NCBI GenBank assembly: GCA_964521295.1 | Contig: CAZFRF010000001.1 | Span: 7,751 to 71,750, forward strand | Length of the DNA stretch: 64,000 bases | Origin: an uncultured Gammaproteobacteria bacterium | GTDB lineage: Bacteria > Patescibacteriota > Microgenomatia > Levybacterales > UBA12049 | Reading direction: 5' to 3' | In this document: positions 1-64,000 of the stretch, piece by piece | Layout: the number at the start of each line of letters is the position of its first letter | Numbering within the stretch: the stretch's first letter is position 1 | Translations under genes and position numbers: made by a program | Notes under the pieces: generated by a model | What the model was told of the DNA's origin: nothing | Database searches by the model: none | What the model saw: the letters and a program-made list of their open reading frames with translations, nothing else

Positions 1-1022
1 TGGTCTCGTCTTTGTTGCAAAGCTAGGTCTGCAGTTTCACGGGTTGCATAAACCCCGCGAAGTTCAACAGGTAGAAGTTGAGCCATCGCTAGACCTAATC
101 TTGTGTCTAATTCTTCGAATTCTCTATGTTTAACTATGTATTGAATATCAGCATCATCAGTTCTAATTCCTTCTCCTACGGTTACACTGCAAACTCCTGT
201 TTTTCCGAGTAATCCCGCTTTCCAGCCTTCTAGGGTAGGTAGTTTATGATTTGATGGATCATTAATTTCATAGCCTCCTACAATTCCTACAGGAATAAAT
301 AATACGCCTTTTCTTCTAAATTTGCGAGAGATAGCATAGGCACTTGCTGTGGCATTTTCGGCAAGAAGTTGCATGCCAATTCTATTTCCATTGTCATCGC
401 GTCTTCCGCCTTGTACCGTTCCTTCAGGTAAAACCGAACGCATTTCAAAGCCTGCTTTAATCATTCCTGAAGCATGGGCTAAGAATTCTTCTTGGTTTCT
501 TTGTTCATCTCTTTTTTGCACGTCATTTGGTGTAGCTGTGTAGACAGGTATGACGCCATTTTCAACTAAGATAGGGAGAGTAGCGTCAAACATTATACTT
601 AATAATTTTCCTTGACCTTTCCTTTCAGGTGTAGTTGGATCTGTTGATCTACTTCCATTTTCTCCATTGACTCTCTTTAAGCTTTTGGCAAAAGGCATAA
701 AAGCGCCTCTTACTTCTTCTCCTAATGGCCTACCAATACTTGCAATTACTGCAGTTCTTTTGACAGCTGGAGCTAGTAGGAGTGCATCGGCCCAAGCAGT
801 ATGATTGCCATCTAAATCAATAGCGAAATTATCTTGTATAGCAGATGAGATCGTATATTCAAAATCTGGAGGAAAGGAATATGAGGTAACATCGAGAACT
901 CTTTGAGTTAACTTATTTACTACAAAACGGGGAAGTGCACCCCAATATCTTTCGGCTCCTTGTGGCTTTGGCTTGGTATCTTTAATCACTTGTCGTGATT
1001 GGGGCGTTTCAATTCTTTGCAT
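1..1022 (-). CDS. Acyltransferase of the PlsC/GPAT (lysophospholipid acyltransferase) family; partial, 3' end lies beyond the window start
   Basis: Hand translation of the minus strand from the ATG at 1022..1020 gives a continuous ORF running off the window edge. It carries the HxxxxD block (NHTAWAD) and a PEGT block (VLPEGTV) typical of glycerolipid acyltransferases. The ORF track does not list it because it lacks a stop inside the window. Confidence 0.55.
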   Translation of the reverse strand, partial: MQRIETPQSRQVIKDTKPKPQGAERYWGALPRFVVNKLTQRVLDVTSYSFPPDFEYTISSAIQDNFAIDLDGNHTAWADALLLAPAVKRTAVIASIGRPLGEEVRGAFMPFAKSLKRVNGENGSRSTDPTTPERKGQGKLLSIMFDATLPILVENGVIPVYTATPNDVQKRDEQRNQEEFLAHASGMIKAGFEMRSVLPEGTVQGGRRDDNGNRIGMQLLAENATASAYAISRKFRRKGVLFIPVGIVGGYEINDPSNHKLPTLEGWKAGLLGKTGVCSVTVGEGIRTDDADIQYIVKHREFEELDTRLGLAMAQLLPVELRGVYATRETADLALQQRRD

Positions 1023-1100
1023 AATCAGCAATTTTAGCAGATTTATGTATAAATTGCCTGTTGAAAAGACTTACTGCGATAGTATATATTTCTATGTGAA

Positions 1101-1799
1101 ATGGCAGGACTTACAAAGGGTAAATTTATTGTTATTGATGGAAATGATGGATCTGGTAAAACCACACAGTTAAATCTTCTTAAATCTTTTTTAGAAAAAC
1201 AAAATATTCCCACTGCAGTTTTCGATTTCCCACAATATAAAACATTTCATGGTGAAACAGTTGGTAGATTTTTAGCAGGCGAGTTTGGTAGCTTAGATAG
1301 CGTTTCACCATATCTCTTAGCGTATCCTTATGCAATGGATAGACTAGGTGCATCGCCGCATATTAAAGCAGCACTTGCTGAGGGGAAAATTGTTTTAGCT
1401 AATAGGTATGTTGCTTCTAATCTTGCTCATCAATCAGGAAGGTTACCTAAAGCGCAACGCAGGAATTTTGTTGATTGGGATATAGAATTTGAATATTATC
1501 TAAATGGATTGCCTAGGGAAGATTTTTTAATTTATCTGTATGTTCCACATAAACATACAAAAAAATTAATGAAAAATAAGGATAGGGGGAAAAGAGAATA
1601 TTTAAATGGAAAAATAAAAGATATTGCTGAAAGCGATACGGATTATATAACAGGAGCAGAAGAAGCATATATGGATTTAGTAGAAAGATTTGATCATTGG
1701 ATAAAAATTAATTGCGTTGATGAAAAACAAAGGCTCTTGTCAAAAGAGGAAGTGCATGAAAAAATAAAGCTTGAACTTTTAAGCAGAAACATAATATGA
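1101..1799 (+). CDS. tmk: Thymidylate kinase
   Basis: P-loop IDGNDGSGKTT, a DRY-like motif, ~230 aa; a near-consensus promoter sits just upstream. Confidence 0.9.
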   Translation: MAGLTKGKFIVIDGNDGSGKTTQLNLLKSFLEKQNIPTAVFDFPQYKTFHGETVGRFLAGEFGSLDSVSPYLLAYPYAMDRLGASPHIKAALAEGKIVLANRYVASNLAHQSGRLPKAQRRNFVDWDIEFEYYLNGLPREDFLIYLYVPHKHTKKLMKNKDRGKREYLNGKIKDIAESDTDYITGAEEAYMDLVERFDHWIKINCVDEKQRLLSKEEVHEKIKLELLSRNII

Positions 1800-2227
1800 A
1801 AGTAAATATAAAAAGAATTGATAAGAGCCTGCCAATACCAGAGTATAAAACTAAAGGTGCTGTTGGTTTTGATTTTTATACCAGAGAAGACGCAATTGTA
1901 AAACCTGGGGAGGCAGTGCTTATTCCACTTAATATAATTTTCAAAGTTCCTAAGGGATATGTTTTGTCAATTATTCCTAGGTCATCGACTCCCAAAAAAG
2001 GACTTTTAATTCCTAATAGTCCAGGAACTATTGATCAGGATTATTGCGGAGACAGTGACGAGTTAAAAGTTTGGGCATATAATTTTACAAAGAAAAAAGT
2101 CTTAGTAGAAAAAGGGGAGAGAATTTGTCAGGGAATATTATATAAGGTTGGAATTGCAAAATTTTCAGAAGTTAAAAAGATGAGTTCTAAATCAAGGGGG
2201 GGATTTGGAACAACAGGACATAAATAA
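1796..2227 (+). CDS. dut: dUTP diphosphatase
   Basis: C-terminal RGGFGTTG motif and IDQDY motif; overlaps the tmk stop in an ATGA junction. Confidence 0.88.
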   Translation: MKVNIKRIDKSLPIPEYKTKGAVGFDFYTREDAIVKPGEAVLIPLNIIFKVPKGYVLSIIPRSSTPKKGLLIPNSPGTIDQDYCGDSDELKVWAYNFTKKKVLVEKGERICQGILYKVGIAKFSEVKKMSSKSRGGFGTTGHK

Positions 2228-2228
2228 C

Positions 2229-3896
2229 ATGCTTAAAAAAGATTTAAAATTTGCTCCTAATTTCGAAAAATTATTTTTATCAGAAAAAGAAGAATATTTA
2301 TTAAAACCATTCTTTACCAATTTAGATAAAAATACATTTGCAGTTACCTTTTTACCTCCTGAAGTAATTGGCGCGCTTTGTTCAAGAACGTCAAGAGCAA
2401 AGGGAGATTTAAGGGTAGTTTTGCTTAAGGAATTTTTAGAGCCATTTGTAAAAGAAAAAAGTATTTATGGAAAATCTTTAAAAAGTTTAATTTCCTTTTT
2501 ACATAAAAATCCGATTGAACTTATTTTTTCAAATCCTAAAGGTAGAGAGTTTTATGTTAAATGGTTAGCTCAATATGGTGACGATTCAATTGCGCAAATG
2601 GCCGGAACTCATTTAGTTTTTAGCGCAATTTCTCAAATCGCTATTAAGCATTTTGAGGACATGAGGGTAGGTCTTGCTCCAATTGAGAAGTCTACTAGAT
2701 ATGTGGATTATTCTGCAAAAATAAATAATAAATATAGGTATTACACTGATCCAATTCTTAAAAAATTAGGTTTAGAAAAAGAATATAAAGAGGCAATGGA
2801 TAATTTATTTGATACTTATACAAAAATTATCACCCAATATTTCGCAATTTTAAAAATTAAATATCCTGATGAAAAAGACCAAGTCTTAAAGGCAAAAGCT
2901 TTTGATGTAACCAGAGGTTTATTGCCAATGGCAACACTTTCTCAAGTTGCATTTTTTGGTAATGGTCAAGCATATGAATATTTAATGGCAAGATCCTTAG
3001 ATCATAAATTAGGTGAAATTAAATTTTTAGCAGCTGAGGCTTTTGAAGAGTTGGATAAAATCATACCAGCATTTTTAAGAAGATCAGAAGGGGAAGCAGC
3101 AATGGAATATAGAGAATATTTAAATTTTAAAGATTTAGAACTAGAAAAAATAGTTAAAAAACTAAAAATTAAAAACGGAAAAATTAATAATACTTCAGAA
3201 ATTAAAATTGTAGATTTTGATAAAGATGGAGAAGACAGGGTAATTGCTGGACTTATATATCCTAAGCTGCATGTTTCTTATGAGGAGGCTTTTAAAATGG
3301 TTAAGAAAATGTCACAAAAACAAAAAAAGCAAATTTTAGATAGCGTTTTTTCGAAACGAAAAGCTAGGTGGTATAAAGTACCTAGAGCCTTTGAAAATGC
3401 TTTTGTAACTTTTGATATGACTTTAAATGCAGGCGCTTGGAGAGATTTGCATAGGCACAGAATGTTAACGCAGTTCAGGCAGAGATTTTCTATCTATAAT
3501 GGTTTCGATATTCCGGAAGATCTGAAGGGAACTGGACTTGATAAATTATTTATTTCTGCAGTTTCAAAGGCAGAAAAAGTATTTAAAAAAATTGAAAGAA
3601 AAGATCCTGATCTTGCTCAATATGCTGTAACCATGGCACATAGAGTTAGATTTTTACAAAAGCAAAATTTACGAAGCTTTTTCTGGCAATCAGAGTTAAG
3701 AACTACTTCTCAAGGTCATCCAGATTACAGAAAAGCAGAGCAGGAAAAAGCAAAGCTTGTTAAAAAGATTTATCCGCTTCTCGGAAATTATTTGATGGTT
3801 GATTTCAATGATTATGGTTTTGCTAGAAGAGGAACGATTGAAAAAATAGAGCAAAGAGAAAAAAAGCTTCTTAAAGAGCTTGCTAAGAAAAGTTGA
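2229..3896 (+). CDS. thyX: Flavin-dependent thymidylate synthase, long (~555 aa) form
   Basis: ThyX signature RHRmlTqfrQRFS (RHR...S..R-aromatic-S) and C-terminal NLRsFFwqSELRttsqghpDyRkaEQE resembling the ThyX NLRnwfhFlnLR...AqwEiR block. The listed ORF starts at 2205 inside dut; the ATG at 2229 just after the dut stop is the more likely start. Confidence 0.72.
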   Translation: MLKKDLKFAPNFEKLFLSEKEEYLLKPFFTNLDKNTFAVTFLPPEVIGALCSRTSRAKGDLRVVLLKEFLEPFVKEKSIYGKSLKSLISFLHKNPIELIFSNPKGREFYVKWLAQYGDDSIAQMAGTHLVFSAISQIAIKHFEDMRVGLAPIEKSTRYVDYSAKINNKYRYYTDPILKKLGLEKEYKEAMDNLFDTYTKIITQYFAILKIKYPDEKDQVLKAKAFDVTRGLLPMATLSQVAFFGNGQAYEYLMARSLDHKLGEIKFLAAEAFEELDKIIPAFLRRSEGEAAMEYREYLNFKDLELEKIVKKLKIKNGKINNTSEIKIVDFDKDGEDRVIAGLIYPKLHVSYEEAFKMVKKMSQKQKKQILDSVFSKRKARWYKVPRAFENAFVTFDMTLNAGAWRDLHRHRMLTQFRQRFSIYNGFDIPEDLKGTGLDKLFISAVSKAEKVFKKIERKDPDLAQYAVTMAHRVRFLQKQNLRSFFWQSELRTTSQGHPDYRKAEQEKAKLVKKIYPLLGNYLMVDFNDYGFARRGTIEKIEQREKKLLKELAKKS

Positions 3897-3920
3897 TAAA
3901 AAGCCTCATTTAGACTACAA

Positions 3921-5114
3921 TTGCAGACTATGGGATTATTAGTAGAAAATTCACTTGGTAGATTTGTCGCAGATTCTATAGCCACATCTGGTCCAATGCC
4001 TTTTGATAGGTATGTAGATTATTGGCATGCTGGTGTAACTTTGCCAAGCGGAGTTCATTTACCAGGGTTTTATGAAAGAAAAGATTTAAAAATTGGTAAT
4101 GATTACGGATCTTTATCTGACCAAAAAGTAGATTTTACAACCTATCCTGAACTTACTCCTATTTTTGGCTTTATGATGGCTCAGCATATTTTGGATTTAG
4201 CTTCTAGAATGACAACTACAAAGGATTTTCAAATTGTTGAAATGGGAGCCGGAAATGGAACATTAGCTTCTGATGTTATGCATGGACTTAAATATTACAA
4301 TCCAGATTTTCAATATAACTATACAATTGTTGAAAGAAGTTCAACTTTAGCCGCCGCTCAAAGATCAAGATTAGTGAACCTACCGGCTCAAGTTATTGAA
4401 GGTTCTGCAGTAACAGATTTACCACAAGGAGTAAGGGGTGTATTTTTATCCAATGAGTTAGTTGACGATTTGTCTTCAAAAGTTGTTTTAACTACTCCGC
4501 AAAGAGCTATTCAAGAATTGTTTGTTGGCTTAGGAGAAAATGATAGATTTAAACCTAGCTGGAGACAGCCAACAGAAGGAGTTGAAGAGTATGTGGCTAA
4601 ATATCGTAGAATGCCTATGGGAAGACAATATACGAGGGCCCCTGTGCACATGGCCGGCAAAGAATGGTTAACACGAGTTGCTAATTCATTAGAAGAAGGC
4701 TTTGTGATTACTGTCGATTATCCATTTGATGAATATCCACATAGTTTGGGTTTTGCGGGAGATGTTTTTATTCCACATGTTGCAAAATCAAGAGAAGTTG
4801 TAAGGGATAATACTGGACAAATGGATTGTTTCAGTTTAGAGAATGTGGGTAAGGGAAACATTACAGTTCCCGTAGATTTTACAGCCCTAGCATTAATTGG
4901 AGCAGAACATGGACTTTTAACAACCAGCGATATGTCTTTAACAGATTTTTTACCTAAATATAGGCCTGGTCAATTAATTGGTGAACTTCAAGCAATGCCG
5001 AGAGAGAGGCAGTTGGAGATTTTGGGTGGTCGTGAGCTTGCGGCAAAATATTTGGGTCATACAGAATTTACAGATAGCTTCAGAGTCTTAACTCAAAGAA
5101 AAGTAGCAAGGTAA
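3921..5114 (+). CDS. SAM-dependent methyltransferase, MidA/NDUFAF7-like (COG1565, DUF185)
   Basis: EMGAGNGTL glycine-rich SAM motif typical of MidA-family proteins; ~390 aa. Confidence 0.5.
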   Translation: MQTMGLLVENSLGRFVADSIATSGPMPFDRYVDYWHAGVTLPSGVHLPGFYERKDLKIGNDYGSLSDQKVDFTTYPELTPIFGFMMAQHILDLASRMTTTKDFQIVEMGAGNGTLASDVMHGLKYYNPDFQYNYTIVERSSTLAAAQRSRLVNLPAQVIEGSAVTDLPQGVRGVFLSNELVDDLSSKVVLTTPQRAIQELFVGLGENDRFKPSWRQPTEGVEEYVAKYRRMPMGRQYTRAPVHMAGKEWLTRVANSLEEGFVITVDYPFDEYPHSLGFAGDVFIPHVAKSREVVRDNTGQMDCFSLENVGKGNITVPVDFTALALIGAEHGLLTTSDMSLTDFLPKYRPGQLIGELQAMPRERQLEILGGRELAAKYLGHTEFTDSFRVLTQRKVAR

Positions 5115-5122
5115 AGTAATTG

Positions 5123-5151
5123 TTGAAATAGCCAAAACGTTAAGTTATACT
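5123..5151 (+). promoter_or_regulatory. sigma70-type promoter TTGAAA-17-TATACT, 7 nt upstream of the glyA ATG (leaderless-like)
   Basis: Hexamers and spacing read directly from the sequence. Confidence 0.45.
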
Positions 5152-5158
5152 CCAATAA

Positions 5159-6478
5159 ATGAACTCATTAAAAAAGACAGATCTGCAAATCTATAAGCTA
5201 GTTTTGGCAGAGGAAAAAAGACAAGCCGAAGTACTAGAAATGATTCCTTCTGAAAATTATACTTCTAAAGCTGTAATGGAAGCCTTGGGAACTGTCTTAA
5301 CCAATAAATATTCTGAGGGTTATCCTAAGAAAAGATACTATCAGGGAAATAGTGTAGTTGATGAGGTTGAGTCATTAGCGCAAGATAGGGCTCAAAAGCT
5401 CTTTAAGGTGCCCTACGTGAACGTACAACCCCTTTCTGGATCTGCAGCAAATGCAGCAGTATATTTTGCAACTTTAAACCCTGGAGATAAAATAATGGGT
5501 CTATCTTTGGCTTTTGGTGGACATTTAACTCACGGTGCACCTTTAACTTTTTCTTCCCGTTTTTTTAAGTCAGTTCAATATGAATTGGGCAAAGACACAT
5601 TGCTTGATTATAATGCAATTGAAAAGTTAGCGCTAAAAGAAAAACCTCAAATAATCGTTTGTGGATTTACAGCATATTCGCAAATTATTGATTTTAAACG
5701 TTTTGGTCAAATAGCAGATAAGGTGGGAGCATATTTACTTGCAGACATATCTCATATTACTGGACTTGTTGCCGCGGGTGTTCATCCATCGCCAGTTCCA
5801 TATGTACATATCGTTACTACAACAACACATAAAACTTTAAGAGGACCAAGGGGAGCAATGATTATGGTAACAAATAAAGGACTTAAAAAGGATTCAGACT
5901 TACCTAAAAAAATTGATAGCGCAATCATTCCTGGTCTTCAGGGTGGACCACACGATAATCAAACGGCAGCAATTGCTGTTTCTTTACTTGAAGCAAGTAA
6001 GCCAAGTTTTGTTAAATATGCAAATCAAATTGTTAAAAATTCTAAAACTTTAGCTAATGAATTAATAAGTAAAGGCTATAAATTAGTTGGTAACGGATCA
6101 GAAAATCATTTGATTTTAGTTGATTTAAGAAATAAGGGAATAAACGGTGCAGTTGCCGCTTTAGCACTTGAGACTGCTGGAATCGTAGTAAATAAAAATG
6201 GAGTTCCATTTGATACAAATCCGCCTTTTTATCCATCAGGAATAAGGTTGGGCACACCAGCTATTACCACTAGGGGAATGAAAGAAAAAGAAATGATTAA
6301 AGTAGCAAGTTTTATGGATAGAGCTTTAAATGAAGTCTCTGGAATTGATTTACCAAAAGACAAAGAAGAAAGAAAAGAAGAGTGGAAGAAAGTTAAAGCA
6401 AATATTGTAAAAAATAAGAAGCTTTTACAAATTGCAAAAGAAGTAAAAAACTTAACGGCAAAGTTCCCACTGCCCTAA
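5159..6478 (+). CDS. glyA: Serine hydroxymethyltransferase
   Basis: Strong SHMT similarity throughout (MIPSENYTS..., PLP-lysine region TTTTHKTLRGPRG). Confidence 0.95.
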   Translation: MNSLKKTDLQIYKLVLAEEKRQAEVLEMIPSENYTSKAVMEALGTVLTNKYSEGYPKKRYYQGNSVVDEVESLAQDRAQKLFKVPYVNVQPLSGSAANAAVYFATLNPGDKIMGLSLAFGGHLTHGAPLTFSSRFFKSVQYELGKDTLLDYNAIEKLALKEKPQIIVCGFTAYSQIIDFKRFGQIADKVGAYLLADISHITGLVAAGVHPSPVPYVHIVTTTTHKTLRGPRGAMIMVTNKGLKKDSDLPKKIDSAIIPGLQGGPHDNQTAAIAVSLLEASKPSFVKYANQIVKNSKTLANELISKGYKLVGNGSENHLILVDLRNKGINGAVAALALETAGIVVNKNGVPFDTNPPFYPSGIRLGTPAITTRGMKEKEMIKVASFMDRALNEVSGIDLPKDKEERKEEWKKVKANIVKNKKLLQIAKEVKNLTAKFPLP

Positions 6479-6487
6479 TTATTAAAA

Positions 6488-7381
6488 ATGGCTTTATCAA
6501 GACATGAAACGTTTTCATGGTTTCATAACAGAGGAAATAGAGGTGTGACGGTAGGCAATAGAGGGGGTTCACGCAGGTCTCGATATGATTTAGCTAGGGA
6601 GCACATACGTGATACATTTGATGATCAGGCATCAGGAATAGCTACGGGAAGATATGCCGCTTTTAGGGGTCTGAAGGGAGCTGCCTTTTTAGATGAATAT
6701 TTGCGAGATCCTCTTTTTTCTCAGTTTTTTACTGGAGCTGCAGACTTCGCTACTTCGGAACCAGATAATGATGAGTTTGAACGACATGTTAGAGGAGCAG
6801 CTTTTGAGTTGATGGCAGATTTATATTTAGCTTCACATGATCGTTCACCTCGAGTGCCGATTACAGGAACAATAGCAGCTGAAGTTCAGCATATATTAAA
6901 ACCAGATTTAAAAGTTATTGAAAGCAAAATAGGGCAGCAAGGTATACATCGTCAAACTCTTTATGATGGATTTATGGTACAAAGCAATCGTAAGGGTGCA
7001 CCCCGGGCTGAGGGAGCTATTGAGGCAACATTAAGCAGTGATTGGCGGGTTAAAAAAACAAGGCAGATTAGGGGGGTTAGTCGATTTTTTGAAGACTTAC
7101 GAGAATTGGGATGTAGAGATCCTTATTTAATAATAATTACACCTAAGTTTGCTCCTGATGGATCTCATGATTCCCAGTTTGAAATTGTAGAAGGGCAAGT
7201 TATTGAACGAGCTTATGTTCCTGTTTCTATTCAGTATTTGATGAAGGAATTTTTCCCTTATTTATTTAATGAACATCAGATTGTAGATAGTCTAACTTTG
7301 GCTGAACAAAGAACACAATGGTTGGCAAGTCCTGCAGTTAGTGATATGAAAATCGGGGAGCCTGCATTTTACAGAAAATAG
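6488..7381 (+). CDS. Hypothetical protein, atypical composition (Arg/Gly/Asp-rich), co-directional 10 nt downstream of glyA
   Basis: Long ORF with host-like codon usage; no recognisable motif. Confidence 0.5.
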   Translation: MALSRHETFSWFHNRGNRGVTVGNRGGSRRSRYDLAREHIRDTFDDQASGIATGRYAAFRGLKGAAFLDEYLRDPLFSQFFTGAADFATSEPDNDEFERHVRGAAFELMADLYLASHDRSPRVPITGTIAAEVQHILKPDLKVIESKIGQQGIHRQTLYDGFMVQSNRKGAPRAEGAIEATLSSDWRVKKTRQIRGVSRFFEDLRELGCRDPYLIIITPKFAPDGSHDSQFEIVEGQVIERAYVPVSIQYLMKEFFPYLFNEHQIVDSLTLAEQRTQWLASPAVSDMKIGEPAFYRK

Positions 7382-7388
7382 AAAAAGC

Positions 7389-10300
7389 TTATGGTGCAAC
7401 TTCTCTCCAGATTCTAGGAGCTACTTGTAAAAATGAGGGCGCATTAAGGGTAAAATCTGGTCTTTCTTGAATGTAAAACACAGGGCAATTGGCATCATCG
7501 GCACATCTGTCTCTATTATTTATAAAGCTTCCTCCGTTAAGTCCTGCATTTACAACAATAGCTCCTTGTAGATTTAGTCTATAATCTTTCGTTGGACAAT
7601 TATTTTCTCCGTCTAGGGTAAAGTTTCTGTCAGCACTATACCAGCCTTCAACTTGGAAACTATCGTAGACATTGGCTTGGTTGATGCCGACAGTTCTATT
7701 AATAATGATATTTCCTCCGTTACCATTGCTTCTGGGTCCAGCGCTAAAGATTACTGTTGAACCAATAGGAACATGAATTTCATTATCAATATATAAGTTT
7801 CCATGAACTAGGATTACATAATTTTTGCCTGCAGGGAATGTTGTATTTTCAGTGATACGTAAATCACCCTCAGCTCTGTAAATTCCATTTGGTAGAGCAG
7901 CAGCTGTATTTGGTAAATCGCAATCATTTAAGTTTCCACCGCAGTAGCTAGTTAAGTCTCTAATAGTTAAACCGTTTTTAGTTGCTGCCGCTAAGAGATA
8001 ATTATAAGAAGTTTTGATAATTCCGTTACTTGGTGTATAAGTTTCTGGATACTTGCCAACGCCAGGAATGTCTCCAACTTGCCAGTTGTAGGGATTAACT
8101 GATGCTTGACCTCCACCAAAATCTGGAGCGGCATTGCCAGAGTAAATTACTCCTGGAGTACTATCAGTTCTTAGTCTAATTGAACCATAAGCTCCGTGGG
8201 TTGTACCATCTGGTTCAGTGCAGACTGCTCCAAGTGGAATTTGATTAGTGTATCCATCATTAAACCAGATATCTGATCCACCTGATTGTATCCAAGGAAC
8301 GTTATTATTTATTCCAAAATTCATATTCGTAATGTTTCCAGAATTGCATTGTGTTTTCCAGCTGGAATTACTTGGAGTTCTTCCATCATTAGTGGTGCAT
8401 TGTCCCGTTCCGGTTCTAACTGTTAAATTAGGTGTCCCATCGACTTTTGGATAGGTCATTAAGTAGCTTGCAGGTTTACTAGAATAAGCTACGGTGTAGT
8501 TTCCAGCAGTTAGGCCTGTAAAGTTAAAAGCGCCTGTGTTGTTAGTTACCGTTTTTAACGGTGAAGTTGATTCGTCAGGCAAGGAAGAACCACTGTATAA
8601 ATAAATTCTTGTTTGACCAGCGCTATAATTTGCATCTGTATTATTTTTATATCCGTCTTTATTCTCATCTATAAAAACATTTCCTGAGATGGTGAAGTAG
8701 GGTACAATCTCAATTTGTGCTTCATAGCTTCTACATACATTGGATCCTGGATTACAGACGGAAACCGTTGGATGGGCAAAAGTGTTCAAGGTATTATATG
8801 AGCTTTCAATGCTCCAAGTGGTTGTTGGCTGATTAACATTTATAGTTGTGCCATGGTCAGGAGTAGGCCATTTGTAATCTGGAACTCTATTATCAACTGT
8901 TCTGCAGCCAACCGCTGTAAGTCTTGATGTGTCTTGATTTGTGACACCGGGGTGAACAAGAGTAGGGTTAGCCGTTAATCCACCTGTGCAAGTTGGGGGA
9001 GGGGGTTGAATTCCAAAATTTGCCACTTGATTAGCTGGTGGTACAACGTGTTTTGTTTGTGGGTTATTGGTAGTTAAGGTCCATCCAGATGGAATACCGG
9101 AAATGGTAATTGTGTAATCATTAGCTGGTAATCTTGTTAAAGCTACTGATCCAGCAGCTCCAGTGTCACCAGATTTATATGTTGGATCAGCATCTGTTGC
9201 AATGTCATAGGGAATGTTTTTTGCTGCTATATCAGTTGAATCTTGAGTTGCATTACCATCGTAATCAACAAAAGTATTAATTGTTAAATTACCAAGACAC
9301 GCAGTTTGTGCACCAGTAGTTCTATGTGCGGTTACACTTTTAACAGTTGGGTCATCATGAGTACCTGTTGTGTGGCCAATAACATACCAATCATATTGAG
9401 TATTAAATGCTAAACCTTCAACTGTACGAGTATTTGGTCCAGATGCTTTTGGTTCAATTTTACCTATTCTTGTAAAATTAGCAGAAGAGTGTCTTTTGTA
9501 ATATAAATCGTAACTATCCTCATAGGGTATATGGCTCCAGCTAAATGTAATTGCTGCTCTGTTGGAGCTATCGCAGGATGCCGAAGAGCTTAGATCTACA
9601 GGGCCGACAGGACAACCTGATCCACAAACTGCTGCATTCAAATTGCGTACATCATTGGTGTTTCTAACGCATTCTTTATGTCTTTGTATTCCGGTACCTT
9701 TAAATTCACAAGTCGTTCCATATCTTACACAGGAGTTATTTCCTGTTCCGCAAACTCTAACATTATCACAGTCATTATCGTTTTGGCATTCATCAACGGG
9801 ACCACATTTATTATTGCAATCACTGCTAGCATAATCTCCTCCGACTTTTTTTACGCATTGTCCGTTACTTTGACAACTATATCTATTTACGCAATCATTA
9901 CTAACACAGGTTTTATTGTTATTGCAGTCAGTGTTCTTAGTACAATCACAAGAGCCATTATTTACGCATGTTCTATTGTCCTTATCTGTGTTAGTTCGAC
10001 ACATGCTTGAACCACTGTAGTTATAATTACAGCTATATGTTGTTCTGGTGCAGTTTGAATTGCAGACGGATTGTCCGTTAGAGCAAAGATCGACAAGCCC
10101 GGCTTTAACACAATCATTGCTGGTATTGGCAGGACATTTAGTATTAAAATAAACAGCACCTAAATTATTGGGTTTTCCGCAACCTCTATACTTTATTGTA
10201 TTAGTAGATCCACTATGGCAAGATGCATCTGTGCCAATTAAGTAATATACATTGTATGGGTCAGATGGTCCACCAACATATGTTGCTTTTACATCAAATT

Positions 10301-10616
10301 CTGGATCAACGCATGATGTTCGCCATTCTATTCTGTCATTTAGTTTTGGTTTATAATTGCGTATTTTATAGTCCGTATTGCCTGATAAATTTGTATAACC
10401 AGTCCAAAGATTAATTGGACCTAGATCTTTAGCCCCTTTATACCAAAATCGCACCTGCCAATTTGTACCTACATTATTAAAATTATGAAAATAAATTTGA
10501 GTAATATCTTCTGCAGACGATTTGCCATGTGAGGCTTGGAAAAAAGAAATTGATAGTAAAACAATTATTATTAATTTAAAAAACTTATTCATTATTTGAT
10601 AATTGTGAATACTCAT
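7389..10616 (-). CDS. Large (1075 aa) secreted/anchored cell-surface protein: N-terminal signal-anchor, Cys-rich repeat region, FN3-like and two Cna-B/SdrD-B-like domains, C-terminal beta-helix-like region
   Basis: N-terminal hydrophobic segment; dense CxxxxC spacing around residues 150-330; an ISGNVFIDENKDGYKNNTDANYSAGQTRIYLY...GNYTV segment typical of SdrD-B/Cna-B folds. Confidence 0.7.
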   Translation of the reverse strand: MSIHNYQIMNKFFKLIIIVLLSISFFQASHGKSSAEDITQIYFHNFNNVGTNWQVRFWYKGAKDLGPINLWTGYTNLSGNTDYKIRNYKPKLNDRIEWRTSCVDPEFDVKATYVGGPSDPYNVYYLIGTDASCHSGSTNTIKYRGCGKPNNLGAVYFNTKCPANTSNDCVKAGLVDLCSNGQSVCNSNCTRTTYSCNYNYSGSSMCRTNTDKDNRTCVNNGSCDCTKNTDCNNNKTCVSNDCVNRYSCQSNGQCVKKVGGDYASSDCNNKCGPVDECQNDNDCDNVRVCGTGNNSCVRYGTTCEFKGTGIQRHKECVRNTNDVRNLNAAVCGSGCPVGPVDLSSSASCDSSNRAAITFSWSHIPYEDSYDLYYKRHSSANFTRIGKIEPKASGPNTRTVEGLAFNTQYDWYVIGHTTGTHDDPTVKSVTAHRTTGAQTACLGNLTINTFVDYDGNATQDSTDIAAKNIPYDIATDADPTYKSGDTGAAGSVALTRLPANDYTITISGIPSGWTLTTNNPQTKHVVPPANQVANFGIQPPPPTCTGGLTANPTLVHPGVTNQDTSRLTAVGCRTVDNRVPDYKWPTPDHGTTINVNQPTTTWSIESSYNTLNTFAHPTVSVCNPGSNVCRSYEAQIEIVPYFTISGNVFIDENKDGYKNNTDANYSAGQTRIYLYSGSSLPDESTSPLKTVTNNTGAFNFTGLTAGNYTVAYSSKPASYLMTYPKVDGTPNLTVRTGTGQCTTNDGRTPSNSSWKTQCNSGNITNMNFGINNNVPWIQSGGSDIWFNDGYTNQIPLGAVCTEPDGTTHGAYGSIRLRTDSTPGVIYSGNAAPDFGGGQASVNPYNWQVGDIPGVGKYPETYTPSNGIIKTSYNYLLAAATKNGLTIRDLTSYCGGNLNDCDLPNTAAALPNGIYRAEGDLRITENTTFPAGKNYVILVHGNLYIDNEIHVPIGSTVIFSAGPRSNGNGGNIIINRTVGINQANVYDSFQVEGWYSADRNFTLDGENNCPTKDYRLNLQGAIVVNAGLNGGSFINNRDRCADDANCPVFYIQERPDFTLNAPSFLQVAPRIWREVAP

Positions 10617-11295
10617 TCGGAAAATTATTTTTTATAAAATTTAATAATTTATCTCCAATGATGATATTTTGTTTAGTTTTAGAAGCGTCAATATTGTTTT
10701 TTAAATCTTGAGCGAGCAGAAAGTATTGATTTGCTTTTATATCATTTTGTGTTTTCGATCTATAACCAGTATTTATTAAATCCATTATTAAAGTAGTTTG
10801 TAGTTCTTTGGGTAGATCGCTTTTTTGAATTTCCTCTACAATATTTAATATCTCCTTTGGTTGAGGTGTGTCTGCGCAGGTTGAATCAATACATGGATAA
10901 TTATAAATTTCCTTATTTTCTGAGTAATATTTAGGAAAATTTTTAGAAGTATATGATTTTATTAATTCAAGTGTTTTAGTGTAATTGGGATCGTTTGTTT
11001 CTGAATAATTAAATACTACTTCAGTAAAAAGTGCTTCAATATATTTTATTTTTTCACTTTCTGACTTTTCAATTGTTATGTTTTTAAAATATTCATCTAT
11101 TTTGCCTCTTCCTGAATAAGGTGAGGGCTTCAGATTGCTAATTGATAAATTAAGTTCATTTAAATCTTTGTCGGAAAATTTAGAATTACTTAAAGGATTT
11201 GAATATTTATCAATTAAACTAATTGCAATTACTGCAACTATTATTAATACAATAATTAAAAATAAAATTGCTATATAAATTCTATTATTAGCCAT
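10585..11295 (-). CDS. Membrane-anchored hypothetical protein (N-terminal TM helix)
   Basis: N-terminal hydrophobic segment IAILFLIIVLIIVAVIAISLI. Confidence 0.45.
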   Translation of the reverse strand: MANNRIYIAILFLIIVLIIVAVIAISLIDKYSNPLSNSKFSDKDLNELNLSISNLKPSPYSGRGKIDEYFKNITIEKSESEKIKYIEALFTEVVFNYSETNDPNYTKTLELIKSYTSKNFPKYYSENKEIYNYPCIDSTCADTPQPKEILNIVEEIQKSDLPKELQTTLIMDLINTGYRSKTQNDIKANQYFLLAQDLKNNIDASKTKQNIIIGDKLLNFIKNNFPNEYSQLSNNE

Positions 11296-11350
11296 AAGAT
11301 GCCTAATTAAAGGGTAAGGTATTATAAATTTTTTGTCAACAGTGGGGGAA

Positions 11351-12139
11351 TTAAATAACTGATGTTAGGAAGCTGTCTACAAATTCTTTCATTCCTTTAG
11401 GAAAAATTGGTGAAGTTACCTCCCAATTATATAGTTGGCATGCTGCATCCCATGCTTTTTGTCTTGTTTCAGGTGATAGACTTTGATCTTTACTTAGATA
11501 GAATAAGCCAACTGTTGCGCTCATGCAGTATCCTTCTCTATCTCTTAATTCCATCTTGTTATTCTTACAGTTTTTTAAATCCTTATTTGGATCTACTCCA
11601 ACTGCATCTAAATAACTAGCAACAGCTTCTGGATCTTTATAGACTTGTTTTGCTAATTTAACGCCATTATTAAGAGAGCCTTTTCTAGGTTCCTTGTCTT
11701 GCATAAATTCTCTTATATCATGGCTAACTTGAGGTGTTGGTTCAGGTGTTGGTTGAGGATTTTCAGTAGGTTTATTAGGCAATGTACAGATAAGAGTTGA
11801 TCCATCAGACATAGTTTGTTTTGCAAGTACAATGCTTGGAGCAGGGTGCTCAACTCCTAAGGCAGTATTGCTTACGCCCGCTGTTTGAATAACATTTGGT
11901 GTTGGTTCTGCGCCTGGAGGTATAACACAGGCTGGAGGAATCATAAGAAAAATCGAAGCATATAAATTAAATGGAACCTCTCCAATTATTTGGGTTTGTT
12001 CAATTTGAGCCGTTTGTGTTTCGGGTTGGGGAGTTGGTGCTTGAGCTAGTGCTCCATGAGACCCTAAAATTTCTGCCCCTGCTACTGCAGTTGCGATTAT
12101 TTTAGCCCTGTGACCTTGTAAAAGCCTTTCTGGACTCAT
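11351..12139 (-). CDS. Hypothetical protein with Pro/Thr/Gln-rich linker
   Basis: ORF with PTPQPETQTAQ and PTENPQPTPEPTPQ linker segments; a TTGACA-17-TATTAT promoter lies upstream on the minus strand. Confidence 0.45.
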   Translation of the reverse strand: MSPERLLQGHRAKIIATAVAGAEILGSHGALAQAPTPQPETQTAQIEQTQIIGEVPFNLYASIFLMIPPACVIPPGAEPTPNVIQTAGVSNTALGVEHPAPSIVLAKQTMSDGSTLICTLPNKPTENPQPTPEPTPQVSHDIREFMQDKEPRKGSLNNGVKLAKQVYKDPEAVASYLDAVGVDPNKDLKNCKNNKMELRDREGYCMSATVGLFYLSKDQSLSPETRQKAWDAACQLYNWEVTSPIFPKGMKEFVDSFLTSVI

Positions 12140-12221
12140 ATCCTATATAATTCCTACCTTGAGTGAATAATACTATGAGGTTAAGTTTTTGTCAAGAGGG
12201 AGGCTAAATTAGATTGCTATT

Positions 12222-12797
12222 TCAATCTAATTGTGTACTCAATATAGTAAAATCGTTATCTTTTCCTATTTCATATTCGATGTTGAATTTTTTTTCATAA
12301 TTTTTTTGGATAAAAAGTAAATCACAGGCTATATCTTCGATCGCAGACGAGTTGTCGGCTGCAATGGTATCCCTATCAATTATTCCGCAGCTTGTGTTTT
12401 TATCAATTTTTAGATTAATAAGCGTGTCTTTATAGTAAAAATATAAATTATCGTCTTTTTTTCTAAAAAAACTTGCGTTAATAGACCAGCTATTGGTATT
12501 TTTTGAATAAATCCTATTGTCACTTAAAAGTTTTATTGCAGATAAACTTTGTTCTGATGAGTACTTATGAGGGAGATCGAAGAAATAATTTGGGTAGTTT
12601 TGGGATAAGGGTATGATATTTAAGTAATTTAAGCAGAGAATTAGAATGACTAAAATCGGAATAAGCAAAATTATTAAAAATATGCTCTTAATGAATCGAT
12701 TTGCGAAAAGTTCAAGTTTTAAAAATGGTTTTCTAAAAGAATATGCGTCTTTTGCATTAGGTTGATATTGTAGATCATTTACGTTTGATTCCTGCAT
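12222..12797 (-). CDS. Membrane-anchored hypothetical protein
   Basis: One TM helix (IFLIILLIPILVILILCL); no motif recognised. Confidence 0.4.
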   Translation of the reverse strand: MQESNVNDLQYQPNAKDAYSFRKPFLKLELFANRFIKSIFLIILLIPILVILILCLNYLNIIPLSQNYPNYFFDLPHKYSSEQSLSAIKLLSDNRIYSKNTNSWSINASFFRKKDDNLYFYYKDTLINLKIDKNTSCGIIDRDTIAADNSSAIEDIACDLLFIQKNYEKKFNIEYEIGKDNDFTILSTQLD

Positions 12798-12810
12798 AAA
12801 TTAACGCAAT

Positions 12811-13464
12811 TTACTGACTGACAACTGGCTGCGTGGTAGGGGATGTTGTAATAAGTGTAATTTGTCCGTCTTTTGTTTCTTTTAGAAGTGATTCATCTGT
12901 GCCATTGCCGTGGACGCTTGTTTTAGGCATAAAATTGAAAGATGTAGTTGGGACATCAGGGTTAGGAGTGAGTGTAAAAGTAATTTTAGCTAAGTTTCCT
13001 TTAGACATTACTCCGGATTCACCTAATGATGTGCCAATTGCGTAGGATATTCTACCGTTGGGTTGGTCAATTGTTTTTAAAGCTTCAGTAGCTGAGCTAA
13101 AATAATCTAATGGAGAAATGGTTACATTAGAAACAACTTTTGGATCATAGTAAAGTTCTAGCTGGACTCCAGTTACTGTATTTTTGCCAGAATCAAGATA
13201 AACAATAGAAGAATATGTTCCATCTGAATTCTTTTCTGCATTGAGAACAGAAAGAGTCGAGTCAGCATTATTTTCTTTTACCATTGGAGTTTGCTTTAGG
13301 ACTTCATTTAGCTTTCCTTTTGGAGAAATGGCTACGTATGTAAGTAAAGCTGCGATAATTGCAAGTAAAACAATTAAGAGAATTGTTTTTAATGGCACAC
13401 CAAATGAAGATTCTGTATGCGCTTCTGGTTTAGCCTCTGGTTGTTTAACTTGTTGTTCGTCCAT
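12811..13464 (-). CDS. Membrane-anchored cohesin-domain protein
   Basis: N-terminal TM helix, then VTGVQLELYYDPKVV...GNLAKITFTL resembling the cohesin fold signature (dfvysYDPnvL...vfAtivakV). Confidence 0.5.
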   Translation of the reverse strand: MDEQQVKQPEAKPEAHTESSFGVPLKTILLIVLLAIIAALLTYVAISPKGKLNEVLKQTPMVKENNADSTLSVLNAEKNSDGTYSSIVYLDSGKNTVTGVQLELYYDPKVVSNVTISPLDYFSSATEALKTIDQPNGRISYAIGTSLGESGVMSKGNLAKITFTLTPNPDVPTTSFNFMPKTSVHGNGTDESLLKETKDGQITLITTSPTTQPVVSQ

Positions 13465-13503
13465 AAAATAATTGTTAACTATTTAAAAATTCTTGTCAAT
13501 TAC

Positions 13504-15024
13504 TTAATCTCCATTTTGAATAGAAAATTCTTGGAGGAAGTAAATATAATCGATTTGGTCAATGGTTCCGTCGTCGTTGATATCTGCATTTAATTTATAA
13601 ATGTCATTTGAATTGCAGGCGGTTTTGTCGGAATCTGTCTTAGCAAAGATAGAGCAGGAGACAAATAGGTTATAATCTTCAATTCCAATACTATTATTCA
13701 TATTAATATCGCCATTAGTAAGATTAACAGCAGGGATAGCATTGTGTTCTTTTTTTGGATCAATGAAAACAGTGCCGGGAATTTGTTTAGTTAAAAAGCC
13801 TGGAATAGTAAGTTTTACAATATAATTTCCCGCTACTAAGTCGTATCCATTTCCATTTTCTATTTCCAATGAGCCAATAAATTTACCATAATTAGCTGTT
13901 GTTTCTTCTGCTTGATAATTAACTTTAGTGTGTGCCTCGCCAAATTTTTCATTTTTTAAATTATAGATTTCAAGCTTTACTTCTCTTTCTGTATGGACTG
14001 GATTTTTATTTGATGCTGTAAATGCAGGAACTCTATTTGTTCCAGTAGTTCCAATAGTGTCAAGTCCAAGCACCACATCTAAATTAAATGTGTCTTTAGG
14101 TGCTGGGTCAGTTTGGCAGGATGCGCCTTCTGTAGTGCATCCTCCTGTGTTTGCTCCACAAGCAGCAACTTTGACACATGCTTTATTTTGACATTCAAAA
14201 TGTGGATTTGAATTGGTTCCCGTACAAGTTGGACCTGACTCCTGAATTGTATATTTAAGAGCAAAGCTATCTTTTTTAGCAGGTTTTGCTTTGTTAGCAA
14301 CTTCAATATTAATTGTTTTGGTTCCAGTTGCTCCTGCTTTCGATTTAATTTTTACCTTAGCAGTATCCTCTTTGCCATTTTTTAAAGTTGAAATTGCATT
14401 TGGTACAAAATCTACAGTCCAGTTAGTAGGTAAATTTAACGCAGTAAGTTTAAAGTTCGCGGGATCACAGCGAATATTATTGTTTTTAACGTTAATGGTA
14501 TATGTAAGTATTGAGCCTGCAGCTCCGGTTTTCTCAGCTTCACTTGAGGTAATAGTTGGATTTAGCTCTTTACATTCTGCTGTTACTACGTAGCCAATGT
14601 TTTTAACAATATCTTTTGCGTTTGCATTATTAATATTAGTAGCAGCAACAGAGTTGATGTTGTGTGTTCCGACTGTGGCATCTCTTGGGGGAGTTACTGT
14701 TCCATTGAAGTTAACTGTAGCATTTTCTGCAACAGTTACTACGTTAGTATTGCTGACCTTGTCTCCTGCAAAGTCAATTTTCCAACCTGAGGTTGCACTT
14801 CCGGGCAGATTTGCGGTTAACTTGTATTTCTTAGCGCCATCTGCTGCAGCACAATTTTTAAGTTGGAAATGGTAGGTTACAGAGTTTGGGTGATTTGTAT
14901 GTCCTGTTAATTTAAGAATTGGATCAGGACAAGCAGCGTTTGCTGAAGTTGTGGTGAAGGAAAAAACGCTTAAAACGAAAAATGATATTAATAAAACCTT
15001 AATTGATTTAATTAGGAAATGCAT
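13504..15024 (-). CDS. Secreted surface protein with C-terminal dockerin-like domain
   Basis: Signal peptide; Ig-like repeats; C-terminal duplicated Ca-binding loops GDINMNNSIGIEDYNLF and DINDDGTIDQIDYIYF (type-I dockerin pattern). Confidence 0.6.
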   Translation of the reverse strand: MHFLIKSIKVLLISFFVLSVFSFTTTSANAACPDPILKLTGHTNHPNSVTYHFQLKNCAAADGAKKYKLTANLPGSATSGWKIDFAGDKVSNTNVVTVAENATVNFNGTVTPPRDATVGTHNINSVAATNINNANAKDIVKNIGYVVTAECKELNPTITSSEAEKTGAAGSILTYTINVKNNNIRCDPANFKLTALNLPTNWTVDFVPNAISTLKNGKEDTAKVKIKSKAGATGTKTINIEVANKAKPAKKDSFALKYTIQESGPTCTGTNSNPHFECQNKACVKVAACGANTGGCTTEGASCQTDPAPKDTFNLDVVLGLDTIGTTGTNRVPAFTASNKNPVHTEREVKLEIYNLKNEKFGEAHTKVNYQAEETTANYGKFIGSLEIENGNGYDLVAGNYIVKLTIPGFLTKQIPGTVFIDPKKEHNAIPAVNLTNGDINMNNSIGIEDYNLFVSCSIFAKTDSDKTACNSNDIYKLNADINDDGTIDQIDYIYFLQEFSIQNGD

Positions 15025-15086
15025 ATAAATCCTTAGAATTAGAATAGTATAGTCTTAAAGACTTTGTCAAGAAGAGTAATTAAAGC

Positions 15087-15193
15087 TTGAAAACTAGGCA
15101 AGATATTTGTATAATACTTCTTATCACTCACATTCAAACAAAGTTTCTGAGAGTAAAATCCTCGTTTGAATGGCGGAATAAGAAACTTAAAAT
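15087..15193 (+). promoter_or_regulatory. rpsB promoter (TTGAAA-17-TgTATAAT) plus structured ~75-nt leader
   Basis: Extended -10 at 15108..15115. Leader has a 9-bp stem CATTCAAAC(15131-15139)/GTTTGAATG(15165-15173); S2-mediated autoregulation of rpsB-tsf is known in other bacteria. Confidence 0.4.
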
Positions 15194-16036
15194 ATGAAAG
15201 ATATATCACTAGAACAACTTCTTGAAGCCGGATGTCATTTTGGCCATCAAGTAACCAGATCAAACCCTAAAGCTAGGGATTTTGTTTTCGAGGCAAGAGA
15301 CAATATTCAAATTATTGACTTAGGTAAAACCAAGGAAGGATTAGATGCAGCAGCAGCATTTGTTAAAACACTTGGGCAAGCAGGTAAAACATTTTTGGTT
15401 ATTGGTACTAAAAAACAAGCAAAGCAAATAATTGAAGAAGAAGTTAAAAGAGGAAGAGAAGAATTGGGCGAAGAGGGATCAGCTAAGCTCTATTACATTA
15501 CTCAAAGATGGGTTGGTGGAATTTTAACTAATTTCCCAGAGGTTTCTAAGAATTTCAAAAAACTTTCTGAATTAAAAGCTAATTTAGCAACAGCTGAAAT
15601 GAAAGCTAAATATACTAAAAAAGAAATCGGTCTTTTTGATAAAGAAAGACAAAGATTAGAAGGTTTCTATTCAGGGATTGTGGGAATGACTCAAAAACCA
15701 GACGCGCTCTTTATTATTGATTCTCATATGGAGAATCTAGCAGTTAGAGAGGCACTATCAACTCATGTTCCAACAGTCGCTATTGTTGATACAAATGCAG
15801 ATCCATATATTATTGATCATCCAATTCCAGCAAATGATGATGCTGTTGGTAGCATTAAATTAATTGTAGGACATATTATTGATGCTTTTGTTGAAGGAGT
15901 TAAGCATCCAGAGAAAAAAGCAGTTGAGAAACCAGCTAAAGAAGAATCAAAATCAAAAGAAGCTAAAGAAACTCCAAAAGAAGAAAAGAAGGAAGTTAAG
16001 AAAGCTACTAAAGTAAAAAAGACAACCAAAAAATAA
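15194..16036 (+). CDS. rpsB: 30S ribosomal protein S2 with Lys/Glu-rich C-terminal tail
   Basis: LLEAGCHFGHQ N-terminal motif; S2 fold throughout. Confidence 0.93.
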   Translation: MKDISLEQLLEAGCHFGHQVTRSNPKARDFVFEARDNIQIIDLGKTKEGLDAAAAFVKTLGQAGKTFLVIGTKKQAKQIIEEEVKRGREELGEEGSAKLYYITQRWVGGILTNFPEVSKNFKKLSELKANLATAEMKAKYTKKEIGLFDKERQRLEGFYSGIVGMTQKPDALFIIDSHMENLAVREALSTHVPTVAIVDTNADPYIIDHPIPANDDAVGSIKLIVGHIIDAFVEGVKHPEKKAVEKPAKEESKSKEAKETPKEEKKEVKKATKVKKTTKK

Positions 16037-16037
16037 T

Positions 16038-16490
16038 ATGGCATTAGACGTAACGCTTATTAAAAAATTAAGAGACGAAACTTCAGCCTCTATTGCAGAT
16101 TGCAGAAAAGCCCTTGAAGAAACAGATGGCAATTACGAAAAAGCTTTGGATTGGTTGAAAAAACATGGTATAGAAAAAGCTGAGAAAAAAGCAGACAGGG
16201 AAACAGGCCAAGGGTTAGTTGAATCATATATTCATCAAAATGGTAAAGTAGGATCTGTACTCGTTATTCTTTGTGAAACAGATTTTGTTGCTAGAACTGA
16301 GGATTTCAAGAAATTAGCCCATGAAATTGCAATGCAAGTTGCAGCTATGGATCCTAAAGACGTTGACACCTTATTAAAACAAGAATATATTAGAGACAAC
16401 TCTGTTACTATTAATGATTTAGTAAAGCAAACGATAGCAAAGCTCGGAGAAAACATTGTAGTAAGAGAATTTAAAAGATTTGAAATATAA
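16038..16490 (+). CDS. tsf: Elongation factor Ts (short form)
   Basis: N-terminal UBA-like LIKKLRDETSASIADCRKALEETDGNYEKALDWL; 150 aa. Confidence 0.85.
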   Translation: MALDVTLIKKLRDETSASIADCRKALEETDGNYEKALDWLKKHGIEKAEKKADRETGQGLVESYIHQNGKVGSVLVILCETDFVARTEDFKKLAHEIAMQVAAMDPKDVDTLLKQEYIRDNSVTINDLVKQTIAKLGENIVVREFKRFEI

Positions 16491-17050
16491 TGGATTCTAA
16501 TTTATCTCAGGCACAAGTTAATATGAAAAAAGTCCTGGAGGTCTTAAACACAGATCTTTCCACAGTCAGGGCTGGAAAAGCATCCCCATCTTTAGTTGAT
16601 AATATAATGGTTGGCGCATATGGCGGAACTCAAAAACTAAGAGTAATGGAGCTTGCTCAAATTCACGCATTAGATAATCAAACTTTAGCTATAACACCAT
16701 ACGACGCATCAATAATTGGTGAAATTAAAAATGCAATTTTAGAATCTAATACAGGGCTTACGCCAGTAATAGATGGACAAGTTATTAGAATTTCAATCCC
16801 TCCATTGTCAGAAGAGAGAAGACAGCAATTAGTTCACTTGGTAAATCAAAAATTAGAAGGTGGAAGAATTCAGGTTAGACAAGTTAGACATGAGGAAATG
16901 GAAGCTATTAAAAAAAGTTTTGCTGATAAATTAATTACAGAAGATGATAGGGATAGGCTTGAAAAAGAAGTGCAGAAAATAACTGATGAAACTATTGCTA
17001 CAATTGACTCTATGGGAAAGCAAAAAGAAACAGAGTTAATGCAAATTTAA
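16490..17050 (+). CDS. frr: Ribosome recycling factor
   Basis: RRF length and conserved R-rich C-terminal helix. Confidence 0.88.
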   Translation: MDSNLSQAQVNMKKVLEVLNTDLSTVRAGKASPSLVDNIMVGAYGGTQKLRVMELAQIHALDNQTLAITPYDASIIGEIKNAILESNTGLTPVIDGQVIRISIPPLSEERRQQLVHLVNQKLEGGRIQVRQVRHEEMEAIKKSFADKLITEDDRDRLEKEVQKITDETIATIDSMGKQKETELMQI

Positions 17051-17209
17051 CTTTAATGAATTATAAAAATAGTGAAATTGAAGTACGCTTCTTAAGCATT
17101 AATCCTCAAGTCATAATTACAAAACTCAAGCAAAATAAGGCAGCTGAAGAGGTTTTACTAAGGAGAATTTGTGTTTATTAGAAAAATAAATAATATATAA
17201 TCAATACTT

Positions 17210-17779
17210 ATGAAAATAATTCTTGGTTCTTCTTCTAAATTTAGAAATCAAATTATGCAAGATCTGGGTTATAATTATGATGTTATCTCTCCCGATATAG
17301 ATGAAAAGAATATTCGAGATTTAGACCCAAAAAAAATGGTTTTAAAAATTGCTTATGCCAAAGCATCAGCTATTGCTAGTAAAATTAAACAACCTGCCCT
17401 AATAATTACAGCAGATCAGGTAATATCTTTTAACGGAGTAGTAAGAGAAAAGCCGACCTCTGAGAAGGAGGCATATCAATTTCTTTCTAGTTACAATAGT
17501 AAGTCATTAGAGACGATAAATGGGGTAGTTGTTACAAATACAAAAACTGGCGTTCAAAATTCTGGTTTAGATATTGTTAAGGTGTATTTACGTCCAATTC
17601 CGAAGGAGATAATATATCAATTGATTGCAGAGGGAGAAATATTTAATTGTGCTGGAGCATTAAGATTAGAAGATCCTTTAATGAAGCCTTATATAAAAAA
17701 AATAGATGGATCTATAGATAGTTTAATGGGGTTACCTAAAATACTTACCAAAAGATTAATAACTAGCATAATGTCATAG
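17210..17779 (+). CDS. maf: Maf-like nucleoside triphosphate pyrophosphatase
   Basis: N-terminal ILGSSSKFR Maf signature. Confidence 0.82.
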   Translation: MKIILGSSSKFRNQIMQDLGYNYDVISPDIDEKNIRDLDPKKMVLKIAYAKASAIASKIKQPALIITADQVISFNGVVREKPTSEKEAYQFLSSYNSKSLETINGVVVTNTKTGVQNSGLDIVKVYLRPIPKEIIYQLIAEGEIFNCAGALRLEDPLMKPYIKKIDGSIDSLMGLPKILTKRLITSIMS

Positions 17780-17824
17780 ATTTTAAGTTAACTTGTATTA
17801 TAGGACTAATTATGATAGTATTGC

Positions 17825-18346
17825 TTGATTATGGTAAGTGAAGCAAAAGATAAATTGATTCCTCAGCCAAATTTAATGTCTGCATATACAAAACAAAGGT
17901 TAATCGAGGATTTGGCGAGAGCAGAGGCTGAATTAGCTGAGGCGAAGCGTCAAATTGGAGAGGCAGCAGGCGGAAGCCACGATTGGCATGATAATTTTGC
18001 ATATGAACAAGCTACGAGAGATGCTCAGCTTAATATGACTAGGGTTTTAAATTTACGCGCTGCATTAACAAATGTAGCTATAATTGCCCCACGGGAAAGA
18101 GTGGATACTATAGGAATAGGCAACAATGTTATGGTTTCATTTGAAAATCAAGATGGAGAAGAGTTTTCATTACTTGGTCCTCAAGATGTGAATTATCAGC
18201 CTCATGCTATTTCCTTTTATTCTCCATTGGGAGCGCAGTTATTGGGTAAAACCACTGGTGACTCTGTTAAGTTTAAGGTAAAAGAAAGAGAGCTAACGGT
18301 TAAAGTGATAGAGGTTAGGCCGGGTGCTTTTAGAAATGCGCAATGA
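17825..18346 (+). CDS. greA: Transcription elongation factor GreA
   Basis: Coiled-coil N-terminus and FKBP-like C-terminal domain pattern. Confidence 0.78.
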   Translation: MIMVSEAKDKLIPQPNLMSAYTKQRLIEDLARAEAELAEAKRQIGEAAGGSHDWHDNFAYEQATRDAQLNMTRVLNLRAALTNVAIIAPRERVDTIGIGNNVMVSFENQDGEEFSLLGPQDVNYQPHAISFYSPLGAQLLGKTTGDSVKFKVKERELTVKVIEVRPGAFRNAQ

Positions 18347-18896
18347 ACATTTTTTTGCAATAGAGGGCTTAGATGGTGTAGGAAAATCTACGACAGTTGA
18401 TCAGCTAGTAGGGATGGGTTATTCTAGGGTTACTACGCCTACGGCGTTATTTAAAAAAGCACGACCATTATTTGAGAATGCAGATACTAGAGTTCGTTTT
18501 GTTTATTATTTATTAGGCGTAATGCATGCAGGTATGCAGGCTCATGATATGCAAAGCCATCAACCTGTTATTTCAGATAGATATCTTTTAACTACGCTAG
18601 CCGCTCATGAAGCAATGGGTTTATCGGTCGGATGGATAAATATGTTTAAGCCCGTTTTGAAGACAATTGAAAGACCTAGTAATACATTTTTAGTAACATG
18701 TGACGAAGAGGAGAGATTAAGAAGGTTAAATGCTAGAGGCGCGAATGCAGTAGATGTGAAAAATTTAGAAATTAATCCATTAATATTGGAAGGATATTCT
18801 AGATGGGCAGATAATTTAGGTCATAGATTGACTATTGTGGATTCAACCCATTTAACACCTCGAGAAACAGCAGAGTTAATTCAAGGCACAAAATGA
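18324..18896 (+). CDS. Thymidylate-kinase-family (d)NMP kinase paralog
   Basis: P-loop EGLDGVGKST and a DRY motif; a second Tmk-like gene in the window; overlaps the greA 3' end. Confidence 0.58.
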   Translation: MLLEMRNEHFFAIEGLDGVGKSTTVDQLVGMGYSRVTTPTALFKKARPLFENADTRVRFVYYLLGVMHAGMQAHDMQSHQPVISDRYLLTTLAAHEAMGLSVGWINMFKPVLKTIERPSNTFLVTCDEEERLRRLNARGANAVDVKNLEINPLILEGYSRWADNLGHRLTIVDSTHLTPRETAELIQGTK

Positions 18897-20092
18897 GTAA
18901 ATCAATTTCAGATATTATTAATCTAAATGAGCAGTGGCATAAATCTATTGAAAATTTATTGGAAAAATATAAATATATTTATGGACTATCTATAATTAAA
19001 AAAACGAAGTTAATTACAAATTCATTTTATAATTATTGCTTAAAAGGTAAATATTTTGTTGTTATTGCACTGTATAACAGTAAAAAAGAATTTTTTGTTC
19101 AAAAAGATTTATTAGAAGATGATAATAAATTGGATTTGGTTGGAGGATGGGTTAAGGATGGAGAATCATTTGATCAAGCACTTGAAAGAATAGTTGATAA
19201 AGAAACAGGAAATAAGCTAGTAGAGTCTATGCCTGTGGCTTTGGTTAATAATTTTTATCATACAAAAGATAATAAAAAAATTTCTCATCAAGGAATTGCT
19301 TTTTTGGGGAGAGTGCTACATGATTCTGTTTCTACTCAAAATGGGATATTTACATCAAATCAGAACGCTTTTTTAAGCGATAGAGATCTTGAGATTCTCA
19401 GGCTATGCAAGAAAATATTAAATGAAAAAATAATAGATCCACCTTTAGATGAGGTAGATGAGAATTTTAATGGAAAGCATCTAATTAAATTTAACAATAA
19501 AATAATTAAACCTCTAATATACTTGTTTAGCTCAAGAATTCTTTCAAATTGTATACTTGAGCATATTACATATGAAAATACTAAGAAGATCGGATATGTT
19601 CTTGATGTATCCTGTGGAGATGATAAGTCCATTTTGAAAATAGCTCAAAAATCAAGATTATTAGTTGCAAATGATATTTCTAGGAGCAAAATGGAGCCTT
19701 TAATTTATGCGTATGAGAATAAAAATATTATTTTTACAAATCAAAATTTATTGGATTTGAGTTACAAAATTAAATTTGATATTGTTATTTGCAAGAATAC
19801 TATGCATCACATGAAGACACCAGAGGAAATAGAATTATTAATTGATGTATTAAAAAGATATTCTAAGAATAGGATAATTCTAATGGATATTGAAGATCCT
19901 CAAAAAAGCATACTCGCTAAGGCTTGGAATATGTATTACAGAAAGATAATGGATGATCATGGAGGATTATTTATAACATTTAATCAATTCAAAGAGATCA
20001 TAAGATTAAAATTTCCTAATGCATCAAATATTTTAAATAAAAGAGTAAGGACAATAAAAGGTCAATATATGGTTAGTATTATAGATTTATGA
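18893..20092 (+). CDS. Fusion protein: degenerate Nudix-like N-domain plus class-I SAM-methyltransferase-like C-domain
   Basis: Nudix box remnant GgwvkdGEsfdqalERIVDKETG with the catalytic Glu positions substituted; methyltransferase-like motif I VLDVSCGDD with an acidic LLVANDIS. Confidence 0.45.
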   Translation: MSKSISDIINLNEQWHKSIENLLEKYKYIYGLSIIKKTKLITNSFYNYCLKGKYFVVIALYNSKKEFFVQKDLLEDDNKLDLVGGWVKDGESFDQALERIVDKETGNKLVESMPVALVNNFYHTKDNKKISHQGIAFLGRVLHDSVSTQNGIFTSNQNAFLSDRDLEILRLCKKILNEKIIDPPLDEVDENFNGKHLIKFNNKIIKPLIYLFSSRILSNCILEHITYENTKKIGYVLDVSCGDDKSILKIAQKSRLLVANDISRSKMEPLIYAYENKNIIFTNQNLLDLSYKIKFDIVICKNTMHHMKTPEEIELLIDVLKRYSKNRIILMDIEDPQKSILAKAWNMYYRKIMDDHGGLFITFNQFKEIIRLKFPNASNILNKRVRTIKGQYMVSIIDL

Positions 20093-20652
20093 ATACCAAT
20101 AACAAAGAAATAGAAGCTCGTTTTTTAGAAATCGAGTATAAAGAAATAATAAAAAAATTGAAAAAACTTAAGGCAATAGATTTGGGTGAAGATTTGCTTA
20201 AGGAGCTAATATTTTATGATAAAAAAATGACTTGGAGAAAAAAACAAATTTTTGTAAGACTAAGACAGACAAATGGAAAAATATATTTAACATATAAACA
20301 TCATAAGGCAGTAAAAATTGATGGCGCCACTGAAATTGAGCTTGAAGTAAATAGTTTAAATGCCGCTAAAAGTTTTTTATTGCAATTAGGACTTGTTTGT
20401 TATAGACAGCAGGAAAAGAGAAGGCATAAATTTAAATTAGGAAATGTAATATTTGATTTTGATACGTGGCCTAATATACCAACATATTTAGAAGTTGAAG
20501 GGGATTCAGAGGAGGATATAAAAATTGCCGTAAAAAAAACTGATCTAGATTTTTCTCAAGCTGTTTTTATTGATGCCAAAGGAATTATTGAAGATATATA
20601 TAAAATTCCAGTTTCTACATATAAGCATTTTACTTTTACAAAGATTGGATAA
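20089..20652 (+). CDS. CYTH-domain (triphosphate tunnel metalloenzyme / CyaB-like) protein
   Basis: N-terminal EIEARF (ExExK-like), RLR, TYK and ExE motifs (EIELEV, LEVEG) in CYTH order. Confidence 0.55.
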   Translation: MNTNNKEIEARFLEIEYKEIIKKLKKLKAIDLGEDLLKELIFYDKKMTWRKKQIFVRLRQTNGKIYLTYKHHKAVKIDGATEIELEVNSLNAAKSFLLQLGLVCYRQQEKRRHKFKLGNVIFDFDTWPNIPTYLEVEGDSEEDIKIAVKKTDLDFSQAVFIDAKGIIEDIYKIPVSTYKHFTFTKIG

Positions 20653-20694
20653 GAGTCTTCTAAATTTTAGAATCATCTGATATACTCTTATGAC

Positions 20695-21816
20695 ATGTTA
20701 GTTACGATCTTAATCTTTCTTCTAATTCTTTCCATTTTAGTCTTAATTCATGAAGCTGGTCATTTTTTTACCGCTAAATTTTTTGGGATAAAAGTAGAAG
20801 AGTTTGGTTTTGGTTTGCCACCTCGAGTGTTCGGTATTAAAAGAGGTGAGACAATTTATTCTCTAAATCTTCTTCCAATTGGTGGATTTGTAAAATTATA
20901 TGGTGAAGATGATGCCGGGAGCGGATCGGTTAATTTAAAGCAAGCTTCAGAGTTACCTAAAAAAGATTTAGGTAGGGCTTTTTATGCTCGTCCTGTTTGG
21001 CAAAGAGCAGCGGTAGTGGTTGCCGGGGTATTTATGAATTTTGTTTTAGCGGTTGCGATAGTTACTATACTTTTTTCTGTAGTTGGTGTAACAAGCCCTG
21101 GTAAAGATGTGATTGTTGATAAGGTTTTGCAAAACTCGCCAGCTCAGGCTAGTGGCTTAAAAACAGGGGATATTATTAAAAAAATAAACGGGCAAATCAT
21201 CACCAGCCCTTCAGAATTAGTAGTAATTACAAAAAAACATTTAGGCGAAAAAATTACATTAGAAGTTAAAGATCAAAATTCTAAATCTAAAATTTTAACT
21301 GTTACGCCTCGTAAAAATTCGCCTAAAAATGAAGGGCCTATGGGAATTGCCATTTCTCAATCTGTAGTAACTAAAAAATATCCTTGGTACCAAGCCCCTT
21401 TTGTTGGAACTAAAGAAGTATTGAATCAATCATTTATGATAGCTCAGGGTCTTTTTACAGTTGTATTTCAATTAGTCACTAAAGCTAGTGTTCCTCAGGA
21501 TGTTGCTGGTCCAGTTGGAATAGCTCAGCTAACGGGAACAATGGTTAGTATTGGTCTTCCAGCTGTTTTATCTTTCATTGCGCTTTTGTCATTAAATTTA
21601 GCTATTGTGAATATCTTGCCAATACCAGCTTTAGACGGTGGAAGACTGCTATTTATCTTAGTAGAGGGAGTAACGGGTAAAAAAGTAAATGCAAAATATG
21701 AAAATGCAGCTCATACAATTGGAATGGCACTTTTACTTGGATTGATTGCGTTAATAACGATTCACGATTTAATTAGAGTGTTTTCCGGTCAACCTTTAAT
21801 TCCCCAAATAAAATAA
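20695..21816 (+). CDS. rseP: RIP site-2 zinc metalloprotease
   Basis: HEAGHFF zinc motif, a PDZ-like middle region and a C-terminal LDGG motif. Confidence 0.85.
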   Translation: MLVTILIFLLILSILVLIHEAGHFFTAKFFGIKVEEFGFGLPPRVFGIKRGETIYSLNLLPIGGFVKLYGEDDAGSGSVNLKQASELPKKDLGRAFYARPVWQRAAVVVAGVFMNFVLAVAIVTILFSVVGVTSPGKDVIVDKVLQNSPAQASGLKTGDIIKKINGQIITSPSELVVITKKHLGEKITLEVKDQNSKSKILTVTPRKNSPKNEGPMGIAISQSVVTKKYPWYQAPFVGTKEVLNQSFMIAQGLFTVVFQLVTKASVPQDVAGPVGIAQLTGTMVSIGLPAVLSFIALLSLNLAIVNILPIPALDGGRLLFILVEGVTGKKVNAKYENAAHTIGMALLLGLIALITIHDLIRVFSGQPLIPQIK

Positions 21817-22481
21817 TGCAAATTATTAAAGTTAAAAATCCTTTAAGTGGAGTAGATATTGCTAAGGAGATTTTATATAAAAATGTAAATACAAGAACAG
21901 TCTTATTTTTATCTGGAGGATCAACCCCTAAGCTTTTATATGAAACCTTAGCTCAAGAAAAGAAACTAAATTCGGGCGCAGTGGCCATGGTTGATGAGCG
22001 ATTTGGTGAAAGATTACACATAGATTCTAATGAATTAATGATTAAAAATACTAAGTTTTTAAATTATTTAGAATCTAAAAATATTAAATTTTTTCCAATC
22101 CTAAATAATGAATCATTAGAAAGTACGAGTCTAAATTATGATGAGACTTCAAGATTTTTGTTTAATCATTTTTCAAAAACCGTTGCGATTATGGGGATAG
22201 GTGAGGATGGACATACAGCTGGAATTCCGATTGGAACAGATAATAGTATTTCGGATTTGGTAACTTTTTATACAAATTTTCCTGGTAAATTAAATAAGAG
22301 AATTTCTTTAACCTATGCTGCATTAGAGCAAATAGACTTATTAATTGTTTTAGTTTTTGGAAAAGAAAAGCAGAAAATTTTAAATAAAATTTTTAAAGAG
22401 GGAAGCCTTGCTGAGATTCCAGCTAGAATATTTCAAAAACTTGATAATAAAACACTTTTAATTACAGATTTAAAGACCTAA
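21816..22481 (+). CDS. pgl: 6-phosphogluconolactonase
   Basis: NagB/RpiA/DevB-family pattern (VLFLSGGSTP...GIGEDGHTAG); zwf and gnd lie nearby. Confidence 0.7.
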   Translation: MQIIKVKNPLSGVDIAKEILYKNVNTRTVLFLSGGSTPKLLYETLAQEKKLNSGAVAMVDERFGERLHIDSNELMIKNTKFLNYLESKNIKFFPILNNESLESTSLNYDETSRFLFNHFSKTVAIMGIGEDGHTAGIPIGTDNSISDLVTFYTNFPGKLNKRISLTYAALEQIDLLIVLVFGKEKQKILNKIFKEGSLAEIPARIFQKLDNKTLLITDLKT

Positions 22482-23366
22482 TACAAAGGGAATAGTAGGT
22501 TTTTGAATTCTAACACCTAAGTTAACAATTGATTGCGCTGCAGCTAAGGCCTTATCTCTTGCTTCTTCACTCCAATAACTTTGTTTTCTACCCTTTGGTT
22601 TATCATCGGGTTTACTTTGATAAACTATATGCTCAGATCCTGTTTGGGGGGATAAAACACTAAATTCCTCTAAAACACCAAACCCAGATTGTTCTCTTCT
22701 ACCGATAAGATGATCTTTATTTGCAGTTATAAACCATGTTCCCAAATTTTCTGCTGGTAACGAGATGCTTAATCCGGTTAAGTTTGGAAAAGGTCTAAGA
22801 AAAGTTCCCCAGAATTGATCAATTATGGTTGGATATTGAAGACGATGGGCTGGGGTTGGAGTATGGGCTTCTTCTGGTTTTTGTTGCTCGGCTGGTGAAA
22901 GTAAATCTCCTAGATACAAATCAATCATTTCTAGAGAACTAGGGGAGTTTTTATAATCATGCGTTCTGTGTCTACTGCCTGCTTTATTCCACCAGCTTAG
23001 CTGAGGTTTATCTTGTACACCTATTGTAAAGCCACCTGTAGTCAGAGTTCTGTGGTGGGGGGTTTGCGATGCAGAAATATAAGTGTCTGGTCGAAAATGA
23101 ATTCGCCATCTAGAATTATTTGTATTTGCATTAATTGTCATTCCTGAAGGTAATTGTTCCGGGTCGACTCTTAGCCAAGCTGAGTTAATTCTTTCTTGGA
23201 CGGAAAGAAAATATTCCGTAATCTCCGCTGGGGTAAGACTTGTAGATCTCGGAGGAGTTACTGGGGTTTTGGGTTGGTCAATTTGTTGAGCTCTTGATTT
23301 TTCAGAATACGGAGCCAGTGGTTGTCCACCAGGAATACCTCTTTCTGGAAATATTGGTCTTGGCAT
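22470..23366 (-). CDS. Hypothetical protein, atypical composition (Pro/Arg/Gln/Ser-rich)
   Basis: Long ORF; a minus-strand TTGACA-17-TATATT promoter at 23374-23402 lies 7 nt from the ATG. Confidence 0.45.
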   Translation of the reverse strand: MPRPIFPERGIPGGQPLAPYSEKSRAQQIDQPKTPVTPPRSTSLTPAEITEYFLSVQERINSAWLRVDPEQLPSGMTINANTNNSRWRIHFRPDTYISASQTPHHRTLTTGGFTIGVQDKPQLSWWNKAGSRHRTHDYKNSPSSLEMIDLYLGDLLSPAEQQKPEEAHTPTPAHRLQYPTIIDQFWGTFLRPFPNLTGLSISLPAENLGTWFITANKDHLIGRREQSGFGVLEEFSVLSPQTGSEHIVYQSKPDDKPKGRKQSYWSEEARDKALAAAQSIVNLGVRIQKPTIPFVLGL

Positions 23367-23373
23367 TTTGCCA

Positions 23374-23402
23374 ATATACTATTGCAAAGATTTAATGTCA
23401 AT
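23374..23402 (-). promoter_or_regulatory. Consensus sigma70-type promoter (TTGACA-17-TATATT) driving a leaderless transcript of the 22470-23366 gene
   Basis: Hexamers read on the minus strand. Confidence 0.4.
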
Positions 23403-23600
23403 AATTATTTAGGAAGTCTTTTGCTTGCAGTATATGGACCTCTAACGATTTCAGGTCCAGTTGAGAGATAGTGTCTTTGGAGCGTGGTTTCAGTATTAGG
23501 TTTTCTTTCCCCAGGTGTAGCTGTAGTTACTCTGAGTCCATCTTGTTTTAAGGCAGCTACGAATAGGGATTCTGTTAATGATTAATCAATTCTTTTCATA

Positions 23601-24896
23601 TTAATCTAAAATTTTACTTAAGGCTACTAAATAGGAAGCTTCTTTTAAGTTAGTTTTTTTCTTTTTTGCTGTATTCCAAACATTATCAAAAGCTTTTTTC
23701 ATAATATTTTCTAGTCTTTGTAAGACTTTTTCTTTTTCATAAACTGTATATTTTAAATTTTGTTCCCATTCAATAAAGCTACCTGCAACCCCACCAGAAT
23801 TAGCTAAGACATCTGGAACAATGGTAGTTTTTTTGCGATCTAAAAAGTGAAATGCTTCTGGTGTGATTGGACCATTTGCCATTTCAATAATGACTTTGGC
23901 TTTAATGTTTTGCATATTTGATTCGTTAATTACGTTTTCTAGTGCTGCGGGTACTAAAATATCAACTGGAAGAGTGAGGAGTTCCTCATTTGTTATTAGT
24001 TGTCCACCTCGCGTATCACAAACTCCACCAGCACAGTAACAGCCATTTAAACTGCCTTTTTCGACCTTACATTCATAAACTAGGGGAATATCTAAAGGAA
24101 TAAAATTGCCTTGTTCATCTTTTTTGACAATGCCACCTTTGGAGTCTGAAACAGCGATAATTTTAAAGCCTGCATCTTGGGCAAGTTTTGCAAAGAAATA
24201 GCCAACATTGCCAAAACCCATAATTGCAATTGTGGTTTGTTGTGGTTTTAATTTTAATTTTTTAGTTAGTTCTTTAAGAATAGCAACGCCTCCAAAGCCG
24301 GTTGCCTCGGTTCTACCAGCAAGCCCATTTCTAGCTTTTCCAGTAAAAGTTGCGTATAAATCATTAGGATTTTTAACTAACTTTTTATTTATCTTTATAT
24401 ATTCATCTGTCATCCAATCAATAATTTTTGGGTTTGTATTTACATCAGGAGCGGGAATATCTTTACGTGGACCAATATTATCAGCTATGCTTTTTATAAA
24501 TTTTCTGGAAACTTCTTCTAATTGTTTTTGAGTTAGGGATTTTGGATCAACTGCAATTCCGCCTTTGCCACCACCGAAGGGAAGTCCTGCAATAGCGCAT
24601 TTTAGACTCATCCATAATGACAATGCCATCACTTCGTCTTTATTTACTTTTTGATGGAACCTAAGACCTCCTTTATAAGGTCCTAAGTTATTATTATGTT
24701 GACTTCTGTAGCCTTTAAAGGTGATTGTTTGCTTATCGATGGTTAAGGGGATTTTTACTTCTATAACTTTGTCTGGTTCGAGGAATTCTTGAAGCTTATC
24801 CTTAGGTAAATTGTACTTTTCACCTATGCTTAAAATTTCTTCTCTGGACTTTTCAAATGTACCTTGATTATCCATATACAGAATAAAAGTATACAC
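23601..24896 (-). CDS. gdhA: Glutamate dehydrogenase (Glu/Leu/Phe/Val dehydrogenase family)
   Basis: KGGLRFH...GLPFGGGKGG catalytic Lys box and a Rossmann GFGNVG motif. Confidence 0.9.
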   Translation of the reverse strand: MYTFILYMDNQGTFEKSREEILSIGEKYNLPKDKLQEFLEPDKVIEVKIPLTIDKQTITFKGYRSQHNNNLGPYKGGLRFHQKVNKDEVMALSLWMSLKCAIAGLPFGGGKGGIAVDPKSLTQKQLEEVSRKFIKSIADNIGPRKDIPAPDVNTNPKIIDWMTDEYIKINKKLVKNPNDLYATFTGKARNGLAGRTEATGFGGVAILKELTKKLKLKPQQTTIAIMGFGNVGYFFAKLAQDAGFKIIAVSDSKGGIVKKDEQGNFIPLDIPLVYECKVEKGSLNGCYCAGGVCDTRGGQLITNEELLTLPVDILVPAALENVINESNMQNIKAKVIIEMANGPITPEAFHFLDRKKTTIVPDVLANSGGVAGSFIEWEQNLKYTVYEKEKVLQRLENIMKKAFDNVWNTAKKKKTNLKEASYLVALSKILD

Positions 24897-24926
24897 CTAT
24901 TTTAGTGCTTTTCAAATGGTATTATT

Positions 24927-26387
24927 ATGTTTAGAATAGTAAAAATGCCAGGTCTTTTGTTAAATGAGGTAAAGTCTCCTTTCATAATGGTAATTTTTGG
25001 TGCAACAGGAGATTTGGCACAGCACAAGCTAATTCCATCCCTCTTTGCGCTTTTTACCCAGGATCTTTTGCCTAAAGATTTTTATATAATTGGTTTTTCG
25101 AGAAGAGAATTTACGAAAGATGAATTTCATAAATATTTTGAGCATTTACAACAAAAGACAGGCTGGAATGAGTTTAGCAAGCATCTTTTTTATCAATCTG
25201 GAAGTTTCGAAGAAGATAAAGGTTATTTAGATTTAAATAAAAAATTAGAAGAAATAGATGAAAAATTAGGCGCATGTGTTACTCGCTTTTTCTATCTTGC
25301 AACCCCACCTGATCACTACGAACAGATTCTAGAAAAATTAGTTTCAACAAAATTAAATGAAGGTTGTGGTCATGAAGGCAATAGTTGGACCAGAATAATT
25401 TTAGAAAAGCCTTTTGGTAAGGATTTAGAAACAGCTAGAAAATTGGATCAGAAATTATCAGACATTTTTGATGAAAAACAAATCTTTAGAGTTGATCATT
25501 ATCTTGGAAAAGAAACAGTGCAAAACATGCTTGCCTTTAGATTTGCTAATGGTATTTTTGAACCAGTTTGGAATAAAAATTTAATTGATCACGTTCAAAT
25601 TACATTTGCTGAAGAGGAGGGAGTAAAAAGACGAGGAAGATTTTTTGATGGAGTAGGTATACTTAGAGATATTGCTCAGAATCATTTAATGCAACTAATT
25701 GCTGCAGTTGCGATGGAGCAGCCCCGTAGTTTTACAAAAGAAGATTTAAGAGAGCAAAGGGCTAAAGTAATTTCGGCAATAACTTTAGATAAAGATAGTG
25801 AAGTTGTTAGAGCCCAGTACGAAGGTTACCTAGATGAAAAAGATGTTGACCCTAATTCTTTAACAGATACATTTGTCGCAATGAAAATGTTTGTGAATAC
25901 TCCTAGATTTGAAGGAGTACCTTTTTATGTAAGGGCAGGTAAGAAGATGCCTAAAGAAGTTGTGGAGATTTCTGTAGTATTTGTACAGACCTGTCACATT
26001 CTATTTAAAGAATATGGGTGTCCAGAAATAGGAAACGTTATTACATTTAGAATTCAACCAAATGAGGGAATCTCCTTAAGATTTATTGCTAAAACTCCAG
26101 GTGCGAAATTAGGACTTGAAAGTGTTGACATGAAATTTAATTACAAAGAAAGTTTTGGAACATCTGGAATCGAGGCATATGAGCGAATACTTTTGGATAT
26201 TTTTGCAGGAGATCAAATGCTTTTTAACAGAAGTGATGAACTTGATAGTTCATGGACTTTAATAACCCAAATACTGACTAAATGGAAAGCAGAAAAAGAA
26301 AAATTGGAAAGTTATCCTGTTTCAAGTTTTGGTCCTAAGAAAGCTTTTGATTTAATTGAAAAAGATGGGAGGAAGTGGTTGGTTTAG
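24927..26387 (+). CDS. zwf: Glucose-6-phosphate 1-dehydrogenase
   Basis: FGATGDLA NADP motif and RVDHYLGKE active-site motif. Confidence 0.9.
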   Translation: MFRIVKMPGLLLNEVKSPFIMVIFGATGDLAQHKLIPSLFALFTQDLLPKDFYIIGFSRREFTKDEFHKYFEHLQQKTGWNEFSKHLFYQSGSFEEDKGYLDLNKKLEEIDEKLGACVTRFFYLATPPDHYEQILEKLVSTKLNEGCGHEGNSWTRIILEKPFGKDLETARKLDQKLSDIFDEKQIFRVDHYLGKETVQNMLAFRFANGIFEPVWNKNLIDHVQITFAEEEGVKRRGRFFDGVGILRDIAQNHLMQLIAAVAMEQPRSFTKEDLREQRAKVISAITLDKDSEVVRAQYEGYLDEKDVDPNSLTDTFVAMKMFVNTPRFEGVPFYVRAGKKMPKEVVEISVVFVQTCHILFKEYGCPEIGNVITFRIQPNEGISLRFIAKTPGAKLGLESVDMKFNYKESFGTSGIEAYERILLDIFAGDQMLFNRSDELDSSWTLITQILTKWKAEKEKLESYPVSSFGPKKAFDLIEKDGRKWLV

Positions 26388-26388
26388 T

Positions 26389-27303
26389 ATGCAAATAGGT
26401 TTTATTGGTCTGGGAAAAATGGGCGGGAGAATGGTGCAGAAATTAATTGACGATAAACATGAGGTTTTTGCATGGAACAGAACTTTTGAAGTAAGTAAAG
26501 CTTTGCAGAAAGAAAATCCTAAATTAAATATCGTTGAAAATATAGAAGAATTAGCAGGCAAGCTAAAATCTCCGAAAGTAATTTGGTTAATGGTTCCAGC
26601 CGCAGCTGTTGATGAAATTTTAAAAGAAGTAACTAAATATATTGAAAAAGGAGATATCGTAATTGATGGTGGAAATTCAAATTATTTAGATACTGAAAAA
26701 AGATTTAATTTTTTCGAGAAAAAAGGAATTAAATTTTTAGGAGTTGGTACAAGTGGAGGAATTTTAGCAATTAATAATGGCTATCCTTTTATGGTTGGTG
26801 GAAATAAATCTGCTTATCTAAAAATCATTCCGCTTTTAGATACATTAGCAAAACCAAATGGTGGGCATGAATATTTTGGGACTGGTGGAGCAGGGCATTT
26901 TGTAAAAATGGTACACAATGGAATTGAATATGGAATCATGCAGTCTTTAGGTGAGGGATTTGAAGTTTTGGAAAAATCAAAATATAAATTTAATTTAGTA
27001 AATGTTGCTAAGCTCTGGCAAAAGGGGACACTTGTTTCGGGATTTTTATTAGATAGAGCAAAAGATGCATTGGTTAAAAATCCAACACTTGATGATATCA
27101 AAGGAGAAATTGATGCATCAGGTGAGGCCTTGTGGACAATTGAAGCAGCCAAAAAAGAAAAAGTAGCTGTAGAGATTATTGAAAGATCTTTAGATTATAG
27201 AGCAAGGTCTAAAACTGATAAAAAAATTCAGACAAGTTTTACAGCTAGGATGGTAGCAGCATTAAGAAGAGAATTTGGCGGACATAGTGTTAAAAAAGTT
27301 TGA
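26389..27303 (+). CDS. gnd: 6-phosphogluconate dehydrogenase, short (~300 aa) form
   Basis: IGLGKMGGRM Rossmann motif; the ATG at 26389 just after the zwf stop is preferred over the listed 26356 start. Confidence 0.82.
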   Translation: MQIGFIGLGKMGGRMVQKLIDDKHEVFAWNRTFEVSKALQKENPKLNIVENIEELAGKLKSPKVIWLMVPAAAVDEILKEVTKYIEKGDIVIDGGNSNYLDTEKRFNFFEKKGIKFLGVGTSGGILAINNGYPFMVGGNKSAYLKIIPLLDTLAKPNGGHEYFGTGGAGHFVKMVHNGIEYGIMQSLGEGFEVLEKSKYKFNLVNVAKLWQKGTLVSGFLLDRAKDALVKNPTLDDIKGEIDASGEALWTIEAAKKEKVAVEIIERSLDYRARSKTDKKIQTSFTARMVAALRREFGGHSVKKV

Positions 27304-27316
27304 TATAATCTTTTTT

Positions 27317-27643
27317 ATGGAAAATATTACAATTGATGATTTTAAAAAAGTAGAAATAAGAATTGGAAAAGTTGTTGAGTGCGTTAAGATGGAAAACGCA
27401 GATAAACTTCTAAAGCTCCAAGTTGATTTTGGGGAATTTAAAAGACAAATATTATCTGCAATTGCCGAGTATTTTACACCAGAAGATTTAATTGGTAAAA
27501 AACTTCCCTTTATTGTTAATTTAGAGCCAAGAGTTATGCGTGGAGAAGAGTCGCAAGGAATGCTTATGGCTGTTGATGGAGTAGACAGACCGGTTCTTTT
27601 AGAACCACAAGGTGAAGTTACTGAAGGCTCAATAGTTGTTTAA
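27317..27643 (+). CDS. tRNA-binding domain protein (CsaA/Trbp111/EMAP-like OB fold)
   Basis: VEIRIGKVVECVKMENADKLLKLQVDFGE is the typical tRNA-binding OB-fold signature; internal ATG at 27317 preferred. Confidence 0.65.
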   Translation: MENITIDDFKKVEIRIGKVVECVKMENADKLLKLQVDFGEFKRQILSAIAEYFTPEDLIGKKLPFIVNLEPRVMRGEESQGMLMAVDGVDRPVLLEPQGEVTEGSIVV

Positions 27644-28318
27644 AAACTCAATTACTTTTTGAATATTTCCCTCCAAACTTTCTAATAATAAATCTGGATT
27701 TTCTTTTTGTAAATCTTCATAGCTAAATTTTCCCGTAGCAATAGCGATAACTTTTATGCCAGCTTCTCGTGCGCAGAGAATATCTTTTGGAGTGTCGCCA
27801 ATAATTACAAAATCATCAGTTTGATATTCTTTATTAAATTTTTTACTCGCATTTTCTCTAGCTATTTCAACAAGTTCTGATCTCACATGCGCTTGACTAC
27901 CAAATGCTCCGAAAGAAATGTAATCTTTTAGGCCAACACTGTCTAATTTAATCCAAGCAAGTCCCTCAACGTTTCCGGTTAAAACCCCCATAGGGGTATT
28001 ATGATTTTTAATTTCTTTAAGTAGATCAAAAACGCCAGGTAAAACATCAAGTTTAATTTCTAATTTATTAGTTTCAGCATATTCAATAACCGCTTGAATT
28101 TCTTGGGGAAGTTTTTCTAATATTTGTTCTTCGGTTAACCCATGTAGTTTTAAAACTTCAACAACTATTTGATTATCAACCATTCCTTCTGGATCTATTT
28201 CAGAATGATATGCATCAATTCCATAGGCTTTTTTAACTCCGTAATGAAAAGCATCTCTATTAATACCGCTACCGGTTTTAACAAGAGTTCCATCAATATC
28301 AAATAAAGGAATTTTCAT
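27629..28318 (-). CDS. HAD-superfamily hydrolase
   Basis: Motif I FDIDGTL, then GDTPKD and IGD motifs. Confidence 0.75.
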   Translation of the reverse strand: MKIPLFDIDGTLVKTGSGINRDAFHYGVKKAYGIDAYHSEIDPEGMVDNQIVVEVLKLHGLTEEQILEKLPQEIQAVIEYAETNKLEIKLDVLPGVFDLLKEIKNHNTPMGVLTGNVEGLAWIKLDSVGLKDYISFGAFGSQAHVRSELVEIARENASKKFNKEYQTDDFVIIGDTPKDILCAREAGIKVIAIATGKFSYEDLQKENPDLLLESLEGNIQKVIEFLNNY

Positions 28319-29034
28319 TTTATAAAATATTCTCTAGGCTCGTAAAAATTTGGATCATTGAGCATTTCTGTAATTAAACTTAAGGCAGGTTTAAATGGAA
28401 TTGCGGAGTAATTATCACATATGGAGTTAAATGTTTGTTCAACATGCATACCCTCTGATTTTTGTTTCATGGAAGTAATAAAGGTTTTTGCATCCACTAA
28501 GCCAGTCTCTTTATAATATCCGTTAAAGCTATTGTGTAGTCTAATTCCTTTAGCGAGATATTCAATGGCTTCTTGAGAAAGTCTTGTGTCTTTTAAGACT
28601 TCAAAGGCAATGACTGATCCAGCATATTCATGTCCCAAAGCTTGAGTTGTACCATCTGGCTTTTGTTCAAGTATAGGTTTTATTTTTCCATTTTCATTAA
28701 AGCATGTCATTTTTCCAATGTCGTGGATAAGAGCTAATATTTGTAGTAAGATTTCTTTTCTTACGCCGCCTACTGTCTGCTTTAAAAATTCTAAATACTT
28801 TTCTTTAGCTTGGGGATTAGTTATTTTTTCACCTTTTATTTCTATCTTTGCCTTTTCAAACGCTTTTATTAAATGATCATAAACTGATTCATGGTCGTGG
28901 TAAGGATTGTTTTCGATGACATTTTTTAATTTTAAAAACAGGGGAGAAGTAATAATTTTTTGTGAAATTGTCTCAATATCCATCTTTGCAAAAGTATACA
29001 ATATTTTTTTAAAAACTGATATACTCATGAACAT
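28315..29034 (-). CDS. HD-domain phosphohydrolase
   Basis: HD...HDIGK metal-binding motifs. Confidence 0.55.
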   Translation of the reverse strand: MFMSISVFKKILYTFAKMDIETISQKIITSPLFLKLKNVIENNPYHDHESVYDHLIKAFEKAKIEIKGEKITNPQAKEKYLEFLKQTVGGVRKEILLQILALIHDIGKMTCFNENGKIKPILEQKPDGTTQALGHEYAGSVIAFEVLKDTRLSQEAIEYLAKGIRLHNSFNGYYKETGLVDAKTFITSMKQKSEGMHVEQTFNSICDNYSAIPFKPALSLITEMLNDPNFYEPREYFIK

Positions 29035-30280
29035 GAGATATACATTAGTTTTTCCAAAGACCCAAAAGAATCCACCAAGCGGAGCAGAAGCAGAGAATCA
29101 TAAATTATTAGTAAGAGCTGGTTTTATAGATCAATTAATGGCAGGATCTTTTACTTTGCTTCCTTTGGGTTTTAGAGTCATAACCAAAATAAACAACATA
29201 ATTAGAGATGAGTTGAATAAAACAGGAGCACAAGAGTTATTGATGCCTCTTTTGCATCCAAAAGAAATTTGGGATCAAACTGGTAGATGGTCAGATCCTG
29301 ATGTAAAGCAAATTATGTATCAGTTTAAAGATATTCATGATAAAGAATTTGGTCTTTCTTTTACCCATGAGGAAATAGTCATGAATCTTTTATCTAAATA
29401 TATTCAATCATATAAAGATTTACCAGTTAAGATTTATCATTTTTCAACTAAATTTAGAAATGAACCAAGGGCAAAAAGTGGAATATTAAGAGGAAGAGAA
29501 TTTATGATGAAAGATTTATATAGTGCTCATGTTTCTGAGGAGGATATGTATGCATATTACAATTTAGTTAAAGATGTCTATCCAAAAATCTTTAATAGAA
29601 TTGGACTTGAAGTAAAAGTTGTTGAGGCATCGGGTGGAGTTTTTACAGATAAAAACAGTCATGAATTTCAAACTCTTTCCGAAGTTGGCGAAGATACAAT
29701 TTATTATTGCGATTGTGTCACAGGTTGTGATTGTAATTTTGCTGCCAACAAAGAAATATTTAAAGGAGAAGAGGGGGATAAATGTCCAAATTGTGATGAT
29801 TGTAAGGTTAAATCTGCAAAATCAATTGAAGTTGGAAACATTTTCCCATTAGGCACAAAATATTCCCAAAATATGAATGTTCTGTACACAGATAAAGACG
29901 GAAATAAAAAGCCAATTTGGTTTGCAAGTTATGGGATTGGGCCAACTAGAGTAATGGGAACTTTAGTTGAAGTATTTCATGACGATAAGGGAATTGTTTG
30001 GCCAAAATCAGTTGCTCCATTTGCGGTCCATTTGATTAGTCTAGGTAAAGATGAAGAAGCTGTAAAAATTGAAGAAGAACTTGAAAAATTAGGCATCGAA
30101 GTTTTACTTGATGACAGGGATGTAAATGCAGGTCAGAAATTTTCCGATGCTGATTTAATTGGAATTCCAGTTAGATTAGTTGTGTCTCAAAAAACAGAAG
30201 GAAAGATTGAATATAAAGAAAGAGCAAGTTCTGAATCTGAGCTTTTAACTCTAGAAGAAGTAATAGCTAAATTAAAATAA
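29027..30280 (+). CDS. proS: Prolyl-tRNA synthetase, compact form with Cys-rich zinc-ribbon insertion and no editing domain
   Basis: Class-II motif 2 FRNEPRAKSGILRGREFMMKDLYSAH (ProRS-like); CDCVTGCDC...CPNCDDC insertion; C-terminal anticodon-binding domain. The listed start 28907 overlaps the upstream minus gene; ATG at 29027 preferred. Confidence 0.78.
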   Translation: MNMRYTLVFPKTQKNPPSGAEAENHKLLVRAGFIDQLMAGSFTLLPLGFRVITKINNIIRDELNKTGAQELLMPLLHPKEIWDQTGRWSDPDVKQIMYQFKDIHDKEFGLSFTHEEIVMNLLSKYIQSYKDLPVKIYHFSTKFRNEPRAKSGILRGREFMMKDLYSAHVSEEDMYAYYNLVKDVYPKIFNRIGLEVKVVEASGGVFTDKNSHEFQTLSEVGEDTIYYCDCVTGCDCNFAANKEIFKGEEGDKCPNCDDCKVKSAKSIEVGNIFPLGTKYSQNMNVLYTDKDGNKKPIWFASYGIGPTRVMGTLVEVFHDDKGIVWPKSVAPFAVHLISLGKDEEAVKIEEELEKLGIEVLLDDRDVNAGQKFSDADLIGIPVRLVVSQKTEGKIEYKERASSESELLTLEEVIAKLK

Positions 30281-30697
30281 GCCGAAATATTTAGCCACGA
30301 CGATCGTATAACCTATAAAAAAGATTGTTCCACCGATAATAAGCAAAACTCCCGTTATATTTAAACCCTTCTTTTTTACTTGAGGACTACTAGAAGGAGA
30401 GCTAGTAAATACACTTGAGCTAAGGGTTGGGGCAGGTTCGGTATTTGTGGGGGTAGCTATTGGCTCAGGTTTGGTAACTTCAGGCGTGTAGACTTGAGTT
30501 TGCATTATTGGCGTGTTCTGTTGTTGCGGTGCCTGTGGTAATGGTTCAGTGGGAGTAGTTGGCGTTGTTGCTGCTTGAGTTGGAGGTGGTGGAGGAGGAG
30601 TTTGAGTAGTTTGGCCTGGGGTAAAATTAGAACCCATAATTCTATCATAGGCTGCTTTTAATTTTGGATCTAAATCATTTATGTTTTTAGGATTCAT
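30272..30697 (-). CDS. Pro/Thr-rich tail-anchored membrane protein
   Basis: PPPPPPTQAATTPTTPTEP low-complexity stretch followed by a C-terminal TM helix. Confidence 0.4.
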   Translation of the reverse strand: MNPKNINDLDPKLKAAYDRIMGSNFTPGQTTQTPPPPPPTQAATTPTTPTEPLPQAPQQQNTPIMQTQVYTPEVTKPEPIATPTNTEPAPTLSSSVFTSSPSSSPQVKKKGLNITGVLLIIGGTIFFIGYTIVVAKYFGLF

Positions 30698-30781
30698 GGG
30701 TTTAGTTTATTATAGCTTTTTTAACTTAAGTTGTGTCAAGTGCTCCTTTAAATCTGAGGCTAAAAAAGGTATAATCTAATT

Positions 30782-31684
30782 ATGAAAATTATTGTTGCAC
30801 ATGCATCTCCAGATATGGATGCTATTACGTCTGTTTGGCTGTTAAAAAGCTTTTTTCCTGGTTGGGAAAAAGCTGAAGTTAAATTTGTTCCAGCTGGTCA
30901 GAGAATGGGTAATTTGACAGAGGATCAGGTTTTGAAATTAACAGATCCAATTGAAAATATTTCTGGCAATGAAGTAATTCATGTTGATACAGGTATGGGA
31001 CCTTTGGATCATCATCAAACTTCTGATACAAAAGTTTGCGCAACTTCTAAAACTTATGACTTCGTAAAACCATATATTATGGGTAAAAGCTCAACAACTC
31101 CAGAAAAAATTGAAGGATTAGAAAGAATTGTTAGATATGTAGTAGATATTGATCATTTTCAGGAAGTATTCAGAGCTGAGCCTTTAGCAAATTATAATAA
31201 TTTTTCAATTGTAGATATTTTAGATGGATTAAAATTACAAAAACCAAATGACGATTTATATTATGTTACCTTTATTAGTCTTTGTTTGGATGCTCTTTTG
31301 CACGATTTAGAGAATAGTGTTTGGGCAGAGTCTGAAATTAAAAATAAGGGAATTGAATTTGAAACAAAATATGGTAAGGGCTTAGGACTTGAATCGATTA
31401 ATGATAACGTAGTTAAGCTGGCACAACTCATGGGATATATTTTGGTTGTGAGAAAAGATCCACGTAAAGGATATGTTCGAATAAAAACTAAACCTGATGC
31501 GGAGGGTCAAAAAGGAATTGATTTAACTTTGGCTTCTGAAAAGCTAAAGAAAATGGATCCAAATGCAACATGGTTTTTACATGTTTCCAAGAAAATGCTT
31601 TTGAACGGAACACCAAAGAATCCTAAAATGAGGCCTACGAAATTAACATTAGCTGAAATTATTGATGTATTAAAAGGAGTGTAA
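30782..31684 (+). CDS. DHH-family phosphoesterase (NrnA-like)
   Basis: N-terminal HASPDMDAITS and a DHH motif (GPLDHHQTS). Confidence 0.6.
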   Translation: MKIIVAHASPDMDAITSVWLLKSFFPGWEKAEVKFVPAGQRMGNLTEDQVLKLTDPIENISGNEVIHVDTGMGPLDHHQTSDTKVCATSKTYDFVKPYIMGKSSTTPEKIEGLERIVRYVVDIDHFQEVFRAEPLANYNNFSIVDILDGLKLQKPNDDLYYVTFISLCLDALLHDLENSVWAESEIKNKGIEFETKYGKGLGLESINDNVVKLAQLMGYILVVRKDPRKGYVRIKTKPDAEGQKGIDLTLASEKLKKMDPNATWFLHVSKKMLLNGTPKNPKMRPTKLTLAEIIDVLKGV

Positions 31685-31686
31685 TT

Positions 31687-32091
31687 ATGGATAATTGTAT
31701 TTTTTGTAAATTAGTTAACCGAGAAATACCCTCTCTTAAAGTGTATGAAGATAGCGAGACTGTTTCATTTATGGAGCTAAATCCATCTGCGTCAGGACAT
31801 GTAATGGTAATTTTAAAAAAACATGGCAAAAGTATTTTAGATTATACTCAAGATGAACTTGGCAAATTAATGAGTTCAGTTTCAATACTTTCTCAAAAAA
31901 TTCAAACAGCTTTAAATTCTGATTCAATAACAATTGGCATAAATCATCTGGAAAAAAAAGGCGTACCACATTTACATGTTCATTTAATTCCAAGATGGGA
32001 AAATGATAAGGGTGGAGTAATTCAAAGTATAGTAGATAATAAAAGTGATAAAACTAGAGAAGAGATTGCTGAAATGTTAAAAAAAGCGTAA
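31687..32091 (+). CDS. HIT-family hydrolase
   Basis: Histidine triad HLHVHLIPR. Confidence 0.82.
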   Translation: MDNCIFCKLVNREIPSLKVYEDSETVSFMELNPSASGHVMVILKKHGKSILDYTQDELGKLMSSVSILSQKIQTALNSDSITIGINHLEKKGVPHLHVHLIPRWENDKGGVIQSIVDNKSDKTREEIAEMLKKA

Positions 32092-32128
32092 AATGTTTTA
32101 GATATTTTAAAGGAGGTGTTTATTTATT

Positions 32129-32314
32129 ATGGTAGTAGTTAAAAAACAACCAGGAGATAGCGACGAAACTTTAATTAGAAAATTTTCTAGAAAAGTTATG
32201 TCTGAGGGAATCTTACAAGAAGCAAAAAGAAGAGAATTTTATCTTAAACCCTCTCAAGCTCGTAAGCAAAAAGAGCAAGATGAGAGAAGAGCTAAGAGAA
32301 TACCCACAGTCTAA
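32129..32314 (+). CDS. rpsU: 30S ribosomal protein S21
   Basis: 61 aa, basic, with FSRKV...RREFYLKPSQARKQK pattern. Confidence 0.78.
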   Translation: MVVVKKQPGDSDETLIRKFSRKVMSEGILQEAKRREFYLKPSQARKQKEQDERRAKRIPTV

Positions 32315-32319
32315 TTTTT

Positions 32320-32709
32320 ATGGATAAAAAAGTTTCCGTTTTAATCTTTGTTGAAAGTAGATACAAAGTTAATAGAAAAAGAATTAAACAAACTGTTGAA
32401 AAAGTAATTTCTAGAAATGAAGTTACGGGACCAGTTGAGGTTTCTGTTGCAATTGTTGGCGATCGTAAAATGCGTGAGCTCTCCAAAAAATATAAAGGAG
32501 AAGACAAGACTAGAAACATATTATCTTTTTCTCAATCTGAGGGGGATGTGATTGAAGCACCAAAAGATAAATTAAGACTTGGAGATATTGTACTTTCATA
32601 TCCAGTTGTAATACTTGATGCAGTCAGAGATGAAATGCTAGTTGATGATAAAGTAGATCAATTAGTTGAACATGGTTTGGAGCATTTACTAGGATTACAT
32701 CACGAGTAG
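32320..32709 (+). CDS. ybeY: rRNA maturation endoribonuclease YbeY
   Basis: C-terminal HGLEHLLGLHHE zinc-binding motif. Confidence 0.82.
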   Translation: MDKKVSVLIFVESRYKVNRKRIKQTVEKVISRNEVTGPVEVSVAIVGDRKMRELSKKYKGEDKTRNILSFSQSEGDVIEAPKDKLRLGDIVLSYPVVILDAVRDEMLVDDKVDQLVEHGLEHLLGLHHE

Positions 32710-32716
32710 TAAAGTT

Positions 32717-34144
32717 ATGGTTTTTTACCGAAAATACAGGCCTCAAAAGATTTCAGATTTAGACAGTAAAGCTGTAAGAGACAGTTTGTATTCTATTTTT
32801 TCTAAAAGAGATTTTCCTCATGCGTTTTTGTTTTCTGGTCCTAAGGGGTTAGGTAAGACATCAACTGCTAGGATTGTTGCTAAGGTTATTAATTGTGAAA
32901 AACATAAAGATCTAAAAGGAAAGCTTGAGGAAAAAGATATTGAGCCATGTAATAAGTGTAGCGAATGTGAAACCATTACTAATGGTAATAATTTTGATGT
33001 ATTTGAGATCGATGGTGCGTCAAACAGGGGAATTGATGAGATTAGAGATTTAAAAGAAAAAATTAATTTACTTCCTAGTAAAGCATTCAAGAAAATATAC
33101 ATTATTGATGAGGTTCACATGTTAACAACTGAGGCATTTAATGCATTATTAAAAACCTTAGAAGAGCCTCCGGCTCATGCAGTCTTTATTCTTTGTACGA
33201 CAGAGTTTCATAAATTACCAGAAACCATTATTTCTCGATGTTTCAGGATCGATTTTAAGAAAGCAACTCATGAAGAAATAGCTAGAAGTTTACAGAGAAT
33301 AGTAAAGGGCGAGGAAATAAAAATTGATGAGGATGTGCTTTTAGAAATTGCGAAAATGGCAGATGGAAGTTTTAGAGACAGCTCGAAAATTTTAGAAGAA
33401 TTAGCGATTTGGGCTGGAGAAAAGAAAGTTACCCTTGCTTTACTTGAAGAAAAATACAACATGTTGGGGATTGATAAGACTCTAAGCGATTTCGTAAATC
33501 TCCTAAAATTAAAAGACGCTAAAAAAACTCTTGAATTAATTGGAAAAATTGCAGATTCAGGAATGGATTTTAAATTTTTTGTTGAGAATCTAATAAATAA
33601 ACTACATGTCTTACTTTTAGCTAAACATGGAGTAGGAGAAAAGCAGGAAACAGAATTAGAGGTTTTGGAAATTAAGAAAATTTTAGAAAATCTTTCAAAA
33701 GTATATTTAGAAATAAAATCTGCAGTTTTACCTCAGCTTCCACTAGAAATTTTTATTGTTGAATGGATGAGTACAGATTTGTCGGCAGCAACAAAAGTAG
33801 AGGTTGAAGAAACTGTGGAAAAAGCTAAGACCGAAATGAAAACGGAAATTATAAGACAAACAGACTCGAAAGCAGAAGTTAAAAAAGAAAACTCAACAGT
33901 ATCTAAGTCAGGTAGTTTTGCTAGTGATTTTATTAATGAAGTTAAAAATCATAATCATTTACTTGCTGGCGTTTTGAGAAGTTGTGAGGTTGAGAGTGGC
34001 AAGGACAACTTAGTGCAAATTTCTGCAATTTCTAAATTTCACAAAGAGAAGCTTGAAGAAGAGAAATCTATTATAATATTACAGGAAGTAGCTGAAAAGC
34101 TAACGGGAGTAAGACAACAAATATCTATTGTTTTAAGGGGGTGA
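32717..34144 (+). CDS. dnaX: DNA polymerase III subunit gamma/tau
   Basis: YRPQKISDL...GPKGLGKTS AAA+ Walker A, a Cys4 zinc module and an SRC motif. Confidence 0.85.
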   Translation: MVFYRKYRPQKISDLDSKAVRDSLYSIFSKRDFPHAFLFSGPKGLGKTSTARIVAKVINCEKHKDLKGKLEEKDIEPCNKCSECETITNGNNFDVFEIDGASNRGIDEIRDLKEKINLLPSKAFKKIYIIDEVHMLTTEAFNALLKTLEEPPAHAVFILCTTEFHKLPETIISRCFRIDFKKATHEEIARSLQRIVKGEEIKIDEDVLLEIAKMADGSFRDSSKILEELAIWAGEKKVTLALLEEKYNMLGIDKTLSDFVNLLKLKDAKKTLELIGKIADSGMDFKFFVENLINKLHVLLLAKHGVGEKQETELEVLEIKKILENLSKVYLEIKSAVLPQLPLEIFIVEWMSTDLSAATKVEVEETVEKAKTEMKTEIIRQTDSKAEVKKENSTVSKSGSFASDFINEVKNHNHLLAGVLRSCEVESGKDNLVQISAISKFHKEKLEEEKSIIILQEVAEKLTGVRQQISIVLRG

Positions 34145-34150
34145 ATTTTA

Positions 34151-34432
34151 ATGAATAATCCATTTTCACAATTAGGAGAGCTTAAGAAAATGCGTGATCA
34201 GGCTATGCAAATTCAAAAGCAATTACAAGCTGAAGAAGTAACTGTTGAAAAAAACGGTGTTAACATCGTTATCACTGGGGATCAGAAAATTAAAGAAATT
34301 CAAACCAATGGTAAATCAGACAACGACATCAAGGAAGCAGTGAACGAAGCGATCAAAAAATCTCAAGAAGTTGCTGCTAGGAAACTTGCTACGATGCAGG
34401 GAGGTTTAGGGGGGCTTTTGGGAGGACAATAA
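34151..34432 (+). CDS. ybaB: Nucleoid-associated protein YbaB/EbfC
   Basis: 93 aa; conserved dnaX-ybaB-recR gene order; C-terminal Gly-rich tail. Confidence 0.78.
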   Translation: MNNPFSQLGELKKMRDQAMQIQKQLQAEEVTVEKNGVNIVITGDQKIKEIQTNGKSDNDIKEAVNEAIKKSQEVAARKLATMQGGLGGLLGGQ

Positions 34433-35040
34433 TGCAAATTCCCAAAACGATCCAAAAGCTGATTGAATCATTTGAAAAGTTACCAGGCGTTGGTCCAAAG
34501 ACCGCGCAAAGATTAACTTTTTATTTGTTGCATGTTCCTCAAGAGCAATTAGAAGAATTTGCTTATGCTCTTTCTAATTTAAAAAGAAATACAATTCTTT
34601 GCAGTAATTGCTATATGATTGATGAATCAGATCCATGTAGTATTTGTTCAAATGCTGATCGAGATCAAAGTTTAATTTGCGTAGTCGAGCAGCCCTTAGA
34701 CGTCTTAGCTCTAGAAAAAAATGGTAGATATAAAGGGATTTACCATGTTTTACATGGTAAAATTGATCCTTTAAATAATATTGGACCAGAAGAGATATTT
34801 ATTGGCCAACTAATGGCAAGATTAAAAAGAAAAGGTGAAGTAGTTAAGGAAATAATTTTAGCTACAAATCCAACTATGGAGGGTGAGGCAACCGCGATGT
34901 ATATAGCCAAACAAATAAGAAGTCTAAATCCAGATTTAAGAGTTACTAGAATTGGTAGAGGGCTTCCAGTTGGAGCAGATTTAGAGTATGCTGATGATAT
35001 AACTTTGCAAAGAGCAATGGAAGGAAGAAGCGAAATATAA
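34432..35040 (+). CDS. recR: Recombination protein RecR
   Basis: HhH LPGVGPKTAQR, a C4 zinc finger and a Toprim domain. Confidence 0.9.
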   Translation: MQIPKTIQKLIESFEKLPGVGPKTAQRLTFYLLHVPQEQLEEFAYALSNLKRNTILCSNCYMIDESDPCSICSNADRDQSLICVVEQPLDVLALEKNGRYKGIYHVLHGKIDPLNNIGPEEIFIGQLMARLKRKGEVVKEIILATNPTMEGEATAMYIAKQIRSLNPDLRVTRIGRGLPVGADLEYADDITLQRAMEGRSEI

Positions 35041-35552
35041 TGATAGATCCAAATAGTCAATTAGGGGAGCTTTTAGAACAAGGGCAGCAAGTTGCCCAAA
35101 CTCAAACTCAAGATGTAGTTCAAAGATTGAGGGGACAAGTTATTGGTTCAACTCTAAAGCAAGCCTCTTCACAAGTACAAACCCCAAGTAATTTTGAACC
35201 GGCAGGTAAAGGAGATGATCATGAATCAGCGCAAAGAACACAGGAGATGGTAAGAGATTTTTATGCACCATCTGAAGATCAGCTAGATCCCGCGCCGCAT
35301 GATGCTAATAAAGATGCTGAGCATTTATCCAATATCAGAAAGCAATTAGGGGAGATGCACAGGGCAACATATTATGATCCACTTTTTGCTCATGAAACAA
35401 GAAAAGAGTCAACAATAAAAGAAGAGCAAGAAGCAGAAGAAAAGCAGCAAAAAATGCAGGATTTAGAATTTCAAAAAGCTAAAGATGATCAAGCTTTTGC
35501 AGTTCAATTAGCAGCCCAGAAAACAGAGAGATTCCCAGGTATAAGTGGTTAA
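35040..35552 (+). CDS. Gln/Glu-rich hypothetical protein
   Basis: ORF translationally coupled to recR (TAATG junction) and cysS; low-complexity sequence. Confidence 0.4.
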   Translation: MIDPNSQLGELLEQGQQVAQTQTQDVVQRLRGQVIGSTLKQASSQVQTPSNFEPAGKGDDHESAQRTQEMVRDFYAPSEDQLDPAPHDANKDAEHLSNIRKQLGEMHRATYYDPLFAHETRKESTIKEEQEAEEKQQKMQDLEFQKAKDDQAFAVQLAAQKTERFPGISG

Positions 35553-36882
35553 TATGTTAAAAATATATAATACATTATCGCATTTAGTAGAAGAATTTAA
35601 GCCTATAAACGCTTCACAAGTTGGTATGTATTCCTGTGGTCCCACGGTATACGATTTTGCGCACATAGGTCATATGCGTACCTATGTAGGAACAGATATA
35701 TTAATTAGTGTATTAAAAGCAAATGGTTTCGTAGTAAAACCAGTAATGAATATTACTGATGTAGGACATTTAACTTCTGATGCTGATACAGGGGAAGATA
35801 AAATGGAAAAAGGCGCTAAAAAATTTGGCATGAGCGTTTGGGATATAGCTAAAAAATTTGAGGCACAATTTAAGGATTCATGTAAGCTTTTAAATATAAC
35901 TTTACCCAAAGATTTAATGCATGCAACAGATTATATTCCGGAGCAAATTGAATTAGTTAAGAAGTTAGAGGAAAAAGGTTTTACATATCAAACAGCCGAT
36001 GGAATATATTTTGATACTTCAAAATTTGCAGATTATTTTAAGCTTTCTAGACAAAATCCTGATGAATTAAAAGGTGGAATAAGAGTCGATTTGGGAGATA
36101 AAAAGAATATTACTGATTTTGCATTATGGAAATTTTCTCCACAAGGAGAAAAACGTCAGATGGAATGGGATAGTCCTTGGGGAGTAGGTTTTCCTGGATG
36201 GCACATTGAATGTTCTGCTATGAGTATGAAGGCATTAGGAGAGTCTTTTGATATCCATACGGGTGGAGTAGATCATATTAATATTCACCACACAAATGAA
36301 ATTGCTCAGTCAGAGGCAGTAACTGGAAAAAGGTTTGTAAATTATTGGGTGCATTATAATCATTTATTAGTCGAAGGCGAAAAGATGAGTAAGAGCTTAG
36401 GTAATATTTATACTGCAGAGGATATAGTTACTAAAGGATTTGATCCTTTAAGCTTAAGATATTTATTTTTACAGACTCATTATAGGCAAGAAATGAATTT
36501 TACTTGGGATGCTTTAAAAGCAGCGCAAACTGCTTTAAACAAATTAAGAATTGAATATTACAAATTAACTTCTGGAAAAATTAATAATGAATTTAAAGAT
36601 AATTTTTTAGCTGCTGTTAATGATGATCTAAATTTAGCAAAAGCATTAGCTTTAATTTGGGAAGAAATAAAAAAAGGAACTACTAGAGAAACAATAGGTT
36701 TTGCAGATGATGTGTTGGGCCTAAGGTTAGCAGAATATAAACCACTGGTTTTAGAATATCCCAAAGAAATCCAAATGCTGTTAGAAAAAAGAGAAGAATT
36801 AAGAAAACAAAAAAACTATGAAGAATCAGATAAGATTAGAGATGAGATAATAAAGCTTGGATACGAAGTAAAAGATAATTAA
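35545..36882 (+). CDS. cysS: Cysteinyl-tRNA synthetase
   Basis: HIGH (AHIGHMRT) and KMSKS motifs. Confidence 0.9.
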
Positions 36883-36883
36883 T

Positions 36884-37108
36884 TTATCTCTTTTTAGCTG
36901 GAATTGGGGAATTGCTTCCGTCTGGATAGGGAACATGGCCACGTCTTGGTTTAAAACCTCTTCTTATAAAATCGTCAACCTGACTTAAAATGCCACTAGG
37001 ATGTCTTCCTGCTCTTGCTTCAACTATTTCCTCTGCGCTATTTTCTGCTTGTGTGCCTGGTTTTATTGGGGATACTCTTTGGTCTGGTCCTAGATGATTT
37101 TCTGCCAT
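36884..37108 (-). CDS. Small Arg/Gly/Pro-rich hypothetical protein
   Basis: 74-aa ORF starting 1 nt after the stop of the upstream minus-strand ORF. Confidence 0.3.
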   Translation of the reverse strand: MAENHLGPDQRVSPIKPGTQAENSAEEIVEARAGRHPSGILSQVDDFIRRGFKPRRGHVPYPDGSNSPIPAKKR

Positions 37109-37109
37109 A

Positions 37110-37316
37110 TTAATTTAAGATTTTTCGTGCAATGATTGCGTGTTTTCTTAGAATTTCTCTTTCGTGGTTTGGGTCATTTGGATTTGTTACTCTTGCTGTA
37201 ATTATTCTTGGGGATTCTGAGGTAGAGGAAAAGGAGGGCTTGGAAATCTTGCCCTTATTAATTTTTCCAAAAATAATACCTTTGACAACGTCAACCATAT
37301 CCTTAGGGTAGTACAT
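37110..37316 (-). CDS. Small basic hypothetical protein
   Basis: 68-aa ORF in tandem with the 36884-37108 ORF. Confidence 0.3.
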   Translation of the reverse strand: MYYPKDMVDVVKGIIFGKINKGKISKPSFSSTSESPRIITARVTNPNDPNHEREILRKHAIIARKILN

Positions 37317-37411
37317 GATCTAATTTATGTCAACCCACTAAAATATTCATTGACAAAAGATATAAGTATGTGAGCATAATAAATTAGATAGAAAAAGGGA
37401 GGTGAATTATA

Positions 37412-37567
37412 ATGGCAAAAGCAAAAAAAGCAAAAAAACCAGTTAAAAAAGCTACAAGAGCAGTTTCTAAAAAGAAGCCTTTAGTTGAATATAATTCACT
37501 TACATTTTTATTATTCTTAGCATTTATTTTAGCAATGTCCCTTCTTTTGGTTGCGAAAATAATATAA
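37412..37567 (+). CDS. Small (51 aa) Lys-rich tail-anchored membrane protein, not in the ORF track
   Basis: Strong SD AAGGGAGGTG 7 nt upstream of the ATG; MAKAKKAKKPVKK... followed by a single TM helix. Confidence 0.45.
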   Translation: MAKAKKAKKPVKKATRAVSKKKPLVEYNSLTFLLFLAFILAMSLLLVAKII

Positions 37568-37576
37568 AATTAATGT

Positions 37577-38482
37577 ATGTCAGATTTAGGTTACACCAAG
37601 CCTTTATATATCCTGCCGTTTGATCATAGAGCCACAGTTGTCCAAAAGTTATTTGGATTAAAATCCGCAGAAAATTTAACAGATGAGCAAATCCACTTCA
37701 TGCGCGATTTTAAAATGCTTGTCTATAAAGGATTTAAGAAAGCATTAGAAAAAGGAATCCCTACAGAATATGGAGCAATACTTTGTGATGAAGATTTTGG
37801 AAGCGAGGTATTATTTGACGCTAAACATAATGGTTTCGTAACGCTCTTAACTATTGAAAAAAGTGGAACTGAACTTTTAGAGTTTCAGTATGAGGATTAT
37901 GAAAACCACATTTTAAATTTTAAACCAACGTTCACAAAACTTTTAGTTAAATATAACCCGGAAGATTCACAAGAAAAAAAATTAAAACAGAAAGAAAAAA
38001 TGAAAATTATTAGTGATTTTTCACATAAAAATAATTTTAAATTTCTTTTAGAAGTACTAGTTGTTCCTACTGAAAAACAACTTGAAGAAGCGGGGAGTAG
38101 AGAAGATTATGATTTGAGATTAAGACCAAAGCTAAGCATAGAGGTTATTAAAGATATGCAAAATTTTGGAATTGAGCCAGATGTTTGGAAATTAGAAGGT
38201 TTTGATAGCGAACTGGAATACCAGGAAATTGTAAATACAATTAGACATGGTGGTAGAGACAATGTAAGTCTGGTTATTTTAGGTAGAGGTGCTGACAATG
38301 CAAGAGTTGCCAATTGGTTAAGAGCTGGCGTGAAGGTAGATGGCGTAACTGGTTTTGCAGTTGGTAGAACTATTTTTTGGGATGTAGTAGAAAAGTTCTA
38401 TAAAGGACAAGTGGGAAAAGCAGAAGTTATTGATACGGTTGCGGAAAATTTCTATAAATTTTATAAAGTATTTACCAGTTAG
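37577..38482 (+). CDS. Aldolase-like TIM-barrel family protein (possible DUF2090/IolC-C-terminal-like)
   Basis: N-terminal LYILPFDHR motif resembling that family, recalled from memory only; sugar-metabolism neighbourhood. Confidence 0.3.
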   Translation: MSDLGYTKPLYILPFDHRATVVQKLFGLKSAENLTDEQIHFMRDFKMLVYKGFKKALEKGIPTEYGAILCDEDFGSEVLFDAKHNGFVTLLTIEKSGTELLEFQYEDYENHILNFKPTFTKLLVKYNPEDSQEKKLKQKEKMKIISDFSHKNNFKFLLEVLVVPTEKQLEEAGSREDYDLRLRPKLSIEVIKDMQNFGIEPDVWKLEGFDSELEYQEIVNTIRHGGRDNVSLVILGRGADNARVANWLRAGVKVDGVTGFAVGRTIFWDVVEKFYKGQVGKAEVIDTVAENFYKFYKVFTS

Positions 38483-40133
38483 TCCTAATATGTTCGTCTG
38501 CAAACTCGGGGTCTACGTTAACTTTTTTACCTGGATTAAAAATATTTAAAGGATCAAATATTTCTTTTGTTTTTTCAAATAATTTATAAATTTCTTCGCC
38601 ATACATTTGTTTTAAATATCTACTTCTAATAAGACCATCGTTGTGTTCGCCACTCATCGAGCCTTTATACTTAAACACTAGGTTAAATACTTCCTGAGAG
38701 ATTTTAGGTAGTAATCTTCTTTGATTCTCATCGGCTAAATTGACAAGGGGAATGATATGAAAATTTCCATCTCCCATGTGTCCTGCTAATGTAGAAATGA
38801 TACTTGGATATTTAGCGATAATCTCATTTATTTTTGGCAAGAATTCGGGTAAATATTTAGGGTTAATAATTATGTCATCAATAAATGGACTACTATATTT
38901 ATCTTTTATTTTTTTACGAAGTAGATTAAAACTTTCTCTGCGAATTAACCAATATTTTCTAGATGATTTTTCGTTGCCAGCTGCTTTGACCTTGAGATTA
39001 AATGGTTTTAGAACTTCTTTTAATAAATTTACTTTATCTTTCAAATCGTCTAAATTATTTCCCGTAAATTCAATTTGAAGAGTTATTTTAGGAAATTTAT
39101 TTTTTTTCTTCATTAAAATTTCAGGTAAAAATGTTAAAAGAGTAGATAAAGGATTATGTATATTTAACTTTGGTCCGAATTCTTTGAAATATTTAACTGC
39201 AAGTTCAAGTGTTTTATCGTCGTAAGTTTCAAAACTTTCCGGAGACAAAGGAATTACTGCGTTAATTATTTCTCCTAATTTTACTTCGTCTTTTTCAGAT
39301 AAATATACAACAAGCATTTCTGAGTGCTTGTTAACAGGCATAAGCTTAATACTTGCTTCGGTTATTATTCCTAATGTTCCCTGAGAGCCGGTGAAAAGTT
39401 GTGTTAAATCAAATGTTTTATTTTCTTTATTATATACATTCCACAGACTATAGCCTGTCGAGTTTTTGCTAACATCGGGTTTTGCGCTTTTGATAAGATC
39501 ATAATTTTTAATAATAAGAGTGTGAATTTTTCTATATACTTCACCTTCGAAAGATCTTAATTGTAATTTTTGTGCAAGTTCTCGCTCATTTAAAGCTTTA
39601 AATTCGTATTCATTTCCATCTGCTAAAATCATTTTAAGAGCTGTAACATATTTTTCAGTTTTACCATATTCAAAAGATTTTTCACCGCCTGCGTTATTTG
39701 CGATAATTCCACCGATAGCGCAAATTTCTCGTGAAGAAGGATAAGAAGGAAATATTAAATTATGTTTTAATGTTTCTTTTTCAAAGTCTCGATAGAAAAT
39801 GCCTGGTTCTGATTTGGCAATTTTATCTTCAATTCCTACGAATTTATTCATGTATTTTGTAAAAACGAGGATAATGGAATCATTTAAATCTCCGCCACTC
39901 ATATCTGTTCCGGCAGCGCGTGCAGTAATAGATAATTTTGGATTTTGTTTTTTATTTGTATTAACAAATTCAATAACTTTTTGAATATCCTTGGAGTTTT
40001 TGGGAAAGATTACAACTCTTGGTCTAACTTGAAAAATGCTTGAATCATGACTGTATTCTAAAAGAGTAGAGTCATCGTCGAGAGTTTCGCCTAAGATTTG
40101 AGATCTTAATTTGTTTAATAAATTCGCATCCAT
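38472..40133 (-). CDS. FAD-linked oxidase (GlcD/D-lactate dehydrogenase-like, PCMH-type FAD-binding)
   Basis: FAD-binding IIANNAGGEKS; C-terminal HMGDGNFHII...GEHNDG. Confidence 0.72.
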   Translation of the reverse strand: MDANLLNKLRSQILGETLDDDSTLLEYSHDSSIFQVRPRVVIFPKNSKDIQKVIEFVNTNKKQNPKLSITARAAGTDMSGGDLNDSIILVFTKYMNKFVGIEDKIAKSEPGIFYRDFEKETLKHNLIFPSYPSSREICAIGGIIANNAGGEKSFEYGKTEKYVTALKMILADGNEYEFKALNERELAQKLQLRSFEGEVYRKIHTLIIKNYDLIKSAKPDVSKNSTGYSLWNVYNKENKTFDLTQLFTGSQGTLGIITEASIKLMPVNKHSEMLVVYLSEKDEVKLGEIINAVIPLSPESFETYDDKTLELAVKYFKEFGPKLNIHNPLSTLLTFLPEILMKKKNKFPKITLQIEFTGNNLDDLKDKVNLLKEVLKPFNLKVKAAGNEKSSRKYWLIRRESFNLLRKKIKDKYSSPFIDDIIINPKYLPEFLPKINEIIAKYPSIISTLAGHMGDGNFHIIPLVNLADENQRRLLPKISQEVFNLVFKYKGSMSGEHNDGLIRSRYLKQMYGEEIYKLFEKTKEIFDPLNIFNPGKKVNVDPEFADEHIRTNW

Positions 40134-41119
40134 TATCTGGCAATAATTTTTTCAACAGCTGTAATTATAGCTGTGTCATCCATGTTGTATTTTTTAATAA
40201 TATCTAATGGTTTGCCGCTTTCTGCAAAAGTATCGTTAAGTCCTACAAATTCCATTGGAGTAGGAGAGTGTTTAGCTAAAACTTCAGCAATAACTCCACC
40301 CAGTCCTCCCATTATTTGATGGTCTTCGACTGTAATAACATGTTTTGTTTCTTTAGCAAGATTAATAATTGTTTCAGTATCGATAGGTTTTATGCTGCAA
40401 ACATTAGCAACTAATATATTTACTCCTTTTTCTTCTAATTTTTTAGCTGCTAGTAATGCAAAATACAAAAGCCAACCTGTTGCAAAAATTACTGCTTGTG
40501 GATTTTGAGTAACCCAGTATGTTTGCATCTTATTAATATCAAATGGGGTTTGAGAAGTTGTTATTGTTGCACTTTTGTCTCTTGTAAAGCGAAGATAAAC
40601 AGGTTTATTAATCCTCGCTGATTCTAAAGTTATTTTTTTTGCTTCTTCATAATCACAAGGGACAAAAACATTCATATTTGGCCAAGTGCGGGTTATGGCA
40701 ATATCTTCAGTTGCCTGATGCGTCGCTCCATCTGGTCCGGTCATAACTCCACTATGATGTCCTGCTATTTTTACATTAGCATCGTTATATGCAACTGTAG
40801 TTCTAATTGTTTCTAAATTTTTTCCTGGCGAAAAAGTTGCATAAGAGGCGATATAGGGGATTTTACCAGATACTGCAAGCCCAGCTGCTATTGCTGCCAT
40901 ATTTTGTTCAGCAACTCCTATTTCAAAAAATCTGTCTGGATGGTTTTTCCCAAACCCGTCGGTTCGGGTTGATTCAGCTAGGTCAGCTGTTAGGACAACA
41001 ACATTTGGATTAGATTTACCTAGTTCAATTAAAGCATCTCCAAAGCCATCGCGGGTTGCTTTTTGTTCAAAAGGTTCATCAAATATTTTTTCGTTTAATT
41101 TTAAATCTTTATTTAACAT
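40133..41119 (-). CDS. Transketolase, C-terminal (pyrimidine-binding) subunit
   Basis: Split transketolase; conserved Pyr/C-terminal domains. Confidence 0.85.
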   Translation of the reverse strand: MLNKDLKLNEKIFDEPFEQKATRDGFGDALIELGKSNPNVVVLTADLAESTRTDGFGKNHPDRFFEIGVAEQNMAAIAAGLAVSGKIPYIASYATFSPGKNLETIRTTVAYNDANVKIAGHHSGVMTGPDGATHQATEDIAITRTWPNMNVFVPCDYEEAKKITLESARINKPVYLRFTRDKSATITTSQTPFDINKMQTYWVTQNPQAVIFATGWLLYFALLAAKKLEEKGVNILVANVCSIKPIDTETIINLAKETKHVITVEDHQIMGGLGGVIAEVLAKHSPTPMEFVGLNDTFAESGKPLDIIKKYNMDDTAIITAVEKIIAR

Positions 41120-41120
41120 A

Positions 41121-41981
41121 TTATTCGTGTTCAGACATAATTCTGCCTTGTAATGTTCTAAGTTCTGCTAAGGCTTTAACTGCCTCTTCTTTATTTGGTG
41201 GCTTACCATGCCATGTAAAATCTTTTTCCATAAAAGAGACGCCTTTGCCGGGAATTGTATGAGCAATTATGGCTGTTGGTTTTTCAAAAATACTTTTTGC
41301 TTTGTTAACTGCTGATACAAATTCAGCAATATTATTTCCGTCTACATCAATTACCTCCCAATTAAACGAGCGATATTTATCAGCTAAAGGTTCAAGGGGC
41401 ATAACGTCTTCAGTAAAACCATCTATTTGGATGTTATTTCTATCTAAAATAATGGTTAAATTATTCATTTTATGTTTTCCAGCAAACATAATGGCCTCCC
41501 ACGTATTTCCTTCTTGATGTTCTCCATCTGAAGCTATGACATATGTCTGATAATTTTTATTATCAAGTTTTGCTGCTAGGGCAATTCCAATCGCTTGTGA
41601 AATGCCTTCACCTAAGGGACCCGAGGTTGTTTCAAGTCCTGGTAATGAGGTTCTATGTGGATGACCTTGTAGTCTTGAATTAATTTTTCTTAAGGTTTTA
41701 AGTTCTTCAGTAGGAAAATATCCTGCCATTGCCATTGATACATAGCGAATAGGGCAGATGTGTCCGTTAGATAAAATAAGTCTGTCTCTGTCTGGTAATT
41801 CAGGGTTTTTTGGATCATGATTTAGAATATGAAAATAAAAAGCCGTAAAAATATCTGCCATTCCTAATGGCCCAGCGCTATGTCCGGATCCAGCCTCAAG
41901 TAACATTTCAATCAAAAGTTGTCTTGCGGTATTAGCTTTTAATTCTAATTCTTTTAATTTTTCTTCGAACAAATTATTCAT
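41121..41981 (-). CDS. Transketolase, N-terminal (TPP-binding) subunit
   Basis: GHSAGPLGMADI and a GDG TPP-binding motif. Confidence 0.85.
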   Translation of the reverse strand: MNNLFEEKLKELELKANTARQLLIEMLLEAGSGHSAGPLGMADIFTAFYFHILNHDPKNPELPDRDRLILSNGHICPIRYVSMAMAGYFPTEELKTLRKINSRLQGHPHRTSLPGLETTSGPLGEGISQAIGIALAAKLDNKNYQTYVIASDGEHQEGNTWEAIMFAGKHKMNNLTIILDRNNIQIDGFTEDVMPLEPLADKYRSFNWEVIDVDGNNIAEFVSAVNKAKSIFEKPTAIIAHTIPGKGVSFMEKDFTWHGKPPNKEEAVKALAELRTLQGRIMSEHE

Positions 41982-43251
41982 ATCTATAGACTAGGAAAAG
42001 ATCAGAGACATTGGAAGGTAATTTATCTGTAATAATAGCATCTCCTATATTTTCGAAAAAGACAAGACTGTTGTTTTGCATAAGTAAATCATGTGGATTA
42101 ATACCTAGGCTTTTAGCTTTTTCTAATGATAAGTTATCTCCAATTGCGCCACAGACTTCTGAGTTATCCCATCCATCGGAATCAAATGAGGCGATAATTG
42201 TTTTCTCTGGTAGTTTAAAAAGTCCAGCTAAAACTGTAGCTTGATTTCTTCCGCCTTTGCCATTGGGATTAGTGACATGTAGCGTAGTTTCTCCTCCGGC
42301 AATAAGTAAGGAATTGGGTTTTGTTTCGTTTATTAGTTTTTCAGCAGCATTATTTGCGTCATCGGAAAATTTATCTGAAAATATATTTACTTTTATATTT
42401 AATTCCTCAGCTTTTTTTTGAATAGCATTTAATGCTGTTAAATTAGAAAGCATAAGTATATTTGTTGTGTTGTTAAAAATCTTTTCGTCTTTTGGAGTTT
42501 CAGCAAGATCTTGATTATTAAGATTTAGATCTAGGTTATATTTTTCATAAATTGCTAAGGCATCGCTTGTTGTTGTTTTGTCTAATACTGTGGGACCGGA
42601 TGCAATAAAAGAAAGATCATTTCCTAAAACATCTGAGAAAATGAGGCTAATAATCTTAGCAGGATTTAAAATTTCAACTAGGCCTCCTCCTTTAACTTTT
42701 GACAAATGTTTTCTTAGAGTATTCATCTCTAAAATATTTGCTCCAGATTCTAAAAGTTTTTGATTAATCTCAATTAGCTTATTTAAATCAATGGAGATGG
42801 GCGATTCGAACATTACTGAGCCACCGCCACAAATAATTACTAAAACTAAATCTTTAGAAGTTAAATTAGAAAATTCTTCAATAACTTGTTTTGTAAAATC
42901 TAAATTTACCTGAGAGGGAAGAGGATGAGTCCCTAATGTGAATTTTATTTTTTTAAACTCTGTTTCTACTGTATCAATAACGTAGCCTTTAGTTAGTTTA
43001 TCTTCTAACTTGTTTTCAATTAATTGAGATATTTTCCCAGAGCCCTTACCGAAACCGAGTAGGTAAACGTTTTCAAATTTATTTAAATCAAAGCTTTGGC
43101 CATTTAAATATAAAATATTATTTTCTAAATTTACTTCTTTATTTATTATATTTTGGGGTTGAATTGCGTTTAATCCTTCTTCTATAAAGTCTAAAACTAT
43201 TTTTCGTTGAGCAGATGTGTTTAAGCTGGAGTAATTTTTAATAATTCCCAT
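41974..43251 (-). CDS. Glycerate 2-kinase (MOFRL family)
   Basis: IAGGETTLHVTNPNGKGGRNQ motif and MOFRL C-terminal block SDGWDN...LPSNVSDL. Confidence 0.75.
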   Translation of the reverse strand: MGIIKNYSSLNTSAQRKIVLDFIEEGLNAIQPQNIINKEVNLENNILYLNGQSFDLNKFENVYLLGFGKGSGKISQLIENKLEDKLTKGYVIDTVETEFKKIKFTLGTHPLPSQVNLDFTKQVIEEFSNLTSKDLVLVIICGGGSVMFESPISIDLNKLIEINQKLLESGANILEMNTLRKHLSKVKGGGLVEILNPAKIISLIFSDVLGNDLSFIASGPTVLDKTTTSDALAIYEKYNLDLNLNNQDLAETPKDEKIFNNTTNILMLSNLTALNAIQKKAEELNIKVNIFSDKFSDDANNAAEKLINETKPNSLLIAGGETTLHVTNPNGKGGRNQATVLAGLFKLPEKTIIASFDSDGWDNSEVCGAIGDNLSLEKAKSLGINPHDLLMQNNSLVFFENIGDAIITDKLPSNVSDLFLVYRYE

Positions 43252-43277
43252 AACTTATCTTAGCATATCTAAAAATC

Positions 43278-43306
43278 TTGACCTCAGCTAAAAATAGTCC
43301 TATAAT
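43278..43306 (+). promoter_or_regulatory. sigma70-type promoter TTGACC-17-TATAAT abutting the start codon (leaderless)
   Basis: Read directly from the sequence. Confidence 0.45.
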
Positions 43307-43315
43307 ATGCAGATT

Positions 43316-43678
43316 ATGCCTTTAGAAATTTTTAGATATATCGAAGGACAAGATTCATGCGTAGGTTATGATATTGTTAAACCTGGGGATTATAGAACAA
43401 TTGTCGATAGGCCGGCAGATTTAATTACAGGAGAAAGCTTAGATGAAAGGTTAATTTTAGCAAGATGTAGAAAAGATGATCGTTTGTCTTTGTATTACAC
43501 AATTCATCCATTAGCTTTAGTTACTCTTTTTGGTCATGACGAAGCAATGTTTACGAAAGATGGAGTAGAAAACAGGGCGGTAGTAGTTTTACCAGGCGCA
43601 GAGCATATAATTAGGACTAGGGAAAGATTTCAGGGAGATATTTATGCAAATTATCGCTATAGACTAGCTCACAGATAA
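43316..43678 (+). CDS. Hypothetical protein, atypical composition
   Basis: Listed ORF starts at 43307, but the -10 hexamer ends at 43306, so the second ATG at 43316 is the likely leaderless start. Confidence 0.4.
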   Translation: MPLEIFRYIEGQDSCVGYDIVKPGDYRTIVDRPADLITGESLDERLILARCRKDDRLSLYYTIHPLALVTLFGHDEAMFTKDGVENRAVVVLPGAEHIIRTRERFQGDIYANYRYRLAHR

Positions 43679-44083
43679 TTAACTCTTTTTCGTAGCTTGT
43701 GAGGGTTGTTGAGCTGGAAATCTGCTATCTATCATTGAGATGTATCCTGTAACTCTTTGGTATGCTTGTCTCATTCTCACTTGATCAATAGTTGGCGGCT
43801 CATCTAATTCTGCTGTATATGTTTTTTTAAATGCATCCATTCTTTCTTCTCCCAAGCCTCTTGTTGCTGTAGTTTTTGCATCAAAATATTCTTTTAAAAC
43901 ATGTCTATATGGTTGTGTTGGATCGAGAATTTCTTCTGGCGCAGAAAAGCCAATAACTCTAATGACTTTTTCCCAAGCAGGTAAAGTAGTCGCAGGTTGC
44001 CCAGGTCTTCTTTCAAGAGGTCTTAATCTTCCTGGTAAATGTGAATGTCTTGTTCTTGGTGATCTTGAGTGTTCGGCTGACAT
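43679..44083 (-). CDS. Hypothetical Arg/Pro-rich protein, convergent with and abutting 43316-43678
   Basis: ORF; the two stop codons form TAATTAA. Confidence 0.4.
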   Translation of the reverse strand: MSAEHSRSPRTRHSHLPGRLRPLERRPGQPATTLPAWEKVIRVIGFSAPEEILDPTQPYRHVLKEYFDAKTTATRGLGEERMDAFKKTYTAELDEPPTIDQVRMRQAYQRVTGYISMIDSRFPAQQPSQATKKS

Positions 44084-44160
44084 AGTAAATTGAGCAGCAA
44101 GTTATATTAGCACTATCTTTTTTAAAATACAACTATTGTAATTTCTGATAAAATAGATTC

Positions 44161-44823
44161 ATGTCCAAAGATGGAAGAATCTGGTTATCGCATACAAGTT
44201 TAGAGCTTTTAGAAAGATGTCCTCGCTGTTTTTGGTTACAGGTTAAAAAAGGAATAAGGCAGCCTGAAGGAATAGTTTCAAGGCTTGCTAATAGATTTGA
44301 CGGTGTAATTAAAAACTATTTTGATAAATATCGCCTAAAAGGTGAATTGCCGCCAATGGTTCAAGACAAATTAGATGGCAAGCTGCAGAATCCTTTTGTT
44401 GAAACATATTTTGCACGTATTAATCAAGAATTTGGTTTTTTTGGAAAATTGGATGAATGTTTAGTTGATGAGGAGGGAAGACTTACGCCAATAGATTTTA
44501 AAACTTCGAGCACTGATCCAAGAGACAAAGAGATACTTAGCGCCTATCAGTCACAAATAGATGATTATTTATTCTTACAAGAGCAAAATAATAAAAAAAC
44601 TACTGGAACTGGATATTTGATCTTTTTTTATCCTGATTTTGGTGAAGAATTGCATGATGGTTTTCCAATGATTATTCATCTGCAGAAACTAACGGGAGAT
44701 CCAAAAAAAACTAAATTAAGATTAGAAAAGGCAATGGATATGTTATCCAAAGATATGCCTAATCCAAATTCAGATTGTACATTCTGTAGTTATATTGGAA
44801 AAAGAGAATTAGCTGAATCATAA
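44161..44823 (+). CDS. PD-(D/E)XK nuclease, Cas4/RecB-nuclease-like with four Cys
   Basis: N-terminal CPRCFWL, internal D...IDFK (D-x-K), C-terminal CTFCSY. Confidence 0.55.
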   Translation: MSKDGRIWLSHTSLELLERCPRCFWLQVKKGIRQPEGIVSRLANRFDGVIKNYFDKYRLKGELPPMVQDKLDGKLQNPFVETYFARINQEFGFFGKLDECLVDEEGRLTPIDFKTSSTDPRDKEILSAYQSQIDDYLFLQEQNNKKTTGTGYLIFFYPDFGEELHDGFPMIIHLQKLTGDPKKTKLRLEKAMDMLSKDMPNPNSDCTFCSYIGKRELAES

Positions 44824-44849
44824 ATAAAAACCTTGCTATTAGCCTCGAT

Positions 44850-45572
44850 TTGGAGTATAATTTATACTCACAGATGCTTTTAAACCTCCAAAAAGATTTA
44901 AAAAAGCTGTCCAACAAAAAAAAGGCAGAGTTCTTATCTTCCTATTTTAAAACAGGAGAAGGAGAATATGGTTTTGGAGATATCTTCTTAGGTGTTACTG
45001 TACCTCAATCAAGAGCTTTGGCAATAAAGTATCAAGATTTAGAATTAACAGAGATTACTGAATTGTTAAAATCAAAAATTCACGAAGAAAGATTAATAGC
45101 TCTTTTAATTTTAGTTCATAAATTTGAAAAGCTACCAATGGAGCAAAGAAGAATCTATGAATTCTATTTAAAAAATACAAAATTTATTAATAACTGGGAT
45201 TTAGTTGATTTGTCTGCACATAAGATTGTTGGAGGATACTTGGAGGATAAACCCAAGGACATTTTGTATAAGTTAGCTAGCTCAAAAAATATGTGGGAGA
45301 GAAGAATAGCATTACTTTCTACTTTTAATTTTATTAAATCAGGTCACTTTAAAGATTCTTTAAAGCTTGCAGAAATTTTACTTACTGATAAAGAAGATTT
45401 AATTCAAAAAGCTTTGGGATGGATGCTTAGGGAAATTGGTAAAAAAGATAGAGAAGTAGAAGAAAAATTTTTAAATAAATATTATAAGAAAATGGCAAGA
45501 ACTGCTTTGAGATACTCAATTGAAAGATTTCCTGAAGTTTTAAAGAAAAAATATCTTCTCGGAAAAATTTAA
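44850..45572 (+). CDS. DNA alkylation repair protein (AlkD/AlkC HEAT-like repeat glycosylase family)
   Basis: Typical family length and NNWDLVD motif. Confidence 0.5.
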   Translation: MEYNLYSQMLLNLQKDLKKLSNKKKAEFLSSYFKTGEGEYGFGDIFLGVTVPQSRALAIKYQDLELTEITELLKSKIHEERLIALLILVHKFEKLPMEQRRIYEFYLKNTKFINNWDLVDLSAHKIVGGYLEDKPKDILYKLASSKNMWERRIALLSTFNFIKSGHFKDSLKLAEILLTDKEDLIQKALGWMLREIGKKDREVEEKFLNKYYKKMARTALRYSIERFPEVLKKKYLLGKI

Positions 45573-45611
45573 ATTATTGTTTTTTTATTTCCTCTAGACT
45601 AGAATGCACGT

Positions 45612-46232
45612 ATGCGAAAGGTAAAAACTAAAAATTCTAACGCAGTTGTAAATTTTTTATTTGAAGTAGGAATTTTATCTAAAACTCCTAGATCGGGATT
45701 CCATTTTTTAGGAAGTGGGCAACAAAGTGTTTCTGAACATATGACCAGAACAATTTATGTTGGCTATGTTTTATCAACTCTTGAAAAAGGGGTTAGTTCA
45801 GAAAAGATATTAAAAATGTGTATGCTGCATGATTTAGCAGAAGCCAGAACTTCAGATTTAAATTATGTCCATCAAAAATATACTATTGTTGATGAGCATA
45901 AAGCCATTGGTGATTTAATTTCTACTCTTCCATTTGGAAATGATCTAGCGGATATTTTAAACGAATATAAAGAAAGAAAATCAAAAGAATCTTTGCTTGC
46001 TAAAGATGCAGATAATTTGGAATGGTTACTTTCCCTTAAAGAACAGGTAGATATTGGTAATACTAGAGCTAAAACCTGGATTCCTTCAGCTATTAAGAGA
46101 TTAAAGACAAAGGTAGCAAGGGATTTGGCTAAAAAAATTATTAAAACCAAATCTGATGATTGGTGGTTTTCCGAAAAAAATGATGATTGGTGGGTAAAAA
46201 GAAATAAGGATATACTCAAAAAACGATTTTAA
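45612..46232 (+). CDS. HD-domain 5'-deoxynucleotidase-like (YfbR-like)
   Basis: SEH...LHDLAEARTSD HD motifs. Confidence 0.62.
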   Translation: MRKVKTKNSNAVVNFLFEVGILSKTPRSGFHFLGSGQQSVSEHMTRTIYVGYVLSTLEKGVSSEKILKMCMLHDLAEARTSDLNYVHQKYTIVDEHKAIGDLISTLPFGNDLADILNEYKERKSKESLLAKDADNLEWLLSLKEQVDIGNTRAKTWIPSAIKRLKTKVARDLAKKIIKTKSDDWWFSEKNDDWWVKRNKDILKKRF

Positions 46233-46276
46233 GAAAATAGTTGACAAATGGGTAAATAATGTGTCTAAAATAGGGT

Positions 46277-46804
46277 ATGGAGAAAAAGTTAATTAGCGTA
46301 CATGCAGTTACTATCCATATCTACACAGTTGCAATCATTCTTCTTTTAGCTTTATTAGGTCTTTTAGGTCTTAAATATTTGCATTTAAAAATGGCAGTTA
46401 AGAATTATACTCAGTCTGCAATATATATTAATAATCAAGCAAAACCAAATGGTTATGTTTCGGAATATGCAGTTATCGTTGCTAGGGGAGTAAATCAGAT
46501 TCCCGCTGCATCTTTACAAACATATATAGAGGATTTATCGAAAACGATTAATCGAGATATTGTAGTTTTAGATAAGAGTCAAAAAATACTTGCTCAGACA
46601 ATTGCAGCAAATAAAGGTAAAGCATATGGATATGGGATGGATGAGATTAGATCTACTCTCGGAGATGGGCAAACACGTAGGTTTGAAGAAAGAGGAGCAG
46701 ATTATCCTAACGGCCTATGGAGATTAGTTGTTCCCGTAAGAAATACCACGGGAGAGGTTACAGGCGCAGTAATCATTTCAGACTCCGAAGTTTTTAGTAA
46801 GTAA
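46277..46804 (+). CDS. Membrane-anchored protein with extracytoplasmic domain
   Basis: N-terminal TM helix plus a ~140-aa domain; TTGACA-containing promoter upstream. Confidence 0.4.
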   Translation: MEKKLISVHAVTIHIYTVAIILLLALLGLLGLKYLHLKMAVKNYTQSAIYINNQAKPNGYVSEYAVIVARGVNQIPAASLQTYIEDLSKTINRDIVVLDKSQKILAQTIAANKGKAYGYGMDEIRSTLGDGQTRRFEERGADYPNGLWRLVVPVRNTTGEVTGAVIISDSEVFSK

Positions 46805-46823
46805 TTAATTAAGCCTCAAATAT

Positions 46824-46852
46824 TTGTACTCTAGGATATATTATTGTATAAT
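46824..46852 (+). promoter_or_regulatory. Promoter TTGTAC-17-TgTATAAT, 6 nt from the ATG at 46859 (leaderless)
   Basis: Extended -10 read directly from the sequence. Confidence 0.45.
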
Positions 46853-46858
46853 AAATTG

Positions 46859-47128
46859 ATGGGAAAAGAATGTGGTTCATATCTAAAAAGTGAGGGTATA
46901 GGAGTAGCAAGTTTGGTTTGTGGTACCGAAGCATGTCCATTGAAGAGTGGAAGGCTTTTGTACGTTGATGATAAGTCAGGATTGCTTACTCCTGCTGATC
47001 TAAGAAGAAGCATACAAAAACGTGCTAGTGTAATTACTGGTATGGTGTGTGTTGCGGGTGATACAGCTAGGGTACCAGACTATAGTCCGAATTATTCCGA
47101 AATGCAAACTGCTCCAAAAGTGAGATAA
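46859..47128 (+). CDS. Small Gly/Ala/Cys-containing hypothetical protein (89 aa)
   Basis: The listed ORF uses TTG at 46844 inside the -10 box; the ATG at 46859 is preferred. Confidence 0.35.
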   Translation: MGKECGSYLKSEGIGVASLVCGTEACPLKSGRLLYVDDKSGLLTPADLRRSIQKRASVITGMVCVAGDTARVPDYSPNYSEMQTAPKVR

Positions 47129-47133
47129 GGAAA

Positions 47134-47946
47134 ATGAAAAATCATTTTGAAGCAGAAAGAATCACCATGCCAACAGCCGCTGAGGTTAATAGATTAACAG
47201 GTATTTTTGGTGGAGATTTGAGTCCTCTTGGGGCAATTCATACATTAGCACCGGGTTATGTAACTTCAGATTGGGAAATTGATACTCCAGTTAATCCAGA
47301 TAAACATTTATTAGAACGCAGTTTGAGAATCGGTCCTGCAGAGATAACTATGGATTTTGGCCAAAATATGTTTTTTTTGAAATGGTTTGCGGCACTACCT
47401 CCTTTTATGTTTCCTAAACCAAATGTTCAAAATTATTTAGATTTCAGAGACTTTGCTTTTGAAGAATTTCCACAAATGCTTTGGTCGCATGCAGTGGGTG
47501 ATGATATTCCAAATTTAAATTATCTAGCTCATTCTACAGTAAGGGTTCAGTATAGGGGAAAAGCAGCATCAAGTAGATATGATTTAGGAAAAGAAAAAGA
47601 CAGAATAAGTTTCGAACTAGATTTTATTGACAGATCTGAAAAAATAAAAGCAATTAGTATCGAGGGAAGAACTGACGCAGATCACGATAAGCCTGGATAT
47701 TTTCATTTAAGGTTGGATTACAGAGGCGCAAATGATCCCCAAACTAAGGTTTCATTAGGTTTTATGTTGGATGATTTTGGTCTGGGTGCCTTTAATCCTG
47801 AGGTAGTTGGTTGGGCAATAGAAACAAATGAACATGTAGATAGGATTGAAGACCCAATTGTAGCAGCTTGCAATTTAATTGAAGCTATGGATCCTACTTT
47901 GCAGGCGCAAATTGAAATAGCAAAGGCAAAAAAAGGTCTGCTATAA
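47134..47946 (+). CDS. Hypothetical protein, atypical composition
   Basis: ORF with SD AAGGAAA; 5 nt after the 46859-47128 ORF. Confidence 0.45.
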   Translation: MKNHFEAERITMPTAAEVNRLTGIFGGDLSPLGAIHTLAPGYVTSDWEIDTPVNPDKHLLERSLRIGPAEITMDFGQNMFFLKWFAALPPFMFPKPNVQNYLDFRDFAFEEFPQMLWSHAVGDDIPNLNYLAHSTVRVQYRGKAASSRYDLGKEKDRISFELDFIDRSEKIKAISIEGRTDADHDKPGYFHLRLDYRGANDPQTKVSLGFMLDDFGLGAFNPEVVGWAIETNEHVDRIEDPIVAACNLIEAMDPTLQAQIEIAKAKKGLL

Positions 47947-47979
47947 TAAGGTTATTGCAAGTTTAAGTCCTACAGTATC

Positions 47980-49029
47980 ATGCAGATAAAAATTCCTAAA
48001 ATCATACAGGTTGGGTTAGTGGTAATTGTCATTAGTATAAGTGTAGGTGTATTCTATTTTTTAAATTCCCAAAAGATAAATAAGATATCCACACAGGTTA
48101 CTAATCAGGTAGCTACAAATTTAAATTTTCCTTTTTTTGAACTGACTATTCCTGGGCTAAGGCAAAAAAAGTATGAGAGTAAGCTGGGTAATCTTGAAAA
48201 ATATTCAACTGGTGTAAATTACACTGCTTATCTTACTTCCTATATTTCAGAAGGAAATAAAATTAATGGACTTCTTACTATTCCCAATGGTGAAAAACCA
48301 GTTGGTGGTTGGAAAGCGATTGTTTTTGTCCATGGATACATTCCACCCTCGCAATATTCAACAACCCAAAAATATGAGGCATATGTTGATTATTTAGCTA
48401 GAAATAACTTTGTAGTTTTTAAAATAGATCTAAGAGGGCATGGGGAGAGTGAGGGGCAAGCTAGAGGAGGTTATTATTCTCCTGATTATGTAATAGATAC
48501 TTTAAATGCCAGAGCTGCTTTGCAAAATACAGATTTTGTTAATCCCGAGCAAGTTGGTTTATGGGGACATTCTATGGCAGGAAACGTAGTTAGTAGGGCA
48601 ATAGCTGTTAAGACTGATATTCCTGCAGTTGTTATTTGGGGTGGTGCTGTTTATTCATATTCTGATATGCAAAAATATGGTATTTCCGATAATAGCTACA
48701 GGCCTCCGCAAGATGCAAATCGAAACACATCTTTTAGAGCAATGATTAATAATAAGTATGGTCAATTTGATCCAAGTAGCGAGTTTTGGAGCAAGGTTCC
48801 GATGACAAATTATCTAAATGATATTCAGGCTGCAATCTCATTAAATCATGCAATAGACGATGACGTTGTAGATATTGGTTATAGTCGGGATCTAAATGCA
48901 TTACTCGATAAAACCAATATTGTTCATGAGTTAAATGAATATCCAAGCGGAGGACATAATATTAGTGGAATATATTTCTCACAGGCAATGCAAAACACTG
49001 TTAATTTTTTTAATAAATATTTAAACTAA
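47980..49029 (+). CDS. Membrane-anchored alpha/beta hydrolase (dienelactone hydrolase/S9-like)
   Basis: N-terminal TM helix; GHSMAG nucleophile elbow; catalytic Asp/His candidates downstream. Confidence 0.7.
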   Translation: MQIKIPKIIQVGLVVIVISISVGVFYFLNSQKINKISTQVTNQVATNLNFPFFELTIPGLRQKKYESKLGNLEKYSTGVNYTAYLTSYISEGNKINGLLTIPNGEKPVGGWKAIVFVHGYIPPSQYSTTQKYEAYVDYLARNNFVVFKIDLRGHGESEGQARGGYYSPDYVIDTLNARAALQNTDFVNPEQVGLWGHSMAGNVVSRAIAVKTDIPAVVIWGGAVYSYSDMQKYGISDNSYRPPQDANRNTSFRAMINNKYGQFDPSSEFWSKVPMTNYLNDIQAAISLNHAIDDDVVDIGYSRDLNALLDKTNIVHELNEYPSGGHNISGIYFSQAMQNTVNFFNKYLN

Positions 49030-49035
49030 GTTTAT

Positions 49036-49063
49036 TTGACATTAATTTCTTAAAAGCTATAAT
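49036..49063 (+). promoter_or_regulatory. Consensus promoter TTGACA-16-TATAAT, 6 nt from the ATG (leaderless)
   Basis: Read directly from the sequence. Confidence 0.5.
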
Positions 49064-49069
49064 ATCTGC

Positions 49070-49495
49070 ATGAAATCCCCAGAAAGATATATGGATCCCA
49101 GATTCAATGATTTTACCGAAATGGCAGAGAGGGCGAATGTTTTATATAAGCAATCTCGGGCAGAAACGGGTAAAAATGATTTTAGAAGTCGATTTTTAGC
49201 AGAATCATCAGCTTGGTATGGAGAGCGAGCATTCGTACTAGCCAATCGATTTGGTATTGCAGATTTTATAAGTAATATTATTGCTAGAGACGCTCTCATT
49301 GCCTATTTCAATGCAGGTTTACCAGCTGAGGTTTTAAGATTTGGAAATTTTGCAAAAGAAGCAGTTGGAGATACTTTATTTACAAAAAGCATTGAACCAT
49401 ACTTAAATGCATCTATTGGCAATTTGCCTCCAGGGATTTCTCGAGTTGTTGCTTCTACGGGAGTAAAGCATCCACTATCTCCAACTTTACTTTAA
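49070..49495 (+). CDS. Hypothetical protein, atypical composition
   Basis: ORF plus promoter. Confidence 0.4.
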   Translation: MKSPERYMDPRFNDFTEMAERANVLYKQSRAETGKNDFRSRFLAESSAWYGERAFVLANRFGIADFISNIIARDALIAYFNAGLPAEVLRFGNFAKEAVGDTLFTKSIEPYLNASIGNLPPGISRVVASTGVKHPLSPTLL

Positions 49496-49501
49496 GATTA
49501 G

Positions 49502-49529
49502 TTGACAATATTTTGGATGAGTATATAAT
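49502..49529 (+). promoter_or_regulatory. Consensus promoter TTGACA-16-TATAAT
   Basis: Read directly from the sequence; the ATG follows 11 nt downstream with no SD. Confidence 0.5.
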
Positions 49530-49540
49530 TCAAATTTAAT

Positions 49541-49834
49541 ATGGCGGAAATTATTAGACGAGGAAAAGGAATATTGCCAAGGCGAGAAATTGGATCTGGA
49601 GGCGATTTGTCTCGACCACAGATAAAATTTACTAGGCTTTTAGGTTTTACGCAGGATGATCTCAGGTTAATAGGTGGTGGAGATTTAGCCGTTGGAGTAG
49701 CGAGGTATTTTGAGGAAATGAATCGATTGCTGCAAGCTGGCGAATTAACTTCGGGTGGAAGAATATTTGGTGCAGAATTAGATGCATTAAGGTCTAATCT
49801 TATACCTCCAGTCATTAAAGACGTAGAAAATTAA
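49541..49834 (+). CDS. Hypothetical Gly/Arg-rich protein (97 aa)
   Basis: ORF plus promoter. Confidence 0.4.
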   Translation: MAEIIRRGKGILPRREIGSGGDLSRPQIKFTRLLGFTQDDLRLIGGGDLAVGVARYFEEMNRLLQAGELTSGGRIFGAELDALRSNLIPPVIKDVEN

Positions 49835-49933
49835 TCTTTATAGTTTTTCTTCTTATCTCTTTCTTACAATTGTTTAATTTCAGTTTTACTCATGCAGTAT
49901 AGAGTGTATTTATGATGAAAGGAGGTGGGATAA

Positions 49934-50134
49934 ATGTTAGATAATTCTAATCTACAACAAAATGATTCTGATTTGGATACCAGAGCGGACAAAAGAGGTT
50001 TTGCTTCAATGGATCCGGATAGGCAAAGAGAGATCGCCTCAAAAGGAGGAAAAGCATCCCATAGAAGCGGTAATGCGCATGAATGGGATAGCGCTGAAGC
50101 CAAAGAAGCGGGCCGAAAAGGCGGAAGCCGCTAG
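49934..50134 (+). CDS. KGG-repeat general stress protein (YciG/GsiB-like)
   Basis: RGFASMDPDRQREIASKGGKASH...EAGRKGGS repeats; SD AAAGGAGGTGGG upstream. Confidence 0.7.
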   Translation: MLDNSNLQQNDSDLDTRADKRGFASMDPDRQREIASKGGKASHRSGNAHEWDSAEAKEAGRKGGSR

Positions 50135-50157
50135 TTTTAGCTAATTTATGCTGGGGC

Positions 50158-50679
50158 CTATGGAGTCATTTGTTCCATAGGCGAATTCATTAATAACTTA
50201 TTTACAAACTTCTGATTAACATTTTTATTTGATAAGAAAGCTGAGAAAATAGCACACGTTTTAAGTAAGGAGTTATTTATGAGATTTAAGTCACTATTAT
50301 CAATTTCTACAAAGATATTAAATACACCGTAAGGATCTTTTTTCCAGTTCCATGAAGTATTTCCGGAAAAAGTTGCTTCGTTTTGACCGTGTAAAATTTT
50401 TTCCTCACAGAGTTTTTCTAGTAAAATATGCTCAAATAGATGACCAAGTTCAGTGTTAGCGATTTCAATATTAAAAGGTAAATTTTCCGCATTATAGCAA
50501 TCGGATTGGAGGATAGTGGGTAGATTATTTTTAAAGTAAGAATATGTATGAAGTAATTTTTGAGTATTCACATATGGAGTAAGCATTATGAGTTTAATTG
50601 CGATACTATTGCCTTTTATTTTTAATTCCAGTTTATAATTATCAAATAAAATCATGTTAACTTCTAACATTATAAACAT
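50158..50679 (-). CDS. Hypothetical protein
   Basis: 173-aa ORF convergent with the KGG gene. Confidence 0.4.
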   Translation of the reverse strand: MFIMLEVNMILFDNYKLELKIKGNSIAIKLIMLTPYVNTQKLLHTYSYFKNNLPTILQSDCYNAENLPFNIEIANTELGHLFEHILLEKLCEEKILHGQNEATFSGNTSWNWKKDPYGVFNIFVEIDNSDLNLINNSLLKTCAIFSAFLSNKNVNQKFVNKLLMNSPMEQMTP

Positions 50680-50754
50680 ATAAAATTTACAAATGCAAGC
50701 TCAGCAGTAGATATTATAGGTTATTGTCGAGTTGTATATTTTTATGAAATAAAT

Positions 50755-50971
50755 TTGACTTTAAGCCTATAAGTGCTAAAATACTGAAGGCTAAGATGAC
50801 ATGACAAGTCGGAGCTCTAGGAAGAAAAGCAAATCTGCTAATTAGAACCTAGCGGGAAGTTCCCGAAATAGAACATAAGCGCAAAAAACGCTAGATTATA
50901 AAGTAAGGTGGTACAGCGTAAATCGCCCTTACAAGATACTAAAATTTGGTATTTTGTGAGGGTTTTTTATT
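50755..50971 (+). promoter_or_regulatory. PEPC leader: promoter TTGACT-16-TAAAAT followed by a ~180-nt RNA with a terminator/antiterminator expression platform
   Basis: Promoter at 50755-50782. Terminator stem CCCUUACAA(50926-50934)/UUGUGAGGG(50954-62) is 9 bp including one GU, followed by U6 (50963-68) directly before the ATG at 50972. The competing stem GUAAGG(50903-08)/CCUUAC(50927-32) overlaps the terminator 5' arm. The only SD-like GAGGG lies in the terminator 3' arm. Confidence 0.45.
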
Positions 50972-52480
50972 ATGAAAAAAAGAAAGATTCCAGCGACAAT
51001 GGTAACGCAGCATCCTGATCATGCTTCTAAACCGTATTGGCATTATAGGGCATATATAACGACCGAATACGAATCAAAAGAGGCTTATTTGTCGTTTGCT
51101 GAGTTAAATGCAACTGAATACAAGTGGGATTGGGAAGGTAAATTAGTTGATGAATCTGTTGTTGAAAGGTTTTTTGGAGAGCATTTTGAGTACTTCTCAA
51201 AAAATCCATTAGGAGAAGAAAAATTCTTAACCTTTAGGCTTCCAAATCCAAGAGTCGAAACAGAATTTAGGCTTTTAAGAGCGTTTATTAATATGGCCAG
51301 TGCTGGTTCAGTTGCTAAGCATTTTGGATTTACTAAGCCACCAATTTTTGAAGTAATTTTGCCCTTAACAGAAACTGCTGAGGAGATGTTGTCTTTGCAA
51401 GAAGCATTTGCCCAGATTCATAGTTTAAAACATCCCTTATTTAGATTAGAAGGTTTTTTAACCAATTTAAGAGTTATACCGCTTTTTGAAGATGTAACTA
51501 CTATTATTAATTCAGATAAAATCTTAGAAAAATATTTAAAGATATATAAAAAAAGGTTTAAAAAACTCCCTCCATATATGAGGCCATATGTAGCAAGATC
51601 TGATCCGGCTTTAAACAGTGGGTTAATTCCAACAGTTTTAGCGATTAAGATTGCCTTATCTCGTTTTAAAAAGCTGGAGAAAAAATTAAAAATTCCACTT
51701 TATCCTGTTATAGGTGCTGGGAGTTTGCCTTTTAGAGGTGGGATAAATCCAGAAAGTGTTGTTGATTTTGCAAATGAATATAAAGGTATAAGAACTGTAA
51801 CTATTCAGAGTGCTTTTAGATATGATTACCCTTTGCCAAAAGTTAAGGCCGCAATTGAATATTTAGAAACTAATTTAGTAAAACAAAAAGCAATAAATAT
51901 TTCTGAAAAAGAAGAAAAAGAGTTGCTTGGTTTAATAAGTGAGGGAAGTAAGCTTTATAAAAATTTAATTTCTGAAATAGCTCCAATAGTTAATTTAGTT
52001 TCCCAATATATTCCTCAGCGAAGAGAGAGATTTCAACATATTGGTTTGTTTGGATATTCTAGAGGAGAAAAAGGTGTGAAGTTGCCTAGAGCAATCTCAT
52101 TTACTGGTTCAATGTATTCATTAGGCATACCTCCGGAACTATTAGCCAGCGGTAAGTTAATCGAATATGCAATCAAAACTAAGAAAATCAAAGTTTTGGA
52201 AAAATATTATGTAAATATGCAAAAAGATTTAATAAAGTCTGGAAAGTATTTGAATAAAGAAAATTTAGTAATTCTTTCTCATAAATCATTAGTATTTAGC
52301 GAGATTTTAGAAAGTGTAGACTTAATTGAAAAATATTTAGGTAAAAAATTAGGTCCAACTACAATTTCAGAAAAAAAACATTCTTTATTATCTAAGAAGC
52401 TGTTGGAAAATGTTAAAAATAAGGAGTTAGCTAAGAAATATCTAAAGCAAGCAGCTCGATTAAGAAGGAGTATGGGTTAA
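50972..52480 (+). CDS. Archaeal-type phosphoenolpyruvate carboxylase (PEPcase type 2)
   Basis: N-terminal KIPATMVTQHPDH motif characteristic of archaeal-type PEPC; ~500 aa. Confidence 0.78.
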   Translation: MKKRKIPATMVTQHPDHASKPYWHYRAYITTEYESKEAYLSFAELNATEYKWDWEGKLVDESVVERFFGEHFEYFSKNPLGEEKFLTFRLPNPRVETEFRLLRAFINMASAGSVAKHFGFTKPPIFEVILPLTETAEEMLSLQEAFAQIHSLKHPLFRLEGFLTNLRVIPLFEDVTTIINSDKILEKYLKIYKKRFKKLPPYMRPYVARSDPALNSGLIPTVLAIKIALSRFKKLEKKLKIPLYPVIGAGSLPFRGGINPESVVDFANEYKGIRTVTIQSAFRYDYPLPKVKAAIEYLETNLVKQKAINISEKEEKELLGLISEGSKLYKNLISEIAPIVNLVSQYIPQRRERFQHIGLFGYSRGEKGVKLPRAISFTGSMYSLGIPPELLASGKLIEYAIKTKKIKVLEKYYVNMQKDLIKSGKYLNKENLVILSHKSLVFSEILESVDLIEKYLGKKLGPTTISEKKHSLLSKKLLENVKNKELAKKYLKQAARLRRSMG

Positions 52481-52481
52481 T

Positions 52482-53225
52482 ATGAATACTGAATGGGAAA
52501 GACATAAAAGAGCAGGAAGAATAATCGGAGGATTAGGCCGAAATGCAGATGTTCCGCCTCCACATAGTAGTCAGGGATGGGAGATTGGTGGTTCAAGCAT
52601 TAAAGTTGATGGTACTCATTTTCCATTGAGAAGGGGTATGCTTGAGATGGAGCTAGTAACAAAACCGGAAATATCGAAAATTAATTGGCTGGGAATAATG
52701 CCAAATATGCTTATGCCTGGCCATGGTGGAGAATACACGGTATATGGATTAGGCTTTCTTTTGGGAGAGCTACCTGCAAAGTTTACCTGCGGAACTCCTG
52801 ATATAAAAAAAATAATTGCTGAATATAGAGAAGGATCAAGTATAGAAATGGGTTTTAGAGATGGGGAAGAGAGGCAATACGATTTAAAGCATCAAAGAGA
52901 CCAGATGTTTTTTGCCATGGATTTTGCAACACCTGGTCAGGAAGATCATGTCTCTAGATTAACAATGAGAGGAAGAAATATTGGCGGTAATCCAAGCGCA
53001 TATACTTTAGACGTTCGATATCCAGATGAGGCTCTCGAAGGTGTAAGCGTATCGCTTTCCATTATTAATAGTCCTTTGAGTTATTTAAATTGGAATCCTA
53101 ATTTATTGCAATGGATTATTGAGCATCATTATTACAGTGGTCATGTAGAAAATCCTGCACTTTCTGCATTAGGTCTAGCTCCGTTAGTGCAGCAGGAAGT
53201 AAGAGCTGCGGTTAAAAACAAATAA
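52482..53225 (+). CDS. Hypothetical protein, atypical composition, translationally coupled to PEPC
   Basis: Start is 2 nt after the PEPC stop, with SD AGGAGT. Confidence 0.45.
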   Translation: MNTEWERHKRAGRIIGGLGRNADVPPPHSSQGWEIGGSSIKVDGTHFPLRRGMLEMELVTKPEISKINWLGIMPNMLMPGHGGEYTVYGLGFLLGELPAKFTCGTPDIKKIIAEYREGSSIEMGFRDGEERQYDLKHQRDQMFFAMDFATPGQEDHVSRLTMRGRNIGGNPSAYTLDVRYPDEALEGVSVSLSIINSPLSYLNWNPNLLQWIIEHHYYSGHVENPALSALGLAPLVQQEVRAAVKNK

Positions 53226-53226
53226 T

Positions 53227-53538
53227 TTATCTTAAGAAAAAAAGAAGTCCCAGAGAAAAGAGGGTAAAGATAAACATGAATAAAAAAGTATAGACTAGTA
53301 GATAAATTGCTTCTTTTTTCTTTCCATCAATATACATCAATACAGGTTTCCCCAATACTAAAAAAGAAGTAAGACCTGCTGAGAAGACAAAAAGCATCAA
53401 TAGGGCAATGGGTGCAAGAAAAACATTTGCTTTTCCTAATTTAATACTTCCTGCATAGAATATAAAAAGACCAATTGCATATACATATAAAGTGGTAAGA
53501 AGTGAGTTGAGAAGAGCCCATTTCCAGATTCTATTCAT
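53227..53538 (-). CDS. Small integral membrane protein (3 TM helices)
   Basis: Hydrophobic ORF. Confidence 0.4.
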   Translation of the reverse strand: MNRIWKWALLNSLLTTLYVYAIGLFIFYAGSIKLGKANVFLAPIALLMLFVFSAGLTSFLVLGKPVLMYIDGKKKEAIYLLVYTFLFMFIFTLFSLGLLFFLR

Positions 53539-53621
53539 GGATTAAGTATACCATTTAATTGCAAGTTTTAATTGACACTGAATTTCAAAAGGAGTAATCT
53601 CAGGTGAGAGGAGGTGAGATT

Positions 53622-53792
53622 ATGAAGCAGCAAGCAAGTAGTGGAGCCATTTATGGAACTGGAGTAATTGGTGCATTAATATATTTTTTAACTCATGCCC
53701 AAGGTTTTCAGGGAATGATTTTTGGTATTATCCAAGCATTTTTTTGGCCAGGAGTATTAGTATATAAAGCTTTAGAACTTTTAAAAATATAA
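53622..53792 (+). CDS. Small (56 aa) two-TM membrane protein
   Basis: SD GGAGG 7 nt upstream of the ATG at 53622; the listed start 53604 is a GTG inside the SD. Confidence 0.4.
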   Translation: MKQQASSGAIYGTGVIGALIYFLTHAQGFQGMIFGIIQAFFWPGVLVYKALELLKI

Positions 53793-53831
53793 AAGTTGAC
53801 AGAGTAAGCTATATATGTCTTACTAAATTAA

Positions 53832-56800
53832 ATGGAAGAGAATCCATCAAAATTGAATTTATTTTTTTCGCAGGTAAAGTCTTTTTTTACTTCGAATAGT
53901 CTTTTATTTAAATTCCTCCCGGTTCTAGTTTTAGGTTTAGCCATTCCTGCGACAGTATATTTATCTCAACAACAACAAAGTATTCGAAACTTTGCAGCTG
54001 AGACAGTTAAGCCAGAAGTTAAAAAAGAACCAGAATTTTTCGGATACATTGTTGAATTTAAGTCTCAGCCATCAGTTAAATCTACTGCAGGTAAATTAAC
54101 ATCTAAATTAGTCGATAACGATTCAATTGCGTCTTTAAGGAACGCAAACACCTCTTTATTAAGGGAGCATCAGGAAATTAAAAAAGATCTTTTAGCAAGA
54201 ATAGGAAAAAATTCTTTTGACTTAGATAAGATAAAAAAAGGAGATAAGAAAGTTAAATTACTTGGGGAATATACAACTTCTTTTAATGGTATAGCAATTG
54301 ATGCTGATGAGGATCAAATTGCAAAAATTAAAAGTTCTCCACAAGTTAAAGCAGTCCATAAAAATTATGCAGTAAAGGCAAATTTAATGGATTCGGTGCC
54401 ACTTATTGGAGTAGATAGAGTTTGGCAGTCTGTCAAAGATAAAATCGATGGCAGTCCTGTAACGGGTAAGGGAATAAACATAGCTGTTTTAGATTCAGGA
54501 GTGGATTATGCTCATCCTGATTTGGGCGGAACGAATCTACAGGAGAGAAATTTTATAAAAATTAATAATACTCCTGTTAAAACAATTGCAAGTGTCATGG
54601 AGGAACAATTATTTTCTTATGACGGAGACAAGGTTGCTTATTCTTCGGGAAACAATAAGGTTTCTATTTATTCATTCTCTACAGGTAAAACCCAAACAGT
54701 AGACGTAGAAACAAATCTTTCTGGATCTGGAATTACAACTCTTCTTTTAAGAGGTGATAATTTATTTATAAACTTTTTATATTCTGGTCCCGGGAGCGCA
54801 ATTTATTATAAAAATTTAACCACAGGTGAATTTAAAAAAGTAACTAATATTACTTCTGCAGATGGTTATTTGCCGATAAGTTCCAGAATGAATTATTATA
54901 ATGGAAAACTTTATTATGAAAATAATCCTGGTACGCTTTCAGAAGAAGGAACTTCCTTGCAAAGCATCTATTCTTATGATGTTGCAACTTCAACTAATTC
55001 ACTTCTTATTGATGTTCAATCACATGGTTTCGTAATGCTTGATATATCAGGCGATAAATTAATCTATAGAAAAGGTTTAGGTGGATACGATAATCCAAAT
55101 AGAGTTATAGTTTACAATCTTTCTTCTGGAGTAAGTCAAGAGTTACCAATGCAAAATGTAAGGCGAGTACAGGATATAAAAGGAGATTATATTTTATACA
55201 ATGAGTACGCTTACGGAGATAGATATCATTATTATAATATTGTAACTAGAGAAGATAAAGTTATTGAATATCCAAATCTAACTCAATATCAAAACTCCCA
55301 AGTTTCAGATAATAATACTCAAAATGTAGGTTTTAAGTTTGATAGTGGTAATTTAGGATCAATCGGTGACGGAATAATCTTTTTTGAAAAAACAAGGAAT
55401 GAAGAATTAATAGCTGCATATGATTTGTCTCTAAATCGTTATGTAATCTTAAATTTAAAATTACCCATTAAAACAATTCAAGTACAAGGAAAAAAGATGT
55501 GTTTTTCTACAGAGACACAATTTGATGCATTTAGCACTTCTAATATTTATTGTCATGATTATGATGCTTCTTTTGCCTATCCTATGCCTGCGAATGTTTT
55601 CAACACCAAGGTTGTAGGTGGTTATAATTTTATTGAAAATAACAATAATCCTCTAGATGATAATATGCATGGTACTCATGTTTCAGAAATAATTGCTGGA
55701 AATGGGGCTCTTAAGGGAATTGCGCCAGACGCAAAAATTGTTGCATATAAAGTATTAAATAAAGGAGGAGTTGGAAGTTTTAGCGATATAATTTCAGCTT
55801 TAGATAGGGCTATTGCAACAAGAACAGATTCTGATTCGAATAATGATATTGATGTTATTAATTTAAGTTTGGGTGGATATTGTTCAATTCCGTATACAGC
55901 AGATTGTGGTCCAGAAGATCCAGCTTCAACTGCGGTGAATAATGCTGTTGATGCGGGGATAGTAGTCGTCGTTGCTGCCGGTAATGATGGTCCACTTGCA
56001 AGTACAATTGGAACTCCTGGATTAGCTGAAAAAGCTATTACAGTTGGAGCAGTTGATAAGAAAAAAGAAGTTACTAGTTTTAGCTCTCGAGGTCCGGTAA
56101 TTTTAAACGGTCATAATTTTCACAAGCCAGATATTCTAGCTCCAGGTAAAGAAATTTGTTCTGCAACTCTATACGGGTTTGGTTTTTATCCGTCTAAAAC
56201 TTGTGCACCTGGAAGTTATATTTCAATGAGCGGCACAAGTATGGCAGCTCCCCATATTGCTGGTATTGCAGCTTTGATTTTACAGTTGCATCCAGATTGG
56301 ACGCCGCAACAAGTAAAAGATGCTATAAAAAATAGCGCAGATGACCTACATCTTGGGGAAGATATGCAGGGAGCAGGTTTGGTCAATACTCTTAAAATAT
56401 TTAACGCTCAAACTTCATCACCAACACCTACGCCTGAGCTTAAAATAACAAGAATAGTTGCAAATCAAGATGCTTATGTAAATAAAAATACTCCAAGTAA
56501 GAATTTTGGAAAAACTAATACGCTTTTACTAGACAATAATCCACGAAGTATAGGATATTTAAAATTTGATTTAACTAAACTCGCTGGAAAGCAGATTAAA
56601 AGTATAAAACTTGTTTTAACAGTTTCAAAAAATTCAGCTTCATATAAAAATGGTGGGGCAGATATTTATGTAACAAGTAATAATTGGCAAGAGGCTAAGA
56701 TTAATTTTAATAATAAACCTGCACTCGGAACATATGTATATCGTTACATTAATTTAGTAAAAAGTAATACTTCTTTTACGCTTAATTTGACAAATGAATT

Positions 56801-56927
56801 GAAGCAATATGCAGGACAAGTATTATCACTATCTTTAAGTCCTGTTTATAATTTTAATCCTGGTTTGTATGTAAATTCTTCTGAAGCAGTAACTGGAAAG
56901 CCTACTTTAATTATTGAATATCGATAA
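53832..56927 (+). CDS. Subtilisin-like S8 serine protease, 1031 aa, with a large insertion between catalytic Asp and His
   Basis: Asp motif AVLDSGVDYAHPDL, His motif HGTHVSEIIAG, Ser motif GTSMAAPHIAGIAAL. About 350 aa of propeller-like repeats separate D and H; C-terminal beta-rich extension; N-terminal signal anchor. Confidence 0.85.
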   Translation: MEENPSKLNLFFSQVKSFFTSNSLLFKFLPVLVLGLAIPATVYLSQQQQSIRNFAAETVKPEVKKEPEFFGYIVEFKSQPSVKSTAGKLTSKLVDNDSIASLRNANTSLLREHQEIKKDLLARIGKNSFDLDKIKKGDKKVKLLGEYTTSFNGIAIDADEDQIAKIKSSPQVKAVHKNYAVKANLMDSVPLIGVDRVWQSVKDKIDGSPVTGKGINIAVLDSGVDYAHPDLGGTNLQERNFIKINNTPVKTIASVMEEQLFSYDGDKVAYSSGNNKVSIYSFSTGKTQTVDVETNLSGSGITTLLLRGDNLFINFLYSGPGSAIYYKNLTTGEFKKVTNITSADGYLPISSRMNYYNGKLYYENNPGTLSEEGTSLQSIYSYDVATSTNSLLIDVQSHGFVMLDISGDKLIYRKGLGGYDNPNRVIVYNLSSGVSQELPMQNVRRVQDIKGDYILYNEYAYGDRYHYYNIVTREDKVIEYPNLTQYQNSQVSDNNTQNVGFKFDSGNLGSIGDGIIFFEKTRNEELIAAYDLSLNRYVILNLKLPIKTIQVQGKKMCFSTETQFDAFSTSNIYCHDYDASFAYPMPANVFNTKVVGGYNFIENNNNPLDDNMHGTHVSEIIAGNGALKGIAPDAKIVAYKVLNKGGVGSFSDIISALDRAIATRTDSDSNNDIDVINLSLGGYCSIPYTADCGPEDPASTAVNNAVDAGIVVVVAAGNDGPLASTIGTPGLAEKAITVGAVDKKKEVTSFSSRGPVILNGHNFHKPDILAPGKEICSATLYGFGFYPSKTCAPGSYISMSGTSMAAPHIAGIAALILQLHPDWTPQQVKDAIKNSADDLHLGEDMQGAGLVNTLKIFNAQTSSPTPTPELKITRIVANQDAYVNKNTPSKNFGKTNTLLLDNNPRSIGYLKFDLTKLAGKQIKSIKLVLTVSKNSASYKNGGADIYVTSNNWQEAKINFNNKPALGTYVYRYINLVKSNTSFTLNLTNELKQYAGQVLSLSLSPVYNFNPGLYVNSSEAVTGKPTLIIEYR

Positions 56928-57025
56928 TTTTCTTAATTTGATTTTACTTTAATATTATTTTATTCCTATTTTTGCCTATTAAGATTAATTAATGATTAAA
57001 AAGTTTTTACTAAATCCAAGAATAA

Positions 57026-58165
57026 ATGAATAGGTATCTTAAAACTATATTAATAATTTTGACGTTTGCAATCCTGTTGTTAGTCTGTATTTTTTCTCTT
57101 TGGCAAGTAAGTAAAAATTCCCAGCAAAATATTAATGATACCGAAGGTAATAATTCAATAAATTCGCATAAAGAATCTGTAACAGTTTATACGCAAAATT
57201 TATCAGTACCATGGTCAATGGTTTTTTTGCCTGATAATAGGATGTTAGTAACTGAGCGAGGAGGGAAGGTAAGAATCGTTGATCAAAACGGAAAACTCCA
57301 AGAATCTTCCGCAGTGGTTTTAAATGTGCGGCAAGATTTAACCGGGGAAAATGGTTTACTTGGAATTACTCTTCATCCAAAATATATCCAAAACCATTAT
57401 GTATATTTATATTACACATATCAAACTAATGGACAATCATTTAATAAAGTTGCCAGGATGACTTTTACAGCTGATAAGTTGATTAATGAAAAAGTGATTG
57501 TAGATAAAATTCCGGCAGCTATCTTTCATGATGGAGGCAGAATTAAGTTTGGACCTGATGGTTTCTTATACATCACAACAGGAGATGCTAGGAGTTCTCA
57601 ATTTGCTCAAGATAAAAATTCTCTAGCAGGAAAAATTTTAAGAGTAACAGATGAAGGTAAAGCTGCTCCTGGTAATCCTTTTAATAATTTAGTCTATTCA
57701 TATGGACATAGAAATCCTCAAGGTCTTGCTTGGGATCAGGGGGGAAATTTATGGGAAACCGAGCATGGTAGATCTAATCCAACTGGATATGATGAAGTCA
57801 ATTTTATTGAAAGAGGAAAAAATTACGGGTGGGAAATAATTCAGGGTGATGAAGAAAAACAGGGTATGGAAACTCCCAAGAAAAATTCAGGTTCGACTAC
57901 GACCTGGGCTCCATCTGGAGCAGTATTCGTAGGCAATTCTTTCTTTTTCGTTGGACTTAAAGGAGAAACATTGTATGAAGCGGTTATTGAGGACAATAAT
58001 ATTGTAGATTTTAAAGAACATTTTAAAGGAGAATTTGGGCGACTTAGGGATGTGGTTTTAGGAAACGATGGGATGCTTTATTTAACTACAAGCAATAGAG
58101 ATGGAAGGGGAAATTCAAGAGTAGGAGATGACAAGATAATTAGGGTTAATCCAAATTCTTTGTAA
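57026..58165 (+). CDS. PQQ-dependent soluble aldose/sorbosone dehydrogenase family beta-propeller (YliI-like)
   Basis: FLPDNRMLVTERGGKVRIV N-terminal motif typical of the family; signal anchor. Confidence 0.72.
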   Translation: MNRYLKTILIILTFAILLLVCIFSLWQVSKNSQQNINDTEGNNSINSHKESVTVYTQNLSVPWSMVFLPDNRMLVTERGGKVRIVDQNGKLQESSAVVLNVRQDLTGENGLLGITLHPKYIQNHYVYLYYTYQTNGQSFNKVARMTFTADKLINEKVIVDKIPAAIFHDGGRIKFGPDGFLYITTGDARSSQFAQDKNSLAGKILRVTDEGKAAPGNPFNNLVYSYGHRNPQGLAWDQGGNLWETEHGRSNPTGYDEVNFIERGKNYGWEIIQGDEEKQGMETPKKNSGSTTTWAPSGAVFVGNSFFFVGLKGETLYEAVIEDNNIVDFKEHFKGEFGRLRDVVLGNDGMLYLTTSNRDGRGNSRVGDDKIIRVNPNSL

Positions 58166-58182
58166 TCTAATAAATGTCGTTA

Positions 58183-58211
58183 TTGACATCAAAATCAAAG
58201 AGGAGTATATT
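58183..58211 (+). promoter_or_regulatory. Consensus promoter TTGACA-17-TATATT
   Basis: Read directly from the sequence; the ATG follows 11 nt downstream with no SD. Confidence 0.45.
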
Positions 58212-58222
58212 TTTCAATTATT

Positions 58223-59179
58223 ATGCCATCGGCACATGAAAGAAGATTAAGAAGATCTACTCCAGTTGAATTAAGACCAGCTATGCCAAATCCAGTTCCC
58301 CTTGCAGAAGGTCGTTTTGATCCGGATTCGATTAAATCTACTTTAGTAGGTACTCCGCGAAGAAGTTTATGGGTAGTAACTTTAGATAAAGAGGCAACAG
58401 GGGATACCTATGATACTTGGATTATGCGAGTTCCTCAGGGTTATGAAGCAAGAGGAGAGGGAGATCAAAGAGAGTTTCATAGGGTTTCAGATGGGGCTTT
58501 TTTACATGAAGATAGTTTATTAGAGCCAACAAATCATCCATTACTAAAACCCTTGAATGCTCAATCTTCGCACTCAGAATATTTAGCAGATGTGCATCAT
58601 AATTTTGCAGTAGCTAGTTCAGTTTTTGCTTTAGGGAGACATTTTACCTCAGAGCCTGAACTAGCTTATTTTAAAGAAGATCCTTTAGTAGCAGAATTAC
58701 CATTAGAAAAAAGATTAGTCTCTGATCAGCATGCTTTTCCAGGAAAGGGGGCGGGTAGAGAGCTTTTTGTTAGCCTTACTGATGATGTAGAAGGCGATGG
58801 AGATTATGTTGATACTTTAAGTTTCACTCAAGAAGTATTAGTAGATAATGGATTTTCAGATCCATTAGCAAATGCTGCGATGAGAGCAATTGATTTAATA
58901 AATGATGGAACTGATGTTAGATTTTTTGAGGCTTCTCATTATAGAACTAGAGCTGAGATTGAAAAAGCAGCAGGAGAACACGCTGCTCAAGCACTAATAG
59001 ATCAAGGTTTTCTTGAAGCTCATCCCAAATGGATAAGAGCATTAACTGTTCAGCCTTTAGATGATGGAGTAATAAGTTTTATAAGTACAGATCCTAAAGA
59101 TCACAGAAGTCATCCTCAAGCTCCATATAGAATTGATGTCAGAAGATTACATGAAGTTTTTTACCCAGAGAGATACTAA
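58223..59179 (+). CDS. Hypothetical protein, atypical composition (Asp/Glu/Arg/His-rich)
   Basis: ORF plus promoter. Confidence 0.45.
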   Translation: MPSAHERRLRRSTPVELRPAMPNPVPLAEGRFDPDSIKSTLVGTPRRSLWVVTLDKEATGDTYDTWIMRVPQGYEARGEGDQREFHRVSDGAFLHEDSLLEPTNHPLLKPLNAQSSHSEYLADVHHNFAVASSVFALGRHFTSEPELAYFKEDPLVAELPLEKRLVSDQHAFPGKGAGRELFVSLTDDVEGDGDYVDTLSFTQEVLVDNGFSDPLANAAMRAIDLINDGTDVRFFEASHYRTRAEIEKAAGEHAAQALIDQGFLEAHPKWIRALTVQPLDDGVISFISTDPKDHRSHPQAPYRIDVRRLHEVFYPERY

Positions 59180-59191
59180 CATTAACTCATC

Positions 59192-59220
59192 TTGACATTC
59201 TTTATATAAAAACGTAAAAT
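59192..59220 (+). promoter_or_regulatory. Consensus promoter TTGACA-17-TAAAAT
   Basis: Read directly from the sequence. Confidence 0.45.
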
Positions 59221-59233
59221 CCTCAACCATATA

Positions 59234-59902
59234 ATGAAAAATCATCTTGAATTAGGACAAAGAATTGCTAGACAAGCAGATCAGCTTGTAGCAAAAAGAT
59301 TCCATGAAATATTAGGAATTCCAGCAGATGAATATAGGGCTGGTTTGCAGGTGCCTGCTGATGCTGCAATTCCAACTGAAACACAAATGCATCCTCATCC
59401 ATTATTAGTTGATCCACGAGTTAGTTTGAAAGATTTAACTACACATTTTATTGGAGTTGGTGCTTTTAGACCAAGAATTGTAACAATCGGTTTACTTGAA
59501 AATGGAATTAATGGTCTGACTGATTTAAATGGAAATCCAATTGTTGAACAAGCAAATCCGTACATTGCCTTCGTTGATTTTGGCAGAGATTATGGAACTA
59601 ATGATTTCAATGTAGCAGTTGAAAGATTTACACAGAATAGCGTTGGTATAACACCATTAGAAGGGGTTGCATTGCAGTTACAATACGGTTCAAAGCTTCA
59701 AAAAGAAGACTACAATATTGTGCTTGGAGGAGCCCGTGGTAGATGTTGTGATTTAGATAGGGGTATAGATGGAATAGGTTTAGTATCTGCTGGAGAAGCA
59801 ATTAAAATGGGAACACATAGCATGGGATACTTACTAGATCGTAGGCCTGGTGGAGTGGTAACAAGAGCAAAAGATATTGTTGTTCTTGGGTCTGTAAAAT
59901 AA
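59234..59902 (+). CDS. Hypothetical protein, atypical composition
   Basis: ORF plus promoter; begins MKNHLE, like the 47134 ORF (MKNHFE). Confidence 0.45.
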   Translation: MKNHLELGQRIARQADQLVAKRFHEILGIPADEYRAGLQVPADAAIPTETQMHPHPLLVDPRVSLKDLTTHFIGVGAFRPRIVTIGLLENGINGLTDLNGNPIVEQANPYIAFVDFGRDYGTNDFNVAVERFTQNSVGITPLEGVALQLQYGSKLQKEDYNIVLGGARGRCCDLDRGIDGIGLVSAGEAIKMGTHSMGYLLDRRPGGVVTRAKDIVVLGSVK

Positions 59903-59933
59903 CTTCTTAACTTTTTGATATAATTAGCCTCAT

Positions 59934-61034
59934 ATGAATCTTTCAATTGGTATCGTAGGTCTTCCAAATGTAGGAAAAAGTACACTTTTTAATGCTCTTT
60001 TGAAAAAGCAGCAAGCTTTAGTTGCAAATTATCCGTTTGCAACAATTGAGCCAAATGTTGGTGTAGTTGCTGTTCCTGATGATAGGTTACTTAGTCTAGC
60101 AGAGATTACAAAGTCAGAAGAAAAAATGACAGATTTGCCTCCAATAAAACCAGCAACTGTAAATTTTGTAGACATTGCTGGACTAGTTAAAGGCGCTTCA
60201 GAAGGAGCAGGACTTGGTAATAAATTCTTAAGTCATATTAGAGAAGTGAGTGTAGTAGCTCATGTTGTTCGTGCATTTGAAGATGAAAATATTTTAAAAG
60301 AAGGCGCTGTAGATCCGAAGTCAGATTATGACACTATAAGAACAGAACTTCAAATTGCGGACTTACAAACTGTACAAAATGTATCTGAAAAAGCATTAAG
60401 GACAGATCCTGTGAAAAAAGCTGCAGTTGAAAAAATAAGACAAGTTTTAGATAGTGGCAATAATGCATCTACGACATCTTTAACAGAAGAAGAAGCTTTG
60501 TCTGTTAAAGAGTTTAATTTATTAACTTCCAAGCCTGAAATTGTCGTTTTAAATATTTCTGAAGCAGATTATAATCCGGAAAGTATTCAAAAAATTATTG
60601 GTACATATGCTGGTCTTTTAGAAGTAGAGGAGCACAGAGTAATTGTAATTTGTGCCAAAATTGAGGCAGAATTAGCAAGTTTATCCGAAGAGGAGCAAGT
60701 GGAATATCTTAAAGATTTAGGAATGAGCAAATCAGGCCTTGAGAGACTTATTCAAAAAGCTTATGAAGAGTTAGGTCTTATTTCATTTTTAACAAGTGGC
60801 GCTAAAGAAGTTAAAGCCTGGACAATTAAAAAAGGAATTACAGCCCAAATGGCTGCTGGAGAAATTCATACAGATTTTATTAAAAAGTTCATTAAAGCTG
60901 AAGTTGTGCATTTTGCAGATTTCGTTGGCGCCAATGGTTGGAAAGGCGCAAGGGAAGCGGGAAAGGCACTTTTAGAGGGAAGAGATTATATTATGCAAAA
61001 TGGAGATGTTGTTGAATTTAAAATAGGCACATAA
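59934..61034 (+). CDS. ychF: Ribosome-binding ATPase YchF (Obg family)
   Basis: [18 protein letters not shown]1 motif and a C-terminal TGS domain. Confidence 0.9.
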
Positions 61035-61527
61035 TTATTCTGTTATCTGTATCGGGATTTGATACCACTTTGAATCCAAATCTTTCATAAGCTCTTATTG
61101 CTGCTAAGTTATTTTTTGTTGTTTCAAGCCAGATTCCTTTATTAGGATTTTGAGTATATTCAAGTAAATTTTTATATTTATCAAAGGCTTTATCCATAAA
61201 GTGTTTTGATAAGCCTTTTCCTCTTGCTGGTTTATATATTCTAACTGCAAAAGTAACACCATATGAATCTTTATTAATTGGAAGTAAATATTTTTTATTT
61301 GGTAAATTTTTTCTTCCATACCAAAGAATACCTAAAAGGTTGTCTTTTACATCTGTTAAAACAAAAACTGTTCTATCTTTTTTTTGCCAAGAAGTAAAAT
61401 GTTCTATGCTTCTAAATCTCTCTAAGTCTTTGGTGGTTTCTTGAATAATTTCGTCTGTGTTGGTGTAGTTTATGAGTTGTTGAATTTGTTTTTTAGTGAT
61501 TCCTTCTTTAATGTAGACAGTTTCCAT
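61018..61527 (-). CDS. GNAT-family N-acetyltransferase
   Basis: Acetyl-CoA binding region RGKGLSKHFM and an AIRAYERFGF tail. Confidence 0.68.
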   Translation of the reverse strand: METVYIKEGITKKQIQQLINYTNTDEIIQETTKDLERFRSIEHFTSWQKKDRTVFVLTDVKDNLLGILWYGRKNLPNKKYLLPINKDSYGVTFAVRIYKPARGKGLSKHFMDKAFDKYKNLLEYTQNPNKGIWLETTKNNLAAIRAYERFGFKVVSNPDTDNRIIMCLF

Positions 61528-61549
61528 TGATAAATTATAACAATATTAA

Positions 61550-61578
61550 TTGACAAAGATAATATAGAAATGTAGAAT
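61550..61578 (+). promoter_or_regulatory. Promoter TTGACA-17-TgTAGAAT, 9 nt from the ATG
   Basis: Read directly from the sequence. Confidence 0.45.
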
Positions 61579-61587
61579 TGCGAGATT

Positions 61588-62865
61588 ATGTCAGAGCTTA
61601 TAGGAAAATATCGACCAGAACAACCAGTAATTACAGGTTTTGCACAAGTTTCTGGTTTTGGTGGAACAGAGGCAACAACTAATGGTTTATTAGATGGTAA
61701 AACTGCAATTGGAAAACACGATAACTTACAAATTCCTGGTGTTTCTGTTGCCGCACCAGCTCAATTTGATGCGTCAACTTTTCCATTTATAGCTGATTTA
61801 GATCCAAAATTTTTAAGAAGAACAAGTAGGTTTGGATTAATGACAATGGGTCTTATTGTTGAAGCAGGGTTGCATGCAAAAGTATTAGATGGGGATTATA
61901 AATTAATTCCACATTTTGATCCACAAGAGGCAAGTGTTGCTTTCGGAAGTGGTGTTGGTTCTTCTATCTATTTAGTTAGAAATGCAGATGTTTTAAGAGA
62001 TCCAGAAAATAAGGATAGAAAAATTGGTCCATTTGAAGCATTACATAGCTTGCCAGAGGGTCCACATTCAAATGCAGCCTTAAGAATAAATGCTATTGGC
62101 CCTTGTGATTATGAATCTGCAGCATGTGCAACTTCACTATATTCAATGGAACATGGTTTTAATAGATTAATGAGTGGTCAAGCGCAAATTGTTTTTGCGG
62201 GTGGGGCAGAATTAGTATTAGAAGAGCCAGTCTTAGCTCTTGGTGAATTTAAATCTTTCAAAGCTTTAACGCATAGCGAAGATCCAAATAATGCAAGTAT
62301 TCCTTTTTCAAAGCAAAGATCAGGATTTGTTATGGGTGAGGGTGGTGGAGTAGTGGTTATGGAAACTCTGGCATCAGCTCTAAAAAGAGAAGCTACAATT
62401 TATGCAGTGGTTGATTCAATAAGAAAAGGTTTAGGTGCAGGCGGAAGTTCAACTGATATGGCAACTGATAGAATTGCTAGTTTAATTAGTAAGGTTGCAA
62501 GGGGAAGAGAAATAGATGCTATATTTGCCCATGCTACAAGTACTCAGGTTGGGGACATTGCTGAAGCAACTGCTATTAGACAAGCATTGGGTAAAGACCA
62601 CCCGATAGCAGATGTTACTTCAGTTAAGTCAGGAGTTGGTCATGCTTTAGGTGGAGCTGGAATTCTTAGCGTTATTGCAGGTGTTAGAGCCATACATGAG
62701 GGAGTAATTCCTCCAACTAGAGTTGGTGAGGGCATTGATCCACAAATTGTTGATCAAGGAGTCAATGTTGTTACAGAGGCTAAGGTAAAACAAATAAATA
62801 CCGCTATTGTAGAAGCGTTTGGATTCCACGGACATAATGTTGTAGGCGCCTTAACTTCTTTATAA
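61588..62865 (+). CDS. Beta-ketoacyl-ACP synthase I/II-like condensing enzyme (thiolase fold)
   Basis: Active-site Cys box GPCDYESAACATS, PFSKQRSGFVMGEGGGVVVME, His motifs AHATSTQVGD and SVKSGVGHALGGAG, and a GFHGHN tail. Confidence 0.72.
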   Translation: MSELIGKYRPEQPVITGFAQVSGFGGTEATTNGLLDGKTAIGKHDNLQIPGVSVAAPAQFDASTFPFIADLDPKFLRRTSRFGLMTMGLIVEAGLHAKVLDGDYKLIPHFDPQEASVAFGSGVGSSIYLVRNADVLRDPENKDRKIGPFEALHSLPEGPHSNAALRINAIGPCDYESAACATSLYSMEHGFNRLMSGQAQIVFAGGAELVLEEPVLALGEFKSFKALTHSEDPNNASIPFSKQRSGFVMGEGGGVVVMETLASALKREATIYAVVDSIRKGLGAGGSSTDMATDRIASLISKVARGREIDAIFAHATSTQVGDIAEATAIRQALGKDHPIADVTSVKSGVGHALGGAGILSVIAGVRAIHEGVIPPTRVGEGIDPQIVDQGVNVVTEAKVKQINTAIVEAFGFHGHNVVGALTSL

Positions 62866-62884
62866 CTTTTGTTATACTTAGTTC

Positions 62885-63838
62885 ATGCCACAAGAATTGC
62901 CTCAAAGTTTAGATTTAAAGTTAGCGGCTGATCAAATTAGAATTCATCGAGAAATTGGAGAAGTAAAAAGATTTACAAATATGGTTTTTGTTCCTGGAAG
63001 AGATGAGCAGGTTGCATATAGTCCAGCAATGGAAATCTTAGTTAATAATCCAGTTCTTCTTAGATATTCATATGGTTTTAGAGCTCCCAGTATGTCTACA
63101 GCTTATCTTACTCCGACTCACACAAGAGAAACTGGACTTAGTAATGTTAGAGATTTTTTACATGATAATGGTTTTGTCGGAGAAAGAGCAATTCAAACAA
63201 GAGGAATTGTTGATTTAAATAATCCAGCAGAGGCACAAATCTTAGAAGTTGATAGAGATTCAAGTCAAACCGTAGTAGATGCAAATGTTTTATTTACTCG
63301 TGATCCTAGAACAATCCTTATTATTAAATCTTCAGATTGTCCAACTGGTAGTATTCACTTTAAAGATAATGTGGGAAGAGATGGAGTAGCTCTTGTTCAT
63401 GGGGGAGCACAATCAATTAATTTTGGTTTAGTCAGGCAAGGCATGCAAGCTTTGCAAAGTGAACTCGGTGTGGATTTGGATAGCGTTACGGTTTCTATTT
63501 TTCCTGGTATGAAAGATTACACTCTTTCTAAAATGTGGAAAGATAAAGATGGGATAATAAGGCCAAGATACGAAGGCTTGTATCCAATAAACGTTAATGG
63601 GTTTTTGGAACCAGCTAAAACAGATGATCCTTTAGAGAAAAGAAAAATAGATTTAGAAAGTGCCTTTATAATGCAGCTCTTACAAGCTGGTGTTAACATT
63701 AAAAATATCGAAACGTTTGCCGTTGATACTTATGAAGATGCAAAGAAGGGTAGAGCATTTTCACACAGACTTATGGTTGATGAAAATGGTAGACCTGGCG
63801 CAAATCTGATAGCAATTCAACTAAGGCAAGCTACTTAA
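62885..63838 (+). CDS. YfiH/PgeF-like (DUF152, Cu-oxidase_4) family protein
   Basis: SSDCPTG (approximating ADCxPV), ALVHGGAQS (approximating AHAGWRG), and C-terminal FSHRLMVDENGRPGANLIAIQL (approximating FSYRRD...GR..S.IWL). Confidence 0.45.
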   Translation: MPQELPQSLDLKLAADQIRIHREIGEVKRFTNMVFVPGRDEQVAYSPAMEILVNNPVLLRYSYGFRAPSMSTAYLTPTHTRETGLSNVRDFLHDNGFVGERAIQTRGIVDLNNPAEAQILEVDRDSSQTVVDANVLFTRDPRTILIIKSSDCPTGSIHFKDNVGRDGVALVHGGAQSINFGLVRQGMQALQSELGVDLDSVTVSIFPGMKDYTLSKMWKDKDGIIRPRYEGLYPINVNGFLEPAKTDDPLEKRKIDLESAFIMQLLQAGVNIKNIETFAVDTYEDAKKGRAFSHRLMVDENGRPGANLIAIQLRQAT

Positions 63839-63882
63839 GTTCTGCTTGCTTAAAACCTTTGTGTATAGTAAAATTAAAGCCA

Positions 63883-64000
63883 TGAGAAATTACAATTTAA
63901 CTTTAGTTGTTAGTGGTTCATTAAAAGATGCTGACAGAAAAAAAGTTGTAGATTTAGTTAAAGAATATTTAAAGGGCGCAAAGTTTTCTAAATCAGATGA
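63883..64000 (+). CDS. rpsF: Possible 30S ribosomal protein S6, partial (runs off window end)
   Basis: Partial ORF MRNYNLTLVVSGSLKD..., resembling the S6 N-terminus (MRhYEivfmv); only 39 aa visible. Confidence 0.35.

Follow-up and report, generated by a model that had tools for sequence, protein, structure and literature searches.

Lineage-restricted genes, or ORFans, were reportedly characterised in gamma-proteobacteria by Daubin and Ochman in 2004. The AT content of classic ORFans exceeds that of their host, and they have often been traced to phages. The leaderless transcriptome of Mycobacterium tuberculosis is likewise said to have been described by Cortes et al. in 2013 (cited in PMC12641261). 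For Patescibacteria, our literature searches turned up no description of leaderless transcription.

Deep alignments are missing for about 25% of the proteome of a Saccharibacterium (Wang et al. 2023, PMC10633639), and gene exchange among Patescibacteria is common (Gios et al. 2025, PMC12455944). Here we analysed a 64-kb stretch of DNA (the window) from a small, AT-rich and plausibly CPR/Patescibacteria-like bacterium, represented by a 0.94 Mb contig. All 12 ORFs that an earlier note on this DNA had flagged were recovered, each with an ATG start (Table 1; genes are named by their first coordinate), and the other 58 of the 70 genes served as background. Like bacterial ORFans in general, they are short to medium in length, apparently confined to a narrow clade, fast-evolving, in four cases patchy among close relatives, and scattered singly between conserved genes. 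Unlike classic ORFans, they have third codon positions identical to those of the host, GC-richer first and second positions and no phage relatives. The reading that we favour, with some confidence, is that they are a heterogeneous set of lineage-restricted, fast-evolving accessory genes, neither a single family nor a foreign island. As "dark matter" they would be ordinary apart from two modest curiosities: the proteins are rich in Arg, and several of the genes have the region's best promoter matches.

Table 1. Coordinates of the flagged genes, their promoter-like sites and three unflagged genes of similar composition.
Feature	Position	Strand	Remark
297-aa orphan ORF	6488..7381	+	9 nt after glyA (SHMT), no own promoter
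Unflagged no-Pfam gene, flagged-like composition	11351..12139	-	near-consensus promoter 27 nt upstream
298-aa orphan ORF, Pro-rich N-terminus	22470..23366	-	no family or PDB match
Promoter-like TTGACA-N17-TATATT	23373..23401	-	ends 6 nt before 22470-23366 ATG
Unflagged no-Pfam gene, class of 11351	30272-30697	-	composition
Unflagged no-Pfam gene, class of 11351	35040-35552	+	composition
74-aa basic low-complexity ORF	36884..37108	-	1 nt after 68-aa gene 37110-37316; no Pfam match
Promoter-like TTGACC-N17-TATAAT	43278..43306	+	ends 9 nt before 43316 ATG; conserved in relatives
120-aa orphan ORF, replaceable slot	43316..43678	+	colinearity break
134-aa basic ORF, Arg/Pro-rich N-terminus	43679..44083	-	orthologues in L006, L001
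89-aa ORF	46859..47128	+	perfect TATAAT ends 6 nt before ATG
270-aa protein, paralogue of 52482	47134..47946	+	5 nt after 46859
Perfect TTGACA-N16-TATAAT	49036..49063	+	ends 6 nt before 49070 ATG
141-aa ORF	49070..49495	+	conserved in L006/L007
Perfect TTGACA-N16-TATAAT	49502..49529	+	ends 11 nt before 49541 ATG
97-aa orphan ORF	49541..49834	+	codon-position GC favours + frame
247-aa protein, paralogue of 47134	52482..53225	+	1 nt after archaeal-type PEP carboxylase stop
Promoter-like TTGACA-N17-TATATT	58183..58211	+	ends 11 nt before 58223 ATG
318-aa acidic orphan, strict singleton	58223..59179	+	no PDB sequence match
Promoter-like TTGACA-N17-TAAAAT	59192..59220	+	ends 13 nt before 59234 ATG
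222-aa orphan ORF	59234..59902	+	no IMG/VR or PDB match

Composition and codon usage

The earlier note had described the flagged proteins as rich in Arg, Gly, Asp, Glu, Pro and His and poor in Lys, Asn and Ile, with AT-rich third codon positions like those of the host. Per-gene statistics confirmed both points. The summed fraction of the six enriched residues was 0.386, against 0.284 in the other 58 genes, and that of Lys, Asn and Ile was 0.137 against 0.227 (p about 1e-6 for both), whereas GC3 did not deviate (0.213 versus 0.214). Synonymous codon choice was that of the background (log-likelihood test, p = 0.59), as was the use of Arg codons. The ratio R/(R+K) reached 0.655, compared with 0.297 in Pfam-annotated genes, and on the first principal axis, which opposes R, P, A and G to K, I, L and N, all flagged genes fell among the top 21 of the 70. 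Because they had been picked by composition, we ran an independent test: a Pfam domain was missing from 15 of the 21 genes with a GARP-FYMINK value above -0.02 and from 6 of the 49 others (Fisher p = 2e-6). In composition, the flagged genes lie at one end of a continuous range into which the annotated genes 3921, 61588, 62885, 18324 and 17825 also fall, and their composition is seen as well in three unflagged genes without a Pfam domain (11351, 30272 and 35040).

Replacements between orthologues were balanced (about 20 exchanges, with 11 from Arg to Lys and 10 from Lys to Arg), and Arg was conserved at 0.82 against an overall identity of 0.75. Furthermore, distant members of the 47134 family keep the Arg-rich, Lys-poor composition. 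The preference for Arg over Lys thus appears to be a steady state under native codon usage and not a fading donor signature. As a counter-point, AT pressure should drive fast-evolving proteins towards Lys, Asn and Ile, and the flagged ones differ. The proteins are soluble, with neither membrane segments nor signal peptides predicted.

Selection and homology

In DNA of 33% GC, chance would hardly ever produce ORFs of 120-318 codons, and codon-position GC in the flagged genes shows in-frame GC1 above GC3, with GC1 and GC2 raised. Selection tests covered the seven genes with an orthologue (all except 6488, 43316, 49541, 58223 and 59234) and gave dN/dS values of 0.09-0.22. These testable genes are hence real genes under purifying selection. 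Their rate of change is nevertheless two to four times that of neighbouring genes, with a median dN/dS of 0.16 against 0.056 (p = 0.002) and an identity to the related contig L006 of 0.83 against 0.925. The orthologue of 22470 in L075/L076 is 88% identical (dN/dS 0.13-0.14), that of 36884 in L001 is 73% identical (0.17), and those of 46859 are 83% and 58% identical (0.17 and 0.23). The fastest-evolving of the conserved genes, 43679, retains 69% identity to its counterpart in L006 (0.22) and 34% in L001. Gene 49070 is absent from L001, and the distant contig L008 carries a homologue with 37% identity, situated about 700 nt upstream of a member of the 47134 family.

No flagged gene matched a Pfam or NCBIfam profile (E <= 0.1) or a PDB sequence, and no clear homology to a housekeeping family was seen in these searches. 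PHROG returned marginal matches to families of unknown function (best E 0.0016-0.09). PADLOC, with which 10 of the 12 genes were scanned, gave no credible match, the best being 46 residues of 49070 against Cas10a (E = 7e-4), and known anti-phage defence systems were rejected on this ground. An exact-cluster look-up of 8 of the 12 genes found 90% identity clusters of one or two members, with 6488 alone in its own. Whole-database homologue searches covered 58223 and the 47134 family, and in 5.77 billion protein clusters 58223 had no match but itself. These traits and the raised rate of change would place the flagged genes in the ORFan, or lineage-restricted, class, and support the earlier label of dark matter for lineage-restricted genes with native codon usage.

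Promoters and translation starts

An unbiased scan of the window for TTGACA-N16-18-TATAAT with at most one mismatch found 10 sites, compared with 3.6 +/- 2.0 expected from first-order Markov simulations. Six of the 10 end 6-13 nt before the ATG of a flagged gene (22470, 43316, 49070, 49541, 58223 and 59234), a position at which only 1 of the 58 other genes has a match (Fisher p = 4.5e-5), and between 42 and 61.5 kb the five best sites each precede a flagged gene. For five flagged genes (6488, 36884, 43679, 47134 and 52482), no match ends 6-13 nt before the ATG. Four of these (6488, 36884, 47134 and 52482) lie 1-9 nt from the preceding gene, are probably co-transcribed with it and would ride on its expression. 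The case of 43679 is ambiguous.

The geometry behind the leaderless starts that the earlier note listed for the set, with a short -10 spacing and no Shine-Dalgarno sequence, turned out to be the norm across the window. Indeed, 18 of the 25 -10-like hexamers located 6-13 nt before an ATG belong to unflagged genes, as do 8 of the 11 at 6 nt, where the distance histogram peaks, and the same type of architecture is present in related contigs. Only the closeness of their promoters to consensus sets the flagged genes apart.

Seven flagged genes (22470, 43316, 46859, 49070, 49541, 58223 and 59234) would be free-standing units with a sigma-70-type -10 box that ends 6-13 nt ahead of the start codon and no Shine-Dalgarno sequence. 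All start with ATG, and no Shine-Dalgarno core was found at -20 to -4, whereas Shine-Dalgarno-like sequences are present before the operonic 52482 and 47134. This -10 spacing, start codon and lack of a Shine-Dalgarno sequence correspond to the geometry expected of a leaderless transcription unit. With this layout, transcription would start at the AUG or a few bases before it, so that ribosomes would load without a leader, and we infer leaderless initiation at these seven genes. Most genes in the window that come first in an operon are built in this way. In Actinobacteria and Deinococcus-Thermus, leaderless genes likewise have ATG start codons, a -10 box at a fixed distance of about 6-7 nt before them and no Shine-Dalgarno sequence; unlike in those cases, the geometry is here read from sequence alone, in a reduced genome of 33% GC and with full TTGACA -35 boxes. 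The near-consensus -35 and -10 boxes suggest strong, probably unregulated transcription.

A pair of paralogues

The earlier note had also considered a cohort of related proteins. All-versus-all BLASTP and hhalign comparisons found a single pair, 47134 and 52482 (BLASTP E = 1e-9, hhalign 100%), all other pairs scoring 2% or less, and the cohort was hence abandoned. The pair belongs to a new protein family whose members are about 250 aa long. When 1.84 billion representatives were searched exhaustively with the family profile (HMMER), 48 clusters (50% identity) were found, and only uncharacterised proteins of the same size were recovered. Gene 47134 follows 46859 in a two-gene unit. Gene 52482 carries an AGGAG Shine-Dalgarno sequence directly behind the PEP carboxylase (PEPC) gene, which points to co-transcription; the arrangement is kept in three close relatives, and none of 61 more distant PEPC loci has a 52482-type gene alongside.

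For a large fraction of a streamlined patescibacterial proteome, shallow alignments stand in the way of annotation and structure prediction, and metagenome-derived ones are needed (PMC10633639). Here too, such alignments gave a confident AlphaFold model of 47134 (pLDDT 84.9, pTM 0.79). A Foldseek search with it, a check that the earlier note had proposed, found no neighbour in the PDB or BFVD. A START/Bet v 1-like (SRPBCC) fold was rejected, as the several Foldseek hits to it in the PDB had E >= 0.09 and TM <= 0.30 and the predicted order of strands and helices is unlike that of the helix-grip fold. SUKH immunity proteins were rejected too, since the SMI1_KNR4/SUKH profiles matched 1 of 52 members (SUKH-1, E = 0.0052). 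Conserved family positions are only Trp, Pro and Leu, with no invariant residue of catalytic type. The family is partly syntenic with the window: copies of the neighbours 46277 and 44161 are 55-71% identical and family members 23-30%, and inheritance has probably been vertical and fast. In related contigs, the surroundings of family members include Phd/ParE toxin-antitoxin pairs and further small orphans; since these contigs share synteny among themselves, the contexts are not independent.

Gene turnover and origin

Four of the 12 genes (43316, 49541, 58223 and 59234) occupy single-gene slots, at 43.3, 49.5 and 58.2-59.9 kb, where a relative only about 15% diverged has another gene or none. 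Presence among close relatives is patchy for these four and kept for seven others. At 43316, nucleotide colinearity with relatives is interrupted between 43320 and 43707, and the relatives carry behind the same promoter and ATG another gene of 115 aa, unrelated or unrecognisably diverged (Smith-Waterman shuffle test, p = 0.055). Gene 49541 and its promoter form a 330-bp segment (49501-49830) that is absent from the close relative L007. Genes 58223, which has the most extreme composition of the set (K+N+I 0.08), and 59234 lie between the GSDH gene and ychF, where L007 carries a 550-aa LysM surface protein instead. The slot junctions show microhomology only.

The earlier note had suggested, as one option, an old acquired gene set now ameliorated in its codons. 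Ancient horizontal acquisition from GC-richer donors, with ameliorated synonymous sites and still donor-like amino acids, would account for the agreement of the composition axis with the classic GC axis, for raised GC1 and GC2 beside a native GC3, and for slots that differ between close relatives. Annotated genes of like composition (ketoacyl synthase 61588 and Methyltransf_28 3921) may be imports as well, and horizontal transfer is frequent in Patescibacteria (PMC12455944). As with the small islands and single-gene transfers described there, we observe single-gene presence, absence and replacement between close relatives; unlike them, the flagged genes bear no mark of transfer in composition, codons or mobility genes, and no donor was identified. 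We consider this origin unlikely. The balanced Arg/Lys exchange reveals no drift to Lys, non-synonymous sites should also have ameliorated given the fast evolution, and the one traceable family keeps its composition over deep divergence, with partial synteny and no sign of transfer. GC3 of 58223 and 59234 is below the genome mean, and a genomic-island codon signature was not seen in GC3, synonymous or Arg codon use. No tRNA gene was found in the window, no integrase or transposase among its Pfam annotations, and no flanking repeats. Searches for phage (INPHARED tblastn), plasmid (PLSDB) and IMG/VR relatives gave no match. The flagged genes are not a recognisable foreign island. Prophage or phage-derived genes were rejected as well, given the marginal PHROG matches, the lack of INPHARED and IMG/VR matches and the lack of a BFVD fold match for the family model.

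Possible functions

Within the favoured reading of lineage-restricted accessory genes, we propose with low confidence that the proteins may be non-enzymatic, with binding or regulatory roles in lineage-specific interactions. It seems to us quite unlikely that they are effectors, secreted or injected for interaction with a host, or immunity or anti-defence proteins of a conflict system, strongly expressed, fast-evolving and swappable, in which Arg is selected over Lys to escape lysine-targeted modification in the host. Raised dN/dS, slot turnover, the best promoter matches in the window and a steady-state R/(R+K) of 0.6-0.8 against a genome average of 0.3 would suit such roles, as would the Phd/ParE pairs and small orphans near family members and the weak SUKH-1 match. 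This match is however single and marginal, and the syntenic contigs do not provide independent contexts. The proteins moreover lack signal peptides and membrane segments, no secretion system, toxin or defence gene is adjacent, PADLOC was negative, and dN/dS stays below 0.25, with no whole-gene positive selection. Very doubtful is the wider idea that the Arg-rich orphans serve an ultrasmall episymbiotic bacterium as a lineage-specific, strongly and constitutively expressed repertoire of interaction proteins, be they effectors, immunity proteins or regulators, carried on hot-swappable cassettes of consensus promoter and leaderless ORF, with an Arg bias selected, for example, against lysine-directed modification, and with 47134/52482 as a core new fold.

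It is very improbable that the set consists of diverged members of ordinary families or partly of annotation artefacts (chance ORFs or wrong strands), as might be argued from the two-target scope of the whole-database searches, from the short singleton 49541, with its 105-aa ORF on the opposite strand, and from 6488, the last gene of a thymidylate/folate row (tmk-dut-thyX-methyltransferase-glyA) where an enzyme would be expected: profile searches of Pfam, NCBIfam, PHROG, PADLOC and PDB gave nothing significant even at E = 0.1-1, the family profile recovered only uncharacterised proteins, the confident model has no structural neighbour, seven genes are under purifying selection, and ORFs of 120-318 codons defy chance. 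Gene 49541, at 97 aa, is short enough for a chance ORF to be conceivable, its perfect promoter and codon-position GC apart. A single-sequence AlphaFold model of 6488 was unusable (pLDDT 37).

Neither the Arg-rich composition seen here nor its link with promoter strength is reported in PMC10633639. Finally, two of the flagged genes do begin with MKNH[FL]E, as the earlier note had remarked: 17 of their first 18 nt are identical, and the similarity then stops.

Existence and composition of the flagged genes

The flagged set is a heterogeneous group of lineage-restricted, fast-evolving accessory genes of a streamlined, AT-rich genome. The genes are real and native-looking, most are under purifying selection, and some have been swapped among close relatives. 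The finding is real and mostly ordinary, does not overturn current understanding, and limits what the window's dark genes can be. With low confidence, we suggest that the flagged genes are strongly expressed and encode non-enzymatic proteins with binding or regulatory roles in lineage-specific interactions.

All 12 flagged genes (named by start coordinate) were located as the earlier note gave them, and the absence of any recognised motif held, with no Pfam or NCBIfam match at E ≤ 0.1 for any of the 12. Scans of 10 of them against PHROGs and PADLOC returned marginal noise only, and a PDB sequence search of 4 gave no match. The single-sequence AlphaFold model of 6488 had a pLDDT of 37 and was kept out of the fold search. 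As had been claimed, the products are rich in Arg, Gly, Asp, Glu, Pro and His (R+G+D+E+P+H 0.386, others 0.284) and poor in Lys, Asn and Ile (K+N+I 0.137, others 0.227), with R/(R+K) at 0.655 against 0.297 in Pfam-annotated genes, and their third codon positions are host-like (GC3 0.213 versus 0.214). Synonymous codon choice is native (p = 0.59), also for Arg (AGA 63%, background 68%).

Because the set had been chosen by composition, we used absence of a Pfam domain as an independent criterion on the 70 genes called from the ORF list, all 70 of which were annotated with Pfam. The first principal axis of amino-acid usage opposes R, P, A and G to K, I, L and N, and every flagged gene falls within the top 21 of 70 on it. 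Among genes with GARP-FYMINK above -0.02, 15 of 21 have no Pfam domain, against 6 of the 49 others (p = 2e-6). Genes without Pfam domains form two classes, one soluble and Arg-rich, the other rich in Lys, Ile and Phe, some of its members with predicted membrane segments. Flagged-type composition also occurs in the annotated genes 3921, 17825, 18324, 61588 and 62885 and in the unflagged, domain-less genes 11351, 30272 and 35040, and an excess of Arg over Lys is seen in small orphans (genes without a recognised family) of related contigs. The Arg-rich class is the tail of a distribution, not an island, and composition is a cheap feature by which to sort hypothetical proteins.

Coordinates of features in the window and in close or distant relatives, with orthologue comparisons
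Feature	Position (strand)	Description	Orthologue identity	dN/dS
22470	22470 (-)	flagged	88%	0.13
36884	36884 (-)	flagged	73%	0.17
43679	43679 (-)	flagged	69%	0.22
46859	46859	flagged	83%	0.17
47134	47134	flagged	85%	0.11
49070	49070	flagged	77%	0.16
52482	52482	flagged	86%	0.09
3921	3921-5114	Arg-rich, Lys-poor; Methyltransf_28
61588	61588-62865	Arg-rich, Lys-poor; ketoacyl synthase
62885	62885-63838	Arg-rich, Lys-poor; Cu-oxidase_4/YfiH-like
17825, 18324	17825-18896	Arg-rich, Lys-poor; greA, Tmk-like kinase
MKNH[FL]E starts	47134-47151; 59234-59251	first 18 nt
49541 segment	49501-49830	gene and own promoter
58223/59234 segment	58155-59914	both genes
ORF remnant	23367-23600 (-)	65-aa ORF; intact in L076, 1563-1760
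285-288-aa orphan	L007 7372-8229 (-); L001 11918-12784 (-)	relatives
Five-gene difference	about 17100-20690	adjoining genes in L075, 2753-2811
Extended promoter	L008 about 80-120, 730-770, 1185-1223	related contig
KGG-repeat ORF	49934-50134 (+)	66 aa
Hairpin	50925-50963 (+)	18 pairs
ThyX gene	2205-3896 (+)	563 aa

Conservation, selection and turnover

We compared the window with three partly syntenic relatives (L001, L006/L007 and L075/L076). Against the flagged-gene values listed in the table, dN/dS in neighbour genes spans 0.03-0.11, with a median of 0.056 (p = 0.002). Nucleotide colinearity with L006/L007 is interrupted precisely at single genes. The body of 43316 is replaced in a relative, its promoter and ATG being conserved, and homology with the 115-aa gene that occupies this slot in the relatives was not demonstrable (p = 0.055). 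The segment carrying 49541 is missing from a relative, and in place of that carrying 58223 and 59234 a LysM surface protein of 550 aa is encoded. In turn, the relative has two genes missing from the window, a DUF2268 gene and one for an Arg-rich orphan of 285 aa. The latter, an Arg/Asp/Glu/Pro-rich protein of 285-288 aa in L007 and L001, is placed between the orthologue of 50158 and the gene for archaeal-type PEP carboxylase (PEPC), and is a further member of the Arg-rich class.

Two other differences were observed. Upstream of 22470, a seemingly 'intergenic' 234 bp are what is left of an Arg-rich ORF of 65 aa. L076 has this ORF intact, with its own near-consensus promoter; the window copy is probably a pseudogene, since its codon 6 reads TAA. 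In the window, frr is separated from the M50 protease gene by maf, greA, a second thymidylate-kinase-like gene, a NUDIX-methyltransferase fusion and a CYTH gene, five in all, whereas in L075, a relative about 90% identical, frr directly adjoins the protease gene; the difference is a 3.6-kb insertion or deletion.

Origin and kinship

Ancient transfer of the flagged genes is possible but unsupported. Gene exchange within the phylum is frequent in Patescibacteria (PMC12455944). Replacements between orthologues are balanced (11 R to K, 10 K to R), so that the Arg-rich make-up is at steady state and not drifting to the host norm, and Arg is conserved at 0.82, against an average of 0.75. Of the signs expected under the acquired-set reading of the earlier note, a codon signature, mobility genes and flanking repeats were all absent, and searches of 50,697 phage records, 72,556 plasmids and IMG/VR gave no relatives of the flagged genes. 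As quick amelioration is expected of fast-evolving proteins, our reading is that the composition is intrinsic or selected. Dark soluble genes in the window are systematically Arg/Pro/Gly/Ala-rich, opposite to what mutation pressure predicts for fast-evolving proteins in such a genome. This noteworthy Arg-over-Lys composition, apparently maintained and unexplained, is a small evolutionary puzzle.

The other proposal, a protein-family cohort, failed, as all-versus-all BLASTP and profile-profile hhalign (profiles built with such orthologues as were recoverable) gave a single relationship, between the paralogues 47134 and 52482 (22% identity, E = 1e-9, hhalign probability 100%). The MKNH[FL]E start of 47134 and 59234 does extend to the nucleotides, 17 of the first 18 being identical (ATGAAAAATCATYTTGAA), and the motif is retained in 47134 orthologues. 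It was nevertheless rejected as a sign of kinship because similarity ends there, and is put down to chance or to a short preference at the 5' end. Gene 58223 matched only itself in 5.77 billion clusters, and so is a strict singleton.

The 47134/52482 family

A word-indexed search recovered 6 proteins of this family, and HMMER, run exhaustively with a family profile over 1.84 billion representatives, found 48 clusters, 47 of them single-domain proteins of 236-304 aa (typically ~250 aa). No Pfam family was found for 52 members, one of which gave a marginal SUKH-1 match, and there were no PDB sequence relatives. The noteworthy point is that AlphaFold, given the 52-sequence alignment, predicts a confident alpha+beta model (pLDDT 84.9, pTM 0.79) for which Foldseek found no neighbour in PDB or BFVD, making this new family a candidate Pfam domain and a target for structural work. 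A START-like reading was rejected on structural match scores, and a SUKH reading on profile match scores. The near-invariant columns are W, W, P, P and L; no conserved catalytic-type residue is evident in the alignment, a point in favour of a role in binding or as a scaffold.

Contigs with distant members also hold copies of the neighbours 46277 and 44161 that are 55% and 71% identical, while identity of the family members is no more than 23-30%, suggesting probable vertical inheritance with fast evolution. Within the family, composition is unchanged in these contigs (37-39% GC). A 7-sequence family alignment used as query for related loci returned one GTDB genome only. We also compared 61 metagenome PEPC loci for synteny around nine flagged genes; they had no neighbours or flagged homologues in common with the window. 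The adjacency of 52482 to PEPC is hence clade-specific, and a functional link between the two is unsupported. Co-occurrence of the family with a 49070-like gene was seen in one distant contig, L008, and was absent from L009, L071 and L072; a module of the two was set aside as a weak lead.

Promoters and predicted leaderless starts

A strand-blind scan of the whole window for TTGACA-N16-18-TATAAT with at most one mismatch returned 10 sites, against 3.6 ± 2.0 in dinucleotide-preserving simulations. Six end 6-13 nt upstream of flagged ATGs; the others lie before 11351, rpsB and the ketoacyl synthase gene 61588 (9 nt upstream of its ATG), and within tsf. Near-consensus promoters ending at this distance precede 6 of 12 flagged genes versus 1 of 58 others (p = 4.5e-5), and the best five sites found by an independent tool in 42-61.5 kb are all promoters of flagged genes. 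This concentration of the window's best promoter matches on orphans is noteworthy.

Near-consensus promoters and leaderless starts had been described as features of the set. Closeness to consensus is indeed enriched in it, but the geometry is window-wide: 25 -10-like hexamers lie within 6-13 nt of start codons, with a sharp peak 6 nt upstream (n = 11, 8 at unflagged genes). Shine-Dalgarno motifs are rare in the window, and related contigs show the start-proximal layout before genes of all kinds. Given this distribution, leaderless organisation looks like a property of the lineage, and orphans are set apart by closeness to consensus only. The start-adjacent consensus sigma-70 promoters of window and related contigs suggest predominantly leaderless expression in the lineage, and the host genome appears to use leaderless transcription generally; literature searches found no paper describing it in Patescibacteria. 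Genes 6488, 36884, 47134 and 52482 begin 1-9 nt behind the preceding gene, with which they are probably co-transcribed, and the promoter status of 43679 is ambiguous.

An extended promoter, CCAGCCTTGACAC(C)GGGCAAAAAG...TATAAT, which ends 5-10 nt upstream of the ATG, recurs in related contigs. It occurs upstream of many genes in L008, L009 and L072 and precedes unrelated ones (DUF5674, AadA_C, hydrolase, small orphans). The element resembles a promoter cassette present in repeated copies, and the window has no equivalent of it. The KGG-repeat ORF (general stress protein type), conserved in L007, has a strong AGGAGGTG Shine-Dalgarno and no start-proximal -10 box, unlike most window genes. The hairpin, followed by TTTTTATTAT and a T-run to about 50973, ends directly upstream of the PEPC ATG (50972); because it lies within a divergent promoter region, it may be an attenuator or a leader structure and not a terminator.

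Genomic background

The window (~33% GC over 64 kb) is part of a 935,984-bp NCBI contig, and tRNA and Rfam scans of the 64 kb gave no match. The strain is also present in SRR14271340 and SRR14271365. Pfam annotation of the 70 genes shows a streamlined bacterial set, with genes for nucleotide and folate metabolism (tmk, dut, thyX, glyA), translation and replication (rpsB, a 150-aa tsf, frr, greA, rpsU, ybeY, dnaX, recR, cysS, ychF) and carbon metabolism (oxidative pentose-phosphate genes, glutamate dehydrogenase, a split transketolase, PEPC). It also encodes large surface proteins that carry SdrD, cohesin, subtilase or CBM96 domains. In the ThyX protein the best-scoring Thy1 match covers residues 354-524 only, and domain coverage is not shown for much of the N-terminal part. 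Functionally dark genes make up about one fifth of the window; a large share of Patescibacterial proteomes is unannotatable (PMC10633639).

The nearest GTDB species representative (L003/L001, contig CAZIOR010000001.1) was deposited as 'uncultured Gammaproteobacteria bacterium'. Gene content and the groundwater habitat of the related contigs look more like CPR/Patescibacteria. The label is probably a mislabel, given the poor fit of the 150-aa EF-Ts, archaeal-type PEPC, split transketolase, cohesin- and SdrD-type surface proteins and SD-poor leaderless starts.

Follow-up and report, generated by a model that had tools for sequence, protein, structure and literature searches.

We propose, with moderate confidence, that six adjacent genes in the analysed stretch of DNA (64 kb, referred to as the window) form a conserved envelope operon of a tiny-genome, Microgenomates-type CPR bacterium that encodes a minimal, non-cellulosomal, type-II-like cohesin/X-dockerin module for surface tethering. 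Judged from sequence, the probable role of the pair at its core, coh217 and doc506, is to keep surface proteins without enzymatic activity attached to the cell, not to degrade cellulose. The six consecutive minus-strand genes described in the first-pass annotation were all found in the ORF listing, exactly where they had been placed (Table 1). They are tightly spaced (from doc506 to the gene of the giant protein, gaps of 39, 13, 82, and 55 bp and then an overlap) and are flanked by the divergent rpsB-tsf-frr and the convergent p297/glyA. Hydropathy analysis agreed with the earlier view that all six products are secreted or membrane-anchored, the signal-like segment of p262 (...GALAQA/PTPQ) being weak; coh217, p191, and p236 each have a single N-terminal TM anchor (KD 3.1–3.65). 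The assignment of the organism to the CPR was likewise supported, as the family members carrying organism names are all Patescibacteria (Levybacteria and Roizmanbacteria).

Table 1. Features of the six-gene cluster (positions in the window; aa, residues of the product).
Feature	Residues	Position	Strand	Basis
doc506, secreted cargo protein	506 aa	13504..15024	-	ORF; NPCBM_assoc; AF2; homologues
doc506 predicted signal peptide, cleavage between ANA and A	1–30	14935..15024	-	hydropathy and AXA motif
doc506 tandem NEW3/CARDB-like beta-sandwiches	31–147 and 157–260	14245..14934	-	PF10633, AF2
doc506 Cys-rich knot, six Cys	265–305	14110..14232	-	Cys positions; conserved in A2
doc506 X-module, beta-sandwich, directly before dockerin	310–430	13735..14097	-	AF2, family profile
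doc506 dockerin, two Ca-loop/helix repeats	435–506	13507..13722	-	PF00404; homologues; PDB matches
coh217, membrane-anchored, single cohesin	217 aa	12811..13464	-	ORF and Pfam PF00963
coh217 TM anchor	27–46	13327..13386	-	KD 3.10
coh217 cohesin domain	72–203	12856..13251	-	Pfam envelope
p191, N-terminally anchored	191 aa	12222..12797	-	TM aa 38–56, KD 3.43
p262, weak signal-like N-terminus, Pro/Thr/Gln-rich linkers	262 aa	11351..12139	-	ORF, hydropathy
p236, N-terminally anchored	236 aa	10585..11295	-	TM aa 10–28, KD 3.65
Giant secreted protein	1075 aa as ORF	7389..10616	-	ORF, Pfam, Cys positions
Giant Cys-rich region, 29 Cys	102–348	9573..10313	-	Cys positions
Giant SdrD_B/Cna-B-like beta-sandwich	645–724	8445..8684	-	PF17210
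Giant C-terminal domain gC, DUF7305-like	765–1075	7392..8324	-	alignment A3

The TM-anchored cohesin proposed at first pass is a true cohesin behind one TM helix. coh217 scored 35.0 bits against PF00963 (cut-off 24.1) over profile positions 4–138 of 139; its PDB sequence matches are weak (E 0.4). In the cohesin family A1 (17 members), the QxE..DP and NGRISY blocks are invariant; all but one of the 16 homologues come with a precomputed Cohesin match. The charge balance flanking the TM helix is ambiguous in coh217 itself. In distant relatives, the TM helix comes right after an initial MSKKT, as in a classical N-in signal anchor, suggesting that the cohesin domain of coh217 faces the outside of the membrane. 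Since the linker comprises only ~25 residues, the cohesin would lie beneath the wall or S-layer and not at the outermost surface.

The partner, doc506, is composed of a signal peptide, two NEW3/NPCBM_assoc beta-sandwiches, a Cys knot, an X-module, and a dockerin. Its N-terminus has a hydropathy of 2.23 over residues 3–21 and a predicted cleavage site at ...TTSANA/ACPDP. NPCBM_assoc (PF10633) was matched above the cut-off in two stretches (41.1 bits). The AF2 model has a pLDDT of 72 overall and 80–93 in the sandwich block, about 70–80 for the strands of the X-module, and low values around the knot cysteines (267, 278, 283, 289, 296, and 303). A Foldseek search with the sandwiches recovered only generic tandem-Ig adhesins and scaffolds (UafA, RbmA, intimin, and SdrD).

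A duplicated Ca-binding dockerin had been claimed at the C-terminus of doc506. Full-length doc506 gave no dockerin match in Pfam, and the C-terminal 85 residues submitted alone reached 16.1 bits against PF00404 (E 0.013; cut-off 22.9); the AF2 confidence over this region is low (44–61). The dockerin call nevertheless holds because of the family-level evidence. Homologues with the same module exceed the cut-off (P0028, 27.8 bits; P0029, 34.1 bits), and Dockerin_1 is matched by 23 of the 74 representatives (best 4e-16) of an X-module-dockerin (X-Doc) family comprising 728 representative clusters at E ≤ 1e-10. The family profile matches the X-Doc dyads of CipA (2b59_B, E 4.2e-8; 3kcp_A, 1.4e-7) and Acetivibrio cellulolyticus ScaA (4wi0_B, 1.6e-6) in the PDB, as well as type I dockerins; the part of doc506 aligned to the dyads is the end of the X-module and the dockerin. 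The ScaA X-Doc is also the best single-sequence PDB match of doc506 (residues 389–501, E 0.011). The two Ca loops, DINMNNSIGIED and DINDDGTIDQID, have D/N ligands at positions 1, 3, 5, and 12, and these intact ligands suggest that the domain binds Ca. In the alignment of doc506 homologues (A2; 38–92% identity), G438, D439, N444, D450, Y451, C457, D481, N483, D484, D485, G486, D492, and Y493 are invariant, as is a Cys457-Cys470 pair between the two repeats; in close relatives, an insertion lengthens the second Ca loop by six residues. By its sequence, the domain is a divergent dockerin.

The idea that doc506 and coh217 pair with each other is strengthened by conserved gene adjacency. Of the genome loci, 11 extend far enough to show what precedes the cohesin gene, and in each of them at least one X-Doc gene is located directly upstream; the adjacency persists down to 31% cohesin identity. 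The same arrangement (X-Doc first, same strand, gaps of ~3–180 bp) was found at dozens of independent metagenome loci, which had been fetched by X-Doc alone and not by the cohesin. A cohesin is adjacent at 41 of the 70 evaluable metagenome loci (28 of the 35 closest), and all 41 of these cohesins are about 208–210 aa long with an N-terminal anchor; ~40% of the evaluable X-Doc loci have no adjacent cohesin. In relatives with cohesin identities of 47–79%, the whole six-gene cluster lies between rpsB and glyA.

Translation of the giant protein probably begins at M9 (nt 10592) and yields 1067 aa, since P0030, with 92% identity, has this length. A signal-peptide-like N-terminus (by hydropathy) is followed by the Cys-rich region, an FN3-like domain, SdrD_B repeats, and the C-terminal domain gC. 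The Cys-rich region noted earlier is present, holding 29 of the 42 Cys residues, and has no family match in Pfam. Of the FN3/Cna-B-like folds also claimed for this protein, the Cna-B-like part stood: PF17210 (SdrD_B) was matched at 39.9 bits (cut-off 29.7) in two stretches, the weaker one upstream, with a weak PDB match to the collagen-binding adhesin 8bdw_A. For the FN3 part, the only match was a sub-threshold one in a 70%-identical homologue (23.9 vs 25). Domain searches in Pfam placed the cohesin and SdrD_B above their cut-offs and supported the dockerin at the family level. Domain gC ends in an invariant E[VI]AP and has 54 invariant columns in A3. Its match to DUF7305 is below the cut-off of 27 both in the giant (17.7 bits) and in six of the seven gC members (best of these, 25.3); no PDB sequence match was found, and its AF2 model has a pLDDT of 39.7. 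On these results, the beta-helix claimed for the giant at first pass stays putative. The giant resembles MSCRAMM-type Gram-positive adhesins in its SdrD_B repeats and N-terminal signal peptide, and the doc506 stalk resembles theirs in the UafA, SdrD, and intimin-like tandem Ig folds recovered. Unlike MSCRAMMs, the giant lacks an LPXTG sortase signal and a recognised A-domain ligand-binding region, and its C-terminus is the conserved DUF7305-like domain ending in EVAP; the Cys-rich region is also unusual for that group. Giant orthologues of 1093–1191 aa, some with CARDB, occupy the same cluster position in loci L004–L009. No known domain was found in p191 (Pfam and NCBIfam), p262, or p236 (Pfam). 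Loci L007, L008, and L009 have p191 orthologues at the corresponding place; orthologues of the fast-evolving p262 occur in L008 and L009, and those of p236 in L004–L009.

Since neither the giant nor the three small proteins have a cohesin or dockerin, their tie to the pair is one of synteny only, and co-conservation and the recurrent gC neighbourhood make the giant a candidate member of the cohesin-dockerin assembly. It is possible, although we consider it doubtful, that only doc506 and coh217 form a unit and that the giant, p236, p262, and p191 belong to a separate gC-based fibre or adhesin system sharing the operon. None of these four proteins carries a cohesin or dockerin, more distant genomes possess the pair without p191, p262, or p236, and gC also occurs as stand-alone proteins of 314–373 aa. 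The 82-bp gap that precedes p262 contains a strong promoter-like site (TTGACA-17-TATTAT, 11/12); however, such sites are not enriched compared to shuffled sequences (37 vs 32.1 ± 5.4). The separation is further opposed by the order and strand of the six genes, which are kept from rpsB to glyA in L004–L009, and by the recurrence of gC genes next to cohesin or X-Doc genes, seen in L014, in L017, and at 7 of 80 metagenome loci.

The two domains might also be true homologues without affinity for each other. In that case, their adjacency would reflect co-regulation of envelope proteins, the cohesin would be an Ig-like spacer or bind another ligand, and the dockerin would be a Ca-dependent stabilising or wall-binding module. 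The divergence and poor AF2 modelling of the doc506 dockerin, the loop insertion in its close relatives, and the many X-Doc genes lacking a cohesin neighbour are in line with such a reading, but we regard it as improbable. The same-strand order with short gaps, retained at low cohesin identity and across the metagenome loci, is typical of physically interacting pairs, and the Ca ligands of the dockerin and the core blocks of the cohesin are invariant. To our knowledge, every characterised cohesin-dockerin pair binds.

In Clostridium thermocellum, the X-Doc of CipA is held on the cell by the cohesin of SdbA. doc506 and coh217 are similar to this pair (2B59 and 3KCP) in that a secreted protein without catalytic function ends in an X-module and dockerin, that the cohesin partner belongs to a protein anchored to the cell, and that the contact would serve cell tethering rather than enzyme integration. 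The differences are also clear. SdbA is an SLH-domain protein, whereas coh217 (217 aa) is anchored by one TM helix at its N-terminus; the clostridial system has a multi-cohesin scaffoldin and CBM3, whereas a single cohesin is present here; and doc506, unlike CipA, carries no further cohesins or enzymes and has the invariant Cys pair in its inter-repeat linker. The host is a CPR organism, not a member of the Clostridia, and identity is low, the doc506 dockerin alone falling below the Pfam cut-off. The X-Doc of A. cellulolyticus ScaA, bound by the ScaB cohesin (4U3S and 4WI0), aligns with doc506 over the X-module end and both dockerin repeats, but that pair belongs to a large cellulosome with several scaffoldins and involves no membrane anchor.

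Cohesin and dockerin modules in organisms that do not degrade cellulose have been proposed to function in adhesion or other protein assembly (Peer et al. 2009, as cited in PMC10066038), and non-cellulosomal examples include the Ruminococcus bromii amylosome (PMC4611034) and giant dockerin proteins of Omnitrophota (PMC10066038). Unlike those modules, the present ones form a cognate adjacent pair, with at least one X-Doc cargo gene followed by a 210-aa TM-cohesin gene, recurring across Microgenomates-type CPR genomes; the literature searched contained no description of such a gene pair for the CPR. A dockerin-domain envelope protein of the Saccharibacteria member Southlakia epibionticum, SEML1_0315, is essential for epibiotic growth by Tn-seq, with host glycans suggested as its targets, either for adhesion or for degradation (PMC10633639). 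By description, it is like doc506 a dockerin-bearing patescibacterial envelope protein, but its CPR class is a different one, and that study reported no cohesin partner.

The first-pass annotation had argued against a cellulosome at this locus, and we agree: the window has exactly one cohesin and one dockerin and no multi-cohesin scaffoldin, and no catalytic domain was found in the six products with Pfam and NCBIfam. A cellulosome-like display in miniature, in which the cohesin anchors CAZymes encoded elsewhere while doc506 and the giant bind environmental or host-wall polysaccharide, seems quite unlikely on the same grounds. Some observations do point toward glycans. X-Doc proteins of other genomes carry GH26 (P0028, 43.8 bits), GH39, pectate-lyase-like, polysaccharide lyase, CBM_4_9, and GH catalytic core domains, and that of L017 carries CBM60; the NEW3 domain is associated with glycosidases; CBM77 is matched weakly, below the cut-off, by giant orthologues (17–21 bits); and the X-Doc proteins encoded without a neighbouring cohesin could dock in trans. 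Enzymes are, however, a minority, being found in ~6–7 of 74 members, whereas over 30 have adhesion-type or Ig-like domains, and the cargo is dominated by SdrD_B, VWA, CarboxypepD_reg, fn3, PA14, Invasin_D3, and Big_1. Chance similarity of low-complexity Asn/Asp-rich sequence in an AT-rich genome (GC ~33%), which the E-values of the doc506 dockerin alone and of the cohesin PDB matches might suggest, is effectively refuted by the cohesin match, which spans 135 of 139 profile positions and exceeds the curated cut-off, the Dockerin_1 matches and invariant Ca ligands of the 728-cluster family, and the profile matches to solved X-Doc structures (E 4e-8).

In the tethering module that we favour, the N-terminal signal anchor of coh217 would insert the protein into the cytoplasmic membrane, with its one cohesin exposed outside. 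doc506 would be exported by Sec, lose its signal peptide, and fold into two NEW3 beta-sandwiches, a disulfide knot, the X-module, and a presumably Ca-binding dockerin. From homology and the strict gene adjacency, we presume that its X-dockerin plugs into the cohesin of coh217, so that the non-catalytic stalk would be held non-covalently on the cell, as CipA is by SdbA. By synteny, p191, p262, p236, and the giant are probably parts of the same surface structure. The likely role of the module here is the display of binding or adhesive surface proteins. Host attachment, suggested at first pass, is a candidate function. The GH26, GH39, and lyase cargo in other genomes indicates that, across the lineage, the anchor-plus-plug design also mounts enzymes, and that the X-Doc system serves for display in general and is not restricted to adhesion.

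ORFs were found at exactly the positions where the first-pass annotation had placed six consecutive minus-strand genes of secreted or membrane-anchored proteins (see the table). The genes are tightly spaced (39, 13, 82, and 55 bp, then a short overlap), with the divergent rpsB-tsf-frr genes on one flank and a convergent 297-aa ORF followed by glyA on the other. The overlap of the 1075-aa ORF (the giant) with the end of p236 is 32 nt (10585–10616) and would shrink to 8 nt with a start at Met9. A Kyte-Doolittle scan showed a classical cleavable signal peptide (...TTSANA↓ACPDP) at the N-terminus of doc506, the 506-aa protein, and one strong N-terminal transmembrane (TM) segment in each of coh217, the 217-aa cohesin protein, and the small envelope proteins p191 and p236. 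The third small protein, p262, has merely a weak signal-like N-terminal segment. The N-terminus of the giant is signal-peptide-like, and a Met9 start gives a canonical 'MNKFFK' n-region. Family-library scans found no family match for p191, p262, or p236. The 297-aa ORF, which lies 7 bp off the stop codon of the giant, is without a hydrophobic segment and is kept in place in locus L008 (57% identity) and weakly in L004–L006. No tRNA was found in the window. A promoter/terminator scan gave no higher counts than shuffled sequence did and thus speaks neither for nor against a single operon. Of the promoter-like sites in the region, which do not outnumber those of shuffles, the best one (TTGACA-17-TATTAT, 11/12) falls in the 82 bp separating p191 from p262 and may be an internal promoter splitting doc506-coh217-p191 from p262-p236-giant.

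Features of the surface-protein cluster and its surroundings (window coordinates)
Feature	Position	Strand	Description
297-aa ORF	6488-7381	+	convergent with the giant gene
giant	7389-10616	-	ORF, 1075 aa
Cys-rich stretch of the giant	9573-10313		aa 102-348
p236	10585-11295	-	ORF
p262	11351-12139	-	ORF
promoter-like site	12167-12195	-	
p191	12222-12797	-	ORF
coh217	12811-13464	-	ORF
doc506	13504-15024	-	ORF
Cys-rich stretch of doc506	14110-14232		aa 265-305
rpsB-tsf-frr	15194-17050	+	divergent flank of the cluster
tsf	16038-16490	+	EF-Ts, 150 aa
1031-aa ORF	53832-56927	+	

Residues 72–203 of coh217 matched the Pfam Cohesin family (PF00963) with 35.0 bits (cut-off 24.1) over profile positions 4–138 of 139, and this score across nearly the whole profile bears out the cohesin first proposed for the gene. 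A precomputed Cohesin match is held by 15 of 16 homologues. Searches of PDB sequences, single-sequence and small-family alike, gave weak matches only, those of the family profile being cohesins (4ums_A, E 0.4; 4uyp_A, 0.47). The window contains exactly one cohesin. The charge balance around the TM helix of coh217 itself is ambiguous; distant family members have 'MSKKT' directly before the TM helix, which argues that the cohesin is exported. A linker of no more than about 25 residues joins the TM helix to the cohesin, which should therefore sit near the membrane; the doc506 stalk would have to span the wall.

The Pfam scan of full-length doc506 gave two NPCBM_assoc/NEW3 matches (41.1 bits) and no Dockerin_1 match. 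The C-terminal 85 residues alone scored 16.1 bits against Dockerin_1 (PF00404; E 0.013), under the cut-off of 22.9. Despite this sub-cut-off score, we consider the dockerin assignment, and with it the duplicated Ca-binding dockerin of the first-pass annotation, sound on several grounds of sequence comparison. Both 12-residue Ca-loops, DINMNNSIGIED (aa 439–450) and DINDDGTIDQID (aa 481–492), carry D/N at positions 1, 3, 5, and 12, and these are invariant in the alignment of doc506 homologues (A2) and in alignment A7. Homologues sharing only the C-terminal module pass the Dockerin_1 cut-off (the GH26 protein P0028, 27.8 bits; P0029, 34.1 bits), and Dockerin_1 is matched by 23 of the 74 representatives of the family of X-module and dockerin dyads (X-Doc; best E 4e-16). 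Used as a profile, the 197-aa C-terminal unit matched solved type II X-Doc dyads from CipA of C. thermocellum (2b59_B, E 4.2e-8; 3kcp_A, 1.4e-7) and ScaA of A. cellulolyticus (4wi0_B, 1.6e-6), and after these a series of type I dockerins; across all solved dockerins matched, E runs from 4e-8 to 1e-2. The alignment with CipA and ScaA starts within the final strands of the beta-sandwich ahead of the dockerin and continues over both repeats, indicating that the module is an X-Doc dyad and not a bare dockerin. This is the only dockerin in the 64-kb window, and the protein carrying it is non-catalytic.

The AF2 model of doc506 (mean pLDDT 72, 13-sequence alignment) contains confident beta-sandwiches at aa 31–147 and 157–260, a poorly modelled six-Cys knot, a beta-sandwich of moderate confidence at aa 310–430 (pLDDT about 70–80) that corresponds to the X-module, and a C-terminus that is helical at low confidence, with helices following both Ca-loops. 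Since the dockerin part is of low confidence, the dockerin call was helped by the sequence profiles and not by the structure. Among PDB structures, Foldseek matched the model only to generic stalks of Ig-like tandems, as found in adhesins and scaffolds. A Cys pair between the two dockerin repeats (C457/C470) is invariant throughout the family; we know of no such pair in cellulosomal dockerins. In about half of the close family (P0021–P0027), the second Ca-loop carries a 6-residue acidic insertion (DLNDDGEDENTPNVDQLDY; A2, around columns 1020–1030) that disrupts the canonical 12-residue spacing; the loop of doc506 is canonical. Similar Cys-rich stretches occur in doc506 and the giant, with the pattern C..N.CV.V..CG.N..GC...G..C, which matches no family; the stretch is duplicated in the doc506 relative P0022. 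The two stretches may represent a common disulfide mini-module.

The giant contains 42 Cys, 29 of them within the Cys-rich stretch, and two stretches matching SdrD_B (PF17210; 39.9 bits, cut-off 29.7; best at aa 645–724), for which its orthologues reach up to 75.5 bits. FN3 (PF00041) gave no Pfam match to the giant at E ≤ 1 and scored 23.9 bits, under the cut-off of 25, at the equivalent position of the 70% identical homologue P0031. The word-indexed homologue search yielded only two relatives of the giant, and its orthologues were taken from the retrieved loci. The giant probably starts at Met9 (nt 10592), as judged from the 92% identical homologue P0030, which has 1067 aa, and from the orthologue alignment, which begins at residue 11. 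The conserved C-terminal 311 residues (gC, aa 765–1075) end with an invariant E[VI]AP. As to the putative right-handed beta-helix of the giant, the gC domain scored 17.7 bits against DUF7305 (PF23981; cut-off 27); six of the seven gC members match DUF7305, all of them below that cut-off (best 25.3), and one shows Ice_binding at 15 bits. The gC profile had no match among PDB sequences, and the AF2 model of gC, built from three near-identical sequences, was unusable (pLDDT 39.7). A pilin or type IV pilus reading of the giant and the other gC proteins was rejected; their N-termini are without the prepilin G↓F..E motif. In L014, L017, and 7 of 80 metagenome loci, a gC protein is encoded right beside an X-Doc or cohesin gene, and SdrD_B repeats usually precede gC in these neighbour proteins.

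Relatives with 47–79% identical cohesins keep all six genes in the same order and on the same strand: rpsB; the X-Doc protein, the cohesin, proteins of ~190, ~260–370, and ~220–270 aa, and a giant of ~1100–1190 aa; then two ORFs and glyA. Cohesin-based retrieval gave 12 genome loci, 11 of them with sequence upstream of the cohesin, and in all 11 one to three X-Doc-ending genes lie directly upstream, at cohesin identities down to 31%. In L009 the X-Doc copy was recovered in two tblastn pieces with no X-Doc ORF called, and in L017 each of two cohesins also has one X-Doc gene downstream. Since this retrieval is biased towards cohesins, the converse set was assembled from 80 metagenome loci fetched by the X-Doc profile alone, with an X-Doc ORF called in 79. 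Of the 70 loci that could be evaluated, 41 contain a cohesin ORF (28 among the 35 closest). It nearly always follows next on the same strand, in some cases behind a row of two to four X-Doc genes. All stand-alone cohesins of this set (41/41; median 208 aa) have an N-terminal hydrophobic anchor. Arrays of up to four consecutive X-Doc genes before one TM-cohesin gene were seen in L053, L037, L013, L023, L041, and L044, and single proteins with both cohesin and X-Doc, which resemble adaptor scaffoldins, in seven metagenome loci (L031, L034, L038, L045, L051, L056, and L071). These arrays and fusions suggest that some relatives may build higher-order assemblies. Two X-Doc/cohesin pairs each are present in L017, L066, and L078.

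Searched exhaustively with HMMER, the X-Doc unit gave 1436 representative clusters at E ≤ 1e-3, of which 728 reach E ≤ 1e-10. The X-module stands directly N-terminal to the dockerin, the two being kept as one 197-aa block in the 1436 clusters, and the module lies at the extreme C-terminus in nearly all of them, in proteins of 170–1440 aa. Cargo domains were scored by Pfam in 74 of 147 representatives (every other sequence): SdrD_B in 12, VWA in 9, CarboxypepD_reg in 8, Beta_helix and Cohesin in 5 each, NEW3 and GH39 in 2 each, and one each of GH26, a pectate-lyase-like domain, a polysaccharide lyase, PA14, fn3, CBM_4_9, Invasin_D3, and Big_1. Cohesin-adjacent cargo in distant genomes includes a VWA+CBM60+SdrD_B protein and an fn3 protein. 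Many X-Doc family proteins (P0037, P0076, P0083, P0111, P0131, and others) share a motif like '...QQQE.RSRA...' directly after the N-terminal hydrophobic segment, its strict form occurring in at least 16 of 134 full-length representatives. The motif is absent from doc506; the 1031-aa ORF of the window has '...PATVYLSQQQQSIRNFAAE'. The motif may serve as a signal for export or processing that is specific to the lineage.

By its closest relatives, the locus belongs with CPR genomes, in agreement with the organism type first suggested. Record titles of loci that share the cluster read Patescibacteria group or Candidatus Levybacteria, and the rpsB/tsf/frr of these loci are 56–98% identical to those of the window. 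An organism name was available for 4 of 20 X-Doc clusters looked up, and all four were Levybacteria, Roizmanbacteria, or Patescibacteria group. A cohesin identical to coh217 lies on a 935,984-bp contig. The same cluster is carried by four loci titled 'uncultured Gammaproteobacteria bacterium' (L008, L009, L011, and L018), whose rpsB/tsf/frr are 51–98% identical to those of the window and of Patescibacteria/Levybacteria MAGs; their label is probably wrong. The EF-Ts of the window has the same length in all relatives (PF00889 matches). EF-Ts has roughly 280 aa in typical bacteria, and the short form is consistent with the reduced proteins of CPR.

The doc506-coh217 pair, with its observed domains, signal and anchor segments, and conserved gene pairing, is best read as a minimal cohesin-dockerin tether. 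In this arrangement, coh217 would be a type II-oriented signal-anchor protein with its cohesin exported, and doc506 would be secreted upon cleavage of its predicted signal peptide. The C-terminal X-Doc would then plug Ca-dependently into the cohesin of the cell-anchoring protein, and the docked doc506 would form a roughly four-domain, non-catalytic beta-sandwich stalk held on the cell. The conserved adjacency to a dockerin gene lends indirect support to Ca-dependent dockerin binding by the cohesin. Participation of the co-conserved envelope proteins p191, p262, p236, and the giant is suggested by synteny and by the recurrent gC neighbourhood, and it is also plausible that the giant and the small proteins form a system independent of the pair and merely share its operon. 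The idea that the modules are homologous to cohesin and dockerin without binding each other fits poorly with genes that stay neighbours at cohesin identities as low as 31%. A glycan-degrading, cellulosome-like system, in which enzymes encoded elsewhere in the genome could dock in trans, finds no support at this locus. All six products lack a catalytic domain, and the window holds no dockerin-bearing glycoside hydrolase; a multi-cohesin scaffoldin with a CBM was also sought, and the single-cohesin coh217 was found with no other cohesin in the 64-kb window and no CBM match in Pfam, so the earlier preference for a surface assembly over a cellulosome holds. Chance similarity is refuted by the PF00963 match, the Dockerin_1 matches among the representatives, and the X-Doc structure matches.

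An adhesion or binding role for the tether fits the cargo repertoire, with enzymes mounted on the same X-Doc plug in other genomes. It also fits the essentiality of a dockerin-domain envelope protein, its partner not named, in the epibiont Southlakia epibionticum, one genetically tractable patescibacterium (PMC10633639). A link of the cluster to host attachment is conjectural. In a wider reading, which we think rather unlikely, the X-Doc/TM-cohesin pair would be the general protein-to-cell anchor of Microgenomates-type CPR, replacing sortase or SLH, whose small membrane cohesins mount changing adhesins (VWA, SdrD_B, and PA14) and enzymes (GH26, GH39, and lyases), and the six-gene rpsB-glyA cluster, including the gC-domain giant, would serve the presumed episymbionts as their core host-contact apparatus.

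The proposed design parallels that by which a type II X-Doc and its cohesin fix the cellulosome to the cell wall, but with a TM helix in place of SLH domains, a 1:1 stoichiometry, and no enzymes. Catalogues of cohesins and dockerins outside cellulosomes go back to Peer et al. 2009 (as cited in PMC10066038), and such modules have been proposed as adhesins in ultrasmall Omnitrophota (PMC10066038). In the full texts searched for dockerin or cohesin together with CPR, Patescibacteria, Microgenomates, and the like, no cohesin-dockerin pair was described for CPR. The mechanism itself is unsurprising, and the parts are ordinary family members in a distinct, apparently undescribed architecture. Apparently new are the operonic pair, in which one or more X-Doc cargo genes precede a 210-aa TM-cohesin gene, its lineage-wide occurrence in Microgenomates-type CPR, the predicted conserved disulfide in the dockerin, and the setting of the pair within a conserved envelope cluster that includes a gC-domain giant.

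To our knowledge, how CPR/Patescibacteria hold their hosts and feed on them is largely unknown beyond type IV pili in Saccharibacteria. The locus offers a concrete candidate partner pair, a 210-aa membrane cohesin and its X-Doc cargo side by side, conserved across Levybacteria- and Roizmanbacteria-type genomes, with the plug on more than 1,400 protein clusters that include adhesin-like and glycan-degrading cargo. If the two do not bind, the locus would merely be another set of Ig-like envelope proteins. If they do, the pair would define a lineage-wide surface-display mechanism, X-Doc tag searches would become a handle for cataloguing the CPR 'surfaceome', and a new, very small orthogonal cohesin-dockerin pair would be available for protein engineering.

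Follow-up and report, generated by a model that had tools for sequence, protein, structure and literature searches.

The leader that precedes the gene for an archaeal-type phosphoenolpyruvate carboxylase (PEPC) in the window, that is, in the whole 64,000-nt stretch of DNA analysed here, is very probably a T-box riboswitch specific for tRNA-Asp (positions 50789-50968), as judged from its sequence and predicted fold. Within the known T-box class it represents a new variant with a new regulatory target, and not a new class of riboswitch. The preliminary description of this DNA had found the aptamer unrecognisable and had proposed a new metabolite-sensing RNA (for aspartate, malate, acetyl-CoA or nucleotides), and neither view was borne out. 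The leader matches the Rfam T-box model end to end, it contains the T-box sequence, and in related leaders the codon-like specifiers match the aminoacyl-tRNA synthetase (aaRS) family encoded downstream, so that the sensed ligand is read as uncharged tRNA-Asp.

Predicted promoter and terminator, and genes of the PEPC locus

The locus is laid out as follows.

50755-50782, + strand: promoter-like site, with -35 TTGACT (50755-50760), a 16-nt spacer and an extended -10 TGcTAAAAT (50774-50782)
50925-50968, + strand: predicted intrinsic terminator, an 18-pair hairpin (50925-50963) followed by U6 (50963-50968)
50958-50962, + strand: Shine-Dalgarno (SD)-like GAGGG within the 3' arm of the terminator, 9 nt 5' of the ATG
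50972-52480, + strand: archaeal-type PEPC, 502 aa, the putatively regulated gene (PF14010, E 8.6e-137; TIGR02751, 478 bits, cut-off 146)
52482-53225, + strand: 247-aa ORF beginning 2 nt behind the PEPC stop, function unassigned by Pfam/NCBIfam

A promoter scan showed that the promoter-like site matches the consensus at 10 of 12 positions, with the upstream TG present. Transcription is predicted to start a few nt 5' of Stem I, and related leaders carry similar -10 boxes 8-12 nt 5' of Stem I. This agrees with the earlier account of a ~180-nt leader that begins at a promoter. The statement that genes here start close behind their -10 box held roughly: in ~24 of 64 crudely called ORFs the ATG lies 5-14 nt behind the end of a -10-like hexamer. 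An SD-like motif was seen in only ~6 of these 64 ORFs.

The U6 tract ends at 50968, and the PEPC ATG is at 50972. For the hairpin described beforehand as a 9-bp stem plus U6 next to the ATG, the hairpin itself, the U6 and the position were confirmed, but the stem comprises 18 pairs. GAGGG was found in the terminator 3' arm as reported, and the layout AAGGGA plus U6-7 plus AUG recurs in four related loci (L004, L006, L037 and L152). The terminator fold, if kept by a full-length transcript, would mask the SD. Assignment of the hairpin as terminator of the upstream gene was rejected because that gene is divergent (minus strand).

The alternative helix that had been pointed out is also present: GUAAGG (50903-50908) pairs with CCUUAC (50927-50932) and overlaps the terminator 5' arm. 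Positions 50925-50932 belong both to this arm and to the antiterminator, where they lie in the 3' strands of A2 and A1, so that only one of the two folds can form at a time. For 50903-50970, the folding energy of the terminator fold was ~-26 kcal/mol versus -8.6 kcal/mol for the antiterminator, with -22.8 kcal/mol for the hairpin alone. The leader folded better than 200 of 200 shuffles (z = -3.6), and a terminator scan of the region returned 3 terminator-like sites versus 0.6 expected. The initial reading of an expression platform, in the sense of a cis-regulatory leader whose competing antiterminator and terminator folds would control PEPC, was upheld.

The 247-aa ORF behind PEPC is probably co-transcribed with it and hence under the same control. 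It had no Pfam or NCBIfam match and turned up in contigs of the same species only. Within the 64-kb window, tblastn detected no AspRS and no aminotransferase.

Predicted T-box elements in the leader

In a permissive search of 501 nt, the Rfam T-box model (RF00230) matched 50784-50933 end to end (29.6 bits, E 8.2e-5), with a posterior probability near 1 across the T-box/antiterminator block. This score does not reach the gathering threshold of 93 bits, and a search of the whole window at gathering thresholds gave no match. Eight relatives that were compared with RF00230 also fell below 93 bits. The low score is explained by the complete lack of the distal part of Stem I, the docking site of the tRNA elbow: the 78 nt that form this part of the model correspond to 7 nt in the window. 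Given that all nine members tested (the window and the eight relatives) score 30-48 bits versus 93, standard annotation misses such T-boxes in genomes of the candidate phyla radiation (CPR). A match to a known sRNA in Rfam, which had been named as an outcome that would speak against a new regulatory RNA, was not obtained; what the leader matches below threshold is a cis-regulatory family already known.

The defining T-box sequence, AAGGUGGUACAGCG, is present in the leader, and the following sequence and structure elements can be seen directly.

50789-50816, + strand: ultrashort Stem I, with a basal helix (G50789-C50791 with G50814-U50816), a 4-bp stem (50797-50800 with 50808-50811) and a 7-nt apical loop
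within 50790-50815, + strand: K-turn at the base of Stem I, GC-UAA-GA ... GA-GC, with a UAA bulge and tandem G50795.A50813 / A50796.G50812
50801-50807, + strand: specifier loop AUGACAA, with the codon GAC (Asp) at 50803-50805 followed by the conserved purine A50806
50817-50852, + strand: Stem II with an S-turn-like internal loop; lower helix 50817-50821 with 50848-50852, upper helix 50828-50831 with 50836-50839
50853-50874, + strand: Stem IIA and IIB pseudoknot; IIA 50853-50856 with 50862-50865, IIB GUUC (50859-50862) with GAAC (50871-50874)
50878-50892, + strand: Stem III, AGCG (50878-50881) with CGCU (50889-50892), 7-nt loop
50903-50932, + strand: T-box sequence and antiterminator, A1 50903-50908 with 50927-50932 and A2 50916-50918 with 50924-50926 (GUAAGG-UGGUACA-GCG-UAAAU-CGC-CCUUAC)

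The internal loop of Stem II consists of AAGAAA on the 5' strand and AAUUAGAA on the 3' strand. Its S-turn has a U where a bulged G is usual, which counts against the T-box reading; this variant (AUUAGAA versus AGUAGAA) is shared by 15 of 91 aligned relatives. The antiterminator bulge, UGGUACA, is 7 nt long and opens with UGGN.

Relatives and covariation

Alignment of the leaders with MAFFT misplaced the structures of the IIA/B and antiterminator regions, and a hand-structured model was used instead. The covariance model was seeded from the window and locus L064 with a hand-drawn structure and then iterated (R1/R2), which yielded 91 matches overall, 84 of them distinct. Among 71 related Patescibacteria loci, the covariance models placed the leader before PEPC or an aminotransferase-PEPC operon in six, with GAC or AAC as specifier. 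A regular expression (GGTGGNA 5' of PEPC) recovered four of these six and missed the two in which an aminotransferase gene lies between leader and PEPC. Conservation and covariation 5' of PEPC orthologues, the check proposed at the outset, thus exist, but in 6/71 loci only, and this rarity counts against the reading.

In the alignment of the 91 matches, which was fitted to the model and partly drawn from a set chosen by a pattern fixing the S-turn and the K-turn 3' GA, 96.2% of pair cells were standard-paired versus 70.9% in shuffles. Compensatory double changes were found in 27 of 33 pairs, and sliding the 3' partners reduced pairing to 53% or less. The K-turn 5' GA was conserved (86/91 and 91/91) although it lay outside the search pattern; in L068 the K-turn motif is degenerate. 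Covariation was seen in helices 1-2 of Stem I and in helices 3-4 of Stem II (double changes in 8/9 pairs), and the antiterminator helices 7-8 were 98% paired, with double changes in all nine pairs. Stem III (helix 6) covaries where present and is absent in L006 and L037. By eye, the IIB partners also co-vary between loci, with GUUC/GAAC in the window, UUUGC/GCAAA in L006 and L037, and GUGC/GCAC in L068 and L011.

Specifier codon and tRNA matching

The specifier codon occupies the same loop position in all members. Relatives with a GAC codon have the loops CAGACA, CUGACA or UAGACA; AAC is found in UAAACA and GCAACG, AUC in CCAUCA and GUC in CUGUCA. A reading of AUG or UGA as specifier was rejected because relatives carry CAGACA or CUGACA loops. 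ACA was likewise rejected: the members linked to aaRS genes set the codon frame, and the loops of L004 and L152 read AACG.

The codons track the downstream genes. GAC/AAC sister elements sit before class II AspRS/AsnRS-type genes, and AUC/GUC sister elements before class I IleRS/ValRS-type genes. Two of the AspRS/AsnRS-type genes were tested, and both scored as aspartate--tRNA(Asn) ligase above the NCBIfam cut-off, i.e. as non-discriminating AspRS. GAC leaders lie directly 5' of PEPC in five loci (the window, L064, L006, L037 and L068). AAC leaders lie 5' of an aspartate-aminotransferase-like gene in three (L004, L011 and L152); PEPC directly follows this gene in L004 and L011, and in L152 the contig ends first.

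A second point of contact with the tRNA is predicted at the antiterminator bulge, where 14 of 21 Asp/Asn members but none of 65 Ile/Val members have UGGC. In related loci, two tRNA-Asn genes have G73 and two tRNA-Val genes have A73, so the fourth bulge base covaries with the tRNA discriminator base. The UGGU bulge of the window would need a G.U wobble with G73, which counts against this match. ARAGORN found no tRNA within the 64-kb window and thus no tRNA-Asp gene there for comparison.

Proposed mechanism and alternative explanations

From these elements we infer tRNA binding, a charge-dependent switch and actual termination. Transcription would begin just 3' of the promoter at 50755-50782, and the nascent RNA would form a minimal decoding module that pairs with the GUC anticodon of tRNA-Asp. 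If this tRNA is uncharged, its 3' NCCA end would pair with UGGU of the 7-nt bulge and stabilise the weak antiterminator, RNA polymerase would read into PEPC, and the GAGGG ribosome-binding site would be free. With charged tRNA, or with none, the far more stable 18-bp terminator would form, transcription would stop at U6, and any read-through RNA still folded in this way would have its SD masked. The product of PEPC, oxaloacetate, is the direct precursor of aspartate, and low charging of tRNA-Asp would therefore switch on precursor supply. Transcriptional T-boxes generally need the elbow-docking platform of Stem I (2020 review, PMC7583486), and efficient co-transcriptional capture of tRNA by the short form is for this reason putative.

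The position of GAGGG in the hairpin 3' arm, 9 nt 5' of the ATG, would also suit a T-box that acts on translation only. The hairpin would then be an SD sequestrator as in the short-Stem-I ileS elements of actinobacteria, and the U-run a chance product of the AT-rich genome. The short-Stem-I T-boxes in the literature are translational (PMC7583486; PMC7778990), and with 34% GC in the window T-runs are common. We nevertheless regard this as unlikely. A hairpin followed by at least 5 U and overlapping the antiterminator was present in 27 of 33 low-GC members, versus 10% of random positions in the same loci; the corresponding count was 0/56 in GC-rich ileS-type members. In L068, moreover, U7 is followed by ~30 nt with a separate GGAG before the start codon, an SD that the hairpin cannot mask. 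The two modes are compatible with each other, and the window may use both.

Explanations outside the T-box class fare considerably worse. In favour of a new riboswitch that senses a small molecule of the anaplerotic node (aspartate, malate, acetyl-CoA or a nucleotide) are the expression platform, of a kind typical of riboswitches, and the absence of any Rfam family that reaches its threshold in the window. Such a riboswitch is highly improbable, however, because all T-box landmarks are present, and the loop triplet tracks the aaRS family and the bulge base the discriminator, neither of which is expected of a metabolite aptamer; the same scaffold also occurs 5' of ileS-type and valS-type genes. 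Alternative terminator and antiterminator hairpins are also compatible with a leader-peptide (ribosome-mediated) attenuator or a protein-dependent antiterminator that resembles a T-box, to which we give just as little credence. The sole short frames in the leader are ATG-ACA-TGA and the 14-codon MTSRSSRKKSKSAN; a leader peptide was rejected since neither contains an Asp codon. Furthermore, covariation spans the whole leader, not one hairpin plus a conserved peptide.

A putative sub-class in Patescibacteria

The leader and its relatives could plausibly represent an undescribed T-box sub-class used by Patescibacteria (CPR), in which a module without elbow platform, known only from translational actinobacterial ileS elements, is combined with a true intrinsic terminator and targets aspS/asnS-, ileS- and valS-type genes, PEPC and aspartate aminotransferase. 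If so, charging of tRNA-Asp/Asn would be wired directly to the carbon flow from PEP to aspartate. Co-transcriptional action, if true, would contradict the view that transcriptional T-boxes depend on the distal platform of Stem I for fast tRNA capture. Known targets of T-boxes are aminoacyl-tRNA synthetases, amino-acid biosynthesis genes and transporters. A T-box at PEPC would extend this control to a central-carbon, anaplerotic step, and would show genome-reduced CPR bacteria matching the supply of aspartate precursor to translation demand. Aspartate is also the route to Asn-tRNA in those relatives whose AspRS is non-discriminating. The words carboxylase, oxaloacetate, aspartate and aminotransferase are absent from a 2008 survey of T-box regulons (PMC2494555), and our literature search returned nothing relevant linking T-boxes with PEP carboxylase, with Patescibacteria/candidate phyla radiation or with aspartate aminotransferase.

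Comparison with known T-boxes

Among known systems, we compared the leader with the ultrashort-Stem-I T-boxes of actinobacterial ileS (TBDB class II), as in Mycobacterium tuberculosis and Nocardia farcinica (structures 6UFG and 6UFM, cited in PMC7583486). Common to both are the K-turn, a Stem I of 4-5 bp whose apical loop presents the codon and a purine directly after it, the S-turn of Stem II (GGAAGAAA ... AGUAGAACC), the IIA/B pseudoknot and a discriminator with a UGGN bulge. Indeed, the Stem II pattern retrieved dozens of GC-rich ileS-type leaders with an AUC specifier beside the low-GC ones, and one covariance model fits both. The truncated Stem I, S-turn and pseudoknot that define class II structurally in TBDB are thus all predicted in the window. 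Class II control by SD sequestration without a terminator, in contrast, does not describe the window, which has an 18-bp hairpin plus U6; the SD also lies inside this hairpin, so that a translational part is possible. The actinobacterial elements sense tRNA-Ile and regulate ileS by sequestering the SD, whereas the window has a GAC specifier (tRNA-Asp), a metabolic enzyme as target and an intrinsic terminator. The hosts differ as well, the ultrashort ileS members being from Actinobacteria and the window from a low-GC, Patescibacteria-like genome.

With canonical T-boxes (RF00230; Bacillus subtilis tyrS and glyQS) the leader shares the competing antiterminator and terminator, the T-box sequence, the UGGN bulge that reads uncharged NCCA, a specifier codon that ends in C and precedes a purine, and targets in amino-acid supply. 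Canonical Stem I, however, is ~70-80 nt longer: its specifier loop is internal, and its distal part carries a double T-loop platform for stacking on the tRNA elbow. The window has a 7-nt loop in place of that part and lacks the long Stem I with elbow platform altogether. The aspS/asnS T-boxes of Firmicutes share the specificity for Asp/Asn, and sister elements of the window also precede AspRS-type genes. The Firmicutes elements target the synthetase, whereas the target in the window and its PEPC-linked relatives would be PEPC or an aminotransferase-PEPC operon.

A T-box leader precedes the PEP carboxylase gene

The 502-aa ORF at 50972-52480 (+) encodes an archaeal-type PEP carboxylase (PEPC; PF14010, E 8.6e-137; TIGR02751, 478 bits). 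The preliminary description had placed upstream of it a regulatory leader with a promoter, a terminator-like hairpin abutting the ATG, GAGGG in the hairpin 3' arm and a competing GUAAGG/CCUUAC helix, and all of these were found; the terminator stem, given as 9 bp, is present at twice that length. The leader (50789-50968) folds better than 200 of 200 shuffles (z = -3.6). Most genes in the window were also said to be nearly leaderless, which a crude count roughly bears out: across the whole window, ~24 of 64 crude ORFs have a -10-like hexamer whose end lies 5-14 nt upstream of the ATG, and only ~6 of the 64 have an SD-like motif.

Features of the PEPC leader region
50680-50971: intergenic region, between a divergent 173-aa ORF (-) and the 502-aa ORF (+)
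50755-50782 (+): promoter-like site with extended -10 box (sequence scan)
50790-50815 (+): K-turn at the Stem I base, GC-UAA-GA ... GA-GC (RF00230 alignment)
50817-50852 (+): Stem II with purine-rich, S-turn-like internal loop (RF00230 alignment)
50853-50874 (+): Stem IIA hairpin, its loop able to pair downstream (GUUC/GAAC) as the IIB pseudoknot
50878-50892 (+): Stem III (RF00230 alignment)
50903-50932 (+): antiterminator containing the T-box sequence AAGGUGGUACAGCG (RF00230 alignment)
50903-50908 with 50927-50932 (+): competing helix GUAAGG/CCUUAC
50909-50915 (+): UGGUACA bulge
50925-50963 (+): terminator-like hairpin of 18 pairs, then U6, with the ATG 3 nt further on (scan)
50958-50962 (+): SD-like GAGGG within the hairpin 3' arm

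Rfam at curated thresholds gave no match in the whole window. The Rfam check proposed earlier was informative in a permissive search of 501 nt, where the T-box leader model RF00230 matched over its full length at 50784-50933 (29.6 bits against a threshold of 93; E 8.2e-5). All but one of the T-box landmarks are present in this alignment. The absent one is the model's 78-nt distal Stem I; in its place a 4-bp stem carries a 7-nt loop, AUGACAA, which holds GAC (Asp) in its middle followed by a purine, like an anticodon loop reversed. The defining properties of a T-box that can be tested in silico were found in the leader, which is almost certainly a T-box riboswitch and very probably reads tRNA-Asp. 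The aptamer had been taken for an unrecognised metabolite-sensing RNA; the leader instead belongs to a known class of riboswitch and is no new metabolite sensor.

A 247-aa ORF (52482-53225, +) starts 2 nt past the PEPC stop codon and would come under T-box control along with PEPC. It has no match in Pfam or NCBIfam, and its relatives are confined to same-species contigs (L064, L192); L064 also encodes, upstream at 13-759, a stretch weakly similar to it (21% identity).

Related leaders carry a specifier at the same loop position and covary

Scanning the PEPC protein against 185,579 species genomes yielded 71 loci, nearly all from Patescibacteria/CPR MAGs (Levy-, Roizman-, Davies- and Chisholmbacteria, Peregrinibacteria, Gracilibacteria). 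A covariance model built from the window and same-species L064 with a hand-drawn structure, and a broader second model, both found the element once in the window and in 6 of the 71 loci, so that recurrence upstream of PEPC relatives held for these six and not for the remainder. The leader lies directly upstream of PEPC in L064 (loop AUGACAA), L006 (CAGACA), L037 (CUGACA) and L068 (CAGACA); GAC plus A is constant and the stem below varies. In L004 and L011 it precedes a class I/II aminotransferase gene immediately followed by PEPC, and the loops, GCAACG or AAAACA, carry AAC (Asn) plus a purine. The top NCBIfam match of this enzyme is archaeal aspartate aminotransferase, under that model's cut-off.

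Several side observations concern these loci. A stretch of N (X in translation) breaks the L064 PEPC gene (3001-3903), which appears as a 301-aa ORF; this is an assembly gap, not a true truncation. In L068 (Chisholmbacteria), a ~110-nt insertion at ~2790-2900 separates Stem IIA/B from the T-box sequence and holds three GACUAG-containing repeats or hairpins, and in L011 (1722-1775) tandem CAAAGUU-like repeats enlarge the A2 loop of the antiterminator; A2 insertions are frequent in short-Stem-I T-boxes (2020 review, PMC7583486). Records titled 'uncultured Gammaproteobacteria' (L001, L007, L012, L014, L064 and others) encode PEPCs 53-97% identical to that of the window, a range overlapping Levybacteria and other Patescibacteria MAGs; L064 and the window, sampled from these records, are both 34% GC. 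Their titles appear to give the wrong taxonomy.

A Stem II pattern search returned at least 120 stretches. Among the matches listed, the majority are GC-rich with loops CCAUCA or CUAUCA (AUC, Ile), of the type known from actinobacterial ileS T-boxes with an 'ultrashort Stem I' (PMC7583486; TBDB class II, PMC7778990), which places the window's decoding module within a known structural sub-class. Low-GC members listed carry GUC, AUC, GAC or AAC at the identical loop position, and the downstream genes cluster by specifier: GUC/AUC with class I IleRS/ValRS-type synthetases (one GUC-linked case confirmed as Pfam tRNA-synt_1), GAC/AAC with class II AspRS/AsnRS-type enzymes. This clustering validates the specifier reading frame. 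In one GAC and one AAC example the enzyme is a non-discriminating AspRS, scoring over the NCBIfam cut-off of the aspartate--tRNA(Asn) ligase model; since this enzyme, where used, charges both tRNA-Asp and tRNA-Asn with aspartate, GAC and AAC are interchangeable before aspartate-supply genes.

Covariation was assessed in a model-guided alignment of 91 hits (84 distinct) among the matches listed, an alignment fitted to the model and made of sequences related to one another. Standard pairs filled 96.2% of pair cells (70.9% in shuffles), compensatory double changes occurred in 27 of 33 pairs, and shifting the 3' partners by 1-3 columns lowered pairing to 23-53%. Invariance of the S-turn and the K-turn 3' GA proves nothing, because both were fixed in the search pattern; the K-turn 5' GA, outside that pattern, is conserved in 86/91 and 91/91. 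Covariation of the IIA/B pseudoknot was judged by eye on four sequence types.

The bulge is consistent with the acceptor end

The fourth bulge base would pair with the tRNA discriminator base. Among the matches listed, 14 of 21 members with an Asp/Asn specifier have C at this base, and none of the 65 Ile/Val members does; Fisher's test gives p = 2.6e-11, on members that are not independent phylogenetically. In the related PEPC loci, two tRNA-Asn genes have G73 and two tRNA-Val genes A73. The tRNA-Asn(GUU) genes, L001 723-797 (-) and L002 6947-7019 (+), lie a few kb or less from PEPC in Levybacteria-like loci without a T-box. The tRNA-Asp discriminator is G73, with which the window's UGGU would form a G.U wobble.

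The expression platform points to transcription termination

Folding 50903-50970 gave ~ -26 kcal/mol for the terminator (hairpin alone -22.8) and -8.6 for the antiterminator, as expected if the latter needs tRNA to stabilise it. A hairpin overlapping the antiterminator 3' strand and ending at most 3 nt from a run of at least 5 U was found in 27 of the 33 low-GC short-Stem-I members among the matches listed, and 25 of the 27 reach -13 kcal/mol or better; at random positions in the same loci, 10% and 3.6% pass these two tests. The GC-rich ileS-type members listed (56) all fail. In L068, ~30 nt with their own GGAG separate the U7 tract from the start codon, so this hairpin can act on transcription only. 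SD-like purines lie inside the hairpin 3' arm in the window, L004, L006, L037 and L152 (an AAC-specifier leader before an aspartate-aminotransferase-like gene), and masking of the SD may therefore add to termination in these. The leader probably acts mainly by transcription termination.

Comparison with known T-boxes

In the literature searched, no paper connects T-boxes with PEP carboxylase or aspartate aminotransferase, or with Patescibacteria or the candidate phyla radiation, an absence that does not prove novelty. A 2008 T-box regulon survey (PMC2494555) mentions neither carboxylase nor oxaloacetate. As a side observation, L118, a related locus, has a bacterial RNase P class A match (5884-6247; 64 bits, far under the Rfam threshold of 100), which may mean that standard annotation overlooks this reduced RNA as well.

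Compared with the canonical T-box (Rfam/class I), the leader falls outside the definition, as the distal Stem I is absent; RF00230 scores for the window and eight relatives are only 30-48 bits. With the actinobacterial class II T-boxes it has the decoding module in common, but their platform is translational only, whereas that of the leader is not. According to the 2020 review (PMC7583486), transcriptional T-boxes generally need a long Stem I with an elbow-binding platform, and short-Stem-I forms are translational. The target (PEPC or, in relatives, an aminotransferase-PEPC operon), the joining of a minimal Stem I to an intrinsic terminator, and the host lineage are each new or at least unusual for a T-box.
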